In this document: piece by piece, positions 1 through 64,000 of the stretch
How positions within the stretch are numbered: position 1 is the stretch's first letter
Layout of the letters: each line of letters begins with the position of its first letter
Virus record (IMG/VR): IMGVR_UViG_3300030333_002703
Span: 46,062-110,061 of that record
Strand: one strand, 5' to 3'
DNA from: a virus
DNA: 64,000 nucleotides
Made by a program: the position numbers and the translations under genes
The notes under the pieces: generated by a model
The model's input: the letters and a program-made list of their open reading frames with translations, nothing else
What the model was told of the DNA's origin: nothing
The model's database searches: none

Positions 1-4
1 TCCT

Positions 5-1186
5 ATGTTCGGAGAACGAGCCGCAGCAGATTTGAATGTCGTTACCACTAGCATCACTATGAGTGTGATTATACGCGATGATGATTGTGAATCAACAGAT
101 GTCTCACCACAATCTGCTTCAGCATTCATTGATTTTGGTAAGCCCAATGAACGAGATGCAAATCAAATTGGTGCAGGGTCGTATTTCTTAGGTGATGGTG
201 GAACCGTTACGATTGGGCAAAGCACTGGTGAAGACATTACCAACAAAGAATTCCAAATAAAATCTACCCACCATCAACAATCAGGCACTGGTCCTGTCAT
301 CATCAAATTCATTGCTGATGCCGCTGGCTCTTTAGGTGCTGCGACATACAGTTCTGGAACGGTGAGTATCAATCTCTATCATGCTAACTTGGTACACGCA
401 TCTGCGCCATCTCCATCATCGGGTGCATTCGATAGCATTGGAGAAGAGGTTGCGACATACCTCACCAATGCATTAAACAATTCAGCCAACATTGGTATCA
501 CCACAACAAGCACAGGAGATACAGGTCTTAGTCATGCATTTACAGCCACTTTGAATAATGGTATATTCCCCACTACATTAGGCAGCACACGTGTAGATAT
601 TGTGCAAAAAGAAACGGGGGTAAATGGAGATAGTGCAACTCCCGTATTTTGGGATTTGACTTCATCAGGGTCTAGCAATCAATTGGCGTGTAAGCCACCA
701 TCATTTCGTACATTCCGTGGTGGTAAAGGTAGTACGTGCAAATCTGCAGGTGACAAAGTACAAGACCTTATCGCCAATGTATCGAATAGTAACGTCATGG
801 GTGCAGTCGGTCAAGTCATTTCACTAGATGCAAATGAAGAACGAAAAAGTGTCATCAGTACTGATTTCAATAGTTTGGACCCGACTGCAGGAGCCACAGA
901 TGACTATATTGTAGGTATTCAAATACCATACAATTCATTGATTCAAGCGGCTGGAACTACATCAACTGTGGCTCGCAATTTCTTACTTGTGACAGGTCTT
1001 AGTCCTGCGGCTAATCAAGGTTCAGAAGCCAATACATTACCTGCGAGTACAACTTTCGATGTGTTAGATGTCTATACAGGTATTCGTGGCACTGTAACAA
1101 CTCTCCAACTTAAGTATTCAGCAGGTGATACCTTCTACGGAGGTTCAATCACATTCAACCCAATTGACTTCATTGCAGGACCGTGA
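5..1186 (+). CDS. Putative virion structural protein, probably 5'-truncated by the window edge
   Basis: 393-aa T/S/G-rich ORF, frame open to the window start, 4 nt upstream of the giant ORF in the + strand module. Confidence 0.55.
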   Translation: MFGERAAADLNVVTTSITMSVIIRDDDCESTDVSPQSASAFIDFGKPNERDANQIGAGSYFLGDGGTVTIGQSTGEDITNKEFQIKSTHHQQSGTGPVIIKFIADAAGSLGAATYSSGTVSINLYHANLVHASAPSPSSGAFDSIGEEVATYLTNALNNSANIGITTTSTGDTGLSHAFTATLNNGIFPTTLGSTRVDIVQKETGVNGDSATPVFWDLTSSGSSNQLACKPPSFRTFRGGKGSTCKSAGDKVQDLIANVSNSNVMGAVGQVISLDANEERKSVISTDFNSLDPTAGATDDYIVGIQIPYNSLIQAAGTTSTVARNFLLVTGLSPAANQGSEANTLPASTTFDVLDVYTGIRGTVTTLQLKYSAGDTFYGGSITFNPIDFIAGP

Positions 1187-1190
1187 TATT

Positions 1191-4100
1191 ATGACACTGA
1201 TTGGTAAAAGTAGCCATGCAATGTTTTTCAATGGTATATCAGATGGTATCTTGGTTCCGCAAGCACCATTCTCTAAAACTGGGACACAAACTACTCATGG
1301 TAAATCATACGACGCGACATTGGGTGGGCAAGGTCAAAACGTAAATACCAAAATGAGTAAAACTAGTGAATCATTCAGCGTTGAAGCATGGGTAGTGCCT
1401 GATTGTGGTGGTGTGATTGCTTCCAAAGAAGGTGTGTTTGAATTACGAATTGGGGATATTAGCACACCCGGCCCAGCCCAATTTACAGTTCACACTTACG
1501 ATGAAAATGTAGGTAAGCAATCTGTAACGGCTACAACAGCGTCACCTGTGATTGTATCTGGGGCGCACAAAGGGTGGGATGGCATCGTATATCCAACGGA
1601 TGCATCCGTGGCTCTACAAGGCACGTTCAATCGCTTCAATACGGGTAAAACAGATGAATCTGCATTGAATCGTAATTCACGTGAATTGATTTACATTGTT
1701 GGTGTGTTCACTGGGCAACAAGTCAAACTGTATGTAAATGGAGAATTGGTAGCATCTGAAAAACTTCAACGTAAAACACGTAGCGCTCATTCATCTGCTA
1801 ATCTATACATTGGTGGTAAAGGTGGTGAATATCGTGGTCGTATTGAAGGTGTACATTGGCGACGTGGGTTCGCTGAAAGTAATGCCATACCTAGTTCACT
1901 ATTACCAAACACTGATACTATTGGATTGTGGCGGTTTGAAGAACCCATTGATGTGCCAGATATTTCACTGACATTGAAATCTGCAGCATCAGCATCAACA
2001 AATGCCAGTGGTAGTACATTGACAATATCCAACGCTGATGGTAAAGCGTTGATGGAATACATCACAGGTTCAACACCTACGGCAACAACCACATTAGACC
2101 TTGCTTCATCCACATATAGCAATGGCAAATATCAGATAACTACAGCCGGTGCATTACAACAACCTGACCATCTTCCTATCAATCTCATCATTAATCCCAC
2201 AGGTGTGGATGAAAAAACTGGCATTGCGTATCAAACAAGCCCCCCAGAGCGCGTTAGATTGAAGCAAGTGGTATGGAATGCCGATGGCACTACAGACAGC
2301 ACCCTGACGGTGTATAGTATCCATTTAGATTTTAGCAATAGCACCACCACAGGTCTGCGTGGATTATTACACGCACACGCAGCCAATGATACTACCAACC
2401 AACTTGCGAAAGGTTCGACCATTGCCGTTATCAATTCAGACCTACTGATTGATTCAGGTAGTGGATTACCATTACGCGCACCCGGTCAAGGTACACAAAT
2501 CATTGACCGTACAGGCCAAATGGTAATTGATGAAGTCGGTGGCAATCATGGATTCATTTTCAATACACAAATTGCTACTGACACTACAAATAACCCATTC
2601 GCATTCAATTGGGGTGCGACAGAACTACCTGTTGGATTCCAAGCCGGTCATACAGGCCGACACAAATTCACACACATCACTGGGCATCCATATCTTCAGC
2701 ATTTACCCGAAGCCACTGAAGAAATAGTTGAACGAAATTTAGATGGTGACAGTGATTCATTTACAGCATTCTATGAAGGAAGCGCATTAGGTCTGCGTCG
2801 TCAAGTGCCATTGGGGTCATTGATGGATGTTCACCGCCAAGCATTTGTCGGGTCGGCCATCAATGTGGAAAATACAGGTACAGTAGTTGAAGCCGTTGAG
2901 AATGGATTAGCAGGTTTTGACACTACGGCACGACAACTCATTGCTATTGGTGGTGAGGGATTCGACCCAATACCATTTTTATTGAAAGGTCATGCATTCC
3001 TTGGTGAAGATGGAACTACAGATACCTATGATATGCACCTAACACCTGAAGATACATCACGTGTGGCTATTTTGGAATGTGCAATGGGAAGTGACGCCGC
3101 ACCATATGTGGAAATCCATTACAATGCCATTGATTTGGATGGTAGCCGTATTCAGTATGCTGCAACAGGGACAACATCAGCGGCATGGGATAATACCAAT
3201 CATCGTATCACATTGACCAATAATGGCACGAAAGCATTTGGTCCTAACAGTGGAACATTCGATGGATACCATCTCATCTGCGATGGGGAACGGGCTTACG
3301 ATTCTAAAGGAACTGTTACTTTTACAATTGACCACACCAATCACCGATTGAATGCAACATCAGGTGGTTCAAGTGTCCGAACTGCATTTGAAGGTAAGAT
3401 TGCGGCTGCTGGTGCTATTGTATATTTAGAACTTACAGGTGCAGCGTTATGTGTAACTAAAACTGTGCCGGATGCATCATCTATTATCAGTGGAACACAA
3501 GTCATTGATTACATTCATACTGCATTAGCATCGGGGGCAACATTACACGCTCCCGGTGGTGTAGTGACCATCAGCGATGATGTATTGGGAGCGGGTAGTG
3601 TCGCATTTCAAAATCATCGTATGGTAGGCGATAATACAGGTGGCACAACATATGAAATGGAATTGGACAACACTTTGATTCCGGCCAATCATGTTCCCAA
3701 TTCTGCTACAGATACTCCGCAATCACCCCCAAAAGGAATTGTTGCTTCTCATGTAATTGATGCTACGCATTCACCTGTTTATCACAAAATGGTTATCCGC
3801 AATTCTCAATCTGGAACATCAGGTTCTGCAGCCGGTAATTCAAGCGACCCTGCTATTACAAACGCACCTGATATATTCCGATTATCGCCACGGAAAGAAG
3901 CGACTTCAAATGCAAATGGAGTATTCGATACTCCAGCCACCAATCATGCGACTAATCTGTTTGAGGTATTCGATATTATTGACAATTGGCAAGTCGGGAA
4001 AAATCATGTATTGATAGTACAACCAACAGACCGTACACGCACTATGCAATTGACAAAATTCGCAAGTGAATCTACACAATCCAATGACCCTAATTTCCTA

Positions 4101-7100
4101 AGTGTCGAGTTCTTACAATGTCGTGGTCGTGTCCAAGACTTCCGTGAAAAAACAGACGACAAAGGGCGACAACTCATTATCCGAGGTTTAGGATTAGTAC
4201 ATGATATTCGAGATGCTAATGCATCACTTTTGGGTGACGGCTCTCCTGATTCACACGGCGTCAAAGAAATTATTCCCGGTGGGCCTGTAGTTGCCGTATC
4301 ATTGGGTGGTCCCGGTCAAGGTGCATTGGATACCAAGCCCACATATGACCCATCACCAATGGCTCGTATTGGGTGGAATACTCGTCGCCCATGTGCGGCT
4401 GTAGTCAATACAGTGGATGTATCATCTACACCTCGTACCATTACCTTGAGTCCGTACAATAATCAATCTAAACATTTGGCTAGTTGGGGGCATATTTGCT
4501 TCCCTCCTAGTAGTGGTTCAAGCGGTAGCAATGATGCTCGGGTGTATCTCAAAACAGGTGCATCTGCAGCATACTATGACATCGTAGCAGGTGAGATTCT
4601 TTTCGACACAACTGATACCAATATGGCAGGATGGTTCGTCAATGCCGATGGGTCATTGGAAAGTACATTCGCTGATTGGGTCACTACCAACGTATTACCT
4701 GCTGGAACCATTCTATACACAGACCCATACATTGGGGATGATACAATGTCAGAAGATGGCACGACCGTGCAAGACCGTATGTTCCAAAAATTGAGTAGTG
4801 TAACACATGATTACCAATTAGGCACACAGTATGCTTCCACACGTGCATTGGTTGAGATACCATTTTTCCCCCATCAATTCTTTGAAGATGCTGAAGAAGG
4901 TATTTTCCCCGGTCCGAACAATAGTATGAAACTGACGTTAGATGCTACCATGACCGCCCACACATGGAATCCTAAACCTGTAGGGCGAAGATTGTGTGAT
5001 TCAAGCATTGCCGCTGACCCAACTGTATTGGGTCCATATACTCGTAATTGGATAACATCTGGTCTGCGTGATACGTCTATTGTATCTGTTACCTATGTAT
5101 CGGCTTCTTCTCCTGCACCTGCACATTGGTTATTTGAAGTGGATGACGCATCTATTTTCCCACAGGCTATGGAAGGATTGATTACATCAGCCAGTGCATC
5201 TGGATTAGGTCGAGCCGGTATAGCGAAAGGTGGCGCAGTATCTCGAACACGGCGATTCTTTTTGCCTGATGGTAGTTGGGCAATTTATGACCGTGTAGAT
5301 TACACCAATAATACAATTCGTGTGAATGATTTGTTATCAGGCTATGGTATCCGAACAACAGATTCTGGTGGTCATACTACAAATTCCAAAACAAATGAAA
5401 ATAATGCAATAGGATTCGGAATGGGCAAAACCAAAGGTGGTCATACATGGAGACCTCTTTATGGTGAATGGCAAACAAACAGAGAAAGTCGGCAAGATGG
5501 TGAATGGGTCATCCAACCTATTACTTCACCTGAAATGATTGGAAAACGTATTTCACCAACTGCTCACATATTCAATGGAGATATCCCATCCATCAATGAC
5601 GGTGAAGGATATTCAGTAGCCGAAGCGCAATCTTTCACATCACCATTTTACCATGACCAAGCCAGTGTATTGACACAAGGTAGTGGATTGGATTACGGAT
5701 TGAAACAATATGTCAGCGCTGTCGAGTTCAAAGCAGGGCCGGAAGAAAATCCACATACTGCTAAATTACAAACGGGGGCATGGCGTGGTAAGATTCTTAG
5801 TTACAAAAACAATGTATTGATAGTGGATAATGCAGAAAACTTCCCACCCATTGGTGCAATGCTACGATATGGCTCACAAAGTGTATTGGATTGGAAAGTA
5901 CGAAATGAGAATACTGGATTAGAATTACAAATCAATTATCTAGCAACAACTACTTCGATAAGTGAACCTGTATTTAGCGCTAAAGTATGGTCAAGTAGTG
6001 CTACCGCTGTATTGGGAACCCACTTCAAAATTGGAGATGAACTTACCATTATGTCATTGGAAGTGAATCCCAATACAGGTGGATATGCTACAACATGGCC
6101 GAAAGTGATGCACGATGCAATTCTCAACAAAGAATGGTTAGGACCGTATGCATCTGGCGGATTGCGTAACGGTGATACCATATGGATGAATATGCACTAC
6201 ACTAACCCACACGCAACCGATGGTATATTCTGTAAGAGTCGAGGTGTAGTCAATGATTGGGAAGTTCATTCCATGTTCAATGGAGGTCTTGGTCAATTTG
6301 ACTTACGTTCACGTAACAGTATCCCAATGGAGAACTTCTTGATTGGGAATACGTGTCGTGAGACTGCGGAAAATTATGTCCAACACGTGAACAAAACAAT
6401 TGAACAAAATCTGATACAACTAGGTATTCACACTACACGAACTGTTGCTTTCCTTGACCCATATCTATGTACTGATGACCATGCACGTGTATTGCTATAC
6501 GATGTCGAAGCAGACCGAGAATGTGTAGCGTTCCATGATTTGTATATGCAGGTTCAATCATCTCCTGATGCTGTCAAAATTGACAATATGGATGCTGCAA
6601 ATGGGTTCATATCTCAACGACGTGATGTGGATATTTCAGGGTGGTTGTCCACATCACAAGAACAAGATTACCCACATGACCATACTGACCATGTGAAGAT
6701 ACGCAGTGACCACGGTAAATCGTCATACATTGAAGGCGCATACAGTCATTCTGATGGAGTCACTATGAATGTTGAACGATTATCTCAAGATGATTCAGAA
6801 ACAGCCATAGCACGATGGGCCATTGATGATAGATACAATCGCAATTATGAAGAATATGCAAAGCAAGGAGATTGCACAAGTCGATACGCAGTGCCACGCA
6901 CAACAGATGGTGTATGTTGTTACACTCAAGCAGAACTATGGTTCGGTCAAGGTATTGAAGATGCAAAAGAAGCCGCAGCGTTTTGGGCAAGTAAAAGTGT
7001 GACTGGTGTCACCTCAACTACTACAGTTGCGGCGGCGGGAGGAACAGGCAGTCAATCTTTTGATGATTCTACTACCGCAATACAATTCAATAGCCACACT

Positions 7101-10100
7101 TTAGATACGCCAAATGGTACACGAACAATATCTGCATTCTTATGCCTCAAAGGTATTCGTGCCGTAGATTCACCTACCACTAATGCACGATTGTCTAACT
7201 TACCACATTGGAAACAAATGGACTTTACACGACGTTTGACAATAGACCTCGGTGAAATAGGTATCAAAGAAGGTGTAACAAGTGTAGAAGCGGCGGCTCA
7301 TGAAATTGTCAGACTCATCAATCAAGCCGGTGCAAAGAAAGGGCGGTCGAATATCCGCCGCCCTGTTGACCAATTCCCCGGTGCTACTGTCGGTCAAGAC
7401 GATGGTGCATCTGCTCACATCAAAGCCGATTACGCTGTTACAGGTTCAACTCATGACCCTGCATCATTTTGGGATGATACAGCGTTCTCATCATATGACC
7501 GAGGTTCACATATGGGCTATTTACGCGCACATATAGGTCGAGTAATTGAAGACCGTAATGGTGTTGAAGGCTATACTATTGTTATTCATTCTACAATTCC
7601 CGGTGCAACAGGTCGTAATTTCTGTGTATGGCTTGATAATTCCAAAGGGCAGACAAATTACAATCCACAGTTCTTGATTGGTCATGGTGGTAGATTCAAT
7701 TCATTCTATTGTCAACCATTGGAAACTGCTGGTGAAAATATGCACCCTGCACCTATGCCCATCAATAAGCATGGGCGACCGTTTGCACCTATCACTACAC
7801 TACAACAATTTGTTAGTACAGGTGTGCCATCCAGTGCTAATGCACAATTGAATCGCGCTATCCCACCCACACCATTTACGGCTCAAGAACAAGAAGGTGC
7901 GCTTCCAGCATTACCTAGTTTTGGTGCGGCAGGTGGTGGAGTTGGTTCTAATAGTGTCACAATGGAAAGCACTATGCCTACAGAAATGACTGTTGTAGAA
8001 GGATTGGGCGTGGGTACAAAGGCATATGCTCAAATGAACTTTGGTGGTTTAGTTGCATCTGGTGTTCCCGGTTGGAGTCCAGACTATGGAACATGGGGCT
8101 TTGGTGATGGGACAGATAGCCGAGCGCATAACATCTATAGTGCATCTGCCGCAACCCAACAAGATTACACAAGTCATGTTCCCGCGACAGATAAATTGGA
8201 AATTGGAACAGATGGGCAAATCTATGGTATCCAATTTGAAGACCATCTAAAACGTAAGCATACTGTTCGGATGCTGTATAAGGAATACGGAAAAACATTC
8301 ACCAATGAAAATACCAATCTCCCATCTACAATTGAAAATGAAATTGTCATTTGGATGGATGACAGAGATGTATCATTTGGTGGATTCACTATTGGTCGCG
8401 CTATGAAAGGTGCTGGTGATATTGGTAAGCGTATCAAAACCGGAGCGGCATGGAAATTGGACACGAATGCATACGATGGTGCGGTGACGGAATCCAAAGC
8501 CGCATATACAGATGCAATTACAGATGTCCCATATTGTGGAGGCCGATGGAATGGTGTACCGTCGCCAATGGCAGCGTATGCTGTAACCATAGACAGACCG
8601 TCAGGGACTTCATTGAGTCTGCGTCACAATCAAGGTGATACATTCGCATGGAACAAATTACATGGTGGCATATGGCATGATTTACCAGCAGATGGTGACG
8701 TACTAGGATTTTTAGGATTCCCCAAAACAAACGGTGTGCTTCAACTCACATTACCAGAAGGTAATTCAGGCGGAGCGGCTGCTGACATTGGTTCAACTGG
8801 ATACATGATTTCATACACACATCGGACTGAAAATACCAAATTTGGGCCACACACATTCTATGGATGTACAGGTATTCCGACAGCATTGAGTGGATGGGGT
8901 GATACTACAATTGGACCGGACACATACGAAGTGGCAGAATCACCTGCGTGTATATCTGCTAGACCTAATTGGACAACATTGGTGACGGATGAATTGATTG
9001 CAGCCGCTGTCGAGTTTGCATTGACAATGGATGACCCCAATGAAGGTGATACATTTGATTGCACGAATATGTTGGCAGCCGACGGTCGCACATTTGGTGA
9101 ATGGGGTATCAGCCCATCAGCAATTCGTGTTCAGGCATATTCTGATAAACACCCTATTACACCATTACGTACATTATTCAATGTGCGTCGAGAGAAAGAT
9201 TACGGCATATTACACGCTCATGCGAATGCGCCACAAAAGACTGTAGATGGTGTAGCCATTCATGCGGCAGGTGCTAGCCATGCAAATGCTCACCTATGGT
9301 ATAACGAATCATATCCATTGAATCTTACGGAAGGAACAAATTCGACACCTGCTTATGCATCCCCAAGAGGTATGACCAATACTGCATTAGATGGGAATAT
9401 GGGTGTCCCATGTGGATATGTGCCGCGAACTGTATTGCATATCTCCACTAGGTATCGTGGTGCAAATGCTAACACGGTATCCCCATTGGTTGTTGATTCG
9501 CGGAATGTACCAATCAATACAGATACATGGCAACAAAACCTACGTGGTGAACTATGTCAGTTCTGGGCAGGCGACCATATTCTACCTATGATTAACAACG
9601 GTCGTGTCGAATTATCTGTTTCTTCATCATCAGATGACGCTAATGGAACATTCACTAATGGTGGTCATTCATCAACTGGTAAATGGGCAATAAAATTGTC
9701 TACGATAAATGGTGGCGGTGGTACATCTAGTAATGAAATTCAAGAATTATTCCAATTCGGCCCAGTGGGTCGAATCAAGAACGAAAATATGGGTATGATT
9801 ACGGCTGGCGCACATGGCGACCATTTACCATTTGGTGGAGCCGAAGATGCATCGTATGTAGCCCCATATACAATGTGGTGTAGTAATTCAGATTGGGCAG
9901 TGATTACTCCAAAAGCCTCACAAGCCGATGCTAAAGCCAGTGGTGGCCCCACTAATTTGTTTGATAGTGGATACCGTGATGGTGGATACCAATGGCGTCA
10001 TCAATTTGCACGTATCAATGTATTAGATGACTTATCTGTTTTGGCTAGTGGTGTCACTGCAAACGAAAGTGAAGAATTCACCGCTCGATGTGATGCTACA

Positions 10101-13100
10101 ATTGCAGCCAATGAAATCATCTACCTACAACGATGGTTAAATCCAGAACATGAAGGTATCCGCACATCTGGTTCATATGCTTATGCGAAACCCATCACAT
10201 ATTTCCGTGGTGCGTCTGATGGTAGTGACCATTCAGTACCATTGTATTTCGGTGGTGGATTCAGCGGAGCAGTATTAGACATCAATGATGGCACAGAAAA
10301 TGATTACACCGAGTTCTATACACATCCATATTCAGCAGGACCAACAGGTTGTGCAGGGATACAAAATGCAAATGAGATTATGGGGTCGCATTGTATCTTA
10401 GACACCACTGCAATGCTCGCCATGTTCCCCGGCACAGGGTATCTCGACCAGCACAAAGGACAAGCCAATCCTCCGTTCCAAAATGAACATCTGCAATTGT
10501 CACCTGATATGGCATTGGAAGATAGCCATGTACCTATCACTACTGCAAGTAGTCAAGGACCAGATGGTAGTACAGGTGCGGCAGGATATACAAACAACAG
10601 TAAGACTGTTATTCAAACACAACCGTCACCCATCATCTTGAGATTCGCGCATCCATTTGCACGGTATGAAGATGTGCAAGATGATGCTAAGAAAACTCAA
10701 ACTACCTATGTCGTATTCGGTCCCGGTCAATCCGTGCCGACATTCTTACAATCCAATTACACCAACTCACCAAGTCCGACTACTTACATTGAACCATCAG
10801 TTGCCATTTCAGTAGGTTGTTTATACAACAAATACTTGTTTGCTAATTATGGGTCTGACCGTTCAGGCTTCAATCCAGTGGGTGTGGGTCGGTATATTCC
10901 AGCATATCCATACGCACCAATGGCATCAGGTCTATTGGCATATTATGGAACACCAGATTATGCGTATCTGCCTAATGGTGTGGATTTGGGCAAAACTACA
11001 ACATGGGATAACGCACCAAAAACAGGTAGTAGTAGCACGACTAAAAGTGGTTGGGATGCAAAGATTGGATGGTTGCCTCCCACGAAGGATTATCAGCAAG
11101 ATAACGTCACTCGTTGGCAAGGTGTAGATAATTGGGAACCTGCACAAGGCGACCCTAACGCAGACCAATACAATCAATATGATAGATATGGATTGCATTT
11201 GAGTGGTCATTTCAATCGTCACGACTATGGTGAAGATTCTAATCACGACCCTGCATCTGGCACATGGTCGTATGGTTCCACAGGATATGCTCATCCATTA
11301 TCTCCATTGACTCAAACAATTTACAATGGAAGTGGTGAACGCTTAGCCGGTCCTATTGAAGATGCTGCTGCTATTGACGAAGTGAGTAGTAGAAAAATCT
11401 ATACCGCTACAGCCAAGGATTATGCGTGGCACATGGATGGTGGGCATCCACCCGGTGCTAATTTCCTCGATGACCGAGTGGTGCGTAATCCACAAAATGG
11501 TGGCGCTGCCCAATACTGTTACGCATATCATCAGATTTCAGATGGAACCTATACACCTAGTGAGTTCCGTGTTGGTGACAATGCGACCATGTTCCGTATT
11601 GGTGCGGCTATGCTTAAACAACTAACAGATGGTTGGGGATACACACAAGACAATCATACTACAGGTGTCGAAGGTCATGTTGACCGTGACATCATTGTAA
11701 TAGATGCGACACGTGTACAAAATGCTGAAGAACTTGCTACTGTAATGTCATGTGCCATCAATGAATGGCCGGGAACAGGTGCGCTCAAAGCATTGGGTGG
11801 TACGTTCCTACCATCATTCCAAAGCGCTCACAAGCAAGACCGTTATTCATGGGTAGAATTACCAATGGACCCCACCGCAGGAAACAGTGGATTGAATGGG
11901 CGCACTGACCATTTGACTTTTGAATCAACAGCAATCAATACAGACTATGTACATCGTGACCATTTCAGTATTGGTATTGCGAATCTCAATCCATATACTA
12001 GAGCCACAGTGACAACGTATGTTCCGTATGAATTGCCAGTAACAGGTAGTGGGCGTTTGTTCTTAGACAGTGATACAAACCCTGCAGTAAAACGATATGT
12101 TGGTGCAGATACAGGGGCGGATACAGTATCAAGTATGAATGACCGAGGTTTCTACTTCTTCTATGCCGGTATATCCAATTCAGATGATACTTCACAAGGT
12201 GGTGGCACTGTCGCTACAGCCGCACATCGTTCATTCTATCTCGCACAAAACTACCGTACAGGTCTACGATTGCCAGAAGACCCTACTGTAGATTGCACTA
12301 ACCGAACATTCTCTAGTGGTATGACAGGGGCGCAACGACCCGGTATGAAATACATGGAATGTGCAGTACAAGCAGTAACAGCAGCAATTCCAAACCCATT
12401 GGTAGGATTCCCGCGTATCATGGTATGGACAAAAACCGGCAACCATCGGTGGAACAATGGCGGATTCAATACTGCTAACGCAACTAAAACGAATACTGAC
12501 CGAAGCCGATTGGGATTGGATACAACAACAAGTCTCATCTTCCATGCATTGGCTTGTACCCATGTGCATTTCAATGGATTACATGATGCTGTGGACCGTA
12601 CACGACCCATTGGTGCGGTGGGATGGGCTGGCAATCAATACTCGATGCTCAATAGTATGGGATATTGGGAACCGTCATTGGGTGTATTCGCAGTACCGCG
12701 AGGTCTTGGTGCATGGCATCCATACCTATCATTCAATCCATATGGTCATCAAATGGGATGCCATGATAGCAACTACATTGGTCAGTATCAAGCCTCAAAT
12801 GTTTTCGCAGATGGTGACAACGCTGCCAATTATGGTATTGGAGGAATGAATGCCACAGACGCATCTGCTCATTGGTCATATTCAAATGGATGGTCAACCA
12901 CATATCCAACTGCTAAAGGGACACATGAAAATCACTATGTGGTTATCACCCACGAAAGTGAATTGCCGTTGGTTGCACGTGCTGACCATTTAGGCATCAA
13001 TGGTGTTGGTGATTTGCTATCTGGTATTTGGAAAACATCTGCAATGGGTACAACGTCACCACCCGGCAAGGCTGCCAATAACGACCCAAATAGTATTCCA

Positions 13101-16100
13101 CCTACAGGCACTACTGCATGGTCAGCGGATATTCATGCCCCATCTCGATACAGCGCACCAGCCAATGGTGGTCCGTATGTTGAGGCTCAAGTGCCAGCCA
13201 CCCTTGAGAATCCTACAACAAACGATACGAAAAGAACCAATATGCAATGGGGTGCGAAAGTAGATGGTGCAGATGACCTCATCATGGCAGATGCGTGTGC
13301 TGCACCCACAGGTGATTTGTTTGTAGGAACAGATTGGGTGGGTCATGCCAATACATATTATTCAGATGTGAATGGTATTGGTGGTGCAAGAGCCAATGCA
13401 TTACCCGGTATTTTCGATGCCGATACGGAACCACAAAGATACTGGCACGACCCTGTATCCAACGCAGGTAAGGTTGGTGGGCGCAACTTCACCGTTGAAC
13501 ACGTAGTATGGAAGCGAATGGATGGTGGTAATCTATCATTACCCGCACCTAACGCCCGAGGTCTTGGTGCATTACCTTGGGTATGGCGTAAGCAAAGTGG
13601 CACATCAAATTATTACAAGACAGGTGAAACTGTGTATGGTAATTGTCGATTCTCATTTGAAACAACCAACAGTGCAATGCTACCTGTCATTCAGGCACAA
13701 GAATTATCCCATCCACAACTTGCTGAATTGTATCCATTTGAAATTGGGAATGCTATGACGATTCCTAATGAAGAGATTCAATTTGAATCCATTACGGTAA
13801 TAGATGACACCGGACAAGAGCATCGTATCGAAGGTGGTTCACCATTTGGGACAATCATTCGTGATTTCAAATCTATCAGCGACCGCACTGATGAAGGTAT
13901 GGCCCCAGCCCTTGCAGGTAGTGGGTCATATCCCAACATGGAAATTCAATTACCTGACCCAGATACAATCCCCGGCAACATCATTGTGCGTAGTGGATTC
14001 GATAGAGTGCAGTCATACCAGAATGAAACTGTTGGTACTGGAGGTCTGCAACACCCATCACAACCCACCAATTTAGTGGACAAGGCATTCGATGGAAGTG
14101 GCCCAACAGATGCATTGTGGCCTACATGGGAGAATAACAAATGGGAACAAGTCGCACAAGATAGCACCTTCCCTCAATCTGTTACAAGCAATTGGGCGAA
14201 TTCGACAGATGATGCACCACTCAAGACCGCATACGAACCACATGACCGCACGTTGTATTTCCATATCACCAAGCACGATATATCATACAGTAAGCGTGAA
14301 CCCGTAGCGGCAATCAATCATATTCACCAAACAGCACTTGGTGGTGGTGCAACTAATCTTGTATTGCGTGACAATATCACTGTCAATCAGACTACATTCA
14401 CAGGCACGACACTAACCTATGGTGGTACAGTGCATTTCCATGCTACACACAAGGGAGCCATCTTTGCTGACCCACGTGAACAACTGAAGGATGGGTCGAA
14501 CCGATGGTATTTGGTGGCTATCAATTCAGCCGGTAAGAAAGCCATTGCGTCATACACAGGTGTTACTACAGGGTCAGCGCGATTCGATGGTGTAGTGTTC
14601 GATTCAAATTGGGATGAGACCTTCAACGGCGCAGACATATACCCATCATTCTATACACCCGCAGGGTCAGCACGTCTGTTCGCTGCCCGTCGTATGCGTG
14701 ACCATGCTGAAGTATCTGGGAACAGCCCTGATATGCCACGTGTAGCATGGTGGAAACTCAATGATGGAGGGCCGACATCTACCAACCCATACGACCTCAT
14801 CAACGCACCCAAACTCACACCTATGCCTATTCCACGCATGGGCCATCATTATGTCACACCAACGATGGCAATGATGCCCGGTCATCTAGCCCATCCAGTG
14901 TATCAGAACATTTGGAAATCACATTTGGCGGTAGAATCATCTACACGCGCACCCGTAGAAATGTCAGGGAATGTGGGTGGCACACCTACAATGGACCCCA
15001 ACATTTGGTTCTCCAATCTCACACCCAACTATCCACCATCTGATATTCACGGTGGTGCATTCACATTGATGAGTGAGACGAAGGTGCGCTTCGATGGATA
15101 TGGTGTGTTGGCATCCAATGGTGTAGCAGGTGATGTAAATAGCAAAGGTGGTCACGTCATCATCTTGGAATCAAACAGTCACTATACACAAACAAGCCAC
15201 TTCCCTGACCCATTGGAAGTAGGTGCATATCAGATTGTAATTCAACCAAACCTATTTAGTCAGCAAGTCACAGGGTTCCATCAAAACACACCGTTTGCTG
15301 ATACCACATCGCCACGCAATGCTGCGGATAGTGCATATGAAAGTGACCTTGAACAGAACTTGACAGGTCAACAAGTAGCAACAGTTGTAGGTATATTCCA
15401 TGATTGGGCAACCTATGGTGCGACAGGTCTGGTATTGGCCGATGCATTATCAGCAGACGTGCGTGGATGTGAGGTATATCTCAATGAGATTATGCTTGAC
15501 ATTGACCCTGCCGCTGGTCAGCAATTCACATCATTACCGCCATTGGCTACATTCAATGCATTGGGTGTCAACGAATCAACATCTCCTGCGTTTTCACGTA
15601 GGTCTATGCCATATCATCCAACCATGTTCAAGCGCGCTACGCCCGGATACACATTGACAATTCCGTGGTGGGCCATTGGAATGAATAGTGGAATGCATTC
15701 AGGTCTATCATTGATTGGTGTTGATGATTACTACCAATTCTGTCGAGCCACCTACGGTGCAATCAGCGCACAGATTACCTTGGCAGGGTATCCGTCATAC
15801 TTCTTCGACCCATACCAGCGTGAACATCAAAGCCTCAATCCTCAATGCACCGTCACCACCAATCCAACCGCTGGTGCTACGGCAACAGTTCGTGTAGATG
15901 ATAACTCATTGTTCCCATTGGATGGTAGTATCTACAATCGGTTGCTTATGACCATTGATGCAACAGGTCAGAAACACTATGCCACTTACGCAACACGTGG
16001 TACAAGTGGTATGGCTGCAACGGGTGATACTGATAGATTCTTGACTGTAACACCGGCTGATGGTCTAGGTGCATCATCACCTATTTGGAATGCATTAACG

Positions 16101-19100
16101 ACCACTCACGCACTATACAATGGTGGTGTATTACATCTCACAGGACCACACCATAATTACGAGCGAGGTGCATTGTTCACTGATACTCGTATCAGTCCAT
16201 TAACACGCATTCTACCACAGGTATTGTCGGGTTCACGCGATACCAACAATCTGTTCATGGCTGATGCATACCTATGTATGTGGCATCATAATCTGGGTCG
16301 GCCATTCACCGCATTCTCCGAGGGTCGAACCACTGCAGGTTCACCAACGCATCAAAAGCCATACAACATCATGCCTGAATCATTTGAAATGGTTCACTAC
16401 CATGAGTTCGCATACGCTATCAGCACAGGCCCATTCGCATTGGGTATGAAGTGGATGAATCATCGTATTGCATCTGATACATCTACTGGCACATGGGACA
16501 ACGCCAATCATCGTATTACATTGACCAACAGTCCAGTTACATCTGGCTATGGTGCTGATGGTGGAACCTTTGATGGGTATTATCTGATGATAGATGGGAT
16601 ACGAGCATACCATGAGGTCGGTACAGTCACATTCACTATTGACGACGGCAACAAACGATTGAATGCTACTGGTGGTGGCGCAAGTGTCAGTACAGTGTTT
16701 GAAGGATTGGTTGCTGCTAGCGCTGTCGTAGAACTCATCATGGATGATGGAACCAATGCGGCTATCGCAGCATCATCAGCAGTGAGCGCACCTGTGACCA
16801 TGCCATCCGGTGGCAAGCATTTCTTCGGTGGATTCTGGCCCGGTGGGTCACGATACGGTGCAGGTGCATCCCGTCTTGATATGTGGGGTGACGTGGAACG
16901 TGGATGGAACGCCGCATCTAATCCATTTGATGGGTCATGTGTGGCGTATGCCGCACAATACAATGCTGGCCCTACATTAGACCCAATGGAGATACGAAGT
17001 GACCAAACTGTGACCAGCACATGGACAAACTACAACACCACACCACACAATGGTGCGCCTTGGACACGGAACTATTGCTTCGGATACCGATTCGCGGTCC
17101 GGCAACCATACAACAGACCTCGATGGGCTATCGCTATCAAGAGTGTAGCGGAAGGGCCATCAGCCAGTGGGACATATGCGGCAACGGGTCACTTCGCATA
17201 TTACAACGGACCGTTTGTTCAAAATGAAAGCGGGTCATGGACAAGTGGTGCTGAAACAGCCGTGGGTACTACCAGCATCGCATCAGGTATCAGTGGTATC
17301 TTGGAACGTCAAACCAATGCCAGTCATCTACTTGGCTTTGACATCCCCGGTTGGCAGGTTCGATACAGTGATGGCCGACGTATGACACGACCATTCGGTT
17401 GTCCTGTGAGAACCCTACGCAATCACGGATTGTCACGCCGACAGTTCCCCGGCGATAGTGCAGGGTTAGCCATTGAGGATGTGGTCAAAGCCAATATGTA
17501 CTACGTTGTAGATTGGTGGGGTAACACCACAGGTGAGGATGTCAGACGATTCCCAGTGCGTGGCTTTGGACTACGCCCTGCCTTCGACCCCGAAGCATGG
17601 CGATGGACTGCACCCGGCACAGGTGGTAACATCATCCAAAGACCTGAATCTCTATTCCATTTGCATTCCAATGCATCTATGCCTCCATCAGTACAAGAAG
17701 GCAATCGCAATGAAACAAATAATAACGAATACTCGGCAACAATGGCTGATAGACGACTGACTGATTTATTCAATCCACTTGACAGTATCCGTGTAGGTGA
17801 TAGAGGTGACGGGCGTGGTGTTCGATGCCCTATCTTCTTCAATGAATATGTAGCACAAGCCGTGAACACTACCATCAATCCATTGGGTTTGATGTTATCA
17901 CATCATACTGCTGAACCTCCATTCACACAAGGGTTGATTCGTGCGCGTGACGACACACTACAAGGCACAGAAATACCACGTGGTATATCATCTCGTATGG
18001 GCATTGCAGATGCGGCAGGTCTGCTCAAGAAAGAAGGGACATCAGGTCGTAATTTGGAAGAATCATCAGGTGTATTTGGTATGGAAGGTTTGTCGTTCCA
18101 AGACCCAGTGAGTAGAATGTCACCACGCATTGGTTTAGATACTCTAACCGTAGGAGAGATGATGGGTCAAGCCAGTAAGGATTACATCATTCAAGCGACA
18201 CAGGCTATCAGTCTACATACTGACCGTGAGGTTGGTCAGCGATACATCTTTGAGGGTTCATTCAAACACACTATGTTCCCACGATTAGCGGCAGATGGTG
18301 AAGATGATGTGTCAGAAACCACACAAGCATTGGGTCATTTGGACTTCAGCAAAGCAGCATCCATGACGTGGGCCGACCCACCATCTATCCTGCGATTCAA
18401 CAACGCACATGGTGTATCTCCATTGGGTGGTAACTACATCATGGAGGTCTCATCATACAGTGAACCATTCGATGACACCGGATGGGGTATTGACGGAACA
18501 GTATCATTGGGTTCATCAGGCCCGACATCCAACCCATATCAAGGGAATACTGCATCATCTAATTTGAACAATCCAATGTCACGACGCACCAATGCATTGG
18601 ACACAACAGTACGATTCTTGGTTAGACCATATCGTGTATTGGATTATCGACACGTTGCATTATTCAGACCTGTCGCTGAACCAGTGGCTGGGACACCTCA
18701 AGCATTATCTACGAAGCCATTCTTCAAACATACAGCAGGTAGTCGGTATGGTCTGTTCAACTATGAGATGGCGAATGGTCGAGCAGGTTTGAATGTGTAT
18801 GTGTCTACAACCAATCCGTCACCAACGACAGCCCCATACGTCGCGTCATACATCCCCAATCAATCCAACTATTCAGATAACAAATCACATGGCCCCAAGA
18901 TTCAGGGTGCTTCAGTGCTGAACGCATCAGGTGTAGTTCCCACACCAACACTTGGTACACCTGTGGCACGATTGCTCATCAGTGAAAACACATTACAACA
19001 CTACAGGTCTGATGCATCACGTCGTAGAACCATTAGTGAAGAAAATGATATAGTGATTCGCCCAGACTATAGTGTGCAACCAAGATACAGTCAGTCTCTT

Positions 19101-19199
19101 CATCCAAAGGGTGAAGGTGGCACAACGGACTTCAACACAGGCGACCACGATGATGACACACCTGATGATTATAGTGGAGTGAGGACGGTGGATTACTGA
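1191..19199 (+). CDS. Giant (~6000 aa) putative virion/tail or adhesin protein with N-terminal LamG/concanavalin A-like domain
   Basis: Uninterrupted 18-kb ORF. ATG at 1191 follows the upstream stop. LamG hallmarks: FSVEAWV, YIVGVFTGQQVKLYVNGELVA, NLYIGG, GLWRFEE. Internal repeats present. Confidence 0.8.
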   Translation: MTLIGKSSHAMFFNGISDGILVPQAPFSKTGTQTTHGKSYDATLGGQGQNVNTKMSKTSESFSVEAWVVPDCGGVIASKEGVFELRIGDISTPGPAQFTVHTYDENVGKQSVTATTASPVIVSGAHKGWDGIVYPTDASVALQGTFNRFNTGKTDESALNRNSRELIYIVGVFTGQQVKLYVNGELVASEKLQRKTRSAHSSANLYIGGKGGEYRGRIEGVHWRRGFAESNAIPSSLLPNTDTIGLWRFEEPIDVPDISLTLKSAASASTNASGSTLTISNADGKALMEYITGSTPTATTTLDLASSTYSNGKYQITTAGALQQPDHLPINLIINPTGVDEKTGIAYQTSPPERVRLKQVVWNADGTTDSTLTVYSIHLDFSNSTTTGLRGLLHAHAANDTTNQLAKGSTIAVINSDLLIDSGSGLPLRAPGQGTQIIDRTGQMVIDEVGGNHGFIFNTQIATDTTNNPFAFNWGATELPVGFQAGHTGRHKFTHITGHPYLQHLPEATEEIVERNLDGDSDSFTAFYEGSALGLRRQVPLGSLMDVHRQAFVGSAINVENTGTVVEAVENGLAGFDTTARQLIAIGGEGFDPIPFLLKGHAFLGEDGTTDTYDMHLTPEDTSRVAILECAMGSDAAPYVEIHYNAIDLDGSRIQYAATGTTSAAWDNTNHRITLTNNGTKAFGPNSGTFDGYHLICDGERAYDSKGTVTFTIDHTNHRLNATSGGSSVRTAFEGKIAAAGAIVYLELTGAALCVTKTVPDASSIISGTQVIDYIHTALASGATLHAPGGVVTISDDVLGAGSVAFQNHRMVGDNTGGTTYEMELDNTLIPANHVPNSATDTPQSPPKGIVASHVIDATHSPVYHKMVIRNSQSGTSGSAAGNSSDPAITNAPDIFRLSPRKEATSNANGVFDTPATNHATNLFEVFDIIDNWQVGKNHVLIVQPTDRTRTMQLTKFASESTQSNDPNFLSVEFLQCRGRVQDFREKTDDKGRQLIIRGLGLVHDIRDANASLLGDGSPDSHGVKEIIPGGPVVAVSLGGPGQGALDTKPTYDPSPMARIGWNTRRPCAAVVNTVDVSSTPRTITLSPYNNQSKHLASWGHICFPPSSGSSGSNDARVYLKTGASAAYYDIVAGEILFDTTDTNMAGWFVNADGSLESTFADWVTTNVLPAGTILYTDPYIGDDTMSEDGTTVQDRMFQKLSSVTHDYQLGTQYASTRALVEIPFFPHQFFEDAEEGIFPGPNNSMKLTLDATMTAHTWNPKPVGRRLCDSSIAADPTVLGPYTRNWITSGLRDTSIVSVTYVSASSPAPAHWLFEVDDASIFPQAMEGLITSASASGLGRAGIAKGGAVSRTRRFFLPDGSWAIYDRVDYTNNTIRVNDLLSGYGIRTTDSGGHTTNSKTNENNAIGFGMGKTKGGHTWRPLYGEWQTNRESRQDGEWVIQPITSPEMIGKRISPTAHIFNGDIPSINDGEGYSVAEAQSFTSPFYHDQASVLTQGSGLDYGLKQYVSAVEFKAGPEENPHTAKLQTGAWRGKILSYKNNVLIVDNAENFPPIGAMLRYGSQSVLDWKVRNENTGLELQINYLATTTSISEPVFSAKVWSSSATAVLGTHFKIGDELTIMSLEVNPNTGGYATTWPKVMHDAILNKEWLGPYASGGLRNGDTIWMNMHYTNPHATDGIFCKSRGVVNDWEVHSMFNGGLGQFDLRSRNSIPMENFLIGNTCRETAENYVQHVNKTIEQNLIQLGIHTTRTVAFLDPYLCTDDHARVLLYDVEADRECVAFHDLYMQVQSSPDAVKIDNMDAANGFISQRRDVDISGWLSTSQEQDYPHDHTDHVKIRSDHGKSSYIEGAYSHSDGVTMNVERLSQDDSETAIARWAIDDRYNRNYEEYAKQGDCTSRYAVPRTTDGVCCYTQAELWFGQGIEDAKEAAAFWASKSVTGVTSTTTVAAAGGTGSQSFDDSTTAIQFNSHTLDTPNGTRTISAFLCLKGIRAVDSPTTNARLSNLPHWKQMDFTRRLTIDLGEIGIKEGVTSVEAAAHEIVRLINQAGAKKGRSNIRRPVDQFPGATVGQDDGASAHIKADYAVTGSTHDPASFWDDTAFSSYDRGSHMGYLRAHIGRVIEDRNGVEGYTIVIHSTIPGATGRNFCVWLDNSKGQTNYNPQFLIGHGGRFNSFYCQPLETAGENMHPAPMPINKHGRPFAPITTLQQFVSTGVPSSANAQLNRAIPPTPFTAQEQEGALPALPSFGAAGGGVGSNSVTMESTMPTEMTVVEGLGVGTKAYAQMNFGGLVASGVPGWSPDYGTWGFGDGTDSRAHNIYSASAATQQDYTSHVPATDKLEIGTDGQIYGIQFEDHLKRKHTVRMLYKEYGKTFTNENTNLPSTIENEIVIWMDDRDVSFGGFTIGRAMKGAGDIGKRIKTGAAWKLDTNAYDGAVTESKAAYTDAITDVPYCGGRWNGVPSPMAAYAVTIDRPSGTSLSLRHNQGDTFAWNKLHGGIWHDLPADGDVLGFLGFPKTNGVLQLTLPEGNSGGAAADIGSTGYMISYTHRTENTKFGPHTFYGCTGIPTALSGWGDTTIGPDTYEVAESPACISARPNWTTLVTDELIAAAVEFALTMDDPNEGDTFDCTNMLAADGRTFGEWGISPSAIRVQAYSDKHPITPLRTLFNVRREKDYGILHAHANAPQKTVDGVAIHAAGASHANAHLWYNESYPLNLTEGTNSTPAYASPRGMTNTALDGNMGVPCGYVPRTVLHISTRYRGANANTVSPLVVDSRNVPINTDTWQQNLRGELCQFWAGDHILPMINNGRVELSVSSSSDDANGTFTNGGHSSTGKWAIKLSTINGGGGTSSNEIQELFQFGPVGRIKNENMGMITAGAHGDHLPFGGAEDASYVAPYTMWCSNSDWAVITPKASQADAKASGGPTNLFDSGYRDGGYQWRHQFARINVLDDLSVLASGVTANESEEFTARCDATIAANEIIYLQRWLNPEHEGIRTSGSYAYAKPITYFRGASDGSDHSVPLYFGGGFSGAVLDINDGTENDYTEFYTHPYSAGPTGCAGIQNANEIMGSHCILDTTAMLAMFPGTGYLDQHKGQANPPFQNEHLQLSPDMALEDSHVPITTASSQGPDGSTGAAGYTNNSKTVIQTQPSPIILRFAHPFARYEDVQDDAKKTQTTYVVFGPGQSVPTFLQSNYTNSPSPTTYIEPSVAISVGCLYNKYLFANYGSDRSGFNPVGVGRYIPAYPYAPMASGLLAYYGTPDYAYLPNGVDLGKTTTWDNAPKTGSSSTTKSGWDAKIGWLPPTKDYQQDNVTRWQGVDNWEPAQGDPNADQYNQYDRYGLHLSGHFNRHDYGEDSNHDPASGTWSYGSTGYAHPLSPLTQTIYNGSGERLAGPIEDAAAIDEVSSRKIYTATAKDYAWHMDGGHPPGANFLDDRVVRNPQNGGAAQYCYAYHQISDGTYTPSEFRVGDNATMFRIGAAMLKQLTDGWGYTQDNHTTGVEGHVDRDIIVIDATRVQNAEELATVMSCAINEWPGTGALKALGGTFLPSFQSAHKQDRYSWVELPMDPTAGNSGLNGRTDHLTFESTAINTDYVHRDHFSIGIANLNPYTRATVTTYVPYELPVTGSGRLFLDSDTNPAVKRYVGADTGADTVSSMNDRGFYFFYAGISNSDDTSQGGGTVATAAHRSFYLAQNYRTGLRLPEDPTVDCTNRTFSSGMTGAQRPGMKYMECAVQAVTAAIPNPLVGFPRIMVWTKTGNHRWNNGGFNTANATKTNTDRSRLGLDTTTSLIFHALACTHVHFNGLHDAVDRTRPIGAVGWAGNQYSMLNSMGYWEPSLGVFAVPRGLGAWHPYLSFNPYGHQMGCHDSNYIGQYQASNVFADGDNAANYGIGGMNATDASAHWSYSNGWSTTYPTAKGTHENHYVVITHESELPLVARADHLGINGVGDLLSGIWKTSAMGTTSPPGKAANNDPNSIPPTGTTAWSADIHAPSRYSAPANGGPYVEAQVPATLENPTTNDTKRTNMQWGAKVDGADDLIMADACAAPTGDLFVGTDWVGHANTYYSDVNGIGGARANALPGIFDADTEPQRYWHDPVSNAGKVGGRNFTVEHVVWKRMDGGNLSLPAPNARGLGALPWVWRKQSGTSNYYKTGETVYGNCRFSFETTNSAMLPVIQAQELSHPQLAELYPFEIGNAMTIPNEEIQFESITVIDDTGQEHRIEGGSPFGTIIRDFKSISDRTDEGMAPALAGSGSYPNMEIQLPDPDTIPGNIIVRSGFDRVQSYQNETVGTGGLQHPSQPTNLVDKAFDGSGPTDALWPTWENNKWEQVAQDSTFPQSVTSNWANSTDDAPLKTAYEPHDRTLYFHITKHDISYSKREPVAAINHIHQTALGGGATNLVLRDNITVNQTTFTGTTLTYGGTVHFHATHKGAIFADPREQLKDGSNRWYLVAINSAGKKAIASYTGVTTGSARFDGVVFDSNWDETFNGADIYPSFYTPAGSARLFAARRMRDHAEVSGNSPDMPRVAWWKLNDGGPTSTNPYDLINAPKLTPMPIPRMGHHYVTPTMAMMPGHLAHPVYQNIWKSHLAVESSTRAPVEMSGNVGGTPTMDPNIWFSNLTPNYPPSDIHGGAFTLMSETKVRFDGYGVLASNGVAGDVNSKGGHVIILESNSHYTQTSHFPDPLEVGAYQIVIQPNLFSQQVTGFHQNTPFADTTSPRNAADSAYESDLEQNLTGQQVATVVGIFHDWATYGATGLVLADALSADVRGCEVYLNEIMLDIDPAAGQQFTSLPPLATFNALGVNESTSPAFSRRSMPYHPTMFKRATPGYTLTIPWWAIGMNSGMHSGLSLIGVDDYYQFCRATYGAISAQITLAGYPSYFFDPYQREHQSLNPQCTVTTNPTAGATATVRVDDNSLFPLDGSIYNRLLMTIDATGQKHYATYATRGTSGMAATGDTDRFLTVTPADGLGASSPIWNALTTTHALYNGGVLHLTGPHHNYERGALFTDTRISPLTRILPQVLSGSRDTNNLFMADAYLCMWHHNLGRPFTAFSEGRTTAGSPTHQKPYNIMPESFEMVHYHEFAYAISTGPFALGMKWMNHRIASDTSTGTWDNANHRITLTNSPVTSGYGADGGTFDGYYLMIDGIRAYHEVGTVTFTIDDGNKRLNATGGGASVSTVFEGLVAASAVVELIMDDGTNAAIAASSAVSAPVTMPSGGKHFFGGFWPGGSRYGAGASRLDMWGDVERGWNAASNPFDGSCVAYAAQYNAGPTLDPMEIRSDQTVTSTWTNYNTTPHNGAPWTRNYCFGYRFAVRQPYNRPRWAIAIKSVAEGPSASGTYAATGHFAYYNGPFVQNESGSWTSGAETAVGTTSIASGISGILERQTNASHLLGFDIPGWQVRYSDGRRMTRPFGCPVRTLRNHGLSRRQFPGDSAGLAIEDVVKANMYYVVDWWGNTTGEDVRRFPVRGFGLRPAFDPEAWRWTAPGTGGNIIQRPESLFHLHSNASMPPSVQEGNRNETNNNEYSATMADRRLTDLFNPLDSIRVGDRGDGRGVRCPIFFNEYVAQAVNTTINPLGLMLSHHTAEPPFTQGLIRARDDTLQGTEIPRGISSRMGIADAAGLLKKEGTSGRNLEESSGVFGMEGLSFQDPVSRMSPRIGLDTLTVGEMMGQASKDYIIQATQAISLHTDREVGQRYIFEGSFKHTMFPRLAADGEDDVSETTQALGHLDFSKAASMTWADPPSILRFNNAHGVSPLGGNYIMEVSSYSEPFDDTGWGIDGTVSLGSSGPTSNPYQGNTASSNLNNPMSRRTNALDTTVRFLVRPYRVLDYRHVALFRPVAEPVAGTPQALSTKPFFKHTAGSRYGLFNYEMANGRAGLNVYVSTTNPSPTTAPYVASYIPNQSNYSDNKSHGPKIQGASVLNASGVVPTPTLGTPVARLLISENTLQHYRSDASRRRTISEENDIVIRPDYSVQPRYSQSLHPKGEGGTTDFNTGDHDDDTPDDYSGVRTVDY

Positions 19200-21079
19200 T
19201 GGCATCTACACAATCATTCCCGCCAAAGGGTCGGCAAGATAGTATCCTGAATGAGGTATCATCTACAATACGCGCACCTGTGTTTGTAGATAACACAGTT
19301 CTCCATGCAGAATACACACGTGAGCGAGACAGAATAACAGGACAAACAGTGAAGATATCTCCACCGTCTTCATCCGATTTCCAAATGACTAACCCTCGCC
19401 AATACAATTTGACAGAAGGTACTGACCAACTAATTCTATCCCATGCAACAAAGGCAGGGTCACATTATACAGGGGCGGTGTATTTCAATGGTACAAAACT
19501 AGACGATAGCACTGACCAAATCCCTGCCATCATCTACGGAACAGAAGATACAAGCCAACGATTGACTGTAAGTGAAGTCCAAACGGCTACGTCAGGAACT
19601 AAAATGATGTTGCCAAATATGCGAGGTAGGTCATTGGATGACATAAATTTCGATAGCCAACAAACTGTAGTACTTGGGCAAATAATCAATGTGGGATTCC
19701 GCACGACTGATGTAGTTCAACATCTATTCAAAGGAACATACAATTCGATTAACGCATTTGAAATCGGATTTGTATTGGCAGGGCCACGCGCTGGGAATAA
19801 TACATACTACAAAGGTGGTGACATTGCACGACATTCTACGAAATTCATTTCGCAAAACTTCCAAGGTGTGAATATGTTGGCGGCTTTGAAATACGTAGGT
19901 AGATATGACAAACACATTTTGATACATGATAGATTTGGTAACTTGTTGTACACTCCAGATGTATTTGCATACACGGATAGAGAAGTAGGTGACGCTAAGG
20001 GAATTGCTGAAGTCAAAGTTAGACCTCTTGTAGGGAGTGCAAATCAAATCACTGTGAGAGGTCGCCCAATGGCATTGAACGATAACAACATCATAAACGT
20101 AGATGATATGGATTCACAAAAGCGAGATGGAGCCGTCAAGAATCAACGCATTGATGACCCATTGTCTAAAACCAAAGTCCAAGCAAGATTAACAGCATCA
20201 CAAATGCTACGATTTAATCGCAAAGCGCAAAGCATTCTTGATACAAGAGGGCATATGAACTCATGGGATTTAGACCCCGGTGATATTGTGAACTACAAAA
20301 CTCCATCATCAGGTATAGATAAATCTGTGGCCTTGCTCAAAGCAGAACATTCACTACGAAAACATAGTAGTGATTTCCGTTTGGTACGTGATGATGACAC
20401 CTTGGAAGGAATGCTAGCAGCATTCAGCAGCACAGGCACAATTGAAAATGATGAAGCAGATTTCATCTCACAAATACAAACGCATGAATTGTCTAATCTT
20501 GGTGACATTCAACTACGAGTGCAACCATCAATTATTACTCACACATTGTTAGGAACGCAAGCCCGCGTGTACTCCCATATAACCGCATCTGATAATCCAT
20601 ACGCATTTAGTGAACCGATGGGAGCCATAGACCCAGCGACATATGCTAGGGAAATTAACAACGATATGCCGAACAAACACGCAGGTCTGATAATCGGTCA
20701 TCGGTACAGTCAAGGTAACACCACAAACGGTATTGGTACAACGGATGTAACCAAGGCTGCACGTGGGGCTATTGGTGTAGGTGCATCATTATCTACAACA
20801 GTGAGTGCATACACACACGTTGGCACTACAATTACCGTAGCATCTACTGATGGATTCCCTACATCAGGTGCATTAATGGTGACAAGTGAAGAAAGTACAA
20901 AGTCAATGTATCTGACATATACTGGGATAACAGATGCAACTACATTTGAAGGTGTAGCGAGAACTCCAACAGCATTGACTGGTGATGTATCGTTTTCACC
21001 ACACGCGAAAGTCATTTACGCTCGCCCTCGCTCCCACGAAGTAGGGACACACCGTTCTAAAATGCAGGTGGTGCTATAA
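19199..21079 (+). CDS. Putative tail/baseplate hub-like structural protein
   Basis: 626 aa, TGATG-coupled to the giant ORF. C-terminal TITVASTDGFPTSG...YTGITDATTFEGVAR module typical of virion proteins. Confidence 0.55.
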   Translation: MASTQSFPPKGRQDSILNEVSSTIRAPVFVDNTVLHAEYTRERDRITGQTVKISPPSSSDFQMTNPRQYNLTEGTDQLILSHATKAGSHYTGAVYFNGTKLDDSTDQIPAIIYGTEDTSQRLTVSEVQTATSGTKMMLPNMRGRSLDDINFDSQQTVVLGQIINVGFRTTDVVQHLFKGTYNSINAFEIGFVLAGPRAGNNTYYKGGDIARHSTKFISQNFQGVNMLAALKYVGRYDKHILIHDRFGNLLYTPDVFAYTDREVGDAKGIAEVKVRPLVGSANQITVRGRPMALNDNNIINVDDMDSQKRDGAVKNQRIDDPLSKTKVQARLTASQMLRFNRKAQSILDTRGHMNSWDLDPGDIVNYKTPSSGIDKSVALLKAEHSLRKHSSDFRLVRDDDTLEGMLAAFSSTGTIENDEADFISQIQTHELSNLGDIQLRVQPSIITHTLLGTQARVYSHITASDNPYAFSEPMGAIDPATYAREINNDMPNKHAGLIIGHRYSQGNTTNGIGTTDVTKAARGAIGVGASLSTTVSAYTHVGTTITVASTDGFPTSGALMVTSEESTKSMYLTYTGITDATTFEGVARTPTALTGDVSFSPHAKVIYARPRSHEVGTHRSKMQVVL

Positions 21080-21429
21080 TGCCAATCTTAAATCACGCAC
21101 GTAGATACCTGACAGAACAACTAGCCTCACAGATAAACGAAATGGTCATTGGTAGTGATGGCACAACAGCCACCGCTGATGATGGCGGGGCTAGAACTTT
21201 AGCACGTGTCGTTCCAACTGTGCGTGTGTTAGGCGACCAGACCATTTTAGTCGAAGGGACATTCGGAACGACATATTCATTTGATGCATCGGATGTCCAA
21301 GAAGTAATGGTACAGCATCGAAATGCTTCGACAAACGAGTTCATTCCAATTTATCGTACTGACTTCAGACCTATTACAAAAACCACACAAAACGAAATCC
21401 GAATCTCTTTGATTATTGAGGTGAACTAG
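21079..21429 (+). CDS. Small putative tail/baseplate protein
   Basis: 116 aa, TAATG coupling, beta-rich (MVIGSDGT...FRPITKT...IRISLII). Confidence 0.5.
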   Translation: MPILNHARRYLTEQLASQINEMVIGSDGTTATADDGGARTLARVVPTVRVLGDQTILVEGTFGTTYSFDASDVQEVMVQHRNASTNEFIPIYRTDFRPITKTTQNEIRISLIIEVN

Positions 21430-22785
21430 ATGGCAAATCCAAATTCAGGACATACAGCAGCGAACATTACATGGGGTTCAGATGGATTACGTGACGGTGA
21501 CGTAATCACATCTGCAACATTGACAAACATAGTGCATGGTGTACATGGCAATGGCATTCTTCGATTACAAGACAATGTATTTGGGATGACTAGTCGCAAC
21601 GAGGTGATGACACAATCACCCGGTCATCTCACTCGCTCTGATGAGAATACTCTCACTGTGAAAGGTGGGTATTGTGTATTAGATGGTGTGCTATACTCAT
21701 TTGCAGGTGGTCCGGGGCAAAGTGTAAATGTAGATATTGACAATACCCAGAACTATTGCACTAGTACGGTCCTCGCAGCAGGTCAAGAATGCATATACAC
21801 AGTGTACTTGGTAGGTTCATCTAATTCTGCCCATGCTAATGCGCGTGTTAAAATTGCAGGTGGGACACCAACGACTACTACATCAGGTGTATTCCCTCCA
21901 TCAGCATCAGTAATGAATGTAGACCCTATTGCTGGATACAGTGAACTCAATGCACACAGTGTCATATTGGGTGTTGTTCGTTGTGTATTCCAAGCCGGTA
22001 CAGGTGGTCCTGACAACGTGAACATCATCGAAATCAATGACAAGCGTGTGTTTATCCGCCCATCACCTGATTACATCATGCCACTTACAAGTAATGTCGA
22101 TGCGACAGCGGCTGACGCTGCTACAGTATCACGCACATACCGCAATGGTGTGAACTATGATGTGCAACTCAAATCTGTGTTCGGTTCAGGTCACGTCGAA
22201 TCAGGTGACTTTGGTGGTGTGCATGGGTCCAATCGTATTGATGTGGCTGCACTGTGGGTCAGCCATCAGAACTGGAAAGCGTCAGTGGCTGATGCCACTG
22301 ACCCTGCTGTACCGAGTTCCAGCGACCCCAACTATGGATTGGGACCGGGTGGTGGATACGATAGTACAACGGCCACGTATGCTGATGCACAGACACCTAC
22401 AGATGTGTTGTACTTCTCCGGTCAAGGGAATGCCAAGCAATCTCTAGCGACGGGCGGGGCTATGACAACAGTACGTTTAGGTTCCAAAGGCGTTGATGTA
22501 TTTCAACTAACTGTTAGTGGGAATAAGGCATGGCCGGTTACATCATACGGCGACCAAGTATTCATCACCGATTGTACGACTGCACCATCTGGTTCAAACT
22601 TCGTTACCTACACACCAACGGGTGAGTTCCCCGAAGGTCACATGATATGGATTCAGAACACCAACGGGTCACACGATAACATTCGATTCAATGCCACAGG
22701 CATTAGCAATCAAGTCATTGAATCAGGTAAGACCGCACAGTATGTGTACGATGGCACTACATGGTATCGTCTAATGTATGTCTAA
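21430..22785 (+). CDS. Putative tail fibre/structural protein
   Basis: 451 aa, last gene of the + arm. LTVKGGYCVLDG and IxDKRVF motifs, C-terminal YDGTTWY. Confidence 0.55.
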   Translation: MANPNSGHTAANITWGSDGLRDGDVITSATLTNIVHGVHGNGILRLQDNVFGMTSRNEVMTQSPGHLTRSDENTLTVKGGYCVLDGVLYSFAGGPGQSVNVDIDNTQNYCTSTVLAAGQECIYTVYLVGSSNSAHANARVKIAGGTPTTTTSGVFPPSASVMNVDPIAGYSELNAHSVILGVVRCVFQAGTGGPDNVNIIEINDKRVFIRPSPDYIMPLTSNVDATAADAATVSRTYRNGVNYDVQLKSVFGSGHVESGDFGGVHGSNRIDVAALWVSHQNWKASVADATDPAVPSSSDPNYGLGPGGGYDSTTATYADAQTPTDVLYFSGQGNAKQSLATGGAMTTVRLGSKGVDVFQLTVSGNKAWPVTSYGDQVFITDCTTAPSGSNFVTYTPTGEFPEGHMIWIQNTNGSHDNIRFNATGISNQVIESGKTAQYVYDGTTWYRLMYV

Positions 22786-23711
22786 TCATCTGCGTTGATG
22801 TCACCCAAGTTTAGGTGGCGACAAATCTCTTTGTATCTGTTACGGATTGTCACCTCGGTGACACCCGCCGCTTCCGAGACCTCACGTTGTGTGCGGTGGT
22901 GTTTTGACAACACACCTGCAATGTAGATACTCGACGCTGCAATACCCACTGGGCCTTTGCCGCTATCCAATTCCAATCTGCATATCTCATCCACGAACTC
23001 CATTGCCTTGGCCTCTACATGAGGTGGCAATCCTAATTCAGAACAGAACCGCGCTACATACTCTTGAGGGCGCGGTGCTTGAATCCGTATCTTCAATTCA
23101 CGGATAACGAATCGTGCAGTACGCCCAATTTCTTTGCGACCTGTTCGTGATGCCTGTGCAATCTCATCTAATGTTCTAGGAACATTGTGCAATCGGCAAG
23201 CGATGTAGATTGATGCCGCTGATACCCCTTCGATTGAACGACCACGCACCAGTCTTTTTTCCATTGCTTTACGATAGATGGTTGCTGCTTCCTCACGTGT
23301 TGGTTTCGCCAGATTCAATCGGCTACATATCCGGTCAATCTCCGCCAATGCTACAGACAAGTTACGTTCCAACGCATTGGAAACACGCGCTCGGCGTTGC
23401 CATTTTCGCATTCGATACAATTGACTACGCATCTTAGTCGATACTGCCTTGCCGGAGTAATCCTTATTCTGCCAATCCAAATCTGTAGACAGTCCTTTAT
23501 CATGCATCATTTGGCTCATTGGCGCACCAGTTCTTGCACGTTGGTCTCCTTGTTCTGGGCTAAACACCCGCCACTCTGCACCTTGGTCTATGATGTTATC
23601 CTCAAGCACTAATCCACAATCTTGACACACGATTTCACCGTGTGTTTCATCCCTGTCTAGATTACGACTATCGCACTCTGGACACTTCACTATATCCTCA
23701 ACTTCACTCAT
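22782..23711 (-). CDS. tfb: Archaeal transcription initiation factor B (TFIIB)
   Basis: Zn ribbon CPECDS...CQDCG, IDQGAEWRVF B-reader, two cyclin repeats, C-terminal HTH TQREVSEAAGVTEVTIRNRYKE. SD AGGTGA before ATG 23711. Confidence 0.97.
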   Translation of the reverse strand: MSEVEDIVKCPECDSRNLDRDETHGEIVCQDCGLVLEDNIIDQGAEWRVFSPEQGDQRARTGAPMSQMMHDKGLSTDLDWQNKDYSGKAVSTKMRSQLYRMRKWQRRARVSNALERNLSVALAEIDRICSRLNLAKPTREEAATIYRKAMEKRLVRGRSIEGVSAASIYIACRLHNVPRTLDEIAQASRTGRKEIGRTARFVIRELKIRIQAPRPQEYVARFCSELGLPPHVEAKAMEFVDEICRLELDSGKGPVGIAASSIYIAGVLSKHHRTQREVSEAAGVTEVTIRNRYKEICRHLNLGDINADD

Positions 23712-23919
23712 GTTGTTCACCTATATCTTTTGTTCGTTTTGAATCACGCCACAGTGCATTGCACGTAGGGCATTCCCAAATCAGTATTCTATTATTTTCT
23801 CGCACGTACTTGCCTACAATACGAATGGCAAATACGAGGTCTCCACACTGGGGGCAATGCTGTGATAACGCATCACGCAGGTTGCCCAGTGTCCTCCCCC
23901 CGTCGCCCAATGATGTCAT
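23704..23919 (-). CDS. Small Zn-ribbon protein
   Basis: CPQCG...WECPTC, fills the gap between thermosome and tfb. Start uncertain. Confidence 0.55.
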   Translation of the reverse strand: MTSLGDGGRTLGNLRDALSQHCPQCGDLVFAIRIVGKYVRENNRILIWECPTCNALWRDSKRTKDIGEQHE

Positions 23920-25438
23920 CAATCCGTAGGATTGCATTAGCAACTTCGGTTGCTGATAGAATGACTTGACGCACGACGGCCTTCGGTTCAATGACTCCTG
24001 CATCTGTGGCGTTAAGCAACTCACCTGTAGTGGCATCAATACCCCACTCTGGCAAGACGATTTCCTCCACCAATAGTAGAGTATCTAATGCATTGTGACC
24101 AGCGTTCTCCGCAATGGTCACAGGGATGCAGTACAACGATTCAGCGAATGCTTGAACCGCCAATCGTTCTCGCCCTCCGACCTTCTTTGAGCCACCCCGA
24201 ATGGTCTTAGCCGCGTAGATGTATGGCGCACCAGCACCGGGTAGGCAATCGTCGTCACGGTATGCCAATGCGGTCACACCAATGGCGTCATCGAATGCAC
24301 GTTCCAACTCATCTACGGTCTGGCGTGTAGCACCACGTAGTACCAGTGTGCTGACCCCATCGGCATTGTCATCATCAACCTCAACGGAGATGTATCTGAT
24401 GTCACCAATGGTATGTTCAGTGACAACCGCCAAGAAGAGTTCTTTGGGGGCATCCCCTTCAGTCCATTGTGGTATGTCCTCTGTCATGTGATAGATGGGT
24501 TCGCCAGTCAGACGACTGATGGCTTCCATATCTGATTGAGGCACACGTGATACCACACCGATTCCCTCTTGGGCTAGTGTGTGAATGATTGCTTCATGCA
24601 CACCATCACGACAGAACACATATCCAACACCCAGTTCGACAAGTGCCTTTGCACGTTCCACTAGCATTCGTTGTTCAGCCATCTGAAACTGTTGAACCTC
24701 CGCCATTGACCCCAACTGCACACGCATTGAGTCATGCATGGGTGGTGGTGTCAGACCTGTGTTGAGTAATACAATGGGTGCAGGTTTGCCATCGTATGCT
24801 GGCTTGATGGTTGAAGCAAACTCTTTGTTTAGAACAACGCCGTCGAACAATTTGCTGTCAGCGAATGTTCCACCGACTTGGCTAACCACCTTGATACGTG
24901 AGTCGTCACCATCAACCAGTTGGACTGCATCAACCACCATCTGTGCAATGGTTGTCGCATCTTCTAGTTCGGCTGACTTACCACAGATGGCAGTCTGCGC
25001 CACCTTCAACAAGATTTCATCGGGACTGTATTCAATCTTCAATTCCCGACTATCGTTCAACGACTGCACGGCGGTGAGGGCTGCTTGACGATAGCCCTTG
25101 CATATCACATGGGGGTGAACCCCCTTCGCCAGTAGTCGTTCTGCGTTCTCTAACAGTTTGCCAGCGAGGACCACAACAGATGTTGTACCGTCCTTGCATT
25201 CCTGTTCTTGCGTCTTAGACATATCCACGACCATTCGTGCGCCCGGATGGGCCACGTCTAGTTCGCGTAGGATAGTCGCGCCGTCATTCGTGACGACGAA
25301 GTAACCCTGATTGTCTACGCTCATCTTATCCATACCATATGGCCCGAGCGTCGAGCGAACTGTGTTCGCTATCGCTATCGCTGCCTTGATATTCAATTGC
25401 TGTGCTTTCTGTGTGTTGGTGTCTCTCCCTTCTCCCAT
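23873..25438 (-). CDS. ths: Group II chaperonin (thermosome subunit)
   Basis: STLGPYGMDKM, VTNDGATIL, DGTTSVVV, LRGAT...DELERAFDDA, ILRIDD. SD GGAGG before ATG 25438. Confidence 0.96.
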   Translation of the reverse strand: MGEGRDTNTQKAQQLNIKAAIAIANTVRSTLGPYGMDKMSVDNQGYFVVTNDGATILRELDVAHPGARMVVDMSKTQEQECKDGTTSVVVLAGKLLENAERLLAKGVHPHVICKGYRQAALTAVQSLNDSRELKIEYSPDEILLKVAQTAICGKSAELEDATTIAQMVVDAVQLVDGDDSRIKVVSQVGGTFADSKLFDGVVLNKEFASTIKPAYDGKPAPIVLLNTGLTPPPMHDSMRVQLGSMAEVQQFQMAEQRMLVERAKALVELGVGYVFCRDGVHEAIIHTLAQEGIGVVSRVPQSDMEAISRLTGEPIYHMTEDIPQWTEGDAPKELFLAVVTEHTIGDIRYISVEVDDDNADGVSTLVLRGATRQTVDELERAFDDAIGVTALAYRDDDCLPGAGAPYIYAAKTIRGGSKKVGGRERLAVQAFAESLYCIPVTIAENAGHNALDTLLLVEEIVLPEWGIDATTGELLNATDAGVIEPKAVVRQVILSATEVANAILRIDDIIGRRGEDTGQPA

Positions 25439-26049
25439 TTCCAATCAACCTCCATGTTGATAATGTCGCCCGTCCATCTTGAACGGGTCTTCACGAACCC
25501 ATGTTCGCATCCGTGCGACCACAGGTCATAATTAAGCCTTGCGTCGTCTAAACAGTACTTCGCAACGCTCCCATAATTGCCCCGACGCCATTCCTGTGGT
25601 GCGTCAGAACTATCCATGAGTTTGCTTTCATCTAGTGTGTGTTTGCACACGTCACCCAATCTGACAAAGAACTGTGTGCCGATGTCAGTTGTCGCTTTGC
25701 GTAGATGGTTGGATGTATCTATGATACTATCCTTGTGCTTACGCAACACCTCTCCTGCCGCATGGCAATCGAGTCCATCACGTAGTACGGGAAGGTCGAA
25801 CCGTAGTATGTTGTGACCTACGATAGCCCCTCCGTTCTGAATGTGTTGTAGTATGTGGTCGCCCACATCCCTTGGATGTAGTGGGCGCACATCAGCATCA
25901 ATATCTATGTCGTGATTACAGAATACTGTGCTATCCTTTCCATCGTATGTGGCGACAACAGTTGGCTCAAACATATGGGTGTTACCCCATCCTCCTATGT
26001 CATAGGAGTAGTTTGATGTCTCAATATCCAATGCCATTACGCCTGTCAT
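25393..26049 (-). CDS. DEDD/RNase H-like 3'-5' exonuclease
   Basis: ALDIET, GHNILRFDLPVL and YCLDD Exo I-III motifs. Confidence 0.85.
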   Translation of the reverse strand: MTGVMALDIETSNYSYDIGGWGNTHMFEPTVVATYDGKDSTVFCNHDIDIDADVRPLHPRDVGDHILQHIQNGGAIVGHNILRFDLPVLRDGLDCHAAGEVLRKHKDSIIDTSNHLRKATTDIGTQFFVRLGDVCKHTLDESKLMDSSDAPQEWRRGNYGSVAKYCLDDARLNYDLWSHGCEHGFVKTRSRWTGDIINMEVDWKWEKGETPTHRKHSN

Positions 26050-26087
26050 ACTAGTACCTCCGATACCTTGCCGGTAGTTGAGCCTTG

Positions 26088-27512
26088 TCATTCGTCTACC
26101 CATTGCACGAACTTGGATACACCCACCGCAGTTTCCTTGAAAAGTGACTTGGCATCACGGTAGTGTAGGAATTGTGTGTTGCGACTTAGCCCACCATTCT
26201 GCTTGGCATATGTCTCCAACAGGTCTGCCTTTCGCACCCAATCACCGGGTTTGTCACCCACCGATAGTTCAGGACACGCTGCGTATGCAGCCTTCCATGA
26301 TGCTTGGCGTGACTGACGTGCTTTGGACACGTGTTCCAATTCGACTTCGGACTCCAACCATGTAACCAGTTCTTCATACAAGTCATAGATAATCTCCGCC
26401 GCCATCTCAATGTGTTCGCCCTTGACTTCCCAACCGAACTCAACCACTTCATCATCACTTTGTGTGTAGTCATCTAGCAATGACATATGTGTAGCCAGAA
26501 TGATGGTGTAGTTGAGTAGATTGGGGATGAATGCACACACAACGTCAGCCATTTGGGGGTCCATCATACGAACCAACTCATACATATGGTCCTTGTGTGA
26601 GTTCAGTAGTGGATAGAATGAATTGTCCACCGTGAACATATCATACATGGCATCCTGCACAATCTTCTCCTTCGGGTCAGTACCCAATTTAGCCCAGTCA
26701 TTGCGCTCCATTTCGGCAATGCCTAGAACTCGGGCTTGTAGTGCCGCACGAACTGTTGAGAAATATGTAGCGAAGTCATCCAATGAGTACTCATATTCAG
26801 GAGGTCGCTTGAATGCTGTGTTCATACGCTCCTCGGATACCTGTTCACGCCGTTCAATCGGCCAAGGTCTGATGAGTAGAAGAACACGTTGGAACACACC
26901 CTTCGTCAGTACCACTTCACGCACACCCTGTGGCGGGAACGTGGTTAGCCAGAATGATACACGTGATTCAGTTTCAATGGAACCATCCTTCATGTGCTTG
27001 ACCAGTGTGTTTGCTTTGGTTCCCACTGGGTTCATCGCTTGCTGTAGATACAATACGACTTCGCTAAGGTGTTGCTTCTTTGTTTCAAACAACAGACTAC
27101 CCTCGTCAAAGTTCAATGCTTTCTTACCCGCAAGTAATCCTTCCTGTAGTTCCAACACCTGTTCTCCATCCTCTTCATACTTGTTCCATGAACCAATCAA
27201 TGCTGCATCCGTTCCAGTGCTGAACATATCTTGTTTGATACCGAGGGTATCCAAGACCTCACCAGTGTGTTCCCATGCAATGGTCTTCCCAGACCGTGTT
27301 GGTTGAATCCAAAACAAATGTATGCGCGAATCTATATGCGAATTGTTAATCGGGATACGAAGGTAATCTACCGTCGCTTGTCCCTGCACATAGAAGAATG
27401 AAATCAATGCAGCCATCTCATTGTGATATGAAATGTCGCTGAACATATTGATGTATCCTTTCAGCAACGGAAACCGTTGCACCGCTTCGTAATTATCCCA
27501 TTGTCGTGCCAT
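26088..27512 (-). CDS. Divergent AAA+ ATPase, probable MCM-like replicative helicase
   Basis: Walker A QPTRSGKT, TDAALIGS, Walker B NFDEG. Located in the replication block. Confidence 0.6.
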   Translation of the reverse strand: MARQWDNYEAVQRFPLLKGYINMFSDISYHNEMAALISFFYVQGQATVDYLRIPINNSHIDSRIHLFWIQPTRSGKTIAWEHTGEVLDTLGIKQDMFSTGTDAALIGSWNKYEEDGEQVLELQEGLLAGKKALNFDEGSLLFETKKQHLSEVVLYLQQAMNPVGTKANTLVKHMKDGSIETESRVSFWLTTFPPQGVREVVLTKGVFQRVLLLIRPWPIERREQVSEERMNTAFKRPPEYEYSLDDFATYFSTVRAALQARVLGIAEMERNDWAKLGTDPKEKIVQDAMYDMFTVDNSFYPLLNSHKDHMYELVRMMDPQMADVVCAFIPNLLNYTIILATHMSLLDDYTQSDDEVVEFGWEVKGEHIEMAAEIIYDLYEELVTWLESEVELEHVSKARQSRQASWKAAYAACPELSVGDKPGDWVRKADLLETYAKQNGGLSRNTQFLHYRDAKSLFKETAVGVSKFVQWVDE

Positions 27513-27527
27513 GTTTTTACGCTCCAA

Positions 27528-27559
27528 TCATAAATTGTGAATTGTAAGGAGGATATAAA
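27528..27559 (-). promoter_or_regulatory. Conserved viral promoter, copy 1
   Basis: + strand TCATAAATTGTGA-N7-GGAGGATATAAA, upstream of the helicase-like gene. Confidence 0.75.
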
Positions 27560-27598
27560 TGAATCAACCATACAATACAACAGGTGATACAACCAATA

Positions 27599-28303
27599 CT
27601 ACACCCTCTTTGTGCGTTCAACACGCACTGGTTCTTCCGATGTCAATACTTCTAACAAACGGTTACGCAGAACCTTACCCATACGCGGTACATTTTTCAA
27701 TGCATCTGGGTGTAACATCTCTTCAATTGACCCGCATTCTTCTAGCAGGTTGTCTATCATTTCCGCACCGAATCCCGGTATCGCACGTAACATATCCATG
27801 CGTACATCATTGGTGGTCACACGGCGCACCGCGTGTGCGCTATGACGTGAAGCGGGTCGCACCAACTTGTCATGCAAACTGACAATGTAGGATGATGCTT
27901 CCAGCACATTGGTTGCTCGCACTACAGTGAACCCAAAGTCCGCTGTGATACGTGCGAGTGCGCTCATCACTTCACGAGAGATACGTGTGAATGTCATACG
28001 TGTGTTGGGGCTACGCCGCTTAAGTTTGCTGAAGTATGTGGCAACGTCACCCCATACGACAATAGCCGCACGTTCCACATTGGCATCCATGTTTTCCATC
28101 TGACGCCATAGATGACCAGACCTTGAACTTTCAATCAGGTCTGCAATGGTCTTGCATTCGACCACGCATCCACCTGCCAAGTAGTCACCCACGACAAGAT
28201 GCTGTCGTTGAAATGACACAGGGGGTGAACGTGTTTCACATCTCTTTACGATGGCATCCACAAGAGGACCGCGCTCGTTACTATCAATCAATAAACTACT
28301 CAT
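27599..28303 (-). CDS. ERCC4/XPF-family structure-specific nuclease with HhH
   Basis: IDSNE, GDY, VECKT..DL..S..G.L..Q, C-terminal IPGFG and VPRMG HhH motifs. Confidence 0.9.
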   Translation of the reverse strand: MSSLLIDSNERGPLVDAIVKRCETRSPPVSFQRQHLVVGDYLAGGCVVECKTIADLIESSRSGHLWRQMENMDANVERAAIVVWGDVATYFSKLKRRSPNTRMTFTRISREVMSALARITADFGFTVVRATNVLEASSYIVSLHDKLVRPASRHSAHAVRRVTTNDVRMDMLRAIPGFGAEMIDNLLEECGSIEEMLHPDALKNVPRMGKVLRNRLLEVLTSEEPVRVERTKRV

Positions 28304-28436
28304 ACCATAACCTCAATAAAAATACGATTGGGAATAGAATGGCTAACACGCCTAACCAAAATACCAAACCAACACAGGTAACACCGAGTGTCACCCAGCC
28401 GGTCACAGTTCTTAGGTTGATTTTCTTCTCTCCCAT
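28296..28436 (-). CDS. Small hydrophobic (membrane) protein, 46 aa
   Basis: Translated by hand: MGEKKINLRTVTGWVTLGVTCVGLVFWLGVLAILFPIVFLLRLWYE. Fills an intergenic gap. Confidence 0.5.
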   Translation of the reverse strand: MGEKKINLRTVTGWVTLGVTCVGLVFWLGVLAILFPIVFLLRLWYE

Positions 28437-28448
28437 ACCCTGTCGGAA

Positions 28449-29885
28449 TCACCAATACTCCTTCAACTCTACTGCTGATTCACGGTACTTACTCACGGTC
28501 AGACCTGTGCGTTCTTGTTTCAAACGACGTTCCGATAGTTCAGCGTATTCAGGGTTGAGTTCTATGCCAATGTATGACCGCCCGTTCTCCAATGCCACAA
28601 TCCCTGTCGTTCCAGACCCACTGAATGGGTCCACGATGACCGATGGTTTGGTTGGGTGGTCGAGTAAGTCAAGGTCAGAAACATACACTTTGACAGTTTT
28701 GACCTTATCTTTGGTAAGGTTCTCGATGATGCGTTGTTTGACAGGGCCACCACCGTTTTCTTCTCGCCCGTCATACTTGGATTGTTGATTGACATACTCA
28801 CCTTTCATGGTCGCTCCCCATTTTTGTTGGAGATGTTCAGCATTATCTTCAGATGTAGCGCGACCCGGTATGACAACCTCATGCTTCTCAATGGTCCCAT
28901 GACATTCACAGTCTGGTGTGAATTGATTCTCCGGTTGGCGGCGAACCCAAGGCACACCACAGTCAGCACAACACGTGTGAGATGAACTCGCACGGATGAT
29001 TGGTTCAATGAGATGCTTTGGATACACGGCGAAGTGTGCGCCGGGGAATGGTTGTGGATTGAAATGCCACACCGTTCTCATGTTGCGTAGTAAGCCACCT
29101 TCGGAATCATCATCTGCCATTGGCTCTGCATACGATTGGATGTCATAGTAGTATCGTTTAGATTTACTGAAGTGGAAGAAGAACTCATGGCTACGTGTGC
29201 ATCGGTCTTGCACAGGTTCAGGCATGGATACACCACCACGATAATGTGGCCCACTGATTGACTTGGCCCATACAATATCGTTGCGAAGATACCAACCCGC
29301 TCTACGTGCCGCGAATGCAAACAACCAAGGCAATCCCACCAAGTCCTTCTCCTTGTATCCATCGGGTAGAGATTTAGGTCTGAATTGACCGGCTTCATCA
29401 CGATGCTTCTGCAATCCATATTGTTCTGGATTTGTCTTGGCGCTTCCTTTGCTCATGTATGAGTCACCAAGATTCACCCACAGTGTGCCAGATGGTTTGA
29501 GGATGCGTCGGCACTCCTCAAATATCTCCACCAGATGTTCAACGAAATGTTCGGGTGATTGTTCAAGACCTAGTTGCCCTTTCCATGCTCCACATTTGTT
29601 GCACGTTTCAAATGTGATGGGGTCGTCACGATTGTTAGCCCCTTGATTGCTGGCTTGTTTCTCGCTCTTACCATCGTCATTGCTACGACGTTGCCATGAG
29701 ATGGGGTCATCCCAATCATGTTCGCATTCCTTATCTCCACCGAATACTACAGGGTCAGTCTTGTAATCACGTAACCCCCAGTATGGTGGTGACGTTATCA
29801 CTGTATCCACAGTTTCAGTTTCTATCTCACGCAACTTCTCAATCGCATGACCTATCTTAATTTCACAAGTTGTATCATCTCTCAT
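28449..29885 (-). CDS. Beta-class N4-cytosine/N6-adenine DNA methyltransferase
   Basis: Catalytic TSPPYW precedes SAM-binding DPFSGSGTT. Also HFAVYP and GIELNPEY. Confidence 0.93.
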   Translation of the reverse strand: MRDDTTCEIKIGHAIEKLREIETETVDTVITSPPYWGLRDYKTDPVVFGGDKECEHDWDDPISWQRRSNDDGKSEKQASNQGANNRDDPITFETCNKCGAWKGQLGLEQSPEHFVEHLVEIFEECRRILKPSGTLWVNLGDSYMSKGSAKTNPEQYGLQKHRDEAGQFRPKSLPDGYKEKDLVGLPWLFAFAARRAGWYLRNDIVWAKSISGPHYRGGVSMPEPVQDRCTRSHEFFFHFSKSKRYYYDIQSYAEPMADDDSEGGLLRNMRTVWHFNPQPFPGAHFAVYPKHLIEPIIRASSSHTCCADCGVPWVRRQPENQFTPDCECHGTIEKHEVVIPGRATSEDNAEHLQQKWGATMKGEYVNQQSKYDGREENGGGPVKQRIIENLTKDKVKTVKVYVSDLDLLDHPTKPSVIVDPFSGSGTTGIVALENGRSYIGIELNPEYAELSERRLKQERTGLTVSKYRESAVELKEYW

Positions 29886-31000
29886 TGTGTTACCTCCTTT
29901 TGCTCTGGGATTGTTCCAGTGCCATCCCAGAATTGGCACTTACCTACGCAGTATCCACGATTGAATAGACTCGCACATGATGTGTGTTTATACGGTCCTT
30001 CAACTATGTGTTTCGTGTAGTTCCGTGTGATTTCAGGGTTGAAATCTACCCACTGAATGGTACGAATGAAGTCTGTAATCTGGTCGATGTGCTTCGGTGC
30101 TAATCCATTCACTGTTTGCGGTGGTCGGAAGTGGCGCAACCGAGCAGCCAAGTATGCTACAAGATGATACCGTGCATCATGTGTAGGGTTGCTGCCCGTT
30201 CTACAAGACGACGCTTGTAGGCATGGAAGAACGGCGATGCCGTTCATGGTAAGAGTGGGAATGTTTTCGGTGTCATGGTTGAGCATACCATACAACGAAT
30301 CTTCTAGGCTTATAGTTGTATCGAGATGACATCCGGTGGAACCGTAACTGAAGTATCCTGACCTGTGTGTTTGTGCAAGTTCTTGAATGTCCTCCCATTC
30401 TAACGTGGTCAATTCTTCAGTCGTCAATGGGATACTCCACAGACCACGCTTGACATTGTATGAATTAGGAACGCGAATGAGAGATGCAAGGTCGAATGTA
30501 ACGGTGGGGTCAATACATTGGAGTGACAGTTCGTTTGCCCATGACCTCACAAGACATCGACCCGCGCCCTTGAGAATAGAACTCATCTCGTATGTGCCAA
30601 TTGTGTGTACACGGTCTAACTTGACCCACACATGGAACCCACCACCGGAGAACCAGATACCATGTTTGATGTCTTGTTCCAGTAGATAGTTGTGAAGGCG
30701 TCGAACCTCATTGAGTACCACAGTTGGTGGTACTTCCACCATTGAACCACCCTGTATCATTTGGCAATCGAAGTCCAATACAAAGTGACGCACAATAGCA
30801 GTTTGATAATTCCCGCGTCGGTAGTTGGGTTCCTTGAGTTGTTGGAATCCGAACACACTCATGTATGCGTCAGATGCATTGCCTAGACTCGACCACCATT
30901 TGTTGAACTCATCCTTGTCGTGTACGACACGACGGAACAGATTGACTTCGCGGGGGAAGTCAAGAACTAGTAACGCTTTGCCACTTCCACTTGATTCCAT
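29882..31000 (-). CDS. Archaeo-eukaryotic primase, catalytic domain fused to PriL-like Fe-S domain
   Basis: FVLDFD, FSGGGFHVW, IRVPNS. C-terminal PCL...H..R..L...SC...YC..KC. Confidence 0.85.
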   Translation of the reverse strand: MESSGSGKALLVLDFPREVNLFRRVVHDKDEFNKWWSSLGNASDAYMSVFGFQQLKEPNYRRGNYQTAIVRHFVLDFDCQMIQGGSMVEVPPTVVLNEVRRLHNYLLEQDIKHGIWFSGGGFHVWVKLDRVHTIGTYEMSSILKGAGRCLVRSWANELSLQCIDPTVTFDLASLIRVPNSYNVKRGLWSIPLTTEELTTLEWEDIQELAQTHRSGYFSYGSTGCHLDTTISLEDSLYGMLNHDTENIPTLTMNGIAVLPCLQASSCRTGSNPTHDARYHLVAYLAARLRHFRPPQTVNGLAPKHIDQITDFIRTIQWVDFNPEITRNYTKHIVEGPYKHTSCASLFNRGYCVGKCQFWDGTGTIPEQKEVTQ

Positions 31001-31227
31001 TTCTCAATCCACTCCATTAGTCGTTCTAATATCTCGTGTGCTTCTTCAGGGTCTTGTACATAAAGGGGGTCCACTACAAAACGAATCGAATTGCCATCGT
31101 GGATTGCATCAAACCCACGTGCTTTCTTTGCTGCCCCCATATACACGGAGACCTCGGCGTTGAGAACCGAGCGTTGTAGTATCCATTCAACAGCCACTGT
31201 GAATGCGTTGACTTCTAATCCATTCAT
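30967..31227 (-). CDS. Hypothetical protein
   Basis: 86-aa ORF coupled to its neighbours, GGAGG SD. Confidence 0.55.
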   Translation of the reverse strand: MNGLEVNAFTVAVEWILQRSVLNAEVSVYMGAAKKARGFDAIHDGNSIRFVVDPLYVQDPEEAHEILERLMEWIEKWNQVEVAKRY

Positions 31228-32168
31228 TCATTGACCTCCTTCCAGATTGGTTCGGCCCCATGTGATACCTCAATGGGGTTCTCATACGGTGTCCACTTTG
31301 GACAGAACTGCATGAAGTCACAATGACTACACTTGTATTCCTGATTGTCATTGACAACGGGGAAGTCCTGTTCAAGATATGACTTGACAAGACGAACGAT
31401 ACGTTTCTTCATGGCGGTGATGGTTCGCTTGGCCGCAGGTATTACATCCCAATGTTCTGCATTGGGGAACCGCCATGCCCACCATTTGACATCACCTAGG
31501 TTCACATCGGACTCATCGAGAAGGTATGTGTAGTATGCCATCTCGCCCCTCATCTTGGGTGGCGTGTACTTGGGATTGAACTTCCCTGTTTTCAGTTCCA
31601 TTAGAATCAAACCACCTGTATCATCCTTGAAGATGCGGTCGATGATACCACGTAGATGTACCTTGACGATACCATGTTCCGGCACATCAACTTCCACGAT
31701 GGCATCAAGGTCTAACTCGTTACCAGTGGGTAGGAAATCCTCGGGTTCGTTACAATGTTTGAGTCGTGCGACATCATTGTGTATCATCCAGTCCTGTAGG
31801 ACTTCCTCTTTATCTGCGTACTCGCCCTCGGCTTCGGGATACATCTGCTTGAGCAAACTGTATGCCTTTTTCTCATCACCATCTTTGGCGGCTGCAATTG
31901 CCTGTTCCATACGTGGTGTGTCACACACTAGATTCTCATAGAACTCTTCCTGTCGGTTGTGAACATTGTCACCAATCACAAGATAGTCACGTTCCAATGG
32001 CTCGGTGTGGCACACCTTACTCAACCACATCTGTTGACTACACCAATTGGAGTATGTGTCTAGCGTGGACTTACTAATCCGAATCATCTTATCCGAATCA
32101 GGAGTCCATGTGTATGTCGATAACTTGTTCATCTCACCCATTGTATCATCCCTGTTGGAAGTATCCAC
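31224..32168 (-). CDS. PD-(D/E)XK nuclease, Cas4/RecB-like
   Basis: ISKS..D.Y..C, GIIDRI...MELKTG, C-terminal CSHCDFMQFC. Start may be 32142. Confidence 0.85.
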   Translation of the reverse strand: MDTSNRDDTMGEMNKLSTYTWTPDSDKMIRISKSTLDTYSNWCSQQMWLSKVCHTEPLERDYLVIGDNVHNRQEEFYENLVCDTPRMEQAIAAAKDGDEKKAYSLLKQMYPEAEGEYADKEEVLQDWMIHNDVARLKHCNEPEDFLPTGNELDLDAIVEVDVPEHGIVKVHLRGIIDRIFKDDTGGLILMELKTGKFNPKYTPPKMRGEMAYYTYLLDESDVNLGDVKWWAWRFPNAEHWDVIPAAKRTITAMKKRIVRLVKSYLEQDFPVVNDNQEYKCSHCDFMQFCPKWTPYENPIEVSHGAEPIWKEVNE

Positions 32169-32478
32169 TTACGTCTACTTTGTATGGCCCACTGTGTTGT
32201 TGCTCATCTCCACCATGTTTTGTCACTGTGTATTGGTTGGGGTCTGTTTGTGGTTGTTCTACCACTGGTGGGGCTTGAGGAGTATTTGAATCGCGGGTGT
32301 CCCATTCGGTTTGTTCCTTCCCAAGATTTGCAGGTGGAGTCAGACTAGCCGGGTTCAATAGACCGTCAACGATTTGCTTGACCTTTTCCAATGCTTCTGA
32401 TGTAATGGATAACGCCTCGCGTAGCCGCTCGTTCTCATCCTTCAATGCTTGTGCTTGCGCTATGAAATCACTGCTCAT
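32146..32478 (-). CDS. Hypothetical coiled-coil protein
   Basis: 110 aa, ATGA coupling, GGAGG SD. Confidence 0.55.
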   Translation of the reverse strand: MSSDFIAQAQALKDENERLREALSITSEALEKVKQIVDGLLNPASLTPPANLGKEQTEWDTRDSNTPQAPPVVEQPQTDPNQYTVTKHGGDEQQHSGPYKVDVSGYFQQG

Positions 32479-32651
32479 GATTCATCCTCCTTACAGTATG
32501 GACATCCAATGTGACGCATAGCACCCAGTGTATCTACTGTGTATTTGTAGCCACAACTATTGCACTCCATCCATCTGAAGTCCTCCTTGTATGCAGGTGC
32601 ATAGCATTCACAGTCAGCACCACCACATCGTGTGCATATCCTTTGAGCCAT
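32475..32651 (-). CDS. Small Cys-rich Zn-finger protein, 58 aa
   Basis: Translated by hand: MAQRICTRCGGADCEC...CNSCG...CPYCKEDES. Coupled at both ends. Confidence 0.6.
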   Translation of the reverse strand: MAQRICTRCGGADCECYAPAYKEDFRWMECNSCGYKYTVDTLGAMRHIGCPYCKEDES

Positions 32652-32893
32652 CATCGTTCCTCCTCATGCGGTGACTTTGGCAACCATGTTTCTTCCATTG
32701 AGTCTAACTGTGCTACAATGTCAATCAATTTCTCAATGTAGACTACGGCATCCATTAGTTCTTCTTGTAGATGAACCAACCATTCCGATGGAGATAAGTC
32801 ACGGCGTTCCATTGACTTACCATACTTGTGCCATCCTTTGTCAGCACGTGCCTGTATCTTACGGCACACATCATCCTCAATCTGACTCATCAT
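32651..32893 (-). CDS. Small all-alpha protein, MazG-like/NTP pyrophosphatase-like
   Basis: KGWHKYG...RDLS..EWL.HLQEELMDAVVY pattern (EExxD). Confidence 0.55.
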   Translation of the reverse strand: MMSQIEDDVCRKIQARADKGWHKYGKSMERRDLSPSEWLVHLQEELMDAVVYIEKLIDIVAQLDSMEETWLPKSPHEEER

Positions 32894-33056
32894 CAAGACC
32901 CCAGATATCTTCGCCACCACGTTTGACGTGCGCCCTACGCACCTTGTCTTTGAACCATTCCCAAATGGTTGTCTGTCGTGTTGGCTTCGGCTGTTCTTCT
33001 TCAAGGGGTTCAAATGTCATACCCCATTCTTCCAATGTTGTTTGTCTTGTTGTCAT
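32877..33056 (-). CDS. 59-aa microprotein with two PIP-box-like motifs
   Basis: RQTTLEEW and RQTTIWEWF. SD GGAGGTG before ATG 33056. Confidence 0.65.
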   Translation of the reverse strand: MTTRQTTLEEWGMTFEPLEEEQPKPTRQTTIWEWFKDKVRRAHVKRGGEDIWGLDDESD

Positions 33057-33262
33057 TCTTGCACCTCCAGTGCTATTGTGTGTTGGCACACCGGACATCG
33101 TAGAATGTCCTTGCGCCCTTCGACTGTCATAGACTCCGGGTCTGTGTCCAATCGAACTTCAAGGCAGTATGCACGTTGCCATGCATCACACGCATTGTTG
33201 TTTGCTCCTGTGGGTAGATGCCCATACGGAGTCTCGCTTAATTCTCTTGATTTATTACTCAT
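33053..33262 (-). CDS. Small hypothetical protein (CPVC)
   Basis: Fills the gap after polB, ATGA-coupled downstream. Confidence 0.5.
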   Translation of the reverse strand: MSNKSRELSETPYGHLPTGANNNACDAWQRAYCLEVRLDTDPESMTVEGRKDILRCPVCQHTIALEVQE

Positions 33263-33267
33263 AATTT

Positions 33268-35541
33268 TCACCATAATTTCTTTGGTCTGTGCTTATCCAC
33301 CGCCATGCCGAGGTCCCAGTCAAGAACATCGAACACCAATTTTAATTTCTTACGCACTAACTTGTCTATAATTCCTTCGGTATCGAATGTGAATCCATCT
33401 AATTCTGATATGGACCTGCACCCGACAACCTTTGTGGCTGGCATCCCATGTGGCACATCGCTAACGTAGCACCACAATACACTGTCACCCTCTATGAATG
33501 GTTCATCGGGTTCCATGTACCAGTTGTAGTATCGTGCAGCCCTCGCATACCCACCGGCAGTGGTTGGGTAGTGTCGCTTCGGGCTATGTGATGAGGTCTC
33601 GGTGGCCTCAATCTGTTTGGATAGTCGCGTACTGTATGACAGTTCATCCAATGGAATCTCATTCTTGCGTATCTGATTCACCCATGAGCGCACAAACTGT
33701 GTGACATCTACTTCGGATGCACCATCGGCAACCAACATCAACACACCCTTCTGCAATTCACGAATGGCTTTGGGTGTGCTACTATGCTTCATCTCAAATC
33801 CTGATACCTTCAACTTACCCGCATCAGATTCAGGCCACTGTATGATTCCAGCGTATCTGTTCTTGACATCCCCACAGAACCAGTGTGGCATCCATGCTTC
33901 TGCTTCAGCAAACAGTTTGTAATTTCCAGTTTCGTGTTGGATAATGTCAGTCACAATCTGTGACACTTGTTCCATCTCATCCAATGGACATCGGATAAAC
34001 ACCGAGTCGGTGTGTCCGAATAGAACTTCATACCCCATCTCGTATGCGTGGTCACGTAGTGACCCAATAGCACGACGACCCTCGGATAAGATGGTGTCTG
34101 CAATGGCTAGGTCTGCCATGCCATGCCCCAATGATTCAGCGCACAGTCCATACAGCGAAGCCATCACACGCTTGACCGCCTTCTCCAGAATCCTGTCACC
34201 ACTGTCTTTCAATTTCTGTCGTTCCTCAAACAGATACTCAATGACGGATGGGAGGATGCCTTGTTCTTCTTGTTCCCAATGTGTTCCATTCAACATGGTA
34301 CGTGTAGTCTCACTGGGTTCATCCCTACGTGTAGTCCAACACAGATTGTTGCCCAACATGATTGATGGGTACAACCCCTTGAAATCTAACACGGCTACAC
34401 CATCATGCAAACCGGCTACCGGGTCCATGACATCAGCACCTTGTAGTTGTCCTTTCTCACGGCGTCGTGACCTGTCACGTGTGGGGAACTTGAGGTCTGT
34501 TCGACGGCACACTAGACCACGTGCGAAGTTGCCCACTTCAAACGTGGAAGTCAATGACACACCACAGAACCGAACCATGTTGGTGAAGAACTCGGTACAA
34601 TTGAGGAACATATCAATGTCATACATCAATCTAACGTCTTGCATACAGTAGTCAGTGAGCCGATAGAAATTATCATACCAATCATTCGACAAGTCCACAT
34701 CATCTTTACCACCCAATTCTAGGTGCTTACCGATGGCATCTAACTTGCGGGATGGGAACTGGCCGTTGCCACTATCCTTCCACACCCGTTCAAATCCTGA
34801 ACCGTCACTGGCCTTACACGCTGTGTCGAATACCCACCGCCCCTTGATGGGTTGGTCGTTGTATCTGTATCCGTCGTGACCATCCTTGACCTTGCGAACC
34901 TGACCCAATGGTGACAGTCGCTTGTAGTTCTTGAATCGTCTAACCATGTGCGGTATGTCAGCCCACATTGCTGCGTGGGCTATGAGCATATCAAAATCCA
35001 TATCCTCAATGTATTGGATGACGGCTTCATGCACCGCCTCCTCACTGGTATAGATGTGTAGTGTGTATCCATCACGTTGTTCAACTTCGTATTGGTTCTG
35101 ACCTTCACGCCATGCGAAGCAGACCTGTTCTTGTGTGAAGTTATCAATCGCTGCCCAGCATTGTGTGAAGTCGTTGTTGTCATCAGGGTTCCACTCGATG
35201 TCAAAGTAACACTTACGTGGAGTCCACGCTGGCATGGTAGGGTGATTGTCAATCAACCATCGGTCTGTGAAAGGCACGTCAGCCTCCCACGTCTTTGGAT
35301 ACTTGGCTCGCTCATCATACAATTCGTTGGGTGTGGTAAGTTCATGCTTTGTTAATGGGAAACGGTCTACTGCATACGCATGAACATGAGGATGCTTAAC
35401 ATCACATTCGCTATAGAAATAATGCCTAAACGTATGGTCAGTACCTTCAATCAACTCCCCATTGGGGTTGCGGTATCGCCAATAGATGGCTTCGCCTCTC
35501 TCCCCTCGCGGGTAGTATGAATCAACAAGCATGAGTATCAC
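33268..35541 (-). CDS. polB: Family B DNA polymerase
   Basis: Exo I FDIE, Exo III YCMQD, motif A DFKGLYPS, motif B KRVMASLYG, motif C FGHTDS, KNRYAG. Confidence 0.95.
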   Translation of the reverse strand: MILMLVDSYYPRGERGEAIYWRYRNPNGELIEGTDHTFRHYFYSECDVKHPHVHAYAVDRFPLTKHELTTPNELYDERAKYPKTWEADVPFTDRWLIDNHPTMPAWTPRKCYFDIEWNPDDNNDFTQCWAAIDNFTQEQVCFAWREGQNQYEVEQRDGYTLHIYTSEEAVHEAVIQYIEDMDFDMLIAHAAMWADIPHMVRRFKNYKRLSPLGQVRKVKDGHDGYRYNDQPIKGRWVFDTACKASDGSGFERVWKDSGNGQFPSRKLDAIGKHLELGGKDDVDLSNDWYDNFYRLTDYCMQDVRLMYDIDMFLNCTEFFTNMVRFCGVSLTSTFEVGNFARGLVCRRTDLKFPTRDRSRRREKGQLQGADVMDPVAGLHDGVAVLDFKGLYPSIMLGNNLCWTTRRDEPSETTRTMLNGTHWEQEEQGILPSVIEYLFEERQKLKDSGDRILEKAVKRVMASLYGLCAESLGHGMADLAIADTILSEGRRAIGSLRDHAYEMGYEVLFGHTDSVFIRCPLDEMEQVSQIVTDIIQHETGNYKLFAEAEAWMPHWFCGDVKNRYAGIIQWPESDAGKLKVSGFEMKHSSTPKAIRELQKGVLMLVADGASEVDVTQFVRSWVNQIRKNEIPLDELSYSTRLSKQIEATETSSHSPKRHYPTTAGGYARAARYYNWYMEPDEPFIEGDSVLWCYVSDVPHGMPATKVVGCRSISELDGFTFDTEGIIDKLVRKKLKLVFDVLDWDLGMAVDKHRPKKLW

Positions 35542-36314
35542 TCATCATCATTGTCTTGATTCACGACAACGAGAAGGCATTGCTTTTCCTTGTGGTTGAA
35601 TACCAACACCGAATCATCACCGTAGTAGATTTCAGCCGTGCCTGCTGGCAAGCACGATAGAACTTCAGGGAACCAAGGTCCGAACTGGGACTTTGTTACA
35701 TCGTCACACGCAACATCTTGCACGTGGAACTTGTGGAACATCTGACCACTGACTGTTGTACCAGTATGAATCACACCTTCCTTTGTATCAGGAACCACTG
35801 TGAATTGATACGGTTTGTCATTACCAACCACACTACCCAGTGCGGCGACCTGTGATAGGTCCTTGAGATTGACAACACCATACCCACCAAGTGGGGCATC
35901 ACCAAATGATTCCCAGTTGGATGCACCGGCATCGTTCACCAGTTTAGATGCCAATGCCAGTGACTGTGCTGAACGCACGGTGGATGTCGCTGGTAATGAA
36001 ATCGTACTGTTACCTGAAGTCAGTCGTAGTGGGCCGGTTCGTTTCTCGCTGATGTCCTGTTCCAACGTCACGCTATCATCCGTGCAAGCACGGAGGAACT
36101 TCAAGACCTTGGACAGGTCTGCGATAACAATACCGCCACCCGTTGATGTGGTGTTGGTATCCACGGACAGACTCTTCGTGATGAAGTGGGTGGCTAATGC
36201 CACACCACCCACCAACGATGAGTCCTTCACGTCTAACCGTAGGTCCTCAACGCCCGGTCCAAAACTGGACAGGAACGCTGACAAATCTGCTCGCTTCAAT
36301 GTTACTTGTGTCAT
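35538..36314 (-). CDS. Putative DNA sliding clamp (PCNA-like)
   Basis: ~258 aa with alternating helix/strand pattern (IADLSKVLKFLRACTDDSVTL), directly upstream of polB and near the clamp loader. Confidence 0.6.
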   Translation of the reverse strand: MTQVTLKRADLSAFLSSFGPGVEDLRLDVKDSSLVGGVALATHFITKSLSVDTNTTSTGGGIVIADLSKVLKFLRACTDDSVTLEQDISEKRTGPLRLTSGNSTISLPATSTVRSAQSLALASKLVNDAGASNWESFGDAPLGGYGVVNLKDLSQVAALGSVVGNDKPYQFTVVPDTKEGVIHTGTTVSGQMFHKFHVQDVACDDVTKSQFGPWFPEVLSCLPAGTAEIYYGDDSVLVFNHKEKQCLLVVVNQDNDDE

Positions 36315-36649
36315 GCTTTCAACTCCTTGTATGCTTCTCTCCATTTACGTTCATGCCGTCGCATCTGACTCAACTTGTAACGGTTAATTTCTGCTTGTCG
36401 TGAAGCCCAACCTTTGTCCCAATGTGGTCCTGCTCTTGGGGTATTGGGAATAAGTTCGGCAATCATCTGTTTGAGTTTGCCCATCGTTCCATATTTATTC
36501 AGCATTAGATTGTGCATGAACTGTGGGTATGGTGTACACGTAATGCAATCCTTTGCACCACAGTTGTGTTCCAAATTAGCATCTAGTATGGATGCCCACT
36601 TACCTTCCTTCACACCGAGTTGTTTGATGTCTATACAATCCAATGTCAT
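36311..36649 (-). CDS. Hypothetical protein
   Basis: Coupled ORF with a CxxxxCxxC cluster. Confidence 0.5.
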   Translation of the reverse strand: MTLDCIDIKQLGVKEGKWASILDANLEHNCGAKDCITCTPYPQFMHNLMLNKYGTMGKLKQMIAELIPNTPRAGPHWDKGWASRQAEINRYKLSQMRRHERKWREAYKELKA

Positions 36650-37626
36650 AGTGTCCCATCCCGTAGTTCGCTTAGGCCATACCATTCTGGGTCGCCGTCT
36701 TGTCTGGTGATAGCAATAACACGCTTCTTGTTCTGCAATTTGATGTTGGTTTTCTGTTTCCAGAACTCAACGGTGAACTCCGTCTTGCCTGTTTTCTTTC
36801 CATCATCATCTAGAACATTCTCACGGCGACACCATAGAATTTGATTCAGGTTGCCGTCAGTATTCTTCTCCCAGTCTGGTTTCCATGAACCCGTCTGTTC
36901 GTTGCGGAACACCTCGGCCTTGAGATGTGTCTCCCAATAGACCTCGACACCACGACTCATGAGTTCACGACAGATGGCAGTCAGTTGGTGGAACCGTGTG
37001 GAACGGATGCTCCAGTTCCATTGGTTGCCAACCAATCGGTTGGGGTCGGATGCTTCGATACCATCCTTTGCTTTGCCCAACTCAATGACTTTCATGTTCA
37101 CGATGCACACGTTATCCCACTGGTCAACTGCTGTCACAAGGAACTTCGCTAGGCGTGGTCCCTCATATCCTTCAGCGTTCTGTTTGATGGCTTCGTTAAC
37201 TGCCCACCGACCAATCTCCATCACTCTAGCATGAGTTGCGGGGTAGTCATATGTGGTACGGTCTTCGGTTGCCATTACCCAAGGGGATAGAACACGAATG
37301 TTCTTAGATTTGTCACGATGGTATGCCGACTTACAAGCCGACGCACCACCATCGAAATCAACGGCAAGGATGTAGTCACCATTGTCTATCTGCTCTTGGG
37401 TCAGACTGTCCATTACAATACCAGACTTGCCTGTCCCCTCAAAACCAACGACACCACAGAATACGTGGGAACCATGCGGGGTATCCCCAGCGGCTTCCAC
37501 TTCGCCACCGATGCCACCAGAGGTGGTGGGTGTTGCCACTACCACCTCCGGTGTAACTTCGATAGGTTTCTCGTCTGCGTCATCAACTTTGTTCTCTTCT
37601 TGTTTCACTGCGTTAAATCCGCTCAT
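36646..37626 (-). CDS. RecA-superfamily ATPase (RadA/Sak4-like recombination protein)
   Basis: Walker A GFEGTGKS, AVDFDGG, Walker B-like VTAVDQW. Adjacent to the SSB-like gene. Confidence 0.7.
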   Translation of the reverse strand: MSGFNAVKQEENKVDDADEKPIEVTPEVVVATPTTSGGIGGEVEAAGDTPHGSHVFCGVVGFEGTGKSGIVMDSLTQEQIDNGDYILAVDFDGGASACKSAYHRDKSKNIRVLSPWVMATEDRTTYDYPATHARVMEIGRWAVNEAIKQNAEGYEGPRLAKFLVTAVDQWDNVCIVNMKVIELGKAKDGIEASDPNRLVGNQWNWSIRSTRFHQLTAICRELMSRGVEVYWETHLKAEVFRNEQTGSWKPDWEKNTDGNLNQILWCRRENVLDDDGKKTGKTEFTVEFWKQKTNIKLQNKKRVIAITRQDGDPEWYGLSELRDGTL

Positions 37627-37637
37627 TATTTTTCACC

Positions 37638-38927
37638 TCAATCAAATTGTTCTGCGTTGGTGTCGCCACCTTCAGCCGCAGGTACTACGAACCGAGGGAC
37701 AGCGAACACACCAAACGCATTGACTTGTGGTACTTCACCACTGTCTGTAGCACGAACACCAAGACGACCAAACACCAGCACAGTTGAGCGCTCGGCGTAA
37801 GCCTTCCAGTTCCCACCATCATTGTATTCAAATGCATGGCCTTTCTCTTTCAAGTTGCCAGAGATACGCACGGATACTTCAGAACGTAGCCCACTGGGGT
37901 GTTCCTTCTGCAAGTCCCATGATGTTAGACGAAGGTTGTACACCTTGCCGGTTTCATCGTAGTCGTTGTCCCATCCTTCCTTGAAGAGAGATGTGACCTT
38001 ACCCTTAATGAGAACCAACGGGCCGACCGGATTGATACCCGGTACTTCCTTCATGTTTCGCTGGTAGTATTCAAGCAAGTCCGGTAGTGGAACGTGGTGC
38101 TTGTGGATGGCTGGATTGACACCAAACTTTTCCGGCGCAAGTTGCGCTCGCACATCAGTGTCTACAAAGTCATCTGTGTACACAATCTCGTTGGCCCAGT
38201 TGCGTGGGACTCGGAGAATGTCAGCGAAGTCTGGGTTCACATCTTCTCGGGTGTTCGGAATCACCTTGACTCGGCACGGCTTCCACATAGTGGGTGTCGC
38301 ATCAATGTCTGATGAATCGAATCGCCATAGTGTAACTTCATCACCGAAGTCTCCCTCGCTGTTACCGAGGAAGTAGTAGTAACGACTCTTCAATACGGGT
38401 CGAATCGGGTCGCCCTTTGAATCGTAGTTGCCGGTCTGAAGAATAGCAATGGGGCCGTTGCCGGTTTCCCATAGGAACCAAGGGTCCTCATCTTCAGGTT
38501 CTTCCGTGTCGTGTAGTCCATCTGCCTTGCGTAGATGCCATGTGCCATCTTGCTTTACACACTCGGCAACCAGTCCGGCTTCGACAGCCTTCCCCGGTTC
38601 CTCAAGGTATGCAGCAACGGCTTGGTCGCGTAGATTCTTGCGCTTGTCACGCCACTTACCATCTACACCGACCAACATACCGACATAGTTCACCGTCTCA
38701 AACGATGAACCTCCGCTGCGGCGTTGGACTACGAATCCTTCGCTGGCTTCAAGGAGGAAATCTTCATCCTCATCCTGCCAATTTTCAACAGCGAACTTGT
38801 CCGACAAAAACTGTACGAACTTCTGCTTTGCGTCATCAAGGGTGATGCCATTTGCATCAGCATATCCTTGTAGGCGTTCAACCACGCCTTCGGGCCATTC
38901 TTTTGTGTCCTTCTTTGGAAATTCCAT
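37638..38927 (-). CDS. Putative ssDNA-binding protein (RPA-like OB folds)
   Basis: OB-like strands IKGKVTSL...VLVFGRL, acidic C-terminus, located between RFC and the recombinase. Confidence 0.55.
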   Translation of the reverse strand: MEFPKKDTKEWPEGVVERLQGYADANGITLDDAKQKFVQFLSDKFAVENWQDEDEDFLLEASEGFVVQRRSGGSSFETVNYVGMLVGVDGKWRDKRKNLRDQAVAAYLEEPGKAVEAGLVAECVKQDGTWHLRKADGLHDTEEPEDEDPWFLWETGNGPIAILQTGNYDSKGDPIRPVLKSRYYYFLGNSEGDFGDEVTLWRFDSSDIDATPTMWKPCRVKVIPNTREDVNPDFADILRVPRNWANEIVYTDDFVDTDVRAQLAPEKFGVNPAIHKHHVPLPDLLEYYQRNMKEVPGINPVGPLVLIKGKVTSLFKEGWDNDYDETGKVYNLRLTSWDLQKEHPSGLRSEVSVRISGNLKEKGHAFEYNDGGNWKAYAERSTVLVFGRLGVRATDSGEVPQVNAFGVFAVPRFVVPAAEGGDTNAEQFD

Positions 38928-38929
38928 AT

Positions 38930-39880
38930 CTAGTTCACTCCTTTATTTTTTGTATCCTTTAGTTTCGCTACGAAGTAGTCGTAGTATGCATCATCCCCTG
39001 CGGGCCATGTATGCACACGTTCTACGAACTCCCCCCACGTTACCAAAAAGGAATAGTATTGGTCAGGCGTCAAGCCCAACGAATATACATTGTCTCTCAA
39101 TTGCTTCATCACATACAATCTTGGGAGACCTTTGGCTGCGACCTTTCGCAACTCGGTAGATAGTGATTGCCATTCACCCGCCGCAATTGATAGTGCGGGG
39201 TCAGCAAAGTCAGCCTGTTCAATCAACAGACGTTCTTCCAATGCTTCATCATTTTGAGGCAACGATTGTAAGATGTCTATTGCACTACGCAAGTCACCAT
39301 TACAGGTCTGATTTAGATGTTTGAAATGTTCATTCCAAGATTGTGGTAATGATTCTTGGTCAGATATGTAACAGAATAATTCATCTGCTGCATCGTCAGT
39401 TGCACGACTAAATCTATATGTCATACAACGTGACTTGAGTGCATCGGTAATGGCTGACTCATCATTGGCTGTTAGAATGAACAGCGTTTGGTCAGTGCAT
39501 TGCTCCATCGTATTTCTCATTGCTTCCTGCGCTTGCTTGGTCAGACCATCGGCCTCATCAAACAAGATTACTTTACGTGCTGTACCCATGCCGCCCTGTT
39601 GTGCAATCATCTTGACCTGATTCCTAACGAAATCTATTCCTCGGTCATCAGATGCATTGAATGTTACGTAATTGATGGGGTCGAACCATTCACCAAGCAT
39701 ATGTCGTGCCACTACACCGGCTGCTGTTGTCTTGCCAGTGCCGGGTGGCCCAACCAATAGTATGGCTGCTGGATATTCACCCCGTTCAATCCATTCCTCA
39801 CAATCAGCACGAAAATCTGGGCAACCAACCATTTCATCAATCGTGGTTGGCCGGTATCGTTCTCGCCATTGATTCGTCAT
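38930..39880 (-). CDS. rfcS: Replication factor C small subunit (clamp loader)
   Basis: WRERYRP, GPPGTGKTT, NASDDRGID, FDEAD, SRC, GDLR. Confidence 0.95.
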   Translation of the reverse strand: MTNQWRERYRPTTIDEMVGCPDFRADCEEWIERGEYPAAILLVGPPGTGKTTAAGVVARHMLGEWFDPINYVTFNASDDRGIDFVRNQVKMIAQQGGMGTARKVILFDEADGLTKQAQEAMRNTMEQCTDQTLFILTANDESAITDALKSRCMTYRFSRATDDAADELFCYISDQESLPQSWNEHFKHLNQTCNGDLRSAIDILQSLPQNDEALEERLLIEQADFADPALSIAAGEWQSLSTELRKVAAKGLPRLYVMKQLRDNVYSLGLTPDQYYSFLVTWGEFVERVHTWPAGDDAYYDYFVAKLKDTKNKGVN

Positions 39881-40268
39881 CATCAATGGTGATTATTGAG
39901 GAGGATATAAACGACCCATCATCAATTGCGGTCACTAAACGCAGCACGTCGTCGTGTTTCCACCGTCTGGGATACGATTTGAGGAGATGTTGCATTCGTT
40001 CCATTCCATCACGGTCATGTACCAATTCACGTATGGGCCATAACAAGTCTATGATTTGTTGTATGCCATCGTTGTTCTGTATGCGCCGTGTGGATATACC
40101 ATGCCGCGATTCCATCCATTGCATAAACAGTGGTTCGTTGCGCCGTGTGATAGTGACACCTCGGTTCACTTGGTATCCAATGGGTGTCTTTGGTGCGAAG
40201 TACACATAGATATGGAAACGTGCTTCGCGGGCTAACCAACCCAACATGATTGAATCTACGTTGTACAA
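39837..40268 (-). CDS. Single-motif LAGLIDADG-like DNA-binding protein/endonuclease
   Basis: N-terminal LGWLAREARFHI...GYQV...VTITR resembles the LAGLIDADG helix plus beta saddle. GGTGA SD before TTG. Confidence 0.5.
   Translation of the reverse strand: MYNVDSIMLGWLAREARFHIYVYFAPKTPIGYQVNRGVTITRRNEPLFMQWMESRHGISTRRIQNNDGIQQIIDLLWPIRELVHDRDGMERMQHLLKSYPRRWKHDDVLRLVTAIDDGSFISSSIITIDDDESMARTIPANHD
39880..39911 (-). promoter_or_regulatory. Conserved viral promoter, copy 2
   Basis: TCATCAATGGTGA-N7-GGAGGATATAAA, upstream of RFC. Confidence 0.8.
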
Positions 40269-40314
40269 ATAATATCACCATTCATCCATACCATTACACA
40301 TACTGTATTGCTTA

Positions 40315-40339
40315 ATATGATACTCAATACTATTGATAC
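40315..40339. repeat. 25-bp site, copy A
   Basis: ATATGATACTCAATACTATTGATAC, 22/25 identical to 63385-63409 and to the reverse complement of 63284-63308. Confidence 0.75.
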
Positions 40340-41715
40340 TACCCCATAATTGATAGCACTTCACTCAACTGTGCTGTGTCATTGAAACCTAGCCTACTAT
40401 CCAACCCAATAATTGTAGGGCTATCCAAATGATAGTTGCCGTCATGTATCTTGACACCCACTGCAGTAACCCATACGATTGCCCCTACATCATCCACAGA
40501 TACCCATCTACTATCTAGTCGTGGTGCTAGTCGTGGTGCATTTCGTATGTTCAATGCCACATCATCGGGACACATCATCTCTGCAATGTAGGTGGTAGTA
40601 TGTCCATCCAGTGCTGCTAATTTGATACGAATGTTACTACCACTCAATTGTAGATGTGTGATGAGTAGTGGTAACTTCAATGCCTGTTGTTGTAAGATGT
40701 ATCCCCCAATGAAATCATCATCATAGTATGGGGCATCGGCTAGCAGTCGCACGGTTTGGTCAGGTCTTACAGACCTAAGAACCTCTCGTAATTTCGCCAT
40801 TGTGTCAATTTGCCGCGCGGGTGAGGCCTTCATTACCTTATAATGCTCGGCCAAGTAAGATTGACGCGAAGTGTATGTTTCTTTCCACAATGCTTCGCTT
40901 CCATGTACTAGGACATCTGTGATTAGTACGGTTGCGGGGTCATAGTCATCAGAACACTCGATTTCAAAGATAGATGGAGTATGGTCACTTTCCCAAGATT
41001 GGACTAATTCACCAGACCTAGTAAATATGAGAGCATCACTACCTGTGTAGTGAAGGAATAACCGAGAACTACCTACTAGGTCAATATAGGTAGTTTCGTA
41101 AGGTAGCGCTACCTTGTTCCATCGAAGATATTTGGGAACAGGTACAATTGGCTCTCCGGGCCGCATTTCGCGTTTTACCGGCAAATCGCCTCTAACCGCT
41201 CTTTCGATAACTTCCAAAAATGGCAAATATGCGCTAGATTGGCGTAAAGTAGCAGTATCGTAAATTGTGAACTGTGCCAATGCACGTAGCATATGGCGTT
41301 TGCTGATTGGGGGTGATTCACCCAATGCAACCTGCCAGAACAGCGTGGCCTCGTCGTATGATAGAGAATCTACGATGTCGCCTAATTCGCGCTGGTACAG
41401 CGCGTCTAGATTGTGAAAAGCGTCATCAACCGACCAGTCACTATCATCGTTATCAGATAGCGATGCAATCAGTGGAACGATGGGTTGCCCATCAACAAGG
41501 GCAATCCATTCCTCTGCGTGTACTCCTAGATATGATGGGACACGAGATATGAACCAAGTGCCATTGATTCGTGGTTCATCATCGAACCACAACATGGCGG
41601 CTTCCATCCAGTCTTCATTTGACTGAATGAAGTCCTTGATGACATCGTATTTGATGTGCCATCTCTCGTCACTCCGTAGGAGTGTCGCTATTGCTGACGC
41701 CTTCCATAGTCGCAT
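40339..41715 (-). CDS. ATP-dependent DNA ligase-like protein with degenerate active site
   Basis: RLFLH...IFTRSG and TDVLVHG..L...Y..RQ.YL match the ligase adenylation domain, with a C-terminal OB-like region. No KxDG found. Confidence 0.65.
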   Translation of the reverse strand: MRLWKASAIATLLRSDERWHIKYDVIKDFIQSNEDWMEAAMLWFDDEPRINGTWFISRVPSYLGVHAEEWIALVDGQPIVPLIASLSDNDDSDWSVDDAFHNLDALYQRELGDIVDSLSYDEATLFWQVALGESPPISKRHMLRALAQFTIYDTATLRQSSAYLPFLEVIERAVRGDLPVKREMRPGEPIVPVPKYLRWNKVALPYETTYIDLVGSSRLFLHYTGSDALIFTRSGELVQSWESDHTPSIFEIECSDDYDPATVLITDVLVHGSEALWKETYTSRQSYLAEHYKVMKASPARQIDTMAKLREVLRSVRPDQTVRLLADAPYYDDDFIGGYILQQQALKLPLLITHLQLSGSNIRIKLAALDGHTTTYIAEMMCPDDVALNIRNAPRLAPRLDSRWVSVDDVGAIVWVTAVGVKIHDGNYHLDSPTIIGLDSRLGFNDTAQLSEVLSIMG

Positions 41716-42115
41716 CCTGCGGTCCTCTAAATGGGAGGTCTGCAGGGTCGCATATCAATACTTCGCATATCATCTTGGTATAGGGGTAACACCACTGGTG
41801 TGGTTCAGGTCTGGTTTTTTGACCAAACAGTTTGTCACTCAAATCTGATGTGGCGCGTCGTGAGATAGGTGCGCCTAGTGCATTGGCTGTAATGTAGAAA
41901 CATTCCACAGCCAACTTGTGCGGTGCGCGGTGTGTAGGGTTGGGTGGTTTGGAAATCTCATGGTGTAGTTCCATAGCCTTCTTGGCTATGAAATCTGCTC
42001 GCCCTTCGTCATCTACCATGTGGTGAACCATGTATCCAACTAGGTCATTGTAGGTATCAAATTTACCATACAGTTTGCGCCAATCGTAATCATCGTAGTG
42101 GTTGTAGTCACTCAT
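41669..42115 (-). CDS. Single cyclin-repeat TFB-like protein
   Basis: KKAMELHHEI...RAPHKLAVECFYITA...ISRRATSD aligns by eye with TFB repeat 2 AKAMEFVDEI...KGPVGIAASSIYIAG...RTQREVSE. Confidence 0.55.
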   Translation of the reverse strand: MSDYNHYDDYDWRKLYGKFDTYNDLVGYMVHHMVDDEGRADFIAKKAMELHHEISKPPNPTHRAPHKLAVECFYITANALGAPISRRATSDLSDKLFGQKTRPEPHQWCYPYTKMICEVLICDPADLPFRGPQDATMEGVSNSDTPTE

Positions 42116-42578
42116 TGTAATACCCCACTGGTAGCACTGCACATTCAGGGCATGGTCCTGTATATTGTTCAACAAGAACTTCCCCATCATCATCTAACAT
42201 GAACCCATCAGCAATCCATCCTATGTTGTCACATAGGTCACAATCAACATCTTTTCGTTCAATACCCTTTGGTAATCGTTCACCTGTTCGGAAGTTGGGA
42301 TTGCCTGATTCATCGGTAAGGTCTGGATACCTATTTGGATGAAAGTCAATTGGGTTGTTTGGGTGGTTATGGTATCGCATCCTATCTCGGACTGAATCTT
42401 CCTTTGGGAGATTTGGATACGACTGGGCGTGAGGATTGGGTATGGGTAGCCTACACTCATCACACGCGACTGTTTCAGGTGGATTGGGTGGCCCCACACA
42501 TGGCTCATCAGGATGGTATAGACCATCCCACCAGAAGTGGTTCTGTCTTGCCCCACAATGAGGACATTCAATTATCAT
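42108..42578 (-). CDS. Zn-finger protein
   Basis: CPHC, CDEC, CDLC and CPEC pairs. Confidence 0.6.
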   Translation of the reverse strand: MIIECPHCGARQNHFWWDGLYHPDEPCVGPPNPPETVACDECRLPIPNPHAQSYPNLPKEDSVRDRMRYHNHPNNPIDFHPNRYPDLTDESGNPNFRTGERLPKGIERKDVDCDLCDNIGWIADGFMLDDDGEVLVEQYTGPCPECAVLPVGYYNE

Positions 42579-42675
42579 AGATACACCCACACAAGAAACG
42601 CACAAGTTAAGCCCATAAGTGCTCCTGTGATAACACCTTTCATGTATTCCCACTGAATCTCATCTTCATCATATG

Positions 42676-42891
42676 TCACTCGTTCCACTCCTCTTCAATC
42701 TCATCAATCCATTTGAGAATGTGGTCACAATCAATGGCATATTTACGACTATACAACTCATAGTAGTCACGTGCGACCTCACAACTCGTATCTTCACACA
42801 ACATTTCAATGTCGTCTCTCTTGAACTCATCCATACCAGATTGTGAAACCCAACACGCTAGTCGTGTCATATCTCTATAGTGTGACATCAC
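42676..42891 (-). CDS. Hypothetical protein
   Basis: Coupled ORF in the early array. Confidence 0.55.
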   Translation of the reverse strand: MMSHYRDMTRLACWVSQSGMDEFKRDDIEMLCEDTSCEVARDYYELYSRKYAIDCDHILKWIDEIEEEWNE

Positions 42892-43154
42892 TCATCACCT
42901 ACAAAGTCTGTTGTCTCGGTCAAGATGTCAAGTATTGCATTCTTGACCTGCTCGGCTTGTTCTAGTGTCAATCGTACACCACGTTTAGATGGTCGCCCAG
43001 AGTTCGACCATACTCGGATGTCAATTTCGTTTTTGTTGCTATCGTCATGGAACTTGATACGGTCCACCCGTATGCTAAAGTTATCTGACCCTGACCCTTT
43101 CACCGGAATGGTGGCATGGGTGATATTTTCTTGCTCGCTATAATCCTTACTCAT
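42888..43154 (-). CDS. PC4-like ssDNA-binding/transcription cofactor
   Basis: IDIRVW...PSKRGVRLTLEQ is the PC4/YdbC signature. Confidence 0.8.
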   Translation of the reverse strand: MSKDYSEQENITHATIPVKGSGSDNFSIRVDRIKFHDDSNKNEIDIRVWSNSGRPSKRGVRLTLEQAEQVKNAILDILTETTDFVGDE

Positions 43155-43425
43155 TGTTTTTAGCCTCCTTTTCTTTGCGCTTCTTCAGCGTATTGGCGTT
43201 AGCGAAGCCGTCTCGACCTTGTGTATATCGGCTCATATCCGAGATACCGGGTGGTGCAGGTGGCTCCTCGACCTTCCCCCATTGTGGGCATACTTCTGCC
43301 CACTGTTGTCCTGCTTTGTATGATGTGTTGCCGACACGGTGACGGTTGCCTAGGTCTGCTGATTTCCAGACCCAACCGTACCCACCGGGGCATTGGTCAC
43401 AACATAGTGTTTCTTTATTTTCCAT
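43147..43425 (-). CDS. Hypothetical protein
   Basis: 92 aa, GGAGG SD, CDQC...C. Confidence 0.55.
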   Translation of the reverse strand: MENKETLCCDQCPGGYGWVWKSADLGNRHRVGNTSYKAGQQWAEVCPQWGKVEEPPAPPGISDMSRYTQGRDGFANANTLKKRKEKEAKNNE

Positions 43426-43427
43426 AT

Positions 43428-43619
43428 TTATTCCTCCGCTTCTACTCTTTCTTTTGTACCTAGTTTGTACACATATGTTGGTCTATCTATGACCCGCATA
43501 TAGCCACAATGGATTACCTGCCCATTGATGTAAATGTTGTGTGAATGAGAAGATGTTCTTTTCTTCATCCCACATCCAGAACATTGCCTAAGCGCCATCC
43601 GGTCTGCACTACGTGACAT
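43428..43619 (-). CDS. Small Zn-finger protein
   Basis: CSGC...H...HCG, TAATG coupling. Confidence 0.5.
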   Translation of the reverse strand: MSRSADRMALRQCSGCGMKKRTSSHSHNIYINGQVIHCGYMRVIDRPTYVYKLGTKERVEAEE

Positions 43620-44014
43620 TACGAACCCCACTCCTTGAGTGACCGCTGACGGTTCACATCATCGTAGATTTCGTCAATGATTGCTTGTGCTTCGGACTGG
43701 AACGCACCTCCTAGATTCATTATGCTTGATGTACTGATTGGCTTTGATTTAACCACATCATGTATCTCATCCTCCGTGATGAGTCCATCTTCAATGGCCT
43801 CGGCGGGTGTTCGGGTCACTGCCGCCGTGCTTTTTCTCAACACTAGTGTGTCACCATCGAATGCGTCGATGCAATCCTGACAGATGGGTAACGACAATGC
43901 AAACTTGAAGTCTGGGTCTTTGGGCCAATTGGGGTCAGATGGTGCGCCGCACCAATTCACTGATGCAGTGTGTGGCCCCTTGGTGATGTGTATGACCTTT
44001 GGTAAGTCCGACAC
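43619..44014 (-). CDS. Hypothetical protein with SIMNLGG and a C-terminal PIP-like motif
   Basis: H...WCG...CQDC zinc motif, ends RQRSLKEWGS. Confidence 0.6.
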   Translation of the reverse strand: MSDLPKVIHITKGPHTASVNWCGAPSDPNWPKDPDFKFALSLPICQDCIDAFDGDTLVLRKSTAAVTRTPAEAIEDGLITEDEIHDVVKSKPISTSSIMNLGGAFQSEAQAIIDEIYDDVNRQRSLKEWGS

Positions 44015-44239
44015 TCATTCACCCGGCCTGTGCTTCTCACGCTTGCTTAGCATATTCTCCAACACCTTGAGTATGTTCGCACTCGCTGTCTTGAATCGCT
44101 TCTCGGCGTGTTCACAATCGAACACCCCCAAGTTACGTGCAAGGTCGTCTAGACCTTCAAACTTCATGTATCCATTCTCACCGTTGATGAGATAGTTTAG
44201 TATCTCCCACTCGGCGTGTCCTACTGATTTTGCTTTCAT
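44015..44239 (-). CDS. Hypothetical protein
   Basis: 74 aa, GGAGG SD. Confidence 0.55.
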   Translation of the reverse strand: MKAKSVGHAEWEILNYLINGENGYMKFEGLDDLARNLGVFDCEHAEKRFKTASANILKVLENMLSKREKHRPGE

Positions 44240-44241
44240 GT

Positions 44242-44331
44242 TTATGCCTCCTTATATTCCCAGAACTCCCAGATGGGTTCTCCGGTTTCCTCGTCAATGG
44301 GGCCGCGTAGATGGCTGAATAGTTTAGCCAT
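44242..44331 (-). CDS. 29-aa microprotein
   Basis: MAKLFSHLRGPIDEETGEPIWEFWEYKEA exactly fills the gap. Confidence 0.4.
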   Translation of the reverse strand: MAKLFSHLRGPIDEETGEPIWEFWEYKEA

Positions 44332-45391
44332 CTAGCAGCACCCCACGTAATTGATTGAGTGTAGTTTCACCGTCACAGTATGCGACGATTGCTGCTTCAA
44401 TTTCATTGAGTCGCGCCATCAAGTCATCACGGTCTTTTTCAGCCCGTTTAACTCGCTCGTGTGCTTCCTCTATACCACTTTCGCGGGCTGCGGGTATGTA
44501 CTGGACTCCATCAATCCACACACCTTCAGTTTCAGGCCACAACGTCTTGTATTCAGGTTCCGGTGTTGGTTCTTCCATCAATTCATCCACTGCTTCTACA
44601 ATGTCTGGTTCATCAAGACCGACCACAACCTCATTTGTGAATGTTGGTGGTTCCTCCGATGTCAGAATGGTAAGTTCACCCTTGTGTTTGAGGTCTTGCA
44701 GACGCTTGATGAAATCACCTGATGTTTCATCATCCTCTCTCTCAATCCCCAACTCTTTGGCTGTCGCTCTAAGCGCTGTGCGCTCTTTATGTTGAGCGAT
44801 TCTGGAACGTCGGAATTGCATTTGTGGTTGTGCCTGATTCCGTTCTTTACCTTTCTCTACCTCTTGTTCCCATTTGATGTCTGACTTCTCTACATGAACT
44901 GCATCATCCGGTGCATGATTCTTACAGTACCACTTACCATCTTCAGTTCGATGTGAGATGTATAGAGTGGATGCGTCATTATGACCAACCTTACATCGCT
45001 CACCATTTTTTGTAGTACCATGACATTGACCACGGCTCTCAAGCCGTCGCATAGACACAAGTTGTGTTTGCCAGTATCCTGAATTGTTCACCAATGCAAA
45101 ATTGGTTGGCTTACCAGTCGTCACCACTTGTAGTGCGCCGTGTCCAAGTAGAAGTTGAATGGCCTTGCGTACTTGGTCGTAACCAACATCAATGCCATCT
45201 GCCATCTGCTGTTGTGTAGCACAGTGGGCTTTGAAGCCCAGTTGTGGCACATGGACAAATGGTCGTTTGTCGAACATGAATCTGAAAATCTGTTCAGCGC
45301 GTCTATGTGTCATACCTTTACACTTATCCATTTCTTCTTCAGTGAGTGGTCGATAGATACTGTCTTTCCCATCCGTCGGACCCTTACTCAT
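44324..45391 (-). CDS. Winged-HTH plus Zn-finger protein
   Basis: TQQQMADGIDVGYDQVRKAIQLLLGHGAL HTH, CHGTTKNGERC...YCKNH Zn finger. Confidence 0.65.
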   Translation of the reverse strand: MSKGPTDGKDSIYRPLTEEEMDKCKGMTHRRAEQIFRFMFDKRPFVHVPQLGFKAHCATQQQMADGIDVGYDQVRKAIQLLLGHGALQVVTTGKPTNFALVNNSGYWQTQLVSMRRLESRGQCHGTTKNGERCKVGHNDASTLYISHRTEDGKWYCKNHAPDDAVHVEKSDIKWEQEVEKGKERNQAQPQMQFRRSRIAQHKERTALRATAKELGIEREDDETSGDFIKRLQDLKHKGELTILTSEEPPTFTNEVVVGLDEPDIVEAVDELMEEPTPEPEYKTLWPETEGVWIDGVQYIPAARESGIEEAHERVKRAEKDRDDLMARLNEIEAAIVAYCDGETTLNQLRGVLLDG

Positions 45392-45395
45392 AGTA

Positions 45396-45899
45396 TCACA
45401 CCCGTCGCTGTTCTAGTGCAACAATAGCGGCTCGCATTTGATTACCGCTAATTTCACCATCCATGTATGACTCAATGGCTGATACAAGATAGAAGATTTC
45501 TTCTTCCAGCATCATAACGCGCTCTGCCAACTTCGCTGGGAACCCCGCGAACATCGTTGTTGATGTCGCCTTGCTGAAGTCACTGTTGGGGAATACCTGT
45601 GTGGTTAATTCACCAATAGATTGTTCTTCATGGGGTTCCACTGGTTCATCCGTTGGGAATGGGAAAACAGGGAACAGACGTGCGCCACGTCTATTGCCAG
45701 CCTTCTCTACCAGTCCGTCTTCGATGAGACATCTCTCGGCAGTTTCACGGTATCCGTTTGGAACACCGAGGGCTTCGTTGTAAAAGCCCAATCGCTCACC
45801 GGGTGTCTCTCTAACGATGTTTAGAAGTTTCATAGCGCGCTGTCGCACTGCCTTCCGTCGTCGTCGTCCATTTGCATTTTTAGTTCTTACTTCGTGCAT
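45396..45899 (-). CDS. Winged-HTH protein sharing a C-terminal domain with its neighbour
   Basis: IVRETPG...LIEDGLVEKAGNRRGARLF. SD AGGAG before ATG 45899. Confidence 0.6.
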   Translation of the reverse strand: MHEVRTKNANGRRRRKAVRQRAMKLLNIVRETPGERLGFYNEALGVPNGYRETAERCLIEDGLVEKAGNRRGARLFPVFPFPTDEPVEPHEEQSIGELTTQVFPNSDFSKATSTTMFAGFPAKLAERVMMLEEEIFYLVSAIESYMDGEISGNQMRAAIVALEQRRV

Positions 45900-45941
45900 T
45901 TTTATCTCTCCTTTATTTTGTTTGTATCCGTTAGGAATTGG

Positions 45942-45997
45942 TGGGGGGTAGGGTGCGTTGCTTGGGATGCATGACGGTAGTAAATCCCTACCCCCCA
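45942..45997. other. Intergenic stem-loop
   Basis: TGGGGGGTAGGG / CCCTACCCCCCA perfect 12-bp stem. Confidence 0.7.
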
Positions 45998-46005
45998 TGA
46001 ATTGC

Positions 46006-47661
46006 TCATATATTCAAGACCTCACTGGCCTTTGGAATGCTGTTGAGCGCAGACATCCCTTCTTCGTTCACGAATGCCTTCAGGTCATTCAAGTCTGTGG
46101 TTCCAATCTTATCCACACCAGATGATTCTTTGTAATCTCCCACGGTCTGGTATAGTACACCAGTCATGACATTGTGGACTGTGGATAGACGACGGTTGAG
46201 TGTTTCCAACCCAATCGTGCGACCCTTCAAGACAGTCTTGCCATCAGACCATTCTGGCTTGTGTGTGATTGCACCGTTCAATACATTGTAAGCATGGAAC
46301 AGTGTGTTACTCTGGTCACGGTTCACTGCAACCCAATCATTGCTGGGCTTTGTCCAACCATCAAGAGCAAGTCGCCACATATACCCACCAGTCAATTTTT
46401 CACTAACAACCTTGTCATTCTTGATGACCGGCTTCTTGTTGGGCCATCCAATGAGGCCACGTGTCTCACACAGTGTGAGTAGTCGTTCAAACAATTGAAC
46501 ATCCACTGGAAGGTGTTGCATGAACTCCATCTCGACAAGTGAACGCTGTGCATCTACAATCACTGAATTGATGTCACTAGCAAATGCATCCCAATCACGG
46601 TCTTTCATAGCACCCTGCTTGTGTCGAATAGATGCAATGGTTCTGACACCACCCATCACTGCCAAGTTTTGACAGTACACACGTTCTGCTACGGCTTGGA
46701 CAGACAGTGCTTTTGTGCCATCCAGTGAGTTGTTGATGCTGAATCCATATCGGTATAGACCGTCAAGTGATTTGGCGGTATCATTCATCAGATTAAGACT
46801 GATAAATCCGTGACCATTTTCACTCAATCGTTGTCGTGCTTTTTCCCGAGTCTGGGCTGCTTGTGATACATCACAGTCAAGACGCATCTTTGCACCTTCG
46901 TTGTGTGCATAGACACGTGCCTTCCAATCATTCTTAGATGCCATATCCAAGATGGGGTCACACACTGTGGGATATGATAGGGGGAAGTAATCCTTACCGA
47001 CCACACCAAGACACGCACCTTCAGGTCTATCTGATGATGCATATGATGGGTTGAAGATTGCGAAGTGCTTTGCGTTGCCTTTAGCATCAGTCACTGGTGA
47101 GAACGTAGGAGCCATCTCCTCCGATTCTTGATGTGCTGTGAACACCGGCTTCATCACTGGGGTGAATCGCCAATCGTGAGCAATCAAACCTTCACGACCA
47201 CCGGCTAGGATACTGCCATCCCATACCTCATCACTAACTTCCACTGCACCAGCAGTAGTAGGGACTTCATCATCCCAATCTTCATCTCCACCATCATTGT
47301 TCGGTGAGCCACCTAAATCCATGATGCTTGCTTTCTTTGCTTTCTGCATTGCTTTGATGTTGGCTGATGCCACACCCTGTTCTAATGCATCTACCAATTC
47401 GATGTGTTCCGGCTCTACTACGAGCGGTGCTTTGTTGCCACCGAAATGGGCTGATGGGTGATAATCTCCATGCTTCAGGGATGCACTCTCAACAAGGAAT
47501 GCAGATTGCCCATCACTTGTTTTGTGCTGTTGGGCAATTGCTCCTTTTGGAATCCATACTGACCGAGGACCACTGACCGCTTCATAACGAACTTTCGTTT
47601 GTTTGTCGTTGGTTTCCTCAACATGACCGATAACCACAATTTTGGTATTTTCATTTGTCAT
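46006..47661 (-). CDS. DUF932-family protein with N-terminal extension
   Basis: LGVVGKDY, NSLDGT..L...RVYCQN, IRH, TLFHAYN...ITH. Confidence 0.7.
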   Translation of the reverse strand: MTNENTKIVVIGHVEETNDKQTKVRYEAVSGPRSVWIPKGAIAQQHKTSDGQSAFLVESASLKHGDYHPSAHFGGNKAPLVVEPEHIELVDALEQGVASANIKAMQKAKKASIMDLGGSPNNDGGDEDWDDEVPTTAGAVEVSDEVWDGSILAGGREGLIAHDWRFTPVMKPVFTAHQESEEMAPTFSPVTDAKGNAKHFAIFNPSYASSDRPEGACLGVVGKDYFPLSYPTVCDPILDMASKNDWKARVYAHNEGAKMRLDCDVSQAAQTREKARQRLSENGHGFISLNLMNDTAKSLDGLYRYGFSINNSLDGTKALSVQAVAERVYCQNLAVMGGVRTIASIRHKQGAMKDRDWDAFASDINSVIVDAQRSLVEMEFMQHLPVDVQLFERLLTLCETRGLIGWPNKKPVIKNDKVVSEKLTGGYMWRLALDGWTKPSNDWVAVNRDQSNTLFHAYNVLNGAITHKPEWSDGKTVLKGRTIGLETLNRRLSTVHNVMTGVLYQTVGDYKESSGVDKIGTTDLNDLKAFVNEEGMSALNSIPKASEVLNI

Positions 47662-47672
47662 AATGCCATACT

Positions 47673-47704
47673 CCACCAATGGTGGAATGGGAGGAGGATA
47701 TAAA
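47673..47704 (-). promoter_or_regulatory. Conserved viral promoter, copy 3
   Basis: CCACCAATGGTGG-AATGGGA-GGAGGATATAAA. Confidence 0.85.
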
Positions 47705-47733
47705 GGGCGGCCAACATTTTGGTGGTTTAACCG

Positions 47734-48465
47734 TCATTCTTCTTCATCATTGGTGTATTCGGAACGCACACAGTATGTTCCTTGCATATGAGGAGGAACA
47801 TCTACTGGTCCTAATGTACTACCCAGTGCCACACCTTTTCCTCCAGAATCAATCAAAGCAGTACACTCTTCTCTAGGAAGAACGCGGTACTGAATCGTAG
47901 TATTGGGTACTCTCCATGTATAGAACAGGTCCTCACCTGCTATGTATCCGTAATCTAGAGGGTTCATAGGTATAGTTTGACTACATTTGTGACAACATAC
48001 CTCGGCAACCCATCGGTCGGATTCACCTACCTCGCCCGATTCAGGGTCAGTAAAACTATGTAGGCCTAGATTTAACCATGTAGTTTGTTCAAGTGGCATA
48101 TTGACTAGAGGTTCAGCGCAATCTTCGTCAGGGCAAACCCATGACGATACTATCTCTTGTATCCGTTGTAGTTCTGCTTCCTGATTGGCTGCTATGTCTT
48201 CTGGTGTAGGTTGATTGACAATACGTTCGACACTATCATCATCCATAGTCCATCCCATGTGTTCGGTCAGGACTTTACTCACGCGAGCGTGGGCCTCCGC
48301 CACACCCTCGTGATTCACCATAGTAACAAGGCGAATTGCCTTGTCACCTGTTTTTTCATATTCTAGGCCATGAGGCGACCATACGCCCCCAACCTTGAGT
48401 GGCTCAAGATTTGTACGAGTCCACTCGATTTCATCGTCTGCTGGTTCCCAGTCTGTTTCATTCAC
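47734..48465 (-). CDS. Hypothetical Zn-finger protein
   Basis: 243 aa, CPDEDC...CHKC. Confidence 0.6.
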   Translation of the reverse strand: MNETDWEPADDEIEWTRTNLEPLKVGGVWSPHGLEYEKTGDKAIRLVTMVNHEGVAEAHARVSKVLTEHMGWTMDDDSVERIVNQPTPEDIAANQEAELQRIQEIVSSWVCPDEDCAEPLVNMPLEQTTWLNLGLHSFTDPESGEVGESDRWVAEVCCHKCSQTIPMNPLDYGYIAGEDLFYTWRVPNTTIQYRVLPREECTALIDSGGKGVALGSTLGPVDVPPHMQGTYCVRSEYTNDEEE

Positions 48466-48812
48466 GCTGCTCCCTCGGAGAACGAGTCGGACATATCAGC
48501 CCATACCCATTCATCCGTCACGGAACACGGATAGACAATAAACGTGCCGACGGCAAAGACAGGTCTCATACCGTCAATAGATGACCCACAACAAGGGCAT
48601 ACATCCCAGACTTCAATGGCCTTCCGTATGGCAATCACTTGTAGTGATTCATCATCATTGGGTGGCGGGGGCCGGAGTTCGACACCCAGCATAGAATGTC
48701 GAACCCCGTCGAACCCCCAGTTCCCGTCATCATCCACGTCTGATGGGGTGACAGACCAGTTGAATCTGGCCCCATCGGATGACTTGTGCTTACCCATCCC
48801 CATCACTTCCAC
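48462..48812 (-). CDS. Hypothetical Zn-finger protein
   Basis: CPCCG...PC, ATGA-coupled. Confidence 0.5.
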   Translation of the reverse strand: MEVMGMGKHKSSDGARFNWSVTPSDVDDDGNWGFDGVRHSMLGVELRPPPPNDDESLQVIAIRKAIEVWDVCPCCGSSIDGMRPVFAVGTFIVYPCSVTDEWVWADMSDSFSEGAA

Positions 48813-48981
48813 CTCACCGGAGGGGTCGTGCGCTTATGGGCCTCACTCTTCACCGTCACTCATTGACGATGTTGAGTTGAGGGCTTCCTTGATGGCGTTA
48901 ATCTCGTAACCGAGATTGATTTGCACTTCATCAATTGCGTCGTTCATTTCGTTTCGTGCATCTTGCACGGCTTGCTTCAGT

Positions 48982-49617
48982 TCATTCAGTTGTTGTTGCA
49001 TTTTCAATCACTTCCTGTTCCACTAGGTATTGGTCAACTATATCCTGCATGATTCTTACATCTGCGGTTGCGACCATATGTGGAATTGCTTTCATCTGGA
49101 TGAGTGTATCACCCTTCTGATTCTTCACTGTCATTTGACGGAACTCACCAAGTATCCTTTCAAGTTCTTCGGGATGCTTTGCGTGTTCATCTATCCAGTG
49201 TTGGTATGTTGCCTTGTCATTTGAAAGACGCAGTATGTTTGCTTCGCTCATTGCTTCTGCAATCTCCCGCATCACTGCTTGGGTGATTCGACCACCCAGC
49301 ATACCTGCTATCTTATCCAACAAGATTGCCACCTTCAAAGTCGGTGGGACTCGTTGGGGATTGGATTGTTCATAGTCAGGATACCTGACATATCCATCCC
49401 CCTTTGTTTTGCCACCACTGTGTGGTATTGGCTTGAGTAGGATTGTTGCACCAGTGTCCATATCCACAACCATGAGTCGTGGGCTGGCGCGTGTTTCTAT
49501 TGTAGTATCTGATGATTCATATTCTGTATTCATCAGGGCATCACCCAGTGCGCGTAGTGTCTTACCCGCGCCGGGTGTCCAGTTCATCTGTTTTGCTTGT
49601 TCACATTCTAAAGTCAT
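48982..49617 (-). CDS. Hypothetical protein
   Basis: 211-aa coupled ORF. Confidence 0.6.
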   Translation of the reverse strand: MTLECEQAKQMNWTPGAGKTLRALGDALMNTEYESSDTTIETRASPRLMVVDMDTGATILLKPIPHSGGKTKGDGYVRYPDYEQSNPQRVPPTLKVAILLDKIAGMLGGRITQAVMREIAEAMSEANILRLSNDKATYQHWIDEHAKHPEELERILGEFRQMTVKNQKGDTLIQMKAIPHMVATADVRIMQDIVDQYLVEQEVIENATTTE

Positions 49618-50162
49618 TGTATCAAATCCATTATGCTTAGTGGTTTCTTAGGTGCTTGCCACTTATCCATATCGAACCAACCGGGTCGTAGAGTATGTTT
49701 CCACTCGACTGGCATGATTGTGGCTTTGTAGTGGTAGTAGTCACGATATGCTTTGACAGCATCATCGTTTTTGTACTCGTCAGGCATGGCTTGTGCGAAT
49801 GGTGTCAACTCACCATCAGGTATCATATCAGCCATATCATTCATCTGTATGATACCAGTTTCACAGAAGTGTCTTTTGCCATACCGTTTGTTGAAATGTA
49901 GGCATAGACCAATAGCATGGTCAGCGGCCCATTGGAAATTGGCACGACTGTCACCAACCCATCGGGTGCATGGGTGGTTAGGGTAGCCACCTTTGAGTGG
50001 CGTACCTTTCTGTGTTAATGGCATCTGTTCATCAGTTGCCCCATGACGACGTAACGCCGAACCCAGTTGTTGTAGTAACTCTACACACATCTTGGGTAGG
50101 TGTTTGTCGCAGTGCATTTGCGCGGCCCATAGTGGGCGTTCATCTAAGATAAATATGTTCAT
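49614..50162 (-). CDS. Pyrimidine-dimer DNA glycosylase (DenV-like) family protein
   Basis: MNIFILD...HCDKH..KM..E..Q.L, HPCTRW, TPFAQAMPDEYK..DAVKAYRDYY. Confidence 0.75.
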   Translation of the reverse strand: MNIFILDERPLWAAQMHCDKHLPKMCVELLQQLGSALRRHGATDEQMPLTQKGTPLKGGYPNHPCTRWVGDSRANFQWAADHAIGLCLHFNKRYGKRHFCETGIIQMNDMADMIPDGELTPFAQAMPDEYKNDDAVKAYRDYYHYKATIMPVEWKHTLRPGWFDMDKWQAPKKPLSIMDLIQ

Positions 50163-50181
50163 TGTATCACCGTATAAATTG

Positions 50182-50368
50182 CGAGGACTGGGAGGTAGAG
50201 TGGAGAGAAATGACTAACTCCATGCCGGACTCCCAGCCCTCGACTTTTTCCACACCACATGGAAACGCTCCGGCTGACGAAATTGATTGGTGAGAGGCCA
50301 AGGGCTATTGTATTGTTGCCGAGAAGAAAACAGGTGTTGGTCACACCGCCCCTGCCCTTGGCCCCTCA
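50182..50368 (-). ncRNA. Structured intergenic RNA candidate
   Basis: 13-bp and 15-bp stems whose single mismatches become G-U pairs only on the minus strand. Confidence 0.55.
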
Positions 50369-50374
50369 TGAGTA

Positions 50375-51415
50375 TCACTCCAAATCCATAATGGATTTTG
50401 TATCTGTTTCTGGTTCAGGCAACCAAGGGAACCGTCGTGAACCGTAGTCCAAATACTCGACTCCTTCTTTGTATTGCTCGGTCATCTTTGCTATGACTTC
50501 TCGTTGTTCTTCAATGGTGGTCACGAACTCATCATACCACGTTGCTAGGTCTGTCAACTCATCATCCGTTATGCGTAGGTCGTTCATTGTATTCCAATAC
50601 AATCCAAGAGATTTCAAAACCACGGTCTTATCTTCATCGCTTAGTTTGCATGAGTCTGTCCATTCGATACGAATGTCACCAAGTCCGATACCATCACCTA
50701 CTGCGTATGGGTTACAGTCAATCCATTCAATGACATTGTGGTAGTTGTACACTGCTTGTGGGAAGTTCTTGGTTACACGACCACCGGCCTTGAGTAGTAG
50801 ATATGCTTTGATGTCATTCATGCTTCTCTTGGTATCCACCATAGTATTCGCTGGGTTTGGTTGGAACAAAGACTTTTCAAAGTTCATAACTCTGGTGCGT
50901 CGTTGTTGTTCCAATTGTTCCTCAACAGCAAACGGAGATACCTTACCTGCATCCATGTAGATTTTATCCAATCCGAACTCACCATACTTCAAAGCGAAAC
51001 TATTTTGTCTGTAACCTTCGACAGAACGTCTGATTACTTCCGGTAGTTTGTATGTACCAGCAAGGTATGCATCCCACTGTGCTTGTGGGTCATCCCACAA
51101 CAAGTTGTTATGCATCAGTTGATTGACAAAGTTGTATCGTCGTCTACCCATTATATCGTGTAACTCATCTGCACATTTCTTGCATAGACAACTGTTGCCC
51201 CACTTGACGGATACCTTGCTTGAGCATTGGTTCCCCCCATAATTACTGTATCGTCTACGTGTACGAATTGCTAGACATCTCTTGTCGGCGGATAATTTCT
51301 CCACCGTGTCTTGCTTGTACACTTGCTTTCCTGTATCATCCGTCTCCCAACGCTGGTTAGTCTGTTGGGTGATTGGTTGGCTGCTGTCTCTTGTTGTAAA
51401 TCCTGTCATTGGCAT
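50375..51415 (-). CDS. Hypothetical protein ending in KSIMDLE
   Basis: 346 aa with an N-terminal Cys cluster, preceded by a conserved promoter. Confidence 0.65.
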   Translation of the reverse strand: MPMTGFTTRDSSQPITQQTNQRWETDDTGKQVYKQDTVEKLSADKRCLAIRTRRRYSNYGGNQCSSKVSVKWGNSCLCKKCADELHDIMGRRRYNFVNQLMHNNLLWDDPQAQWDAYLAGTYKLPEVIRRSVEGYRQNSFALKYGEFGLDKIYMDAGKVSPFAVEEQLEQQRRTRVMNFEKSLFQPNPANTMVDTKRSMNDIKAYLLLKAGGRVTKNFPQAVYNYHNVIEWIDCNPYAVGDGIGLGDIRIEWTDSCKLSDEDKTVVLKSLGLYWNTMNDLRITDDELTDLATWYDEFVTTIEEQREVIAKMTEQYKEGVEYLDYGSRRFPWLPEPETDTKSIMDLE

Positions 51416-51418
51416 TTA

Positions 51419-52342
51419 TCATTCCTCCTCATCATTGTTCATCAGTGGTGAATCGTGAGGAGTATATGAACGCGGCCCCCAACCGGGAACATGGGAACCA
51501 ACATTGTATTGGTTACTCCGCGTACCAACTGCAAAAGGACTGTCATTGTTCTGACCCCTTCGGCTTTCTCTCCACTGTTCCCACTTGGCATCTTCAATAG
51601 CATCGCGCTTACTACGTGACTCCTGTGCCACCTGTGTATCCTCCTCGGATAATGGTTCAGCACTGTAATAGATTTCCTTTGGGTAATCATCAAAGTATAG
51701 CAGGGTCGCAGGGCATAACCATCCCTTCAATTTCTTCCCTGCAATCGTTGTCTCATACCATCCTCTACTCAATGACTTGTTCCAGTTGGCTACCCATTGG
51801 TTAGCACCCCATGTGTCAACTGAATCTTCCCATGTGAAGTTCTCCCAATCATCTGTTGATTGGTCCTTCAAGTCATAGTCACGTTCATCCACATCATCAT
51901 ACCAAATGATGTCAAGGACATCCTGCCCATCCCAGTATTCAATACCCCAGATGAATCCTTCATTGTCACTTTCACCATCATTTATTGGGTGGTCTGCCCA
52001 GTCGACTGGCACACGCTCAATAGATTCATCATTCAATATAGATTGACCATCGACTTCATCGTATGTCTCAACTTCAGGTTCACTGTAATCATCCTCATAG
52101 GATGGTTCATTCACTTGCTTTGCTCGACACGAACCGGGAAATGGTTCTGCTGAAAACAGCAGTTTGATATCTCGGTCGTGGAACTTATCTCCGTACCGCT
52201 CAACAAGGTATGCATCAATCATCTCCGGTGCGCCGGACACAAATGCTTCCTTCTCAAGGGCTGTATCTTCATCATCGAATACCCAAGTACCACCGTATCG
52301 GTATGCTTGGATAATCATGATTTGGTTTTGTCTAACACTCAT
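51419..52342 (-). CDS. DUF6717-like protein with acidic insertion
   Basis: YRYGGTWVFDD...EAFVSGA..MID...FSAEPFPG and GWLCPATLLYF halves. Confidence 0.65.
   Translation of the reverse strand: MSVRQNQIMIIQAYRYGGTWVFDDEDTALEKEAFVSGAPEMIDAYLVERYGDKFHDRDIKLLFSAEPFPGSCRAKQVNEPSYEDDYSEPEVETYDEVDGQSILNDESIERVPVDWADHPINDGESDNEGFIWGIEYWDGQDVLDIIWYDDVDERDYDLKDQSTDDWENFTWEDSVDTWGANQWVANWNKSLSRGWYETTIAGKKLKGWLCPATLLYFDDYPKEIYYSAEPLSEEDTQVAQESRSKRDAIEDAKWEQWRESRRGQNNDSPFAVGTRSNQYNVGSHVPGWGPRSYTPHDSPLMNNDEEE
51439..51470 (-). promoter_or_regulatory. Conserved viral promoter, copy 4
   Basis: TCATCAGTGGTGA-N7-GGAGTATATGAA. Confidence 0.75.
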
Positions 52343-53277
52343 TCTTCTTCATCTCCATATAGTTCCATTTTGATTTGGGCCGCACATTCTCGTGCGCTGG
52401 AACCTCGACCAATGCTCATGCTTCCTTTCAATCCCATCATTCTATTGATGGACTCAAACACACTCAAATTGTTCACGCCATCCATGAGCAGACGAGCGCA
52501 GTAGTGGTTCTCAAAGGGCGTTCGACTAAATGCACTGTTGTCAAAGTCCGGCCCCCTGTAAATGATTCCCGTTGGGAATCCTGCAAGGCATGGTAGGATA
52601 TACCAACCGGCAGGTTCCTCATACCATATATCTCTGATGTTGAAACCTGCATCCACGAACCCATCATAGATATCGTGCCACAAGTTGTGCATCCTCACTT
52701 GGTGTTCACTTGCTTTCTCCACAAATGTATCCCAGTTCGTATTGTTGAACTCACCCATAGGGGTGAACCATCCATGTCCATCATCAGCATCACGGTACTT
52801 GTGTGCTTGCTCTTGCATTTCTTCCAACTGTTCTGCTGTTGGTTCTGTAATCCGTTCAGTACCTTCGGTACGCCGCTTGGCTACGGCAAACAGATTGAGG
52901 TTCTTGACATCCACGATGTCACCATCCTCCTCCTTCACCGCAAAGAATACCACACGGTCTTGACCTTCTTCAGGCATATTCTCTCGCATCCATAGTTGTG
53001 TCAATGGTTGGTGTTCAGGTCCGTATTGGCGAATAGGAACTAGTTCCACTTCGTTTTCCAGATTCACACACACAACCTCAAAGTCACTGTATTCTCTGTA
53101 TGCTCTATCCAACACCCAATCGTCAGGCAGGAACGTGTAGTATTCAGTACTGTACTGACCATGCCCGTTCCCATCTTCCAACCATGTATCAAGGTCATCT
53201 TTATCTTCACCTGTTAGTGATAACAGATGTGCTTTCATTTCATCTCCATTCATCCTATCAACTCCGTATATCCACAT
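52339..53277 (-). CDS. Hypothetical acidic protein
   Basis: 312-aa ORF, ATGA-coupled downstream. Start uncertain. Confidence 0.6.
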   Translation of the reverse strand: MWIYGVDRMNGDEMKAHLLSLTGEDKDDLDTWLEDGNGHGQYSTEYYTFLPDDWVLDRAYREYSDFEVVCVNLENEVELVPIRQYGPEHQPLTQLWMRENMPEEGQDRVVFFAVKEEDGDIVDVKNLNLFAVAKRRTEGTERITEPTAEQLEEMQEQAHKYRDADDGHGWFTPMGEFNNTNWDTFVEKASEHQVRMHNLWHDIYDGFVDAGFNIRDIWYEEPAGWYILPCLAGFPTGIIYRGPDFDNSAFSRTPFENHYCARLLMDGVNNLSVFESINRMMGLKGSMSIGRGSSARECAAQIKMELYGDEEE

Positions 53278-53365
53278 AGTTCACAAGCATACTTTCCGTA
53301 TGTCTTGCGACCACGTACAAAGTAGTCAACCATCTTGAACCCATCCTGTTTGCAGGATGGACACT

Positions 53366-54121
53366 TCAAGCGACGTCCACCCCTGCTGCTAGTAGTGCAT
53401 CAATGATGTCGTCTTTGCGGCCCCACTTGTCAATCACAGTATCAGTGATGTCTGCAAGATGCACCAATTCTGCTTTGGTCATTGCCTTCAATGGTGCGCG
53501 GGCTGCTTCGTACATCTCCAAGACCTTGGCATTGAATGCTGATGGGTCTCCGTTGAAGTGACTGATTGTTGCTGTCACAACTTCCTCATCAGTTGGTGGG
53601 GTTTGGTCAGGCACGTTGATGACCTGTAGTAGTGCATCCACCTTCGCTGTCAATTCCGCAACCTCAATATGCAATCCTGCATTCAAGTCACGTAGTTCCT
53701 GAATTTCTTCTTGAGTATCTTGAACAGTTTGAACATCCATCCTGACCCATTCCATGATTTCGTTATACTCACGGCGAGTGAGTAGTCTCCACTCATTGTT
53801 GTGGTTGTTGAGATGGTATGCACCTCGCTTCATGATGTGCGCTCCGGCCTCATCCATCTCACCGCATCCTTCATAGATGTAGTTGGTGATTGCACTATAG
53901 ACATCGGACTCAATATCAATGTAGTCGCTAAGGTCAATGTATGACAATGCACTTTCAACATCGTCACTGACATCATAATAGTCACTAAAGTTGATGTTAT
54001 TCAACGCATCATGTACGGTGCTCTCAATATCTTCTACTGTCAAGTTTGATTCCTCGTGGGCCGACAGTGCATCCTCCACTGCCGACTCCACGATTTCTCG
54101 TACTGTATCTTCTAAACTCAT
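53366..54121 (-). CDS. Highly acidic repeat protein with C-terminal HeH/Rho-N-like motif
   Basis: D/E-rich repeats, LKAMTKAELVHLA...KDDIIDALL. Confidence 0.65.
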   Translation of the reverse strand: MSLEDTVREIVESAVEDALSAHEESNLTVEDIESTVHDALNNINFSDYYDVSDDVESALSYIDLSDYIDIESDVYSAITNYIYEGCGEMDEAGAHIMKRGAYHLNNHNNEWRLLTRREYNEIMEWVRMDVQTVQDTQEEIQELRDLNAGLHIEVAELTAKVDALLQVINVPDQTPPTDEEVVTATISHFNGDPSAFNAKVLEMYEAARAPLKAMTKAELVHLADITDTVIDKWGRKDDIIDALLAAGVDVA

Positions 54122-54990
54122 TCGTTCCCCTCCTGTGTTTCTTCTTCGACGCCTTCCACAATCTCTGCGGTCTGTGCATCTTGTTCATCCCGTAGGGCAA
54201 TCGCCTTTGGAATGAGGTCACGTAGTGCTGATTCATCAGTGCCGATGACACGAATGATTTCCACTGCGTGTTCTTCAGTTGTCATTGGTCGTGGTGTTCC
54301 GACCTCCACAATCTTCTCAACCTCAACCTGTGTTTCCACGACGATTGGTTCCTGTAGTGGTGCAATTGCATTGACTACACCCATGATGCGGTTGTACTCA
54401 TCCTGTGTCAAGATGACACTGCCGATTCCTTCACGGCGTCGGCTGCTGAATGTTTCCAGTTCCATGTTCAAGGTGCGTTCAACACCTCGACCCACTGCAC
54501 GTTCTACATCTCCACATCCATTATGCATGAACTCCACTAGGGACTGTCCCACTTGGTCATGGACATTGATGTACTCTGCTACATCAGATGCAATGCTGTC
54601 ATGGTCGAGATTCTGCTCGACTCGTTCAGCCACATCATACCAGCATACATAGTCGCCAATGTCAAACCAGTTGCCCATCCAATCGCTGATGGTATCTTCA
54701 ATACCCAAATCGTCTAGGTCTACGTTGCCATTGCTAATGTATGCACGGATGGCTGATACAATCAGTTCATTGACTGCTCCGCCATCGTCATTGTCTGTCT
54801 TCATCTTCTCCATCAGTGCTGCGAACGTCTCATCATTGAGGTCCACTGTGGCTACATTAGCGCTGGGCTGTGCATCCTTCACGATGGTCTGAACATAGTC
54901 AGACAATGCAACTTGTAGTGCTGCTCGCTTGCTTGGTTCGTCGTTGGTCGATGTGACCGGCTCTGTTGTGTTTGTTTCGCTATCGCTCAT
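54118..54990 (-). CDS. Highly acidic repeat protein, paralogue of its neighbour
   Basis: Shares GCG[ED] and LT..EYN.IM with 53366-54121. Confidence 0.65.
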   Translation of the reverse strand: MSDSETNTTEPVTSTNDEPSKRAALQVALSDYVQTIVKDAQPSANVATVDLNDETFAALMEKMKTDNDDGGAVNELIVSAIRAYISNGNVDLDDLGIEDTISDWMGNWFDIGDYVCWYDVAERVEQNLDHDSIASDVAEYINVHDQVGQSLVEFMHNGCGDVERAVGRGVERTLNMELETFSSRRREGIGSVILTQDEYNRIMGVVNAIAPLQEPIVVETQVEVEKIVEVGTPRPMTTEEHAVEIIRVIGTDESALRDLIPKAIALRDEQDAQTAEIVEGVEEETQEGNE

Positions 54991-55358
54991 TCTTCTTCAC
55001 TTCCTTTTGTTTTGTTTTCTTCTGTCTTTAGTTCCGTAACACCTGCTTCGTATCGTCGTCGCTTAATGTCCTTGGAAATTGCTTGTTGTATTAGGTCTAG
55101 TAGACCGCTGCGGTATCCAGCATTGTTCTGAATGTAAATGCAAGGTCGGTCCAACCATACCTTCCACTTGTCAATGCAGTAACCTGCTGTTACCATATCC
55201 CCATCCTCATTCTCAATTGCATAGTCAGGGTGTTCATCTCTGTATATCGCTGAACGCCAAACCGAATACGGTGTTCCAAAATGCACTTGACAAAATGCAT
55301 CAAGAACCGTGGCAATGGTTCGACGGTCAATCGGACATTCAATATCATCGTTGTTCAT
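54987..55358 (-). CDS. Hypothetical protein
   Basis: ATG 55358 lies just downstream of a conserved promoter. Confidence 0.6.
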   Translation of the reverse strand: MNNDDIECPIDRRTIATVLDAFCQVHFGTPYSVWRSAIYRDEHPDYAIENEDGDMVTAGYCIDKWKVWLDRPCIYIQNNAGYRSGLLDLIQQAISKDIKRRRYEAGVTELKTEENKTKGSEEE

Positions 55359-55366
55359 TGTATCAA

Positions 55367-55398
55367 CCACCGTTGGTGGAATGGGAGGAGTATATGAA
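55367..55398 (-). promoter_or_regulatory. Conserved viral promoter, copy 5
   Basis: CCACCGTTGGTGG-AATGGGA-GGAGTATATGAA. Confidence 0.85.
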
Positions 55399-55428
55399 TC
55401 CGGTTCATTTCCATTCGTGTATGTGTAT

Positions 55429-55611
55429 TCATTCTTCCTCACCTGACATCCTTTTCAAATCTTCTAATTGAGTTTCATAGTATGCAATGACTTCGTGCAA
55501 GGCACGACGGACTGTATCAATCCGAACCCATTCACCTGCGTGTATCTTAGTTTCCATATTGTCAATGATAATGTCAGTAACATTTCGTGCTGTTTTATCT
55601 GCGTCACTCAT
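55429..55611 (-). CDS. Hypothetical protein
   Basis: 60 aa, ATGA-coupled. Confidence 0.5.
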   Translation of the reverse strand: MSDADKTARNVTDIIIDNMETKIHAGEWVRIDTVRRALHEVIAYYETQLEDLKRMSGEEE

Positions 55612-55784
55612 TCTTCATCATCTCCTAGTGTATCTGCTGGCGTGAAATGGCTAATGCCTGAACCATGTGGTGGCAACTTACCTGTCTTAAGCCAGAACTT
55701 CTGTGCCAAGAACTCGGGTGCGGTATAGAATCCATCACTCCGTAGGAATGCTCTCCACTCTTCTATCGTTGCTACTTCAGTCAT
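55608..55784 (-). CDS. Hypothetical protein, 58 aa
   Basis: Translated by hand: MTEVATIEEWRAFLRSDG...GDDEE. Coupled. Confidence 0.5.
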   Translation of the reverse strand: MTEVATIEEWRAFLRSDGFYTAPEFLAQKFWLKTGKLPPHGSGISHFTPADTLGDDEE

Positions 55785-56081
55785 TCTTCACCGCCTCCTT
55801 CTAATGACACAATCAATCCACGTAGTGTGTCTTGTGCCTTGTCATAATTCTCATCCATGATATGCTGTATTGCTATACTTGCCAATCCGATGATGGCTTG
55901 CTCTCTCATTTGTTGTACTGCTATGTCAAATGGAGTCATTTCTTACCACCTTTCTTTTTCTTATCTTCGCTTGGTTGTAGAGGTCTTGGGGCCGCTGTGC
56001 CTTTCAAGACCTTACGTACTTTCAACATACCCTTCTTGTCATAGAAGTATTCGTTCTCAAACGCTGCTGCTTCTCTTGCTC

Positions 56082-56324
56082 TCATTCTTCTTCCTCCTTT
56101 CCATATTTTGCACAGGCCGCATCAATGATGGCCTGTTGTTTGTCAGTATCAAACTGACTGATGTTAAACTCTGTAAACTGTTTGAACTTATTTTCCATGT
56201 ATGCTTGCCGATGACCGGGTTCATCATAGATGTCCTCGATGCCAAACACATCAGCACAAAACTGTTTGAGCGTAGTGTTCCGTGTGTACCAGAACAACCA
56301 GTTCAATTCCTCAACTGTAATCAT
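56082..56324 (-). CDS. Hypothetical protein
   Basis: 80 aa, GGAGG SD. Confidence 0.55.
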   Translation of the reverse strand: MITVEELNWLFWYTRNTTLKQFCADVFGIEDIYDEPGHRQAYMENKFKQFTEFNISQFDTDKQQAIIDAACAKYGKEEEE

Positions 56325-56656
56325 TTGGTCGCCTCCTTGTCATCGTCTTTCTGTTCAAGCCATGCTTGAAACTCCTCATGTATTTTGTTCATCTCACGGA
56401 TGGCTTCTAGTTCATTCCTCACGATGTCAGCGATAATCCTAATCACTGTTGCCTCGTGTGGTTGGTCACGTTCAGCAAAGTCAATTGCCACGTCACCGTT
56501 TTCCAATAGGTCACAAATCTCTAGCATATAGCGTTCAAAGTCACCTAAACTTTCTTCATATTCATTCATTTTCATTCTCTCCTTATATTTGTTGTATTCA
56601 TTGATGTCCACTGACATCTTAATGCCGGTCTTGGTCATAGGAATACACCTACCCAT
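56321..56656 (-). CDS. Hypothetical protein
   Basis: Helical ORF, start uncertain. Confidence 0.5.
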   Translation of the reverse strand: MGRCIPMTKTGIKMSVDINEYNKYKERMKMNEYEESLGDFERYMLEICDLLENGDVAIDFAERDQPHEATVIRIIADIVRNELEAIREMNKIHEEFQAWLEQKDDDKEATK

Positions 56657-56733
56657 TTCAAAAATCGAATCAATCGACCCGGCATTCCCTCTGTATCATA
56701 TCCATTCCATTCATCATCATCCATTGTGTTCAA

Positions 56734-56768
56734 CCACCAACGGTGGTGTAACGTGAGGAGGATATAAA
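56734..56768 (-). promoter_or_regulatory. Conserved viral promoter, copy 6
   Basis: CCACCAACGGTGG-N10-GGAGGATATAAA. Confidence 0.8.
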
Positions 56769-56777
56769 AGACCGAAA

Positions 56778-57026
56778 TTATTCGTCACGGCCCAATACTT
56801 CATCACTGGTTACGTGTAAATCTCCTAACACCCAGCGTAGCGCGTTAATCACGCCTTGAAGTGCTTTGTAATTTCTCATGTGCTTTATCTTCAACTTCTT
56901 ACTCTTGGCTCGTTGCATGAGCATGAAGTGCTTATTCTGCTCACGTTCAGCCGCATCTAGCATATTTAGAATATCATTCCAGTCCTTATCGTAGGCAAAG
57001 TTCTCACTATCTTGGTGGTCATTCAT
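56778..57026 (-). CDS. Hypothetical helical protein
   Basis: 82 aa, RNYKALQGVINALRWVLG, GGAG SD. Confidence 0.6.
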   Translation of the reverse strand: MNDHQDSENFAYDKDWNDILNMLDAAEREQNKHFMLMQRAKSKKLKIKHMRNYKALQGVINALRWVLGDLHVTSDEVLGRDE

Positions 57027-57140
57027 TCTTATCTCTCCTATTACGTCTGTACATCAGGTATAGCACAGTTGTCCAGAAGCCTAGTTCAAGTAGGCTCGCA
57101 ATTGCGCCTCCCATCAACAAGGTTGATGATAGTTCCCCTG

Positions 57141-57521
57141 TCATGCTCGCCACACCTGCGGTAGATATTCACCTGTCGTAGGTTGGTAGTGCTGTAGTAT
57201 GAGTGTCAGGTATGCTCCAGTATCTTCCACATACTGCTTCACTCTTGCTGTGTGTTGCATATCATCCCATTCCCTAATGAATGCTATAGTCATCGGGGTG
57301 AACCCCTCAACGTATAGTTCCATGTGTGGTTCCCAATGCTCATAGAGCCACGCCTGACATATGCTACGCATCCAACTGTAGTCAGACATCTTATCATCAG
57401 GTATTGTGTTGGCACGTTGCTGTCCCTTTGCATTCGTCTTCCTGATGAAGTTAACCCCGTCTTCAGGGAACACTATGTGTTCCGCAGGTGATGGGTGTCT
57501 TCCAAACAATGCTATCTTCAT
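57141..57521 (-). CDS. Hypothetical protein
   Basis: 126 aa, GGAGG SD, coupled. Confidence 0.6.
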   Translation of the reverse strand: MKIALFGRHPSPAEHIVFPEDGVNFIRKTNAKGQQRANTIPDDKMSDYSWMRSICQAWLYEHWEPHMELYVEGFTPMTIAFIREWDDMQHTARVKQYVEDTGAYLTLILQHYQPTTGEYLPQVWRA

Positions 57522-57706
57522 GCCTTAATCCTCCTTCGTGTGTATAGTCGTAATGCAAGGCGGGGTGGGTCAGAACTTAAGTTCACAATTTTGAACTCAT
57601 AGTCATCACCGAAGTGCCGCTCTAGCATACCCTTCATGATGTTGTGTCCTACACGAGCATGAGGACCAAGGCCTGTATCCATTTTCTCCCAACCTTCCAA
57701 ATCCAT
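57518..57706 (-). CDS. Hypothetical protein
   Basis: 62 aa, coupled at both ends. Confidence 0.5.
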   Translation of the reverse strand: MDLEGWEKMDTGLGPHARVGHNIMKGMLERHFGDDYEFKIVNLSSDPPRLALRLYTRRRIKA

Positions 57707-58260
57707 TAGGCCTCACCTACGTGTATAGCATAAGTGGTTCGACCCACTTGGTATGTGTAGTAGTCCATCTCTAGTTGTTGTCCGACCCAATCCCAATCAA
57801 TCGTGCTGGTAATCCAACTAGGCAATGCGTTAAGTTCTGTGTAGTAAATGTCCTCGCACATCTCCTGCGCCCACTCACTACGACAGTCGTATGATACCAT
57901 AGCATCTCTCACCTGCATGATGCGGTCAGCATCATAGCATCCACCACTAAATGAATGCAGCAAGGCTGCAGCATATACGTACTCCTCATCCTCATCAACC
58001 AATCGCATGAGTTCAATCAAGTCCCAGATGTCTGGGTTTTCACCCAGCACTAGACCATGCATATCATAGTCATGGATGGCCCACTCATCGTGGTCATCAT
58101 GTGGGCATAGGATTCTCTTGCCATCGTCATCGGACCAGTCATGGTCCCATGCTACTTCTAATTCATCGGCGGTCATCCACTGACCATTCAACTTCCCTTC
58201 GACATAGCATGACAGACACGCTACATACACTCTACTCTCTTTCATTTCATTCTTCATCAT
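57706..58260 (-). CDS. ardA: ArdA-family antirestriction (DNA mimic) protein
   Basis: RVYVACLSCY..GKLNGQW, EWAIHDYD, LGE, IDW..VG..LEMD, acidic composition. Confidence 0.85.
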   Translation of the reverse strand: MMKNEMKESRVYVACLSCYVEGKLNGQWMTADELEVAWDHDWSDDDGKRILCPHDDHDEWAIHDYDMHGLVLGENPDIWDLIELMRLVDEDEEYVYAAALLHSFSGGCYDADRIMQVRDAMVSYDCRSEWAQEMCEDIYYTELNALPSWITSTIDWDWVGQQLEMDYYTYQVGRTTYAIHVGEA

Positions 58261-58471
58261 CGTTCATCACCTCTACAAAATAGTCAACTTGTTTTACTGG
58301 GCATTCTTTTTCACACGCATAACGCATGATAACCATATCAGTTAAATGCATACACCAGTCAACCAATCTCATTGGCGCATCACATACACTACAACAGACG
58401 AATGGTTCGCCTCTCGATAGTATGTAATGTGCATTGTCTAGTATCTCAACCTCTTCATGTTCTTCCATCAT
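58247..58471 (-). CDS. Small Zn-finger protein
   Basis: CSVC...CEKEC. Confidence 0.5.
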   Translation of the reverse strand: MMEEHEEVEILDNAHYILSRGEPFVCCSVCDAPMRLVDWCMHLTDMVIMRYACEKECPVKQVDYFVEVMNDDEE

Positions 58472-58693
58472 TCATTCCTCCTTTACGTTTGGTTTCACTA
58501 TACATTCGTACACTGTCTCATAGGTTGGTACGTCGTCGTCATCCACATACCATACTTCAGTTCCATTCAAGTCAGCGCCTCCGCTATCCAATTGATAGAA
58601 TCCCCATACATCGTTGCCGTTGTTGTCAGGGTCTTGACCATACACAACTTCGACTACCATTTCATCATAGTAGTATACTGCTCTTCGCATCAT
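58472..58693 (-). CDS. Small acidic protein
   Basis: 73 aa, GGAGG SD. Confidence 0.5.
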   Translation of the reverse strand: MMRRAVYYYDEMVVEVVYGQDPDNNGNDVWGFYQLDSGGADLNGTEVWYVDDDDVPTYETVYECIVKPNVKEE

Positions 58694-58848
58694 TCATTCC
58701 TCCTGTATTGTTTTCCTCAAGAACTTCAACACTATAGTTGCTGTTGGTATCCTTCCCGATTGTTCAATGATATTATCCAACGCCCACTTGATTTCTTTTT
58801 CCGTGTAACTATAGTTCGGGTTCAATTCGGGCCATTCATATTTAGCCA

Positions 58849-61218
58849 TCATTCATTCCTCCATCCATTGTCGGCCTTGAGTCGTGCCAGTAGGTCAGCG
58901 ACAATCGCTCCTTCGGCACGGCGTTCATCGTCACCATCCATCGCCGCCTTGACGACAGCGGCCTTGGCCTTGACCACTGCATCGAACTTGGCATCAATAG
59001 AGTTCGGTACGGATAGGAATACCTGACGACAGAAGGATGACTGTTGTCCGATACGTCGAATCCGATGTGCTGCTTGTGATTCCCAACCGGGAACCCACTC
59101 ACGCTCCACGAATACTACAGTGTCTGCATTGGTCAGTGTGATACCTTCCTTCGCCGCCACTGTTGCACATAGTAGTATGTCGATGTCACCGTTTTGGAAC
59201 TCATCAACAATTCGTGTGCGTTCTTGTGCTGATACTCCACCACGAATGATACCATAAGTCACATCAGTTAGATGTGGTATCATGGCCTCCATCACATCTC
59301 TATGATGAGTGAACACCACAATCTGTTTGCCAGTTTGTTGCACGTAATCAAGAACATAGTTCGCTGCGAATGTCGTCTTCAAACGACCACACTCATGGCG
59401 TAGGTCTGTCAGCATATTGAGAACGAATCCCGGTGGCATGGGTGGATGGTCAAGGTAGTACTCATACTGTTCCTGCCATTGGTGCAAACATTCCTGATAG
59501 GAATGCCATGCGTTGTCATCCAATTCCACTGGAACATACTGTTCCACAAGGTCTGGCATCTCCGGCATCACCTCGGTTAGCAACCGACGAACCATGAAGT
59601 CACGCGCTCGCTCATTCAATTCAGATAGATTGGATGCACCATCAGTCTTCCAACCGAATCGTGTTTGCTTTGCATCACAGTATCGCTTAGCATACGACCA
59701 CCAATTACTGAATTGGTGTGGTCGCAACAGATTCAACTGTGTAAAGAACTCCGCAGGTCGATTGGTGATTGGTGTTCCCGTCAAACAAATCAGTCCTTTG
59801 GACTGCTGTGCCACAGCAATACACGCCTCGGTTCGTTGTGCCTTGGGGTTCTTGATGTAGTGTGATTCATCCATGATGACAAGATTGTATCCTTCGGATA
59901 ACAGTTCGTCTTGTTTCTTCGCCATCAAATCATAATTGATTACAGTGTAATCAGCACCTTCCAATTCGGACTTGCCATTCTTGACCACACATACAGATGC
60001 ATCTGGAACCCACTTGTTAATCTCATTGGCCCAATTGTATTTGACATTGGCAGGTGCTACCACCAACACTGGCCACTGTTCAGGATGCAACACACTGTAT
60101 GCTATCGCTTGGATTGTCTTACCAATCCCCATCTCATCACCAATCATGGCACGACCATTCGCTGCTTCACAGAATGCTACGCCCACATACTGGAATGGAT
60201 ACAGTGACAAACCATCAGGGAACTTCCCATCCAATCGTTCAACGATTGAGTCCACCATTTCCTCCGGTGCTGATGCTGCTTGGGACAGGGTAACACGTTC
60301 TATAGACATATCCAATTCACTGGCAATCTCTGGAATCCGTAGGATTGCATCGGACAATTCCTTGCAGTGTGGTCGAATGAAATCAGCAACACGAGCCGCT
60401 TGAGATAGTGGCACACGCCATACCTTCTGTTCCATATCGAACTTCCAATTATCAACCTGCTTGATAGCCGCACGGATGTCAGCATTGTTATTTCGGAACG
60501 GCCAATGCAGTTCCACTGCATCAATGTTCAGTGTTGCTTTGTATCGTGAGTCAATCTTGGCCTCGGTATCATTTGTAAGTGTTGTCTTACTTGTGTCATC
60601 AACAATAGATGCGATGGTGTCATCCAACATCAAGGTGTGAGTGAAGTCAATGTCATACTCCTTGAGTATGGCAACGGTTTGTTCGATGACCTCCGGTTTG
60701 TCTTGGATGCTCCATGCACCAGACAAGTCATCGCCACCTGTCCATCCGCTAATCTTATCCTGCGAATCGAACTTGACCGCAGGGAATCCCAAGGTCTCGC
60801 GCAACTTGTTGTTTGCCTCTTGGTCAAACCAACCAAGCAAAGCGATGCGAGGTCCGAAGTTATCTTCGTATCGAATCACTGACAACTTCAATGCTTGTCG
60901 TGTAGCCCACATGATTTTGGCATTCACCTTGAACCCATTGGCATCACCAATGGATGGTAGTTGTGTCTCCGCGAACTTGTATAGAATGTAGGCGGCCTGC
61001 TTCGCATCCTCCTTTGTAAGCACATCCTTACTTGCCAAGTCGTTGCCTTGTTCCCATGTATCTTTACACCATCCGGTGTCATCATGCTGGGTAGGCGCAC
61101 CAAGACCTGACATCACTTTGCATAGTGTATGCAACTGGTCATTCGTCAATGGTGCGACAACCTCATCTTCAATATCTTTATCATTTGTATTCATGTTTAT
61201 CCAACTCATTTCTTTCAC
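58849..61218 (-). CDS. SNF2-family (HARP/SMARCAL1-like) helicase
   Basis: LYPFQ, GDEMGIGKT, MDESH, LTGTP, EGITLT, QAAHRIRRIGQ. Confidence 0.92.
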   Translation of the reverse strand: MKEMSWINMNTNDKDIEDEVVAPLTNDQLHTLCKVMSGLGAPTQHDDTGWCKDTWEQGNDLASKDVLTKEDAKQAAYILYKFAETQLPSIGDANGFKVNAKIMWATRQALKLSVIRYEDNFGPRIALLGWFDQEANNKLRETLGFPAVKFDSQDKISGWTGGDDLSGAWSIQDKPEVIEQTVAILKEYDIDFTHTLMLDDTIASIVDDTSKTTLTNDTEAKIDSRYKATLNIDAVELHWPFRNNNADIRAAIKQVDNWKFDMEQKVWRVPLSQAARVADFIRPHCKELSDAILRIPEIASELDMSIERVTLSQAASAPEEMVDSIVERLDGKFPDGLSLYPFQYVGVAFCEAANGRAMIGDEMGIGKTIQAIAYSVLHPEQWPVLVVAPANVKYNWANEINKWVPDASVCVVKNGKSELEGADYTVINYDLMAKKQDELLSEGYNLVIMDESHYIKNPKAQRTEACIAVAQQSKGLICLTGTPITNRPAEFFTQLNLLRPHQFSNWWSYAKRYCDAKQTRFGWKTDGASNLSELNERARDFMVRRLLTEVMPEMPDLVEQYVPVELDDNAWHSYQECLHQWQEQYEYYLDHPPMPPGFVLNMLTDLRHECGRLKTTFAANYVLDYVQQTGKQIVVFTHHRDVMEAMIPHLTDVTYGIIRGGVSAQERTRIVDEFQNGDIDILLCATVAAKEGITLTNADTVVFVEREWVPGWESQAAHRIRRIGQQSSFCRQVFLSVPNSIDAKFDAVVKAKAAVVKAAMDGDDERRAEGAIVADLLARLKADNGWRNE

Positions 61219-61526
61219 GCTCCTAGTAATGACATAATTCCACCAGTTCTGGTGGGTGGCTTGTCATCGGTAGCCACTGGTGCTGTCCAATCCATGATTG
61301 ATACAGACTTTTTCTTTGGTGCAACAACCTTTGGTTGTGGTACGAACCCAACCTCATCCAATGTCAATTGAATCATACAGTCATTCCAACTGCAACGCTG
61401 ACTTGTGCAATTCACTAGCACTTCGTATCGACCACGAGTCCAATTGTGGTTGGCTCCCCAATCTTGAAGGATACGATTGACGGTTTTCGGCCCACCGCAT
61501 CCTGAACATTTCGGTATATCAAACAT
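61215..61526 (-). CDS. Zn-finger protein with SIMDW motif
   Basis: CSGC...CTSQRC. ATG 61526 sits at the predicted leaderless start of a conserved promoter. Confidence 0.6.
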   Translation of the reverse strand: MFDIPKCSGCGGPKTVNRILQDWGANHNWTRGRYEVLVNCTSQRCSWNDCMIQLTLDEVGFVPQPKVVAPKKKSVSIMDWTAPVATDDKPPTRTGGIMSLLGA

Positions 61527-61557
61527 CAACGAAGTTGATAATGAAGGAGTATATGAA
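61526..61557 (-). promoter_or_regulatory. Conserved viral promoter, copy 7
   Basis: TCAACGAAGTTGA-N7-GGAGTATATGAA. Confidence 0.8.
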
Positions 61558-61689
61558 TCGGCCATCATTTCAACACCACCACTTGATGTATGCACATGGA
61601 ACAGTCATAGATTATGTTGTCATCATACCATGATACGGGAGACATCTCACCCCCACATTCGCACACCAAAAGTTGGACTCTTCGCGCAC

Positions 61690-61956
61690 TCATTCAACCA
61701 CCTCCAACTTATCCACTAATGCAATCTCAATGTAATCAGCCAATCCATCACCGCAGTATTCTATGTCAGACTTACGGTAACATTGAATCACATAGTCTTG
61801 AAGGTGATAATTCCATGCGACAATACCTTTCCACAAACGTGGGTTATCGTAGAAACGATACTGAACTATGTCACCCTCTTTGATACCCCATGCTCGCATG
61901 GCTGCTCTTGTTAATCCTGTTTGAACTTCCAATGCTTTGCGACCCATCTTACTCAT
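61690..61956 (-). CDS. Hypothetical protein (SH3/KOW-like beta pattern)
   Basis: IKEGDIVQY...KGIV. Confidence 0.5.
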   Translation of the reverse strand: MSKMGRKALEVQTGLTRAAMRAWGIKEGDIVQYRFYDNPRLWKGIVAWNYHLQDYVIQCYRKSDIEYCGDGLADYIEIALVDKLEVVE

Positions 61957-62058
61957 CTCCTAAACACCTCTTGCATATTCCAATTGTATAGTATGGTTCA
62001 AGTTGAAAGTGAATGTATTGACGACACTTCCTACAACCAGTATGTGAATCATACTGAT

Positions 62059-62385
62059 TCATTTCCATCCACCTCTTAGTGCATTGTTCTCAATGATTAA
62101 CCGTTCCAATGCCTTGCCATACTGTTCCATAGCATATGCAATTGTGCCTAGTCCCACCATGTTATCGAGGGATACTGGTCCTTGCCAGTGCAAATGCGGT
62201 TCATCACTTACTAGTTGCACCACGTTGGCCCATTGTTCGATTTCATCGACCACCATGCTAAAGTGTGGTACACCTGTCTGCATATTCAATTCGTCATCCA
62301 CAGTATGTGGGATACCATTGTCATGTTCCCATAGAACTGTTTCGCTTAGGTCTTGCTGTTCGTTTGTTTCGTTTTCGTTTGTCAT
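62059..62385 (-). CDS. Hypothetical protein
   Basis: ATGA-coupled, GGAG SD. Confidence 0.55.
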   Translation of the reverse strand: MTNENETNEQQDLSETVLWEHDNGIPHTVDDELNMQTGVPHFSMVVDEIEQWANVVQLVSDEPHLHWQGPVSLDNMVGLGTIAYAMEQYGKALERLIIENNALRGGWK

Positions 62386-62609
62386 ATATTCAACTCCTTT
62401 TCTTTCTTTGCCCATTCTTCTACTGCGGGTCCACCGTCTTCAAACTCCTCCAATGTTAATCCAACAGGCAAACCCTTTCTCCAACACCAAAGTACATGAT
62501 GGCGTTGTCTAATCTTTAGACCGGGTTGGCATTCGGAGCATTCACAATGCTCAACTGATTGCTCAACCCATTCATCACTAAGTTCTTCGGCCCAAATCTC
62601 ATCATCCAT
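62382..62609 (-). CDS. Small Cys/His protein
   Basis: HCECSEC...C. Confidence 0.5.
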   Translation of the reverse strand: MDDEIWAEELSDEWVEQSVEHCECSECQPGLKIRQRHHVLWCWRKGLPVGLTLEEFEDGGPAVEEWAKKEKELNI

Positions 62610-62611
62610 AT

Positions 62612-62842
62612 TTATTCCTCCTCATCTACGATGTTTACTTGTTCTGGGGTCAGGTCATCGTGGTCCCAATCAGTATCCCAGAAATCTTCAGCCATACATA
62701 CAGCACGAACTACGTCCATTTTGTTACCTGTTCGTTGGTATTCATCCCATACTTTCTTAGGAATAGTAGCACCAATCTGTTGGTATGCATATGAACTAAC
62801 ATCTATAGACACGGCAACCATGTCGTTGTTATCCTTACTCAT
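62612..62842 (-). CDS. Small acidic protein
   Basis: 76 aa, TAATG coupling. Confidence 0.55.
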   Translation of the reverse strand: MSKDNNDMVAVSIDVSSYAYQQIGATIPKKVWDEYQRTGNKMDVVRAVCMAEDFWDTDWDHDDLTPEQVNIVDEEE

Positions 62843-63213
62843 TATTCATCACCACCTAGGTCCATGATGGAACGGGGTGCATTGGAAATGCTACCACCAA
62901 GGTCCATGATAGAACGAACAGTTTCGGTAGCAATGTCTGGCTTGATGTCAAACAAATGTCGCCATTTCATGTAGGCAGGTCGTTGCTGTTCATTTACCAA
63001 GTTTCCATTATGTGTGTGTTCCTTCCAAAGGAAGATGTTGTGTCGGTTTTCACCACCACGGCCACCAGTTCTTTTGCATCCTTGCCAAAGGTATCTGGTG
63101 ATGTTCTGTCCGATATGAATGATGGGTTCACCATCACAGTCATTCCAGCAATCACATGGGGGTCTGTCGGCTTTCGGTTTTCGTTGTCGGTATCGTTGTT
63201 GTTTTCGGGGCAT
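62842..63213 (-). CDS. First gene of the minus arm, carries tandem SIMDLGG motifs
   Basis: ATG 63213 follows a conserved promoter. Ends RSIMDLGGSISNAPRSIMDLGGDE. Confidence 0.65.
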   Translation of the reverse strand: MPRKQQRYRQRKPKADRPPCDCWNDCDGEPIIHIGQNITRYLWQGCKRTGGRGGENRHNIFLWKEHTHNGNLVNEQQRPAYMKWRHLFDIKPDIATETVRSIMDLGGSISNAPRSIMDLGGDE

Positions 63214-63225
63214 TGTAATCACAAT

Positions 63226-63257
63226 CCAACATTGTTGGAAATTAAGGAGGATATAAA
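63226..63257 (-). promoter_or_regulatory. Conserved viral promoter, copy 8
   Basis: CCAACATTGTTGG-N7-GGAGGATATAAA. Confidence 0.85.
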
Positions 63258-63283
63258 CGGCGGGTCGATTTTGGGGGGTTGTC

Positions 63284-63409
63284 GTATCAATAATATCGGG
63301 TATCATATTGACTAATATCTTGTATCATAATCATTAGTATCCCTCGCGTGTATATCCATTGGTCAATGACTGTAATATCTATCCATATGATACTTAATAC
63401 AATTAATAC
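63284..63409. repeat. Inverted pair of 25-bp sites plus a partial tandem copy, candidate replication origin
   Basis: 63284-63308 and 63385-63409 are inverted. TAATATCnnGTATCATA occurs at 63291 and 63313. AT-rich and non-coding. Confidence 0.6.
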
Positions 63410-63842
63410 AAACCCTACTAGTATATCACTAGTTACCTACTAGTTAACTACCGCGTGTAGGCAGTTCCCTCGTAGGGAACTATCATCCTAATGAGCATCA
63501 TCGTAGGGGTTGGGATGATGGGAGGCCCATACTAGTAGGGGTTGATAGATAGGTCATGGCCTTGAATGAATGGGGTGGTAGTTCATAACCAAAAGGTCAG
63601 GAATCGAGGCCTCGACCTCGACACTAGAAACTATTTGCTACCAACCATATGGTTGGAGGCCTTGCCGAGGTTCTCTAAAACCGAGGCATGACTAAGGCCG
63701 ACAATCCGCCGAGGTCATCATCAACCTAGTAGGTAGTTTGAAACCTAGCCTAGTCTAACTGAACTATAGTCTGGACTGGCCTAATCAAAACAAATCAATG
63801 AACCGAGACCTTGGCATAGGCCAAGGTCAAGGATAGTATCAG

Positions 63843-63916
63843 GTGGGCGCACCTAGGCGAGGGAATCGAACCCTCTAGGTGAGTTGAAACCAAGGAAATA
63901 ACCTAGGTGCGCCCAC
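63843..63916 (-). ncRNA. tRNA-like RNA candidate (T-arm on a long stem)
   Basis: 15-bp perfect stem enclosing GAGGG-TTCGATT-CCCTC on the minus strand. Confidence 0.55.
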
Positions 63917-64000
63917 GCATGGAGTGGGCCTCCGGCCCACTAGAAGTAGGACTGCACAGGCACACGCCCGCGCGTAAAAAAAAGGGGTGGAGACGACGAC

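Follow-up and report, generated by a model that had tools for sequence, protein, structure and literature searches.

An asymmetric box repeated ahead of a LAGLIDADG-fold gene and in facing pairs near operon promoters of a group A magrovirus and its relatives: candidate origin or operator sites

A new cis-element, the GTAT box, recurs at three syntenic intergenic places in a group A magrovirus and related genomes; its consensus, GTATYRATWRTATYRNGTATCAT, is conserved in the relatives, which carry five copies arranged as one solo box and two convergent pairs. We infer, with a probability of about 0.4, that the boxes are oriented recognition sites for a single viral binder. One virus-encoded, sequence-specific DNA-binding protein would dock on them; the facing pairs, placed around easily melted spacers in a geometry like that of archaeal oriC and herpesvirus oriS, would form assembly platforms; and, since the pairs lie inside promoter regions, origin firing or local opening would be coupled to control of the adjacent operons, with the solo box passing the same signal to a gene for a LAGLIDADG-fold protein.

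Assignment to group A follows from the thermosome, SNF2, PolB, RFC and viral TFB genes carried by the window, by which we mean the whole stretch of 64,000 nt that was analysed. Magroviruses rank among the most abundant archaeal viruses of the surface ocean and are uncultured. Their archaeal-type replisome is near-complete and includes MCM, and the literature describes no initiator for them (PMC5434244). The GTAT box regulon provides a defined cis-element that is open to in vitro assay with no need for a cultured virus, as does the conserved non-coding region adjoining one of the pairs. The relevant features of the window are these:

38930-39883, minus strand: RFC-like clamp loader gene, with its own TTTATATCCTCC promoter at 39900-39911
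39837-40268, minus strand: LAGLIDADG-fold gene, 143 aa from TTG 40268, alternative ATG 40247, motif helix LGWLAREARF
40274-40279, minus strand: GGTGAT, a Shine-Dalgarno-like box 5 nt ahead of the TTG start
40315-40339, minus strand: solo GTAT box (copy A), reading GTAT...CATAT, 46 nt ahead of the TTG start of the LAGLIDADG-fold ORF
40339-41715, minus strand: upstream neighbour of 458 aa, ligase-like by Atlas feature matches to DNA-ligase clusters
62842-63213, minus strand: first early gene, encoding a small Cys-rich protein (CxC..C..RYLWQGC; two SIMDLGG repeats)
63226-63257, minus strand: early-operon promoter, TTTATATCCTCC (63246-63257) plus the palindrome CCAACAATGTTGG (63226-63238), ahead of ATG 63213
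63284-63308, plus strand: GTAT box, early-operon-side arm of pair 1, 26 bp upstream of the early-operon TATA box
63309-63384, unstranded: AT-rich spacer of pair 1, 76 bp, 34% GC, containing a partial box (63313-63334) and the TATA-like CGTGTATATCC
63385-63409, minus strand: GTAT box, non-coding-region-side arm of pair 1, identical in three related strains
63410-64000, unstranded: conserved non-coding region, extending past the window end, with local hairpins, a palindrome and an A8 run

An earlier note on this DNA had reported that the 25-mer at 40315-40339 (plus strand) recurs near the far end of the window, and the search for further copies that it recommended bears this out: at no more than 3 mismatches there are exactly two other matches, 63284-63308 (minus strand) and 63385-63409 (plus strand), each differing from copy A at 3 positions, where chance predicts none (0 in 100 dinucleotide shuffles). 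Scored with a weight matrix trained on other lineages only, the window copies being excluded, the three copies reach 32-34 bits and the best shuffled sequences 14 bits. Copy A occupies part of the 70 bp that separate the TTG start (40268) of ORF 39837-40268 (minus strand) from the stop of ORF 40339-41715 (minus strand), with whose stop codon it shares 1 nt. The two distal copies are indeed inverted around an AT-rich core, at 34% GC against 46% for the window, and the further partial copy described beside them is real, 63291-63312 and 63313-63334 forming a 77% direct repeat. In strain variants the 76-bp spacer carries 8 changes and the 25-bp right arm none. The TATA-like element within the spacer (63347-63357, plus strand) is also kept in L036.

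Across relatives, one asymmetric consensus is common to 31 distinct box copies. Internal dyads, to which the note had drawn attention, are present in two of the window copies and are not a family-wide property: whole-site two-fold symmetry was not found in the 31 copies, which have short sub-centres only (best score 0.56-0.66). The three-locus architecture is present in G001, G006 and TARA scaffold 4023 (L036, L040, L053). Every pair (10/10) is convergent, with the CAT ends facing inward, around a spacer of 26-111 bp whose sequence is not conserved and whose GC content is 21-36% in genomes of 44-54% GC, so that the origin-like layout noticed in the window, inverted sites around an AT-rich element, is a conserved one. 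Because the arms of a pair do not complement one another, the element is not a hairpin; in related strains the arms are preserved while the spacer drifts. The solo box precedes the start of the LAGLIDADG-fold ORF by 45-48 nt in L002, L004 and G006 and by 34 nt in L006, a geometry that is constant in five lineages. Pair 1 has the early operon on one side and, on the other, the largest conserved non-coding region, its distance to the early TATA box ranging from 8 to 73 bp. Pair 2, which lies outside the window, precedes a membrane-protein/GTPase operon; its spacer of 26-31 bp is short for an unwinding element, and the fixed distance of 8-11 nt between this pair and a TATA-like element, seen in six lineages, suits a plain operator. 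Among 185,579 prokaryote genomes the box pattern was absent except for 13 scattered bacterial singletons, which makes it virus-specific. The GTAT box is a genuine new cis-element and probably a protein docking site.

The non-coding region next to pair 1 can be aligned in five lineages, with some compensatory pairs, and matches no Rfam family. Within it are an invariant 16-bp palindrome, CCAACCATATGGTTGG (63641-63656), set in a 22-bp pseudo-palindrome (63638-63659), and the run of eight A at 63975-63982 (on the minus strand, T8). In G001, a complete relative, no intergenic gap is larger than the homologous one, and the global cumulative GC-skew minimum of that genome (98112) falls within this gap bordered by pair 1. 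The minimum has the form of a plateau (97.5-99.6 kb) and also touches a gene-strand switch at 99.7 kb, so the skew is not independent evidence for an origin, and G001 shows no GC-skew inflection at pair 2. No Orc1/Cdc6 or Cdc6_C match, and hence no initiator gene of that type beside the sites, was found among ~40 scanned ORFs of the window and G001, in agreement with the earlier note; simple profile searches are known to miss magrovirus replication proteins. Origin and initiator roles, both putative, are plausible. Homologues of the Cys-rich early gene adjoin pair 1 in L036, G001, L049 and L039, and none was found next to pair 1 in G006; its product, which has no Pfam match, is a rival candidate for the box-binding factor.

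The gene that follows the solo box had been described as LAGLIDADG-like, and its predicted fold agrees. The AF2 model (pLDDT 80, pTM 0.71) has the alpha-beta-beta-alpha-beta-beta-alpha core, with a very short second beta hairpin (a 2-residue bridge). Every top Foldseek match is a LAGLIDADG enzyme; by VIA the model aligns with I-TnaI at Z 10.4 (rmsd 2.9, 118 residues aligned), and all 117 of the 117 chains at Z>=8 are LAGLIDADG enzymes. Sequence comparison gave no match in Pfam or PHROG at E<=0.01 (including PF00961, PF03161 and PF14528) and none between the family profile and PDB sequences, and the Atlas neighbours, a lead only, carry LAGLIDADG_1 or LAGLIDADG_3 on just 12-21% of members. Sixteen homologues were found; the family comprises 17 representatives among 1.84 billion sequences, none tied to canonical LAGLIDADG families, and that search returned no two-domain form. 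According to the model, this single-domain protein is a new LAGLIDADG-fold family, and both family and box are limited to the magrovirus clade carrying them. The Glu of LGWLAREARF is modelled as the final helix residue before strand 1, the catalytic position, and does not vary across 19 sequences whose identity is 38-89%, which suggests a working nuclease, with putative catalysis, rather than an inert DNA binder.

The ORF is a genuine gene and evolves under purifying selection (dN/dS 0.14). GGTGAT or GTGAT precedes its start in L002, L004 and L006 and is likewise kept in G006. Its final ~25 codons overlap the promoter and start of the RFC gene, the TTTATATCCTCC promoter falling inside the 3' end of the ORF, and probably lie outside the fold; in the ATG-start model, pLDDT is below 50 for residues 115-136. 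The proposed embedding of the gene in a replication block stands up well: in 10/10 RFC-bearing relatives it has the ligase-like gene on one side and RFC on the other and diverges in step with them, and this constant locus gives no sign of selfish mobility (sporadic spread, or an intron, intein or variable site). The ligase-like neighbour is probably an ATP-dependent DNA ligase; it has no Pfam match, and its Atlas feature matches to DNA-ligase clusters (0.93) are a lead only. A ligase is part of the group A replicative block (Philosof 2017). With its catalytic residue intact and its place in the lineage fixed, the LAGLIDADG-fold gene is a candidate example of an endonuclease domesticated by a virus.

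That this protein is the box binder is doubtful, and its acting as origin initiator at the pairs and self-repressor at the solo box, the central proposal of the earlier note, is quite improbable. In its favour, no other gene has a solo box, and this one keeps its constant spacing; the LAGLIDADG fold is a scaffold that reads 18-25 bp; and the gene, a fixed member of the replication block, is restricted, like the box, to this virus clade. Against it, the box lacks two-fold symmetry, whereas the protein is a single domain of ~120 aa, and the idea that a single-motif homodimer reads the 25-bp site finds no support, the box being asymmetric in all 31 copies and unlike the expected pseudo-palindrome of 18-22 bp; the nearby 22-bp pseudo-palindrome would fit a homodimer better. 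The presumed DNA-facing residues on strands 1 and 2 vary widely between lineages, whereas the box consensus is constant, and the invariant Glu suggests retained catalysis, which argues against an inert binder. Co-conservation of site and ORF holds in five lineages and breaks down in the L008-L012 sublineage, where the ORF is fused to the ligase-like gene and has no box upstream or within 10 kb, in part the very outcome that the earlier note had named as refuting its proposal; high-GC contigs from the same sample retain pair 2. Equally improbable, in our judgement, is a captured, still-catalytic replication factor that would read either the GTAT boxes or the 22-bp palindrome, open, nick or flip the pair 1 region, fire the origin in place of Orc1/Cdc6 and use the solo box to regulate its own expression. 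A somewhat better, if still unlikely, account is a working nuclease with another target (the 22-bp pseudo-palindrome, host DNA, or replication and recombination intermediates), the solo box simply regulating its gene. The conserved Glu fits this, as do the neighbouring nucleases, ligase-like gene and RFC, the replication roles proposed for magrovirus nucleases (Philosof et al.) and the invariance of CCAACCATATGGTTGG in five lineages, its 22-bp form being even-centred with 9/11 symmetric positions, the format of an I-CreI-type target; a high-GC lineage, however, alters one palindrome half, and the boxes themselves are left unexplained.

Of greater weight, though we would still not bet on it, is that the boxes are plain operators of another viral regulator, such as the Cys-rich early protein or a TFB partner, that times three transcription units and has no replication role, the LAGLIDADG-fold gene being only a target. 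All three box loci are promoter-proximal, pair 2 keeps its close register with the TATA-like element, the virus has its own TFB and a conserved Cys-rich protein beside pair 1, and early promoters plus one more promoter is the layout of the SSV1 F55 sites. An asymmetric site of 23-25 bp in strictly convergent pairs with spacers of 26 to 111 bp would nevertheless be an uncommon form of operator, pair 1 keeps no set distance from the early TATA box, and the Cys-rich gene is missing from the vicinity of pair 1 in G006. Very unlikely is a DNA inversion switch in which the facing boxes are crossover sites for flipping the TATA-bearing spacer that separates the early operon from the non-coding region. 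It draws on the TATA-like block conserved within the spacer and on two contigs from one sample, L041 and L049, in which the first 83 shared nt of spacer and arm are identical and are joined to the non-coding side in one and to the early-gene side in the other, junctions that require opposite spacer orientations. Both contigs are short and start inside the spacer, however, and may be chimeric, joined at the 22-nt perfect inverted repeat; among the scanned ORFs none matched an integrase or invertase family, and many ORFs are without an assignment; the window, L036 and three strains are all in one orientation; and a junction search of viral contigs gave no more cases.

Among the nearest parallels are replication origins. 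Archaeal oriC has inverted, Orc1/Cdc6-bound ORB elements around a DUE, and herpesvirus oriS has inverted UL9 boxes around an AT spacer within a promoter region. The magrovirus pairs share with both the ~25-bp asymmetric inverted sites around an AT-rich spacer, the intergenic control regions, the presence of more than one locus per genome and a copy near a replication gene; they differ in that no recognised Orc1/Cdc6 or UL9-like gene adjoins the boxes among the scanned ORFs and in the short spacer of pair 2, and to our knowledge the GTAT box does not resemble the ORB consensus. As in viral operator regulons (SSV1 F55, lambda-type), one site serves an early promoter region, a second operon and one further gene; unlike those operators, the boxes are long and asymmetric, and the pairs are always convergent with variable spacing.

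The modelled protein has the fold of I-TnaI, I-Vdi141I, I-CreI and I-MsoI (118/121 modelled residues, Z 8.8-10.4), and it resembles single-motif LAGLIDADG homing endonucleases in its single ~120-aa domain and in the acidic residue ending its first helix. It departs from them in lacking a Pfam LAGLIDADG sequence match and in its abbreviated second hairpin, and its gene is immobile, fixed and syntenic, next to a repeated site that is no pseudo-palindrome. Domesticated LAGLIDADG proteins that serve their hosts and are vertically inherited include the yeast HO endonuclease, a two-domain, intein-derived enzyme, and bacterial WhiA, whose catalytic residues are gone and whose DNA binding depends on an extra HTH domain. 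With them the magrovirus protein shares the fold, vertical inheritance and a putative host-serving role, and like HO it may still be catalytic, with a programmed site in the genome as its substrate. Neither HO nor WhiA is known to be an origin factor; should the magrovirus protein turn out to bind the boxes, it would represent a novel type of origin or regulatory protein.

The leftward genes of the window, which follow a rightward block (1 to ~22.8 kb) and extend from 22.8 to 63.3 kb, code for a family B polymerase, an RFC-like clamp loader, an SNF2 helicase, a thermosome subunit, a DNA methylase, ERCC4 and Cas4-like nucleases and a viral transcription factor B (TFB), together with a weak primase match. 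Because thermosome and SNF2 are marks of the group A magroviruses, which infect marine group II archaea and have not been cultured (PMC5434244), the window is assigned to that group. According to the same paper, which describes neither origin nor initiator, magroviruses carry genes for MCM and the greater part of a replisome (PMC5434244). Annotated phage records matched the window region in neither DNA nor protein, and the viral thermosome, used as a query for Poseidoniales genomes, found none. The rightward block holds a single 18-kb ORF of 6024 aa (1125-19199, plus strand).

The earlier note had pointed to a 25-mer, lying ahead of a LAGLIDADG-like gene, that recurs twice at a putative origin. 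The recurrence is real: each distal copy carries three mismatches, none being expected by chance, and the two copies enclose a 76-bp AT-rich core (34% GC) with a partial third copy between them. A search for further copies then yielded 31 distinct examples from relatives, viral contigs and metagenome contigs, with the consensus GTATYRATWRTATYRNGTATCAT; a weight matrix built from other lineages only gives the three window copies 32-34 bits, compared with 14 for the best shuffle. Across the 31 copies this site, the GTAT box, is directional; it contains three RTATYR units and lacks a dyad over its full length. The internal dyads that the note saw in two copies proved not to be conserved across the family. 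The features considered here are as follows.

Features of the window and of aligned relatives
22782-23720, minus strand: viral TFB, with TFIIB repeats (E 4e-43) and a Zn ribbon
27548, 39900, 47693, 56757 and 63246, minus strand: TTTATATCCTCC in five exact copies, each ~28 nt ahead of a start codon
47673, 55367, 56734 and 63226: 13-bp palindrome CCAMC-N3-GKTGG, covering the start site downstream of most TTTATATCCTCC copies (0.3 expected by chance)
39837-40268, minus strand: LAGLIDADG-fold gene
40315-40339: solo GTAT box
62842-63213, minus strand: first early protein, small and Cys-rich, with a CxC..C..RYLWQGC motif and two C-terminal SIMDLGG repeats
63284-63308 (strand opposite to the solo box) and 63385-63409: GTAT boxes of pair 1
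63410-64000 (L020 7545-8195; also L036, L046 and L039): conserved non-coding region, alignable in five lineages

A strict box pattern was not found in 185,579 prokaryote genomes except as 13 scattered bacterial singletons, and at this strict-pattern level a host motif is rejected. AT-rich singleton matches to the pattern (L024, L028, L031 and others; GC 0.19-0.37) are taken as chance. Two borderline box-like matches, at window 27575-27599 (minus strand; 12 bits, best shuffle 14; 16 nt ahead of the 27548 promoter) and at 61365-61389 (minus strand; 19 bits, best shuffle 17) in the complete relative G001, may be degenerate sites or chance.

G001 (110 kb) holds exactly five strong copies, a solo box before the LAGLIDADG-fold gene and convergent pairs at 97.6 kb and 108.8 kb, and the same three loci occur in the related genome G006 and, in three pieces, in TARA scaffold 4023. 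All pairs (10/10) are convergent, with CAT ends inward. The spacers measure 26-31 bp in pair 2, which lies outside the window, and 61-111 bp in pair 1; they are unconserved in sequence, and too diverged for comparison of orientation across lineages, yet AT-rich even where the genome is 54% GC. When three related strains are compared, the window pair shows 0 changes in its right arm and varies in its left arm at degenerate positions only, with 8 changes in the 76-bp spacer. Within one pair, 2-7 of the 25 positions differ between the arms, the mismatches being uncompensated, and since the arms are not complementary to each other a hairpin or cruciform is ruled out. Pair 2 stands ahead of a membrane-protein/GTPase operon, with a conserved TATA-like element 8-11 nt away, and coincides with no GC-skew inflection in G001; from the strand switch to pair 2, G001 carries ~9 kb of rightward genes (L020 9596-18481) that have no window counterpart. 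In two contigs from one sample (metagenome Ga0114908), L041 and L049, 83 identical bases comprising the pair 1 spacer plus an arm (within L041 1-140 and L049 1-100) join the non-coding flank in one and the early-gene flank in the other, which implies that the spacer is inverted between them. Either the inversion is a genuine polymorphism or assembly has produced a chimera at a 22-nt inverted repeat; a junction search for further inverted-spacer contigs gave zero matches.

Pair 1 sits between the early operon, whose promoter TTTATATCCTCC is 26 bp from one arm, and 600-750 nt of non-coding sequence. Loose ends in other strains suggest that in the window this region runs on beyond base 64000. Across the five aligned lineages the region contains an invariant 16-bp palindrome, CCAACCATATGGTTGG; it further has conserved blocks CATACTAGTAGGG and GGTCATCATC, a terminal A8/T8 run and several hairpins, some with compensatory changes. 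An Rfam search of 63150-64000 returned no family and a sub-threshold tRNA-Sec-like match only. The region may represent the origin itself or else encode a structured RNA. It is the largest intergenic gap of G001 and contains the global GC-skew minimum, a signal that is not independent because the minimum is a plateau extending to a strand switch 1.5 kb off. The Cys-rich gene is conserved directly beside pair 1 in five lineages; its C-terminal repeats, replaced in relatives by PSLFGG-type repeats, look like a short docking motif, and the AF2 model of its product (pLDDT 46) is too low for use. TTTATATCCTCC and the 13-bp palindrome constitute a second family of cis-elements, separate from the GTAT box, and the viral TFB could define a virus-specific promoter class.

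The LAGLIDADG-like assignment made in the earlier note held up. Pfam and PHROG searches with the gene product matched no family, and the AlphaFold model (pLDDT 80, its low-confidence region being the C-terminal tail) aligns 118 of 121 residues with I-TnaI at Z 10.4 and rmsd 2.9; LAGLIDADG enzymes account for all 117 chains at Z>=8. The sequence of the first helix is LGWLAREARF, with its terminal Glu at the family's catalytic Asp/Glu position, and 19 sequences of 38-89% identity all keep this Glu. Homologues number 16 in a large protein collection and 17 representatives among 1.84 billion clustered proteins, all of 70-147 aa and none tied to canonical families. TTG 40268, five bases past a GGTGAT box kept in relatives, is the most likely start codon and gives a product of 143 aa. 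Because the gene is flanked by the ligase-like gene (40339-41715, minus strand; an identification that is a lead only) and RFC (38930-39883, minus strand) in 10/10 RFC-bearing relatives found, diverges in step with its neighbours and has a dN/dS of 0.14 (against an 89% relative), it is fixed and useful to the virus and not a roaming homing gene. The last ~25 codons (39837-39911) overlap the RFC promoter and start in another frame; the tail ..MA..IP..D was rejected as a functional motif, since its apparent conservation is that of the RFC N-terminus.

The reading preferred here, at a probability of roughly 0.4, is that the box is a combined origin and regulatory docking site for a viral factor: boxes that face each other across AT-rich spacers within promoters would serve both functions, and the MCM-based replisome of the virus needs such elements. 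That the boxes are purely transcriptional operators is somewhat less probable and on balance unlikely; the fixed spacing of pair 2 to its TATA-like element, and the fact that each of the three loci heads an operon, fit a plain operator equally well, but the distance from pair 1 to the early TATA box, which ranges over 8-73 bp, fits it less well.

Considerably more doubtful than either is the full mechanism of the earlier note, in which the LAGLIDADG-fold protein binds the box, regulates itself and initiates replication. Its main argument is constant geometry: in the window, L002, L004 and G006 the gene start is preceded by the solo box at 45-48 nt (at 34 nt in L006), with drift in the sequence between them. 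LAGLIDADG folds read sites of the length of the box, and box and protein are both confined to this clade. However, the box is asymmetric and the protein single-domain, a 22-bp pseudo-palindrome with an even centre (63638-63659) would be a more natural homodimer target, and the presumed DNA-facing residues of the first two strands are highly variable among lineages with the same box. The invariant Glu suggests, moreover, that catalysis is retained. Co-conservation of site and gene, which the note had proposed as a check, was only partial: the geometry recurs in the lineages named, but in L008-L012 the gene abuts the ligase-like gene, its start overlapping that gene's stop (ATGGAATGA), with no box within 10 kb. 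Pair 2 persists unchanged in high-GC contigs of that sample. Other candidate binders are the Cys-rich early protein and the viral TFB.

The literature that could be searched mentions LAGLIDADG homologues in group A magroviruses in general terms only, one of them placed in the structural module, and is silent on the box sites, on the non-coding region and on any origin. The GTAT-box cis-element and the orphan LAGLIDADG-fold family are new descriptions, and the initiator role of the protein is offered as a hypothesis. The convergent GTAT pairs and their spacers share the geometry of the inverted initiator sites of archaeal oriC and of herpesvirus oriS.

What the first reader, a model, noticed from the sequence alone, without database searches (positions are those of the whole stretch)
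43619..63213. Shared short linear motif SIM[DN][LW](GG) in six unrelated early proteins: a viral docking tag
Seen: SIMNLGG (43712-43726), KASIMDLGG (47314-47328, linker of the DUF932 protein), PLSIMDLIQ-stop (49623-49637, DenV-like), TKSIMDLE-stop (50381-50395), SVSIMDW plus GIMSLLGA-stop (61287-61301), and RSIMDLGG twice in tandem (62857-62871, 62899-62913). Ser codons differ (AGC, TCC, TCA, TCT), so selection acts on the peptide and not the DNA. The motif lies in tails or linkers, mostly after basic residues. Known analogies: the human LIG1 PIP box QRSIMSFF, and the shared clamp-binding tails of T4 gp43/gp33/gp55. Inference: a common hub (viral clamp, host PCNA, protease/chaperone, or a packaging or localisation receptor) recruits diverse early proteins through one tag. 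This is the best candidate for an undescribed system in the window.
Basis: partly seen in the sequence, partly recalled or inferred. Interest (0 to 1): 0.88.

Follow-up and report, generated by a model that had tools for sequence, protein, structure and literature searches.

The report
Shared docking peptide in magrovirus proteins
Six otherwise dissimilar proteins of this marine archaeal virus carry the same five-residue peptide (SIMDL) in floppy tails or linkers. Related viruses carry a different but equivalent peptide at the same places, so the peptide very probably plugs many proteins into one common partner, which is still unidentified.

Summary
SIM[DN][LW] occurs 7 times in 6 minus-strand ORFs between 43.7 and 62.9 kb, and in no other reading frame of the 64 kb. 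Shuffled proteins give 0.02 occurrences. Synonymous codons differ between copies, so selection acts on the peptide.

The window is a group-A magrovirus, a tailed virus of Poseidoniales archaea. It encodes TFB, a thermosome subunit, PolB, RFC, an SNF2 helicase and a PCNA-fold clamp.

The main new result comes from relatives. They lack SIMDL, but at the orthologous sites each carries its own enriched variant: LP[DNS]LF(GG), KP[DN]LF, K[SN]LFD or L[ED]D[WF]. Relatives at 86-87% identity show SILDL, TILDL and SVMDL there. The site is therefore conserved while the peptide changes in concert within each genome. This is the signature of a docking motif that follows one partner.

In relatives the carriers include a pyrimidine-dimer glycosylase, the SNF2 helicase N-terminus and a ligase-containing polyprotein in the head module.

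The partner is unresolved. The viral sliding clamp is the leading candidate, because the motif looks like a Q-less PIP box. However, PolB and the RFC proteins lack the motif, and putative clamp pocket segments look conserved. The single complex prediction gave no answer.

An earlier first-reader note of this scan reports five more SIMDL copies upstream in the same genome.

The parts
43712..43726 (-). SIMNL(GG), internal copy in protein A (ORF 43619-44014, 131 aa, Cys-rich, no family hit)
   Evidence: Orthologue in G001 has PLPDLFGG at the same place. L027 has GILAL.
47314..47328 (-). SIMDL(GG) in the variable linker between the N-terminal domain and the DUF932 domain (ORF 46006-47661)
   Evidence: Orthologues carry KPDLFGF, TPDLFSL, SLLDDFM, GGLFSIA, PPELFGG, SILDLGG and GFMNLGG at this linker.
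49623..49637 (-). SIMDL(IQ-stop), C-terminal tail of a pyrimidine-dimer glycosylase family protein (ORF 49614-50162)
   Evidence: Orthologue tails are KPDLFTGLNA, LPNLWALA, KLEDWI, VNLFAF and TILDLIP. Wider homologues mostly end at P.WW or carry other tails.
50381..50395 (-). SIMDL(E-stop), C-terminal tail of protein D (ORF 50375-51415, 346 aa, no family hit)
   Evidence: Orthologue tails are KPNLFGDE, LPDILG and SVMDLE.
61287..61301 (-). SIMDW in the tail of protein E, a Cys-rich small protein directly upstream of the SNF2 helicase (ORF 61215-61568)
   Evidence: The positional orthologue in G001 carries three copies: LPSLF, KPDLFGG and LPNLF-stop.
61227..61241 (-). GIMSL(LGA-stop), a degenerate extra copy at the C-terminus of protein E
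62899..62913 (-). First of two tandem RSIMDLGG copies in the tail of protein F (ORF 62842-63306)
   Evidence: The G001 orthologue (E 5e-6) ends with two copies of its own variant, LPNLF...LPSLW-stop.
62857..62871 (-). Second tandem RSIMDLGG copy, followed by DE-stop, overlapping the next gene's ribosome-binding site
35538..36314 (-). Virus-encoded PCNA-fold sliding clamp (258 aa), the leading but unproven candidate hub
   Evidence: AF2 model with mean pLDDT 88.4 and pTM 0.85. Foldseek top hits are P. furiosus PCNA, TM 0.68-0.72, E 8e-14. Net charge -11.
38930..39883 (-). RFC-type clamp-loader ATPase. It shows the virus runs its own clamp system.
   Evidence: Pfam AAA 5e-16, DNA_pol3_delta2 1e-11, Rad17.
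33268..35532 (-). Family-B DNA polymerase. It lacks the motif and ends in a different tail (HRPKKLW; HQPKTYW, FKPKGYW or YQPKAYW in relatives) that is similar in all six genomes.

Best explanation
SIMDL is this virus lineage's version of a short linear docking motif used throughout group-A magroviruses. The core is a small polar residue, two hydrophobic residues (IM here; LF, IF or LW in relatives), then Asp/Gly and a further hydrophobic residue or Gly-Gly. It usually follows Lys, Arg or Pro and sits in unstructured tails or linkers. Each carrier uses it to bind the same pocket on one hub protein. Because all copies serve one pocket, they drift together, so each virus lineage ends up with its own homogeneous version. 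The most likely hub is the virus-encoded PCNA-like sliding clamp, with the motif acting as a Q-less PIP-box or clamp-binding tail. It would bring a UV-damage glycosylase, an SNF2 helicase module, a ligase module and small Zn-ribbon-like proteins to clamp-loaded viral DNA. Shown: the enrichment, selection at the peptide level, positional conservation with concerted sequence change, and the PCNA fold of the viral clamp. Inferred: that a single hub exists, and that it is the clamp.
For: Enrichment is 7 observed against 0.02 expected, found only in the coding frames, with synonymous codon variation. At the orthologous sites of six carrier proteins, relatives have their own motif, and each genome's pattern is enriched only in that genome: 16 vs 0.46, 5 vs 0, and 7 vs 0.19. 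At 86-87% identity the core changes only conservatively (SILDL, TILDL, SVMDL) while the flanks drift. The motifs lie at extreme termini or in indel-rich linkers, and some proteins carry 2-3 copies. PCNA partners usually carry their motif at an extreme terminus (PMC3504372). Confirmed PCNA motifs are very diverse, lie in disordered regions and are strengthened by basic flanks (PMC6881253). Sulfolobus PolB1 binds PCNA2 through QLTLF, close to the relatives' LP[DNS]LF (PMC3504372). The virus encodes a PCNA-fold clamp with net charge -11 plus RFC. Carriers in the window or relatives include a PF03013 glycosylase, the SNF2 N-terminus, and linkers just upstream of an ATP-dependent ligase domain.
Against: PolB, the RFC-like proteins, the primase, and the ERCC4 and Cas4-like nucleases lack the motif. 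PolB has a different tail that stays similar across genomes (HRPKKLW here; HQPKTYW, FKPKGYW or YQPKAYW in relatives). Clamp segments that should form the peptide pocket are largely conserved among genomes whose motifs differ strongly, although the window's interdomain loop does differ. C-terminal flanks are often acidic, which disfavours binding to human PCNA (PMC6881253). Several carriers have no known function, so the enrichment for DNA enzymes rests on few proteins. No binding evidence of any kind was obtained.
Confidence: 0.4

Rival explanations
1. It is the same kind of docking motif, but the hub is not the clamp. The hub would be another viral replication protein (PolB, the RadA-like ATPase, an SSB or RPA-like protein), a fast-evolving viral protein of unknown function, or a lineage-specific host factor.
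For: The motif is genome-specific, whereas the clamp's putative pocket segments and PolB's own tail are conserved. Acidic stretches often follow the motif (LPDLFGNDDDEEE, KSLFDYASDDDDEE), which suits a basic binding surface better than an acidic clamp. From memory, not tested: the relatives' NLFD/SLFD resembles the LFDE module of BRC repeats that binds RAD51, and T7 helicase and SSB use acidic tails ending in Phe to bind the polymerase.
Against: No specific candidate is supported by any test here. Hubs known to take a dozen different clients through one short tail in DNA metabolism are chiefly clamps.
Confidence: 0.3
2. It is a virion-targeting or cargo-loading peptide. The motif would dock proteins to the inside of the procapsid (coat, scaffold or portal), as encapsulin cargo-loading peptides do, so that repair and other enzymes are packaged and delivered with the DNA.
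For: In relatives the motif occurs in large polyproteins encoded between the portal and the head maturation protease and major head protein, one with a ligase domain and one with a SLOG domain. An earlier unchecked note of this scan reports five SIMDL copies in the head-side proteins of this same genome.
Against: Most carriers in the window lie in the replication and early block. A second motif (D.AW..LK) that is conserved between genomes marks the head-side proteins and is the better candidate for capsid targeting. Capsid proteins are conserved, which fits poorly with a genome-specific motif.
Confidence: 0.1
3. It is a degradation or processing signal: a degron recognised by a protease or unfoldase, or a cleavage site such as LxGG.
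For: Many copies are C-terminal, like C-degrons. The relatives' DLFGG fits LxGG.
Against: The window's MDLGG does not fit LxGG. Copies that end the protein (LPNLF-stop, PSLW-stop, SIMDLE-stop) cannot be cleavage sites. Internal linker copies are odd for a C-degron.
Confidence: 0.05
4. It is not a protein feature at all: either chance, or a DNA-level element (promoter, ribosome-binding site or repeat) that happens to translate to SIMDL.
For: The motif contains ATG, and some C-terminal copies lie just upstream of the next gene's start.
Against: Expected count is 0.02 against 7 observed. Synonymous positions vary. Internal copies have no downstream start. Orthologues replace the motif by a different peptide, not by a related DNA word.
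Confidence: 0.01

Closest known systems
PIP box (PCNA-interacting peptide, Q-x-x-[ILM]-x-x-[FYW]-[FYW]) of archaea and eukaryotes
   Same: A short peptide at termini or in disordered linkers, with an aliphatic residue followed three positions later by a hydrophobic residue (I..L/W) and Asp before it, as in p21 SMTDFY, and with basic N-terminal flanks. Many unrelated DNA enzymes carry it. LIG1's QRSIMSFF shares RSIM (p21 and LIG1 sequences from memory).
   Different: There is no Gln. The second aromatic position is Gly, Ile, Glu or Thr. In relatives the best-conserved residue is Phe at the position that is variable in PIP boxes. PolB and the RFC-like proteins of the virus do not carry it. The motif differs between related viruses, whereas PIP boxes are stable across domains of life.
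Bacterial-type clamp-binding motif QL[SD]LF, also used by Sulfolobus PolB1 (QLTLF) on PCNA2 (PMC3504372)
   Same: The relatives' LP[DNS]LF, KP[DN]LF and K[SN]LF share the [DNS]-L-F end, and some copies are C-terminal.
   Different: The window's own version has Met-Asp-Leu instead of Leu-Phe. Pro or Lys replaces Gln-Leu.
Clamp-binding C-terminal tails of T4/RB69 gp43, gp33 and gp55 (from memory; could not be checked in the paper library)
   Same: A virus-encoded clamp serves as hub for several unrelated viral proteins through similar short hydrophobic tails. The RB69 polymerase tail as I recall it (KKASLFDMF...) is very close to KKASIMDLGG and KPKSLFDYGG.
   Different: In T4 the polymerase itself carries the tail, whereas here it does not. 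There are about a dozen carriers per genome here, including internal and multi-copy sites.
Encapsulin cargo-loading peptides and phage capsid-targeting sequences
   Same: One short peptide is shared by unrelated proteins of a virus with an HK97-type head module. Some carriers are encoded in the head module.
   Different: Most carriers in the window are replication-block proteins. A separate conserved tag (D.AW..LK) exists on the head-side proteins.

Membership tests
Canonical PIP box | Gln at position 1 | tested here: not met
   Position 1 is K, P, T, S, V or P in the seven copies.
Canonical PIP box | Aliphatic residue (I/L/M) at position 4 | tested here: met
   Ile in all seven copies. I or V in close relatives.
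Canonical PIP box | Two aromatic residues at positions 7 and 8 | tested here: not met
   Position 7 is L (six copies) or W (one). Position 8 is G, I, E or T.
Canonical PIP box | Located at a terminus or in a disordered segment | tested here: met
   Two copies (the glycosylase and protein D tails) lie within 7 residues of the C-terminus, and four (SIMDW and GIMSL of protein E, both copies of protein F) lie within the last 30 residues. The other two are internal: one in an indel-rich, non-conserved linker (DUF932 protein) and one in a variable segment of protein A. No disorder predictor was run.
Canonical PIP box | Binds the hydrophobic pocket between the interdomain loop and the C-terminus of PCNA | not testable with these tools
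   This needs binding assays or a broader modelling screen.
Clamp-binding motif QL[SD]LF | Q-L-[SD]-L-F pentapeptide | tested here: not met
   The window has S-I-M-D-L. Relatives have [LK]-P-[DNS]-L-F, which shares only the last three positions.
SUMO-interacting-motif-like beta-strand addition motif (psi-psi-x-psi with acidic or Ser flanks) | Hydrophobic core V/I-V/I-x-V/I/L with acidic flank, and a ubiquitin-like partner | tested here: inconclusive
   I-M-D-L fits the core and acidic stretches follow several copies. No ubiquitin-like protein turned up among the roughly 35 window proteins that were scanned. The host could not be examined.
Capsid-targeting or cargo-loading peptide | Carriers are found inside virions, and the peptide binds the coat or scaffold | not testable with these tools
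   Only gene position is available. Some carriers in relatives are encoded between the portal and the protease/major head protein.

The most novel reading that the evidence does not exclude
The motif is a virus-lineage-specific 'address code' read by a hub that is not the clamp. Each magrovirus lineage would mark a dozen of its proteins, both packaged enzymes and early proteins, with its own private peptide. A fast-evolving viral receptor, or a host factor that differs between Poseidoniales lineages, would recognise it, for example to gather the proteins at a replication compartment or to tell own from foreign proteins during co-infection. Concerted turnover of a whole SLiM network between closely related viruses would then be an evolutionary arms-race signature that has not been described for archaeal viruses.
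Probability: 0.2. Interest if true: 0.85.

Novelty: new variant of a known kind. Interest (0 to 1): 0.62.

Why it matters
Magroviruses are among the most abundant viruses of the surface ocean. They are uncultivated and most of their genes have no known function. A shared docking peptide provides a handle for experiments, because one synthetic peptide could pull out the central hub of the infection. The motif also groups about a dozen unannotated proteins into one functional network. The concerted replacement of the motif across a whole genome (SIMDL, LPDLF, KPDLF, KSLFD, LEDW) is an unusually clean natural example of a short-linear-motif network co-evolving with its reader. If the hub is the viral clamp, this would extend the T4-style 'clamp as viral hub' principle to archaeal viruses, with repair and chromatin-remodelling-type clients.

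Tried and rejected
**Complex prediction**
- One job was run: the viral clamp (19-row alignment) with residues 96-135 of the DUF932 protein. The verdict was 'no answer' with score 0.00, and the controls were not run. This counts neither for nor against binding.

**Searches that found nothing**
- A profile of 28 motif instances against PDB sequences gave no hit at E up to 10.
- Literature look-ups of the RB69 and P. furiosus RFC-L clamp peptides as I recall them gave no usable hit, so those resemblances stay memory-based.
- The magrovirus papers read do not mention the motif.
- The atlas search for protein D gave no usable hit.
- PHROGs and Pfam on proteins A, D, E, F and the conserved unknown replication proteins gave no hits.
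- The 'phages' collection holds no magrovirus. The best PolB match is a halovirus at 22% identity.

**Routes that were closed**
- Comparing the motif with the host's own PIP boxes failed. No genome is held for the window, and both genome-contig scans with the thermosome found nothing.

**Method that failed**
- Exact 4-mer enrichment recovered SIMD and IMDL in the window but missed the degenerate variants of relatives.

**Ideas rejected**
- A DNA-level element, because of the codon variation.
- An LxGG-type cleavage site, because the register is wrong in the window and some copies end the protein.
- The apparent N-terminal SLMFDI of protein E, which is probably upstream promoter or leader sequence read through. 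The same PPSLM translation precedes two G001 genes.
Full report
**1. The observation**

A six-frame scan finds SIM[DN][LW] seven times. All seven are on the minus strand, inside long ORFs, at exactly the coordinates given. The looser pattern IM[DN][LW] has no further hit in any frame, and every hit is preceded by Ser. The DNA under the seven copies differs at synonymous positions: Ser AGC/TCC/TCA/TCT, Ile ATA/ATC/ATT, Asp GAT/GAC, Leu TTA/TTG/CTA/CTT. Shuffling residues within each called protein gives a mean of 0.02 occurrences against 7 observed, and 0 of 200 shuffles reach 7. The motif is therefore real and is selected as a peptide. An eighth, degenerate copy (GIMSL) ends protein E.

**2. 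The setting**

The window is a tailed archaeal virus. It encodes the following:
- TFB (22782-23711)
- a thermosome subunit (23873-25438)
- an ERCC4 nuclease
- a DNA methylase
- an archaeo-eukaryotic primase
- a Cas4-like nuclease
- PolB (33268-35532)
- an RFC ATPase (38930-39883)
- an SNF2 helicase (58849-61209)
- a 6002-aa ORF

This gene set, in particular thermosome plus SNF2, matches group-A magroviruses of Marine Group II (Poseidoniales) archaea as described in PMC5434244. The ORF next to PolB (35538-36314, 258 aa) has no family hit by sequence. It folds with mean pLDDT 88 into a two-domain clamp, and its best structural matches are Pyrococcus and Thermococcus PCNA with TM 0.68-0.72. The virus therefore has its own clamp and clamp loader.

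The six carriers are:

| Protein | ORF | Description |
|---|---|---|
| A | 43619-44014 | small, Cys-rich, no family hit |
| DUF932 protein | 46006-47661 | motif in an inter-domain linker |
| Glycosylase | 49614-50162 | PF03013 pyrimidine-dimer glycosylase family; 7 of 7 orthologues hit the family |
| D | 50375-51415 | 346 aa, no family hit |
| E | 61215-61568 | small, Cys-rich, directly upstream of SNF2 |
| F | 62842-63306 | small, Cys-rich, two tandem copies |

**3. Relatives**

Nine IMG/VR loci and six metagenome loci encode the DUF932 protein at 59-87% identity. One complete 110-kb relative (G001) and three large fragments (G002, G004, G005) were fetched whole or nearly so, together with G003. 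Those at 59-68% identity contain no SIMDL.

At the orthologous sites they carry other short hydrophobic peptides:

| Site | Window | Relatives |
|---|---|---|
| DUF932 linker | KKASIMDLGG | TKPDLFGFG, NTPDLFSLS, STSLLDDFMM, TGGLFSIANGG, PPELFGG |
| Glycosylase tail | PLSIMDLIQ | EKPDLFTGLNA, GLPNLWALA, IKLEDWI, RVNLFAF |
| Protein D tail | TKSIMDLE | SKPNLFGDE, ELPDILG |
| Protein A | SSIMNLGG | PLPDLFGG |
| Protein F (two copies in both genomes) | RSIMDLGG...RSIMDLGG | LPNLF...LPSLW |
| Protein E tail | SIMDW and GIMSL | three LF copies in the G001 positional orthologue |

Within each genome the copies are alike:

| Genome | Pattern | Observed | Proteins | Expected |
|---|---|---|---|---|
| G001 | [LMKT]P[DNS][LI][FW] | 16 | 10 | 0.46 |
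| G002 | KP[DN][LI]F | 5 | 5 | about 0 |
| G004 | [KRT][SN]LF[DSA] | 7 | 6 | 0.19 |

Each pattern is essentially absent from the other genomes. These patterns were defined after looking at the data, so the numbers are descriptive.

In the two closest relatives (86-87% identity) the same sites read SILDL, TILDL, SVMDL, GFMNL and GILAL, while the flanking residues have drifted. Aligning all variants gives a common core: a small polar residue, then an aliphatic residue, then F/M/L/W, then D/G/S/A, then a hydrophobic residue or Gly.

**4. What this means**

The site is conserved across at least six protein families. The peptide is homogeneous within a genome and differs between genomes. Chance, composition and DNA-level repeats do not explain this, given the synonymous variation in G001 as well. 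Many ligands tracking one binding pocket is the simplest explanation.

The wider glycosylase family shows that the tail is an add-on. Of 120 homologues, only the two closest carry SIMDL or TILDL. Many end right after the conserved P.WW, and a large group has another tail, GVEVTA-stop.

**5. Which hub?**

Evidence for the viral clamp:
- The motif reads as a PIP-box core without Gln (S-I-M-D-L against p21 S-M-T-D-F-Y and LIG1 S-I-M-S-F-F, both from memory).
- The relatives' [DNS]-L-F end matches the QL[SD]LF/QLTLF type that Sulfolobus PolB1 uses on PCNA2 (PMC3504372).
- PCNA motifs are typically terminal or in disordered regions, are very diverse, and are helped by basic flanks (PMC3504372, PMC6881253).
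- The viral clamp is acidic, with net charge -11.
- Known carriers are DNA enzymes: the glycosylase, the SNF2 helicase N-terminus in G001 and G004, and linkers just upstream of an ATP-dependent ligase domain inside a large polyprotein in G001 and G004.

Evidence against the clamp:
- PolB, the RFC-like proteins, the primase and the nucleases lack the motif.
- PolB instead ends in a tail that stays similar in all six genomes: HRPKKLW here, and HQPKTYW, FKPKGYW or YQPKAYW in the relatives.
- Clamp segments expected to line the pocket are mostly conserved between genomes with very different motifs, although the window's interdomain loop is unusual.
- Acidic stretches often follow the motif, which disfavours binding to human PCNA (PMC6881253).

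The single complex prediction allowed returned no verdict and is not used. I therefore put the clamp at about 0.4, another replication-associated or host hub at about 0.3, and virion targeting at about 0.1.

The virion-targeting reading draws on the ligase and SLOG polyproteins that carry the motif in relatives. These are encoded between the portal and the head protease/major head protein. An earlier unchecked note reports five SIMDL copies in the head-side part of this genome. However, a second, inter-genome-conserved tag (D.AW..LK) marks those proteins and is the better capsid-targeting candidate.

**6. Novelty**

No paper in the library that I searched mentions such a motif in magroviruses. 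A shared docking tail on diverse viral proteins is a known principle (PIP boxes; T4 clamp tails). What is new is this motif family, its spread over about a dozen proteins per genome in an uncultivated archaeal virus group, and above all its concerted, lineage-specific turnover. I rate it a new variant of a known kind, with a real chance (about 0.2) that the hub is something unexpected.

**7. Limits**

- No genome is held for the window.
- Host genomes could not be reached.
- No binding evidence exists.
- Gene calls are my own simple ORF calls.
- The motif patterns in relatives were defined post hoc.

Noticed in passing
window 42000-63300, minus strand gene ends: 20 of 49 minus-strand ORFs end in Glu, often ...EEE, DEE or NE. 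The stop usually forms ATGA with the next gene's start and follows a purine-rich GAGGAGGAA-type ribosome-binding site. The acidic tails look like a by-product of translational coupling, not a protein signal.
   Followed up: partly
window 47230-47290 (DUF932 protein, residues about 125-135): A second short motif, [ED]D[WF]DD[ETS]V(M)P, lies about 12 residues downstream of SIMDL in the same linker. Unlike SIMDL, it is conserved in all orthologues (D128, D130, D131, V133, P134 invariant). It may be a separate docking site for a conserved partner.
   Followed up: no
window 33268-33300 (PolB C-terminus): PolB ends in HRPKKLW here, and in HQPKTYW, FKPKGYW or YQPKAYW in the five relatives. This conserved basic-aromatic C-terminal tail may be the polymerase's own clamp contact. 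A DVLDW segment 20 residues upstream resembles the motif but is conserved between genomes, so it is probably structural.
   Followed up: partly
L011:3242-4840 (G001 103242-104840), L021:2939-6220 (G004), and other head-side ORFs of relatives: A different shared peptide, (G)EPMD[IL]AW..LK, recurs at the N-termini and at internal boundaries of several head-side proteins and polyproteins. It is conserved between genomes and is sometimes followed within 2-4 residues by the LF-type motif. It matches the tag reported by earlier notes on this genome.
   Followed up: partly
P0022-P0139 (homologues of window 49614-50162): A large group of PF03013 glycosylase homologues from marine metagenomes ends in ...PDWW[QR]GVEVTA-stop, and others end at WW. 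One is labelled as a Poseidoniales MAG protein. The EVTA tail could be another lineage's docking tail.
   Followed up: no
L008:17595-19265 (G001 thermosome): The G001 thermosome subunit has a roughly 50-residue C-terminal extension with a CxxC...CPQC zinc-ribbon-like segment. The window's copy lacks it.
   Followed up: no
L010:15732-16115 and L010:17296-17649 (G001); window 61540-61595: The translated leaders of two G001 genes both read PPSLMV just before the probable start Met. The window's protein E reads TSLMFDI there. This is probably a shared promoter or leader DNA element read through by the long-ORF call, not part of the protein motif.
   Followed up: partly
window 1191-19199 (+): A single 6002-aa ORF with an orthologue of 5980 aa in G001 (48% identity) lies at the end of the structural block. 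Its function is unknown.
   Followed up: no
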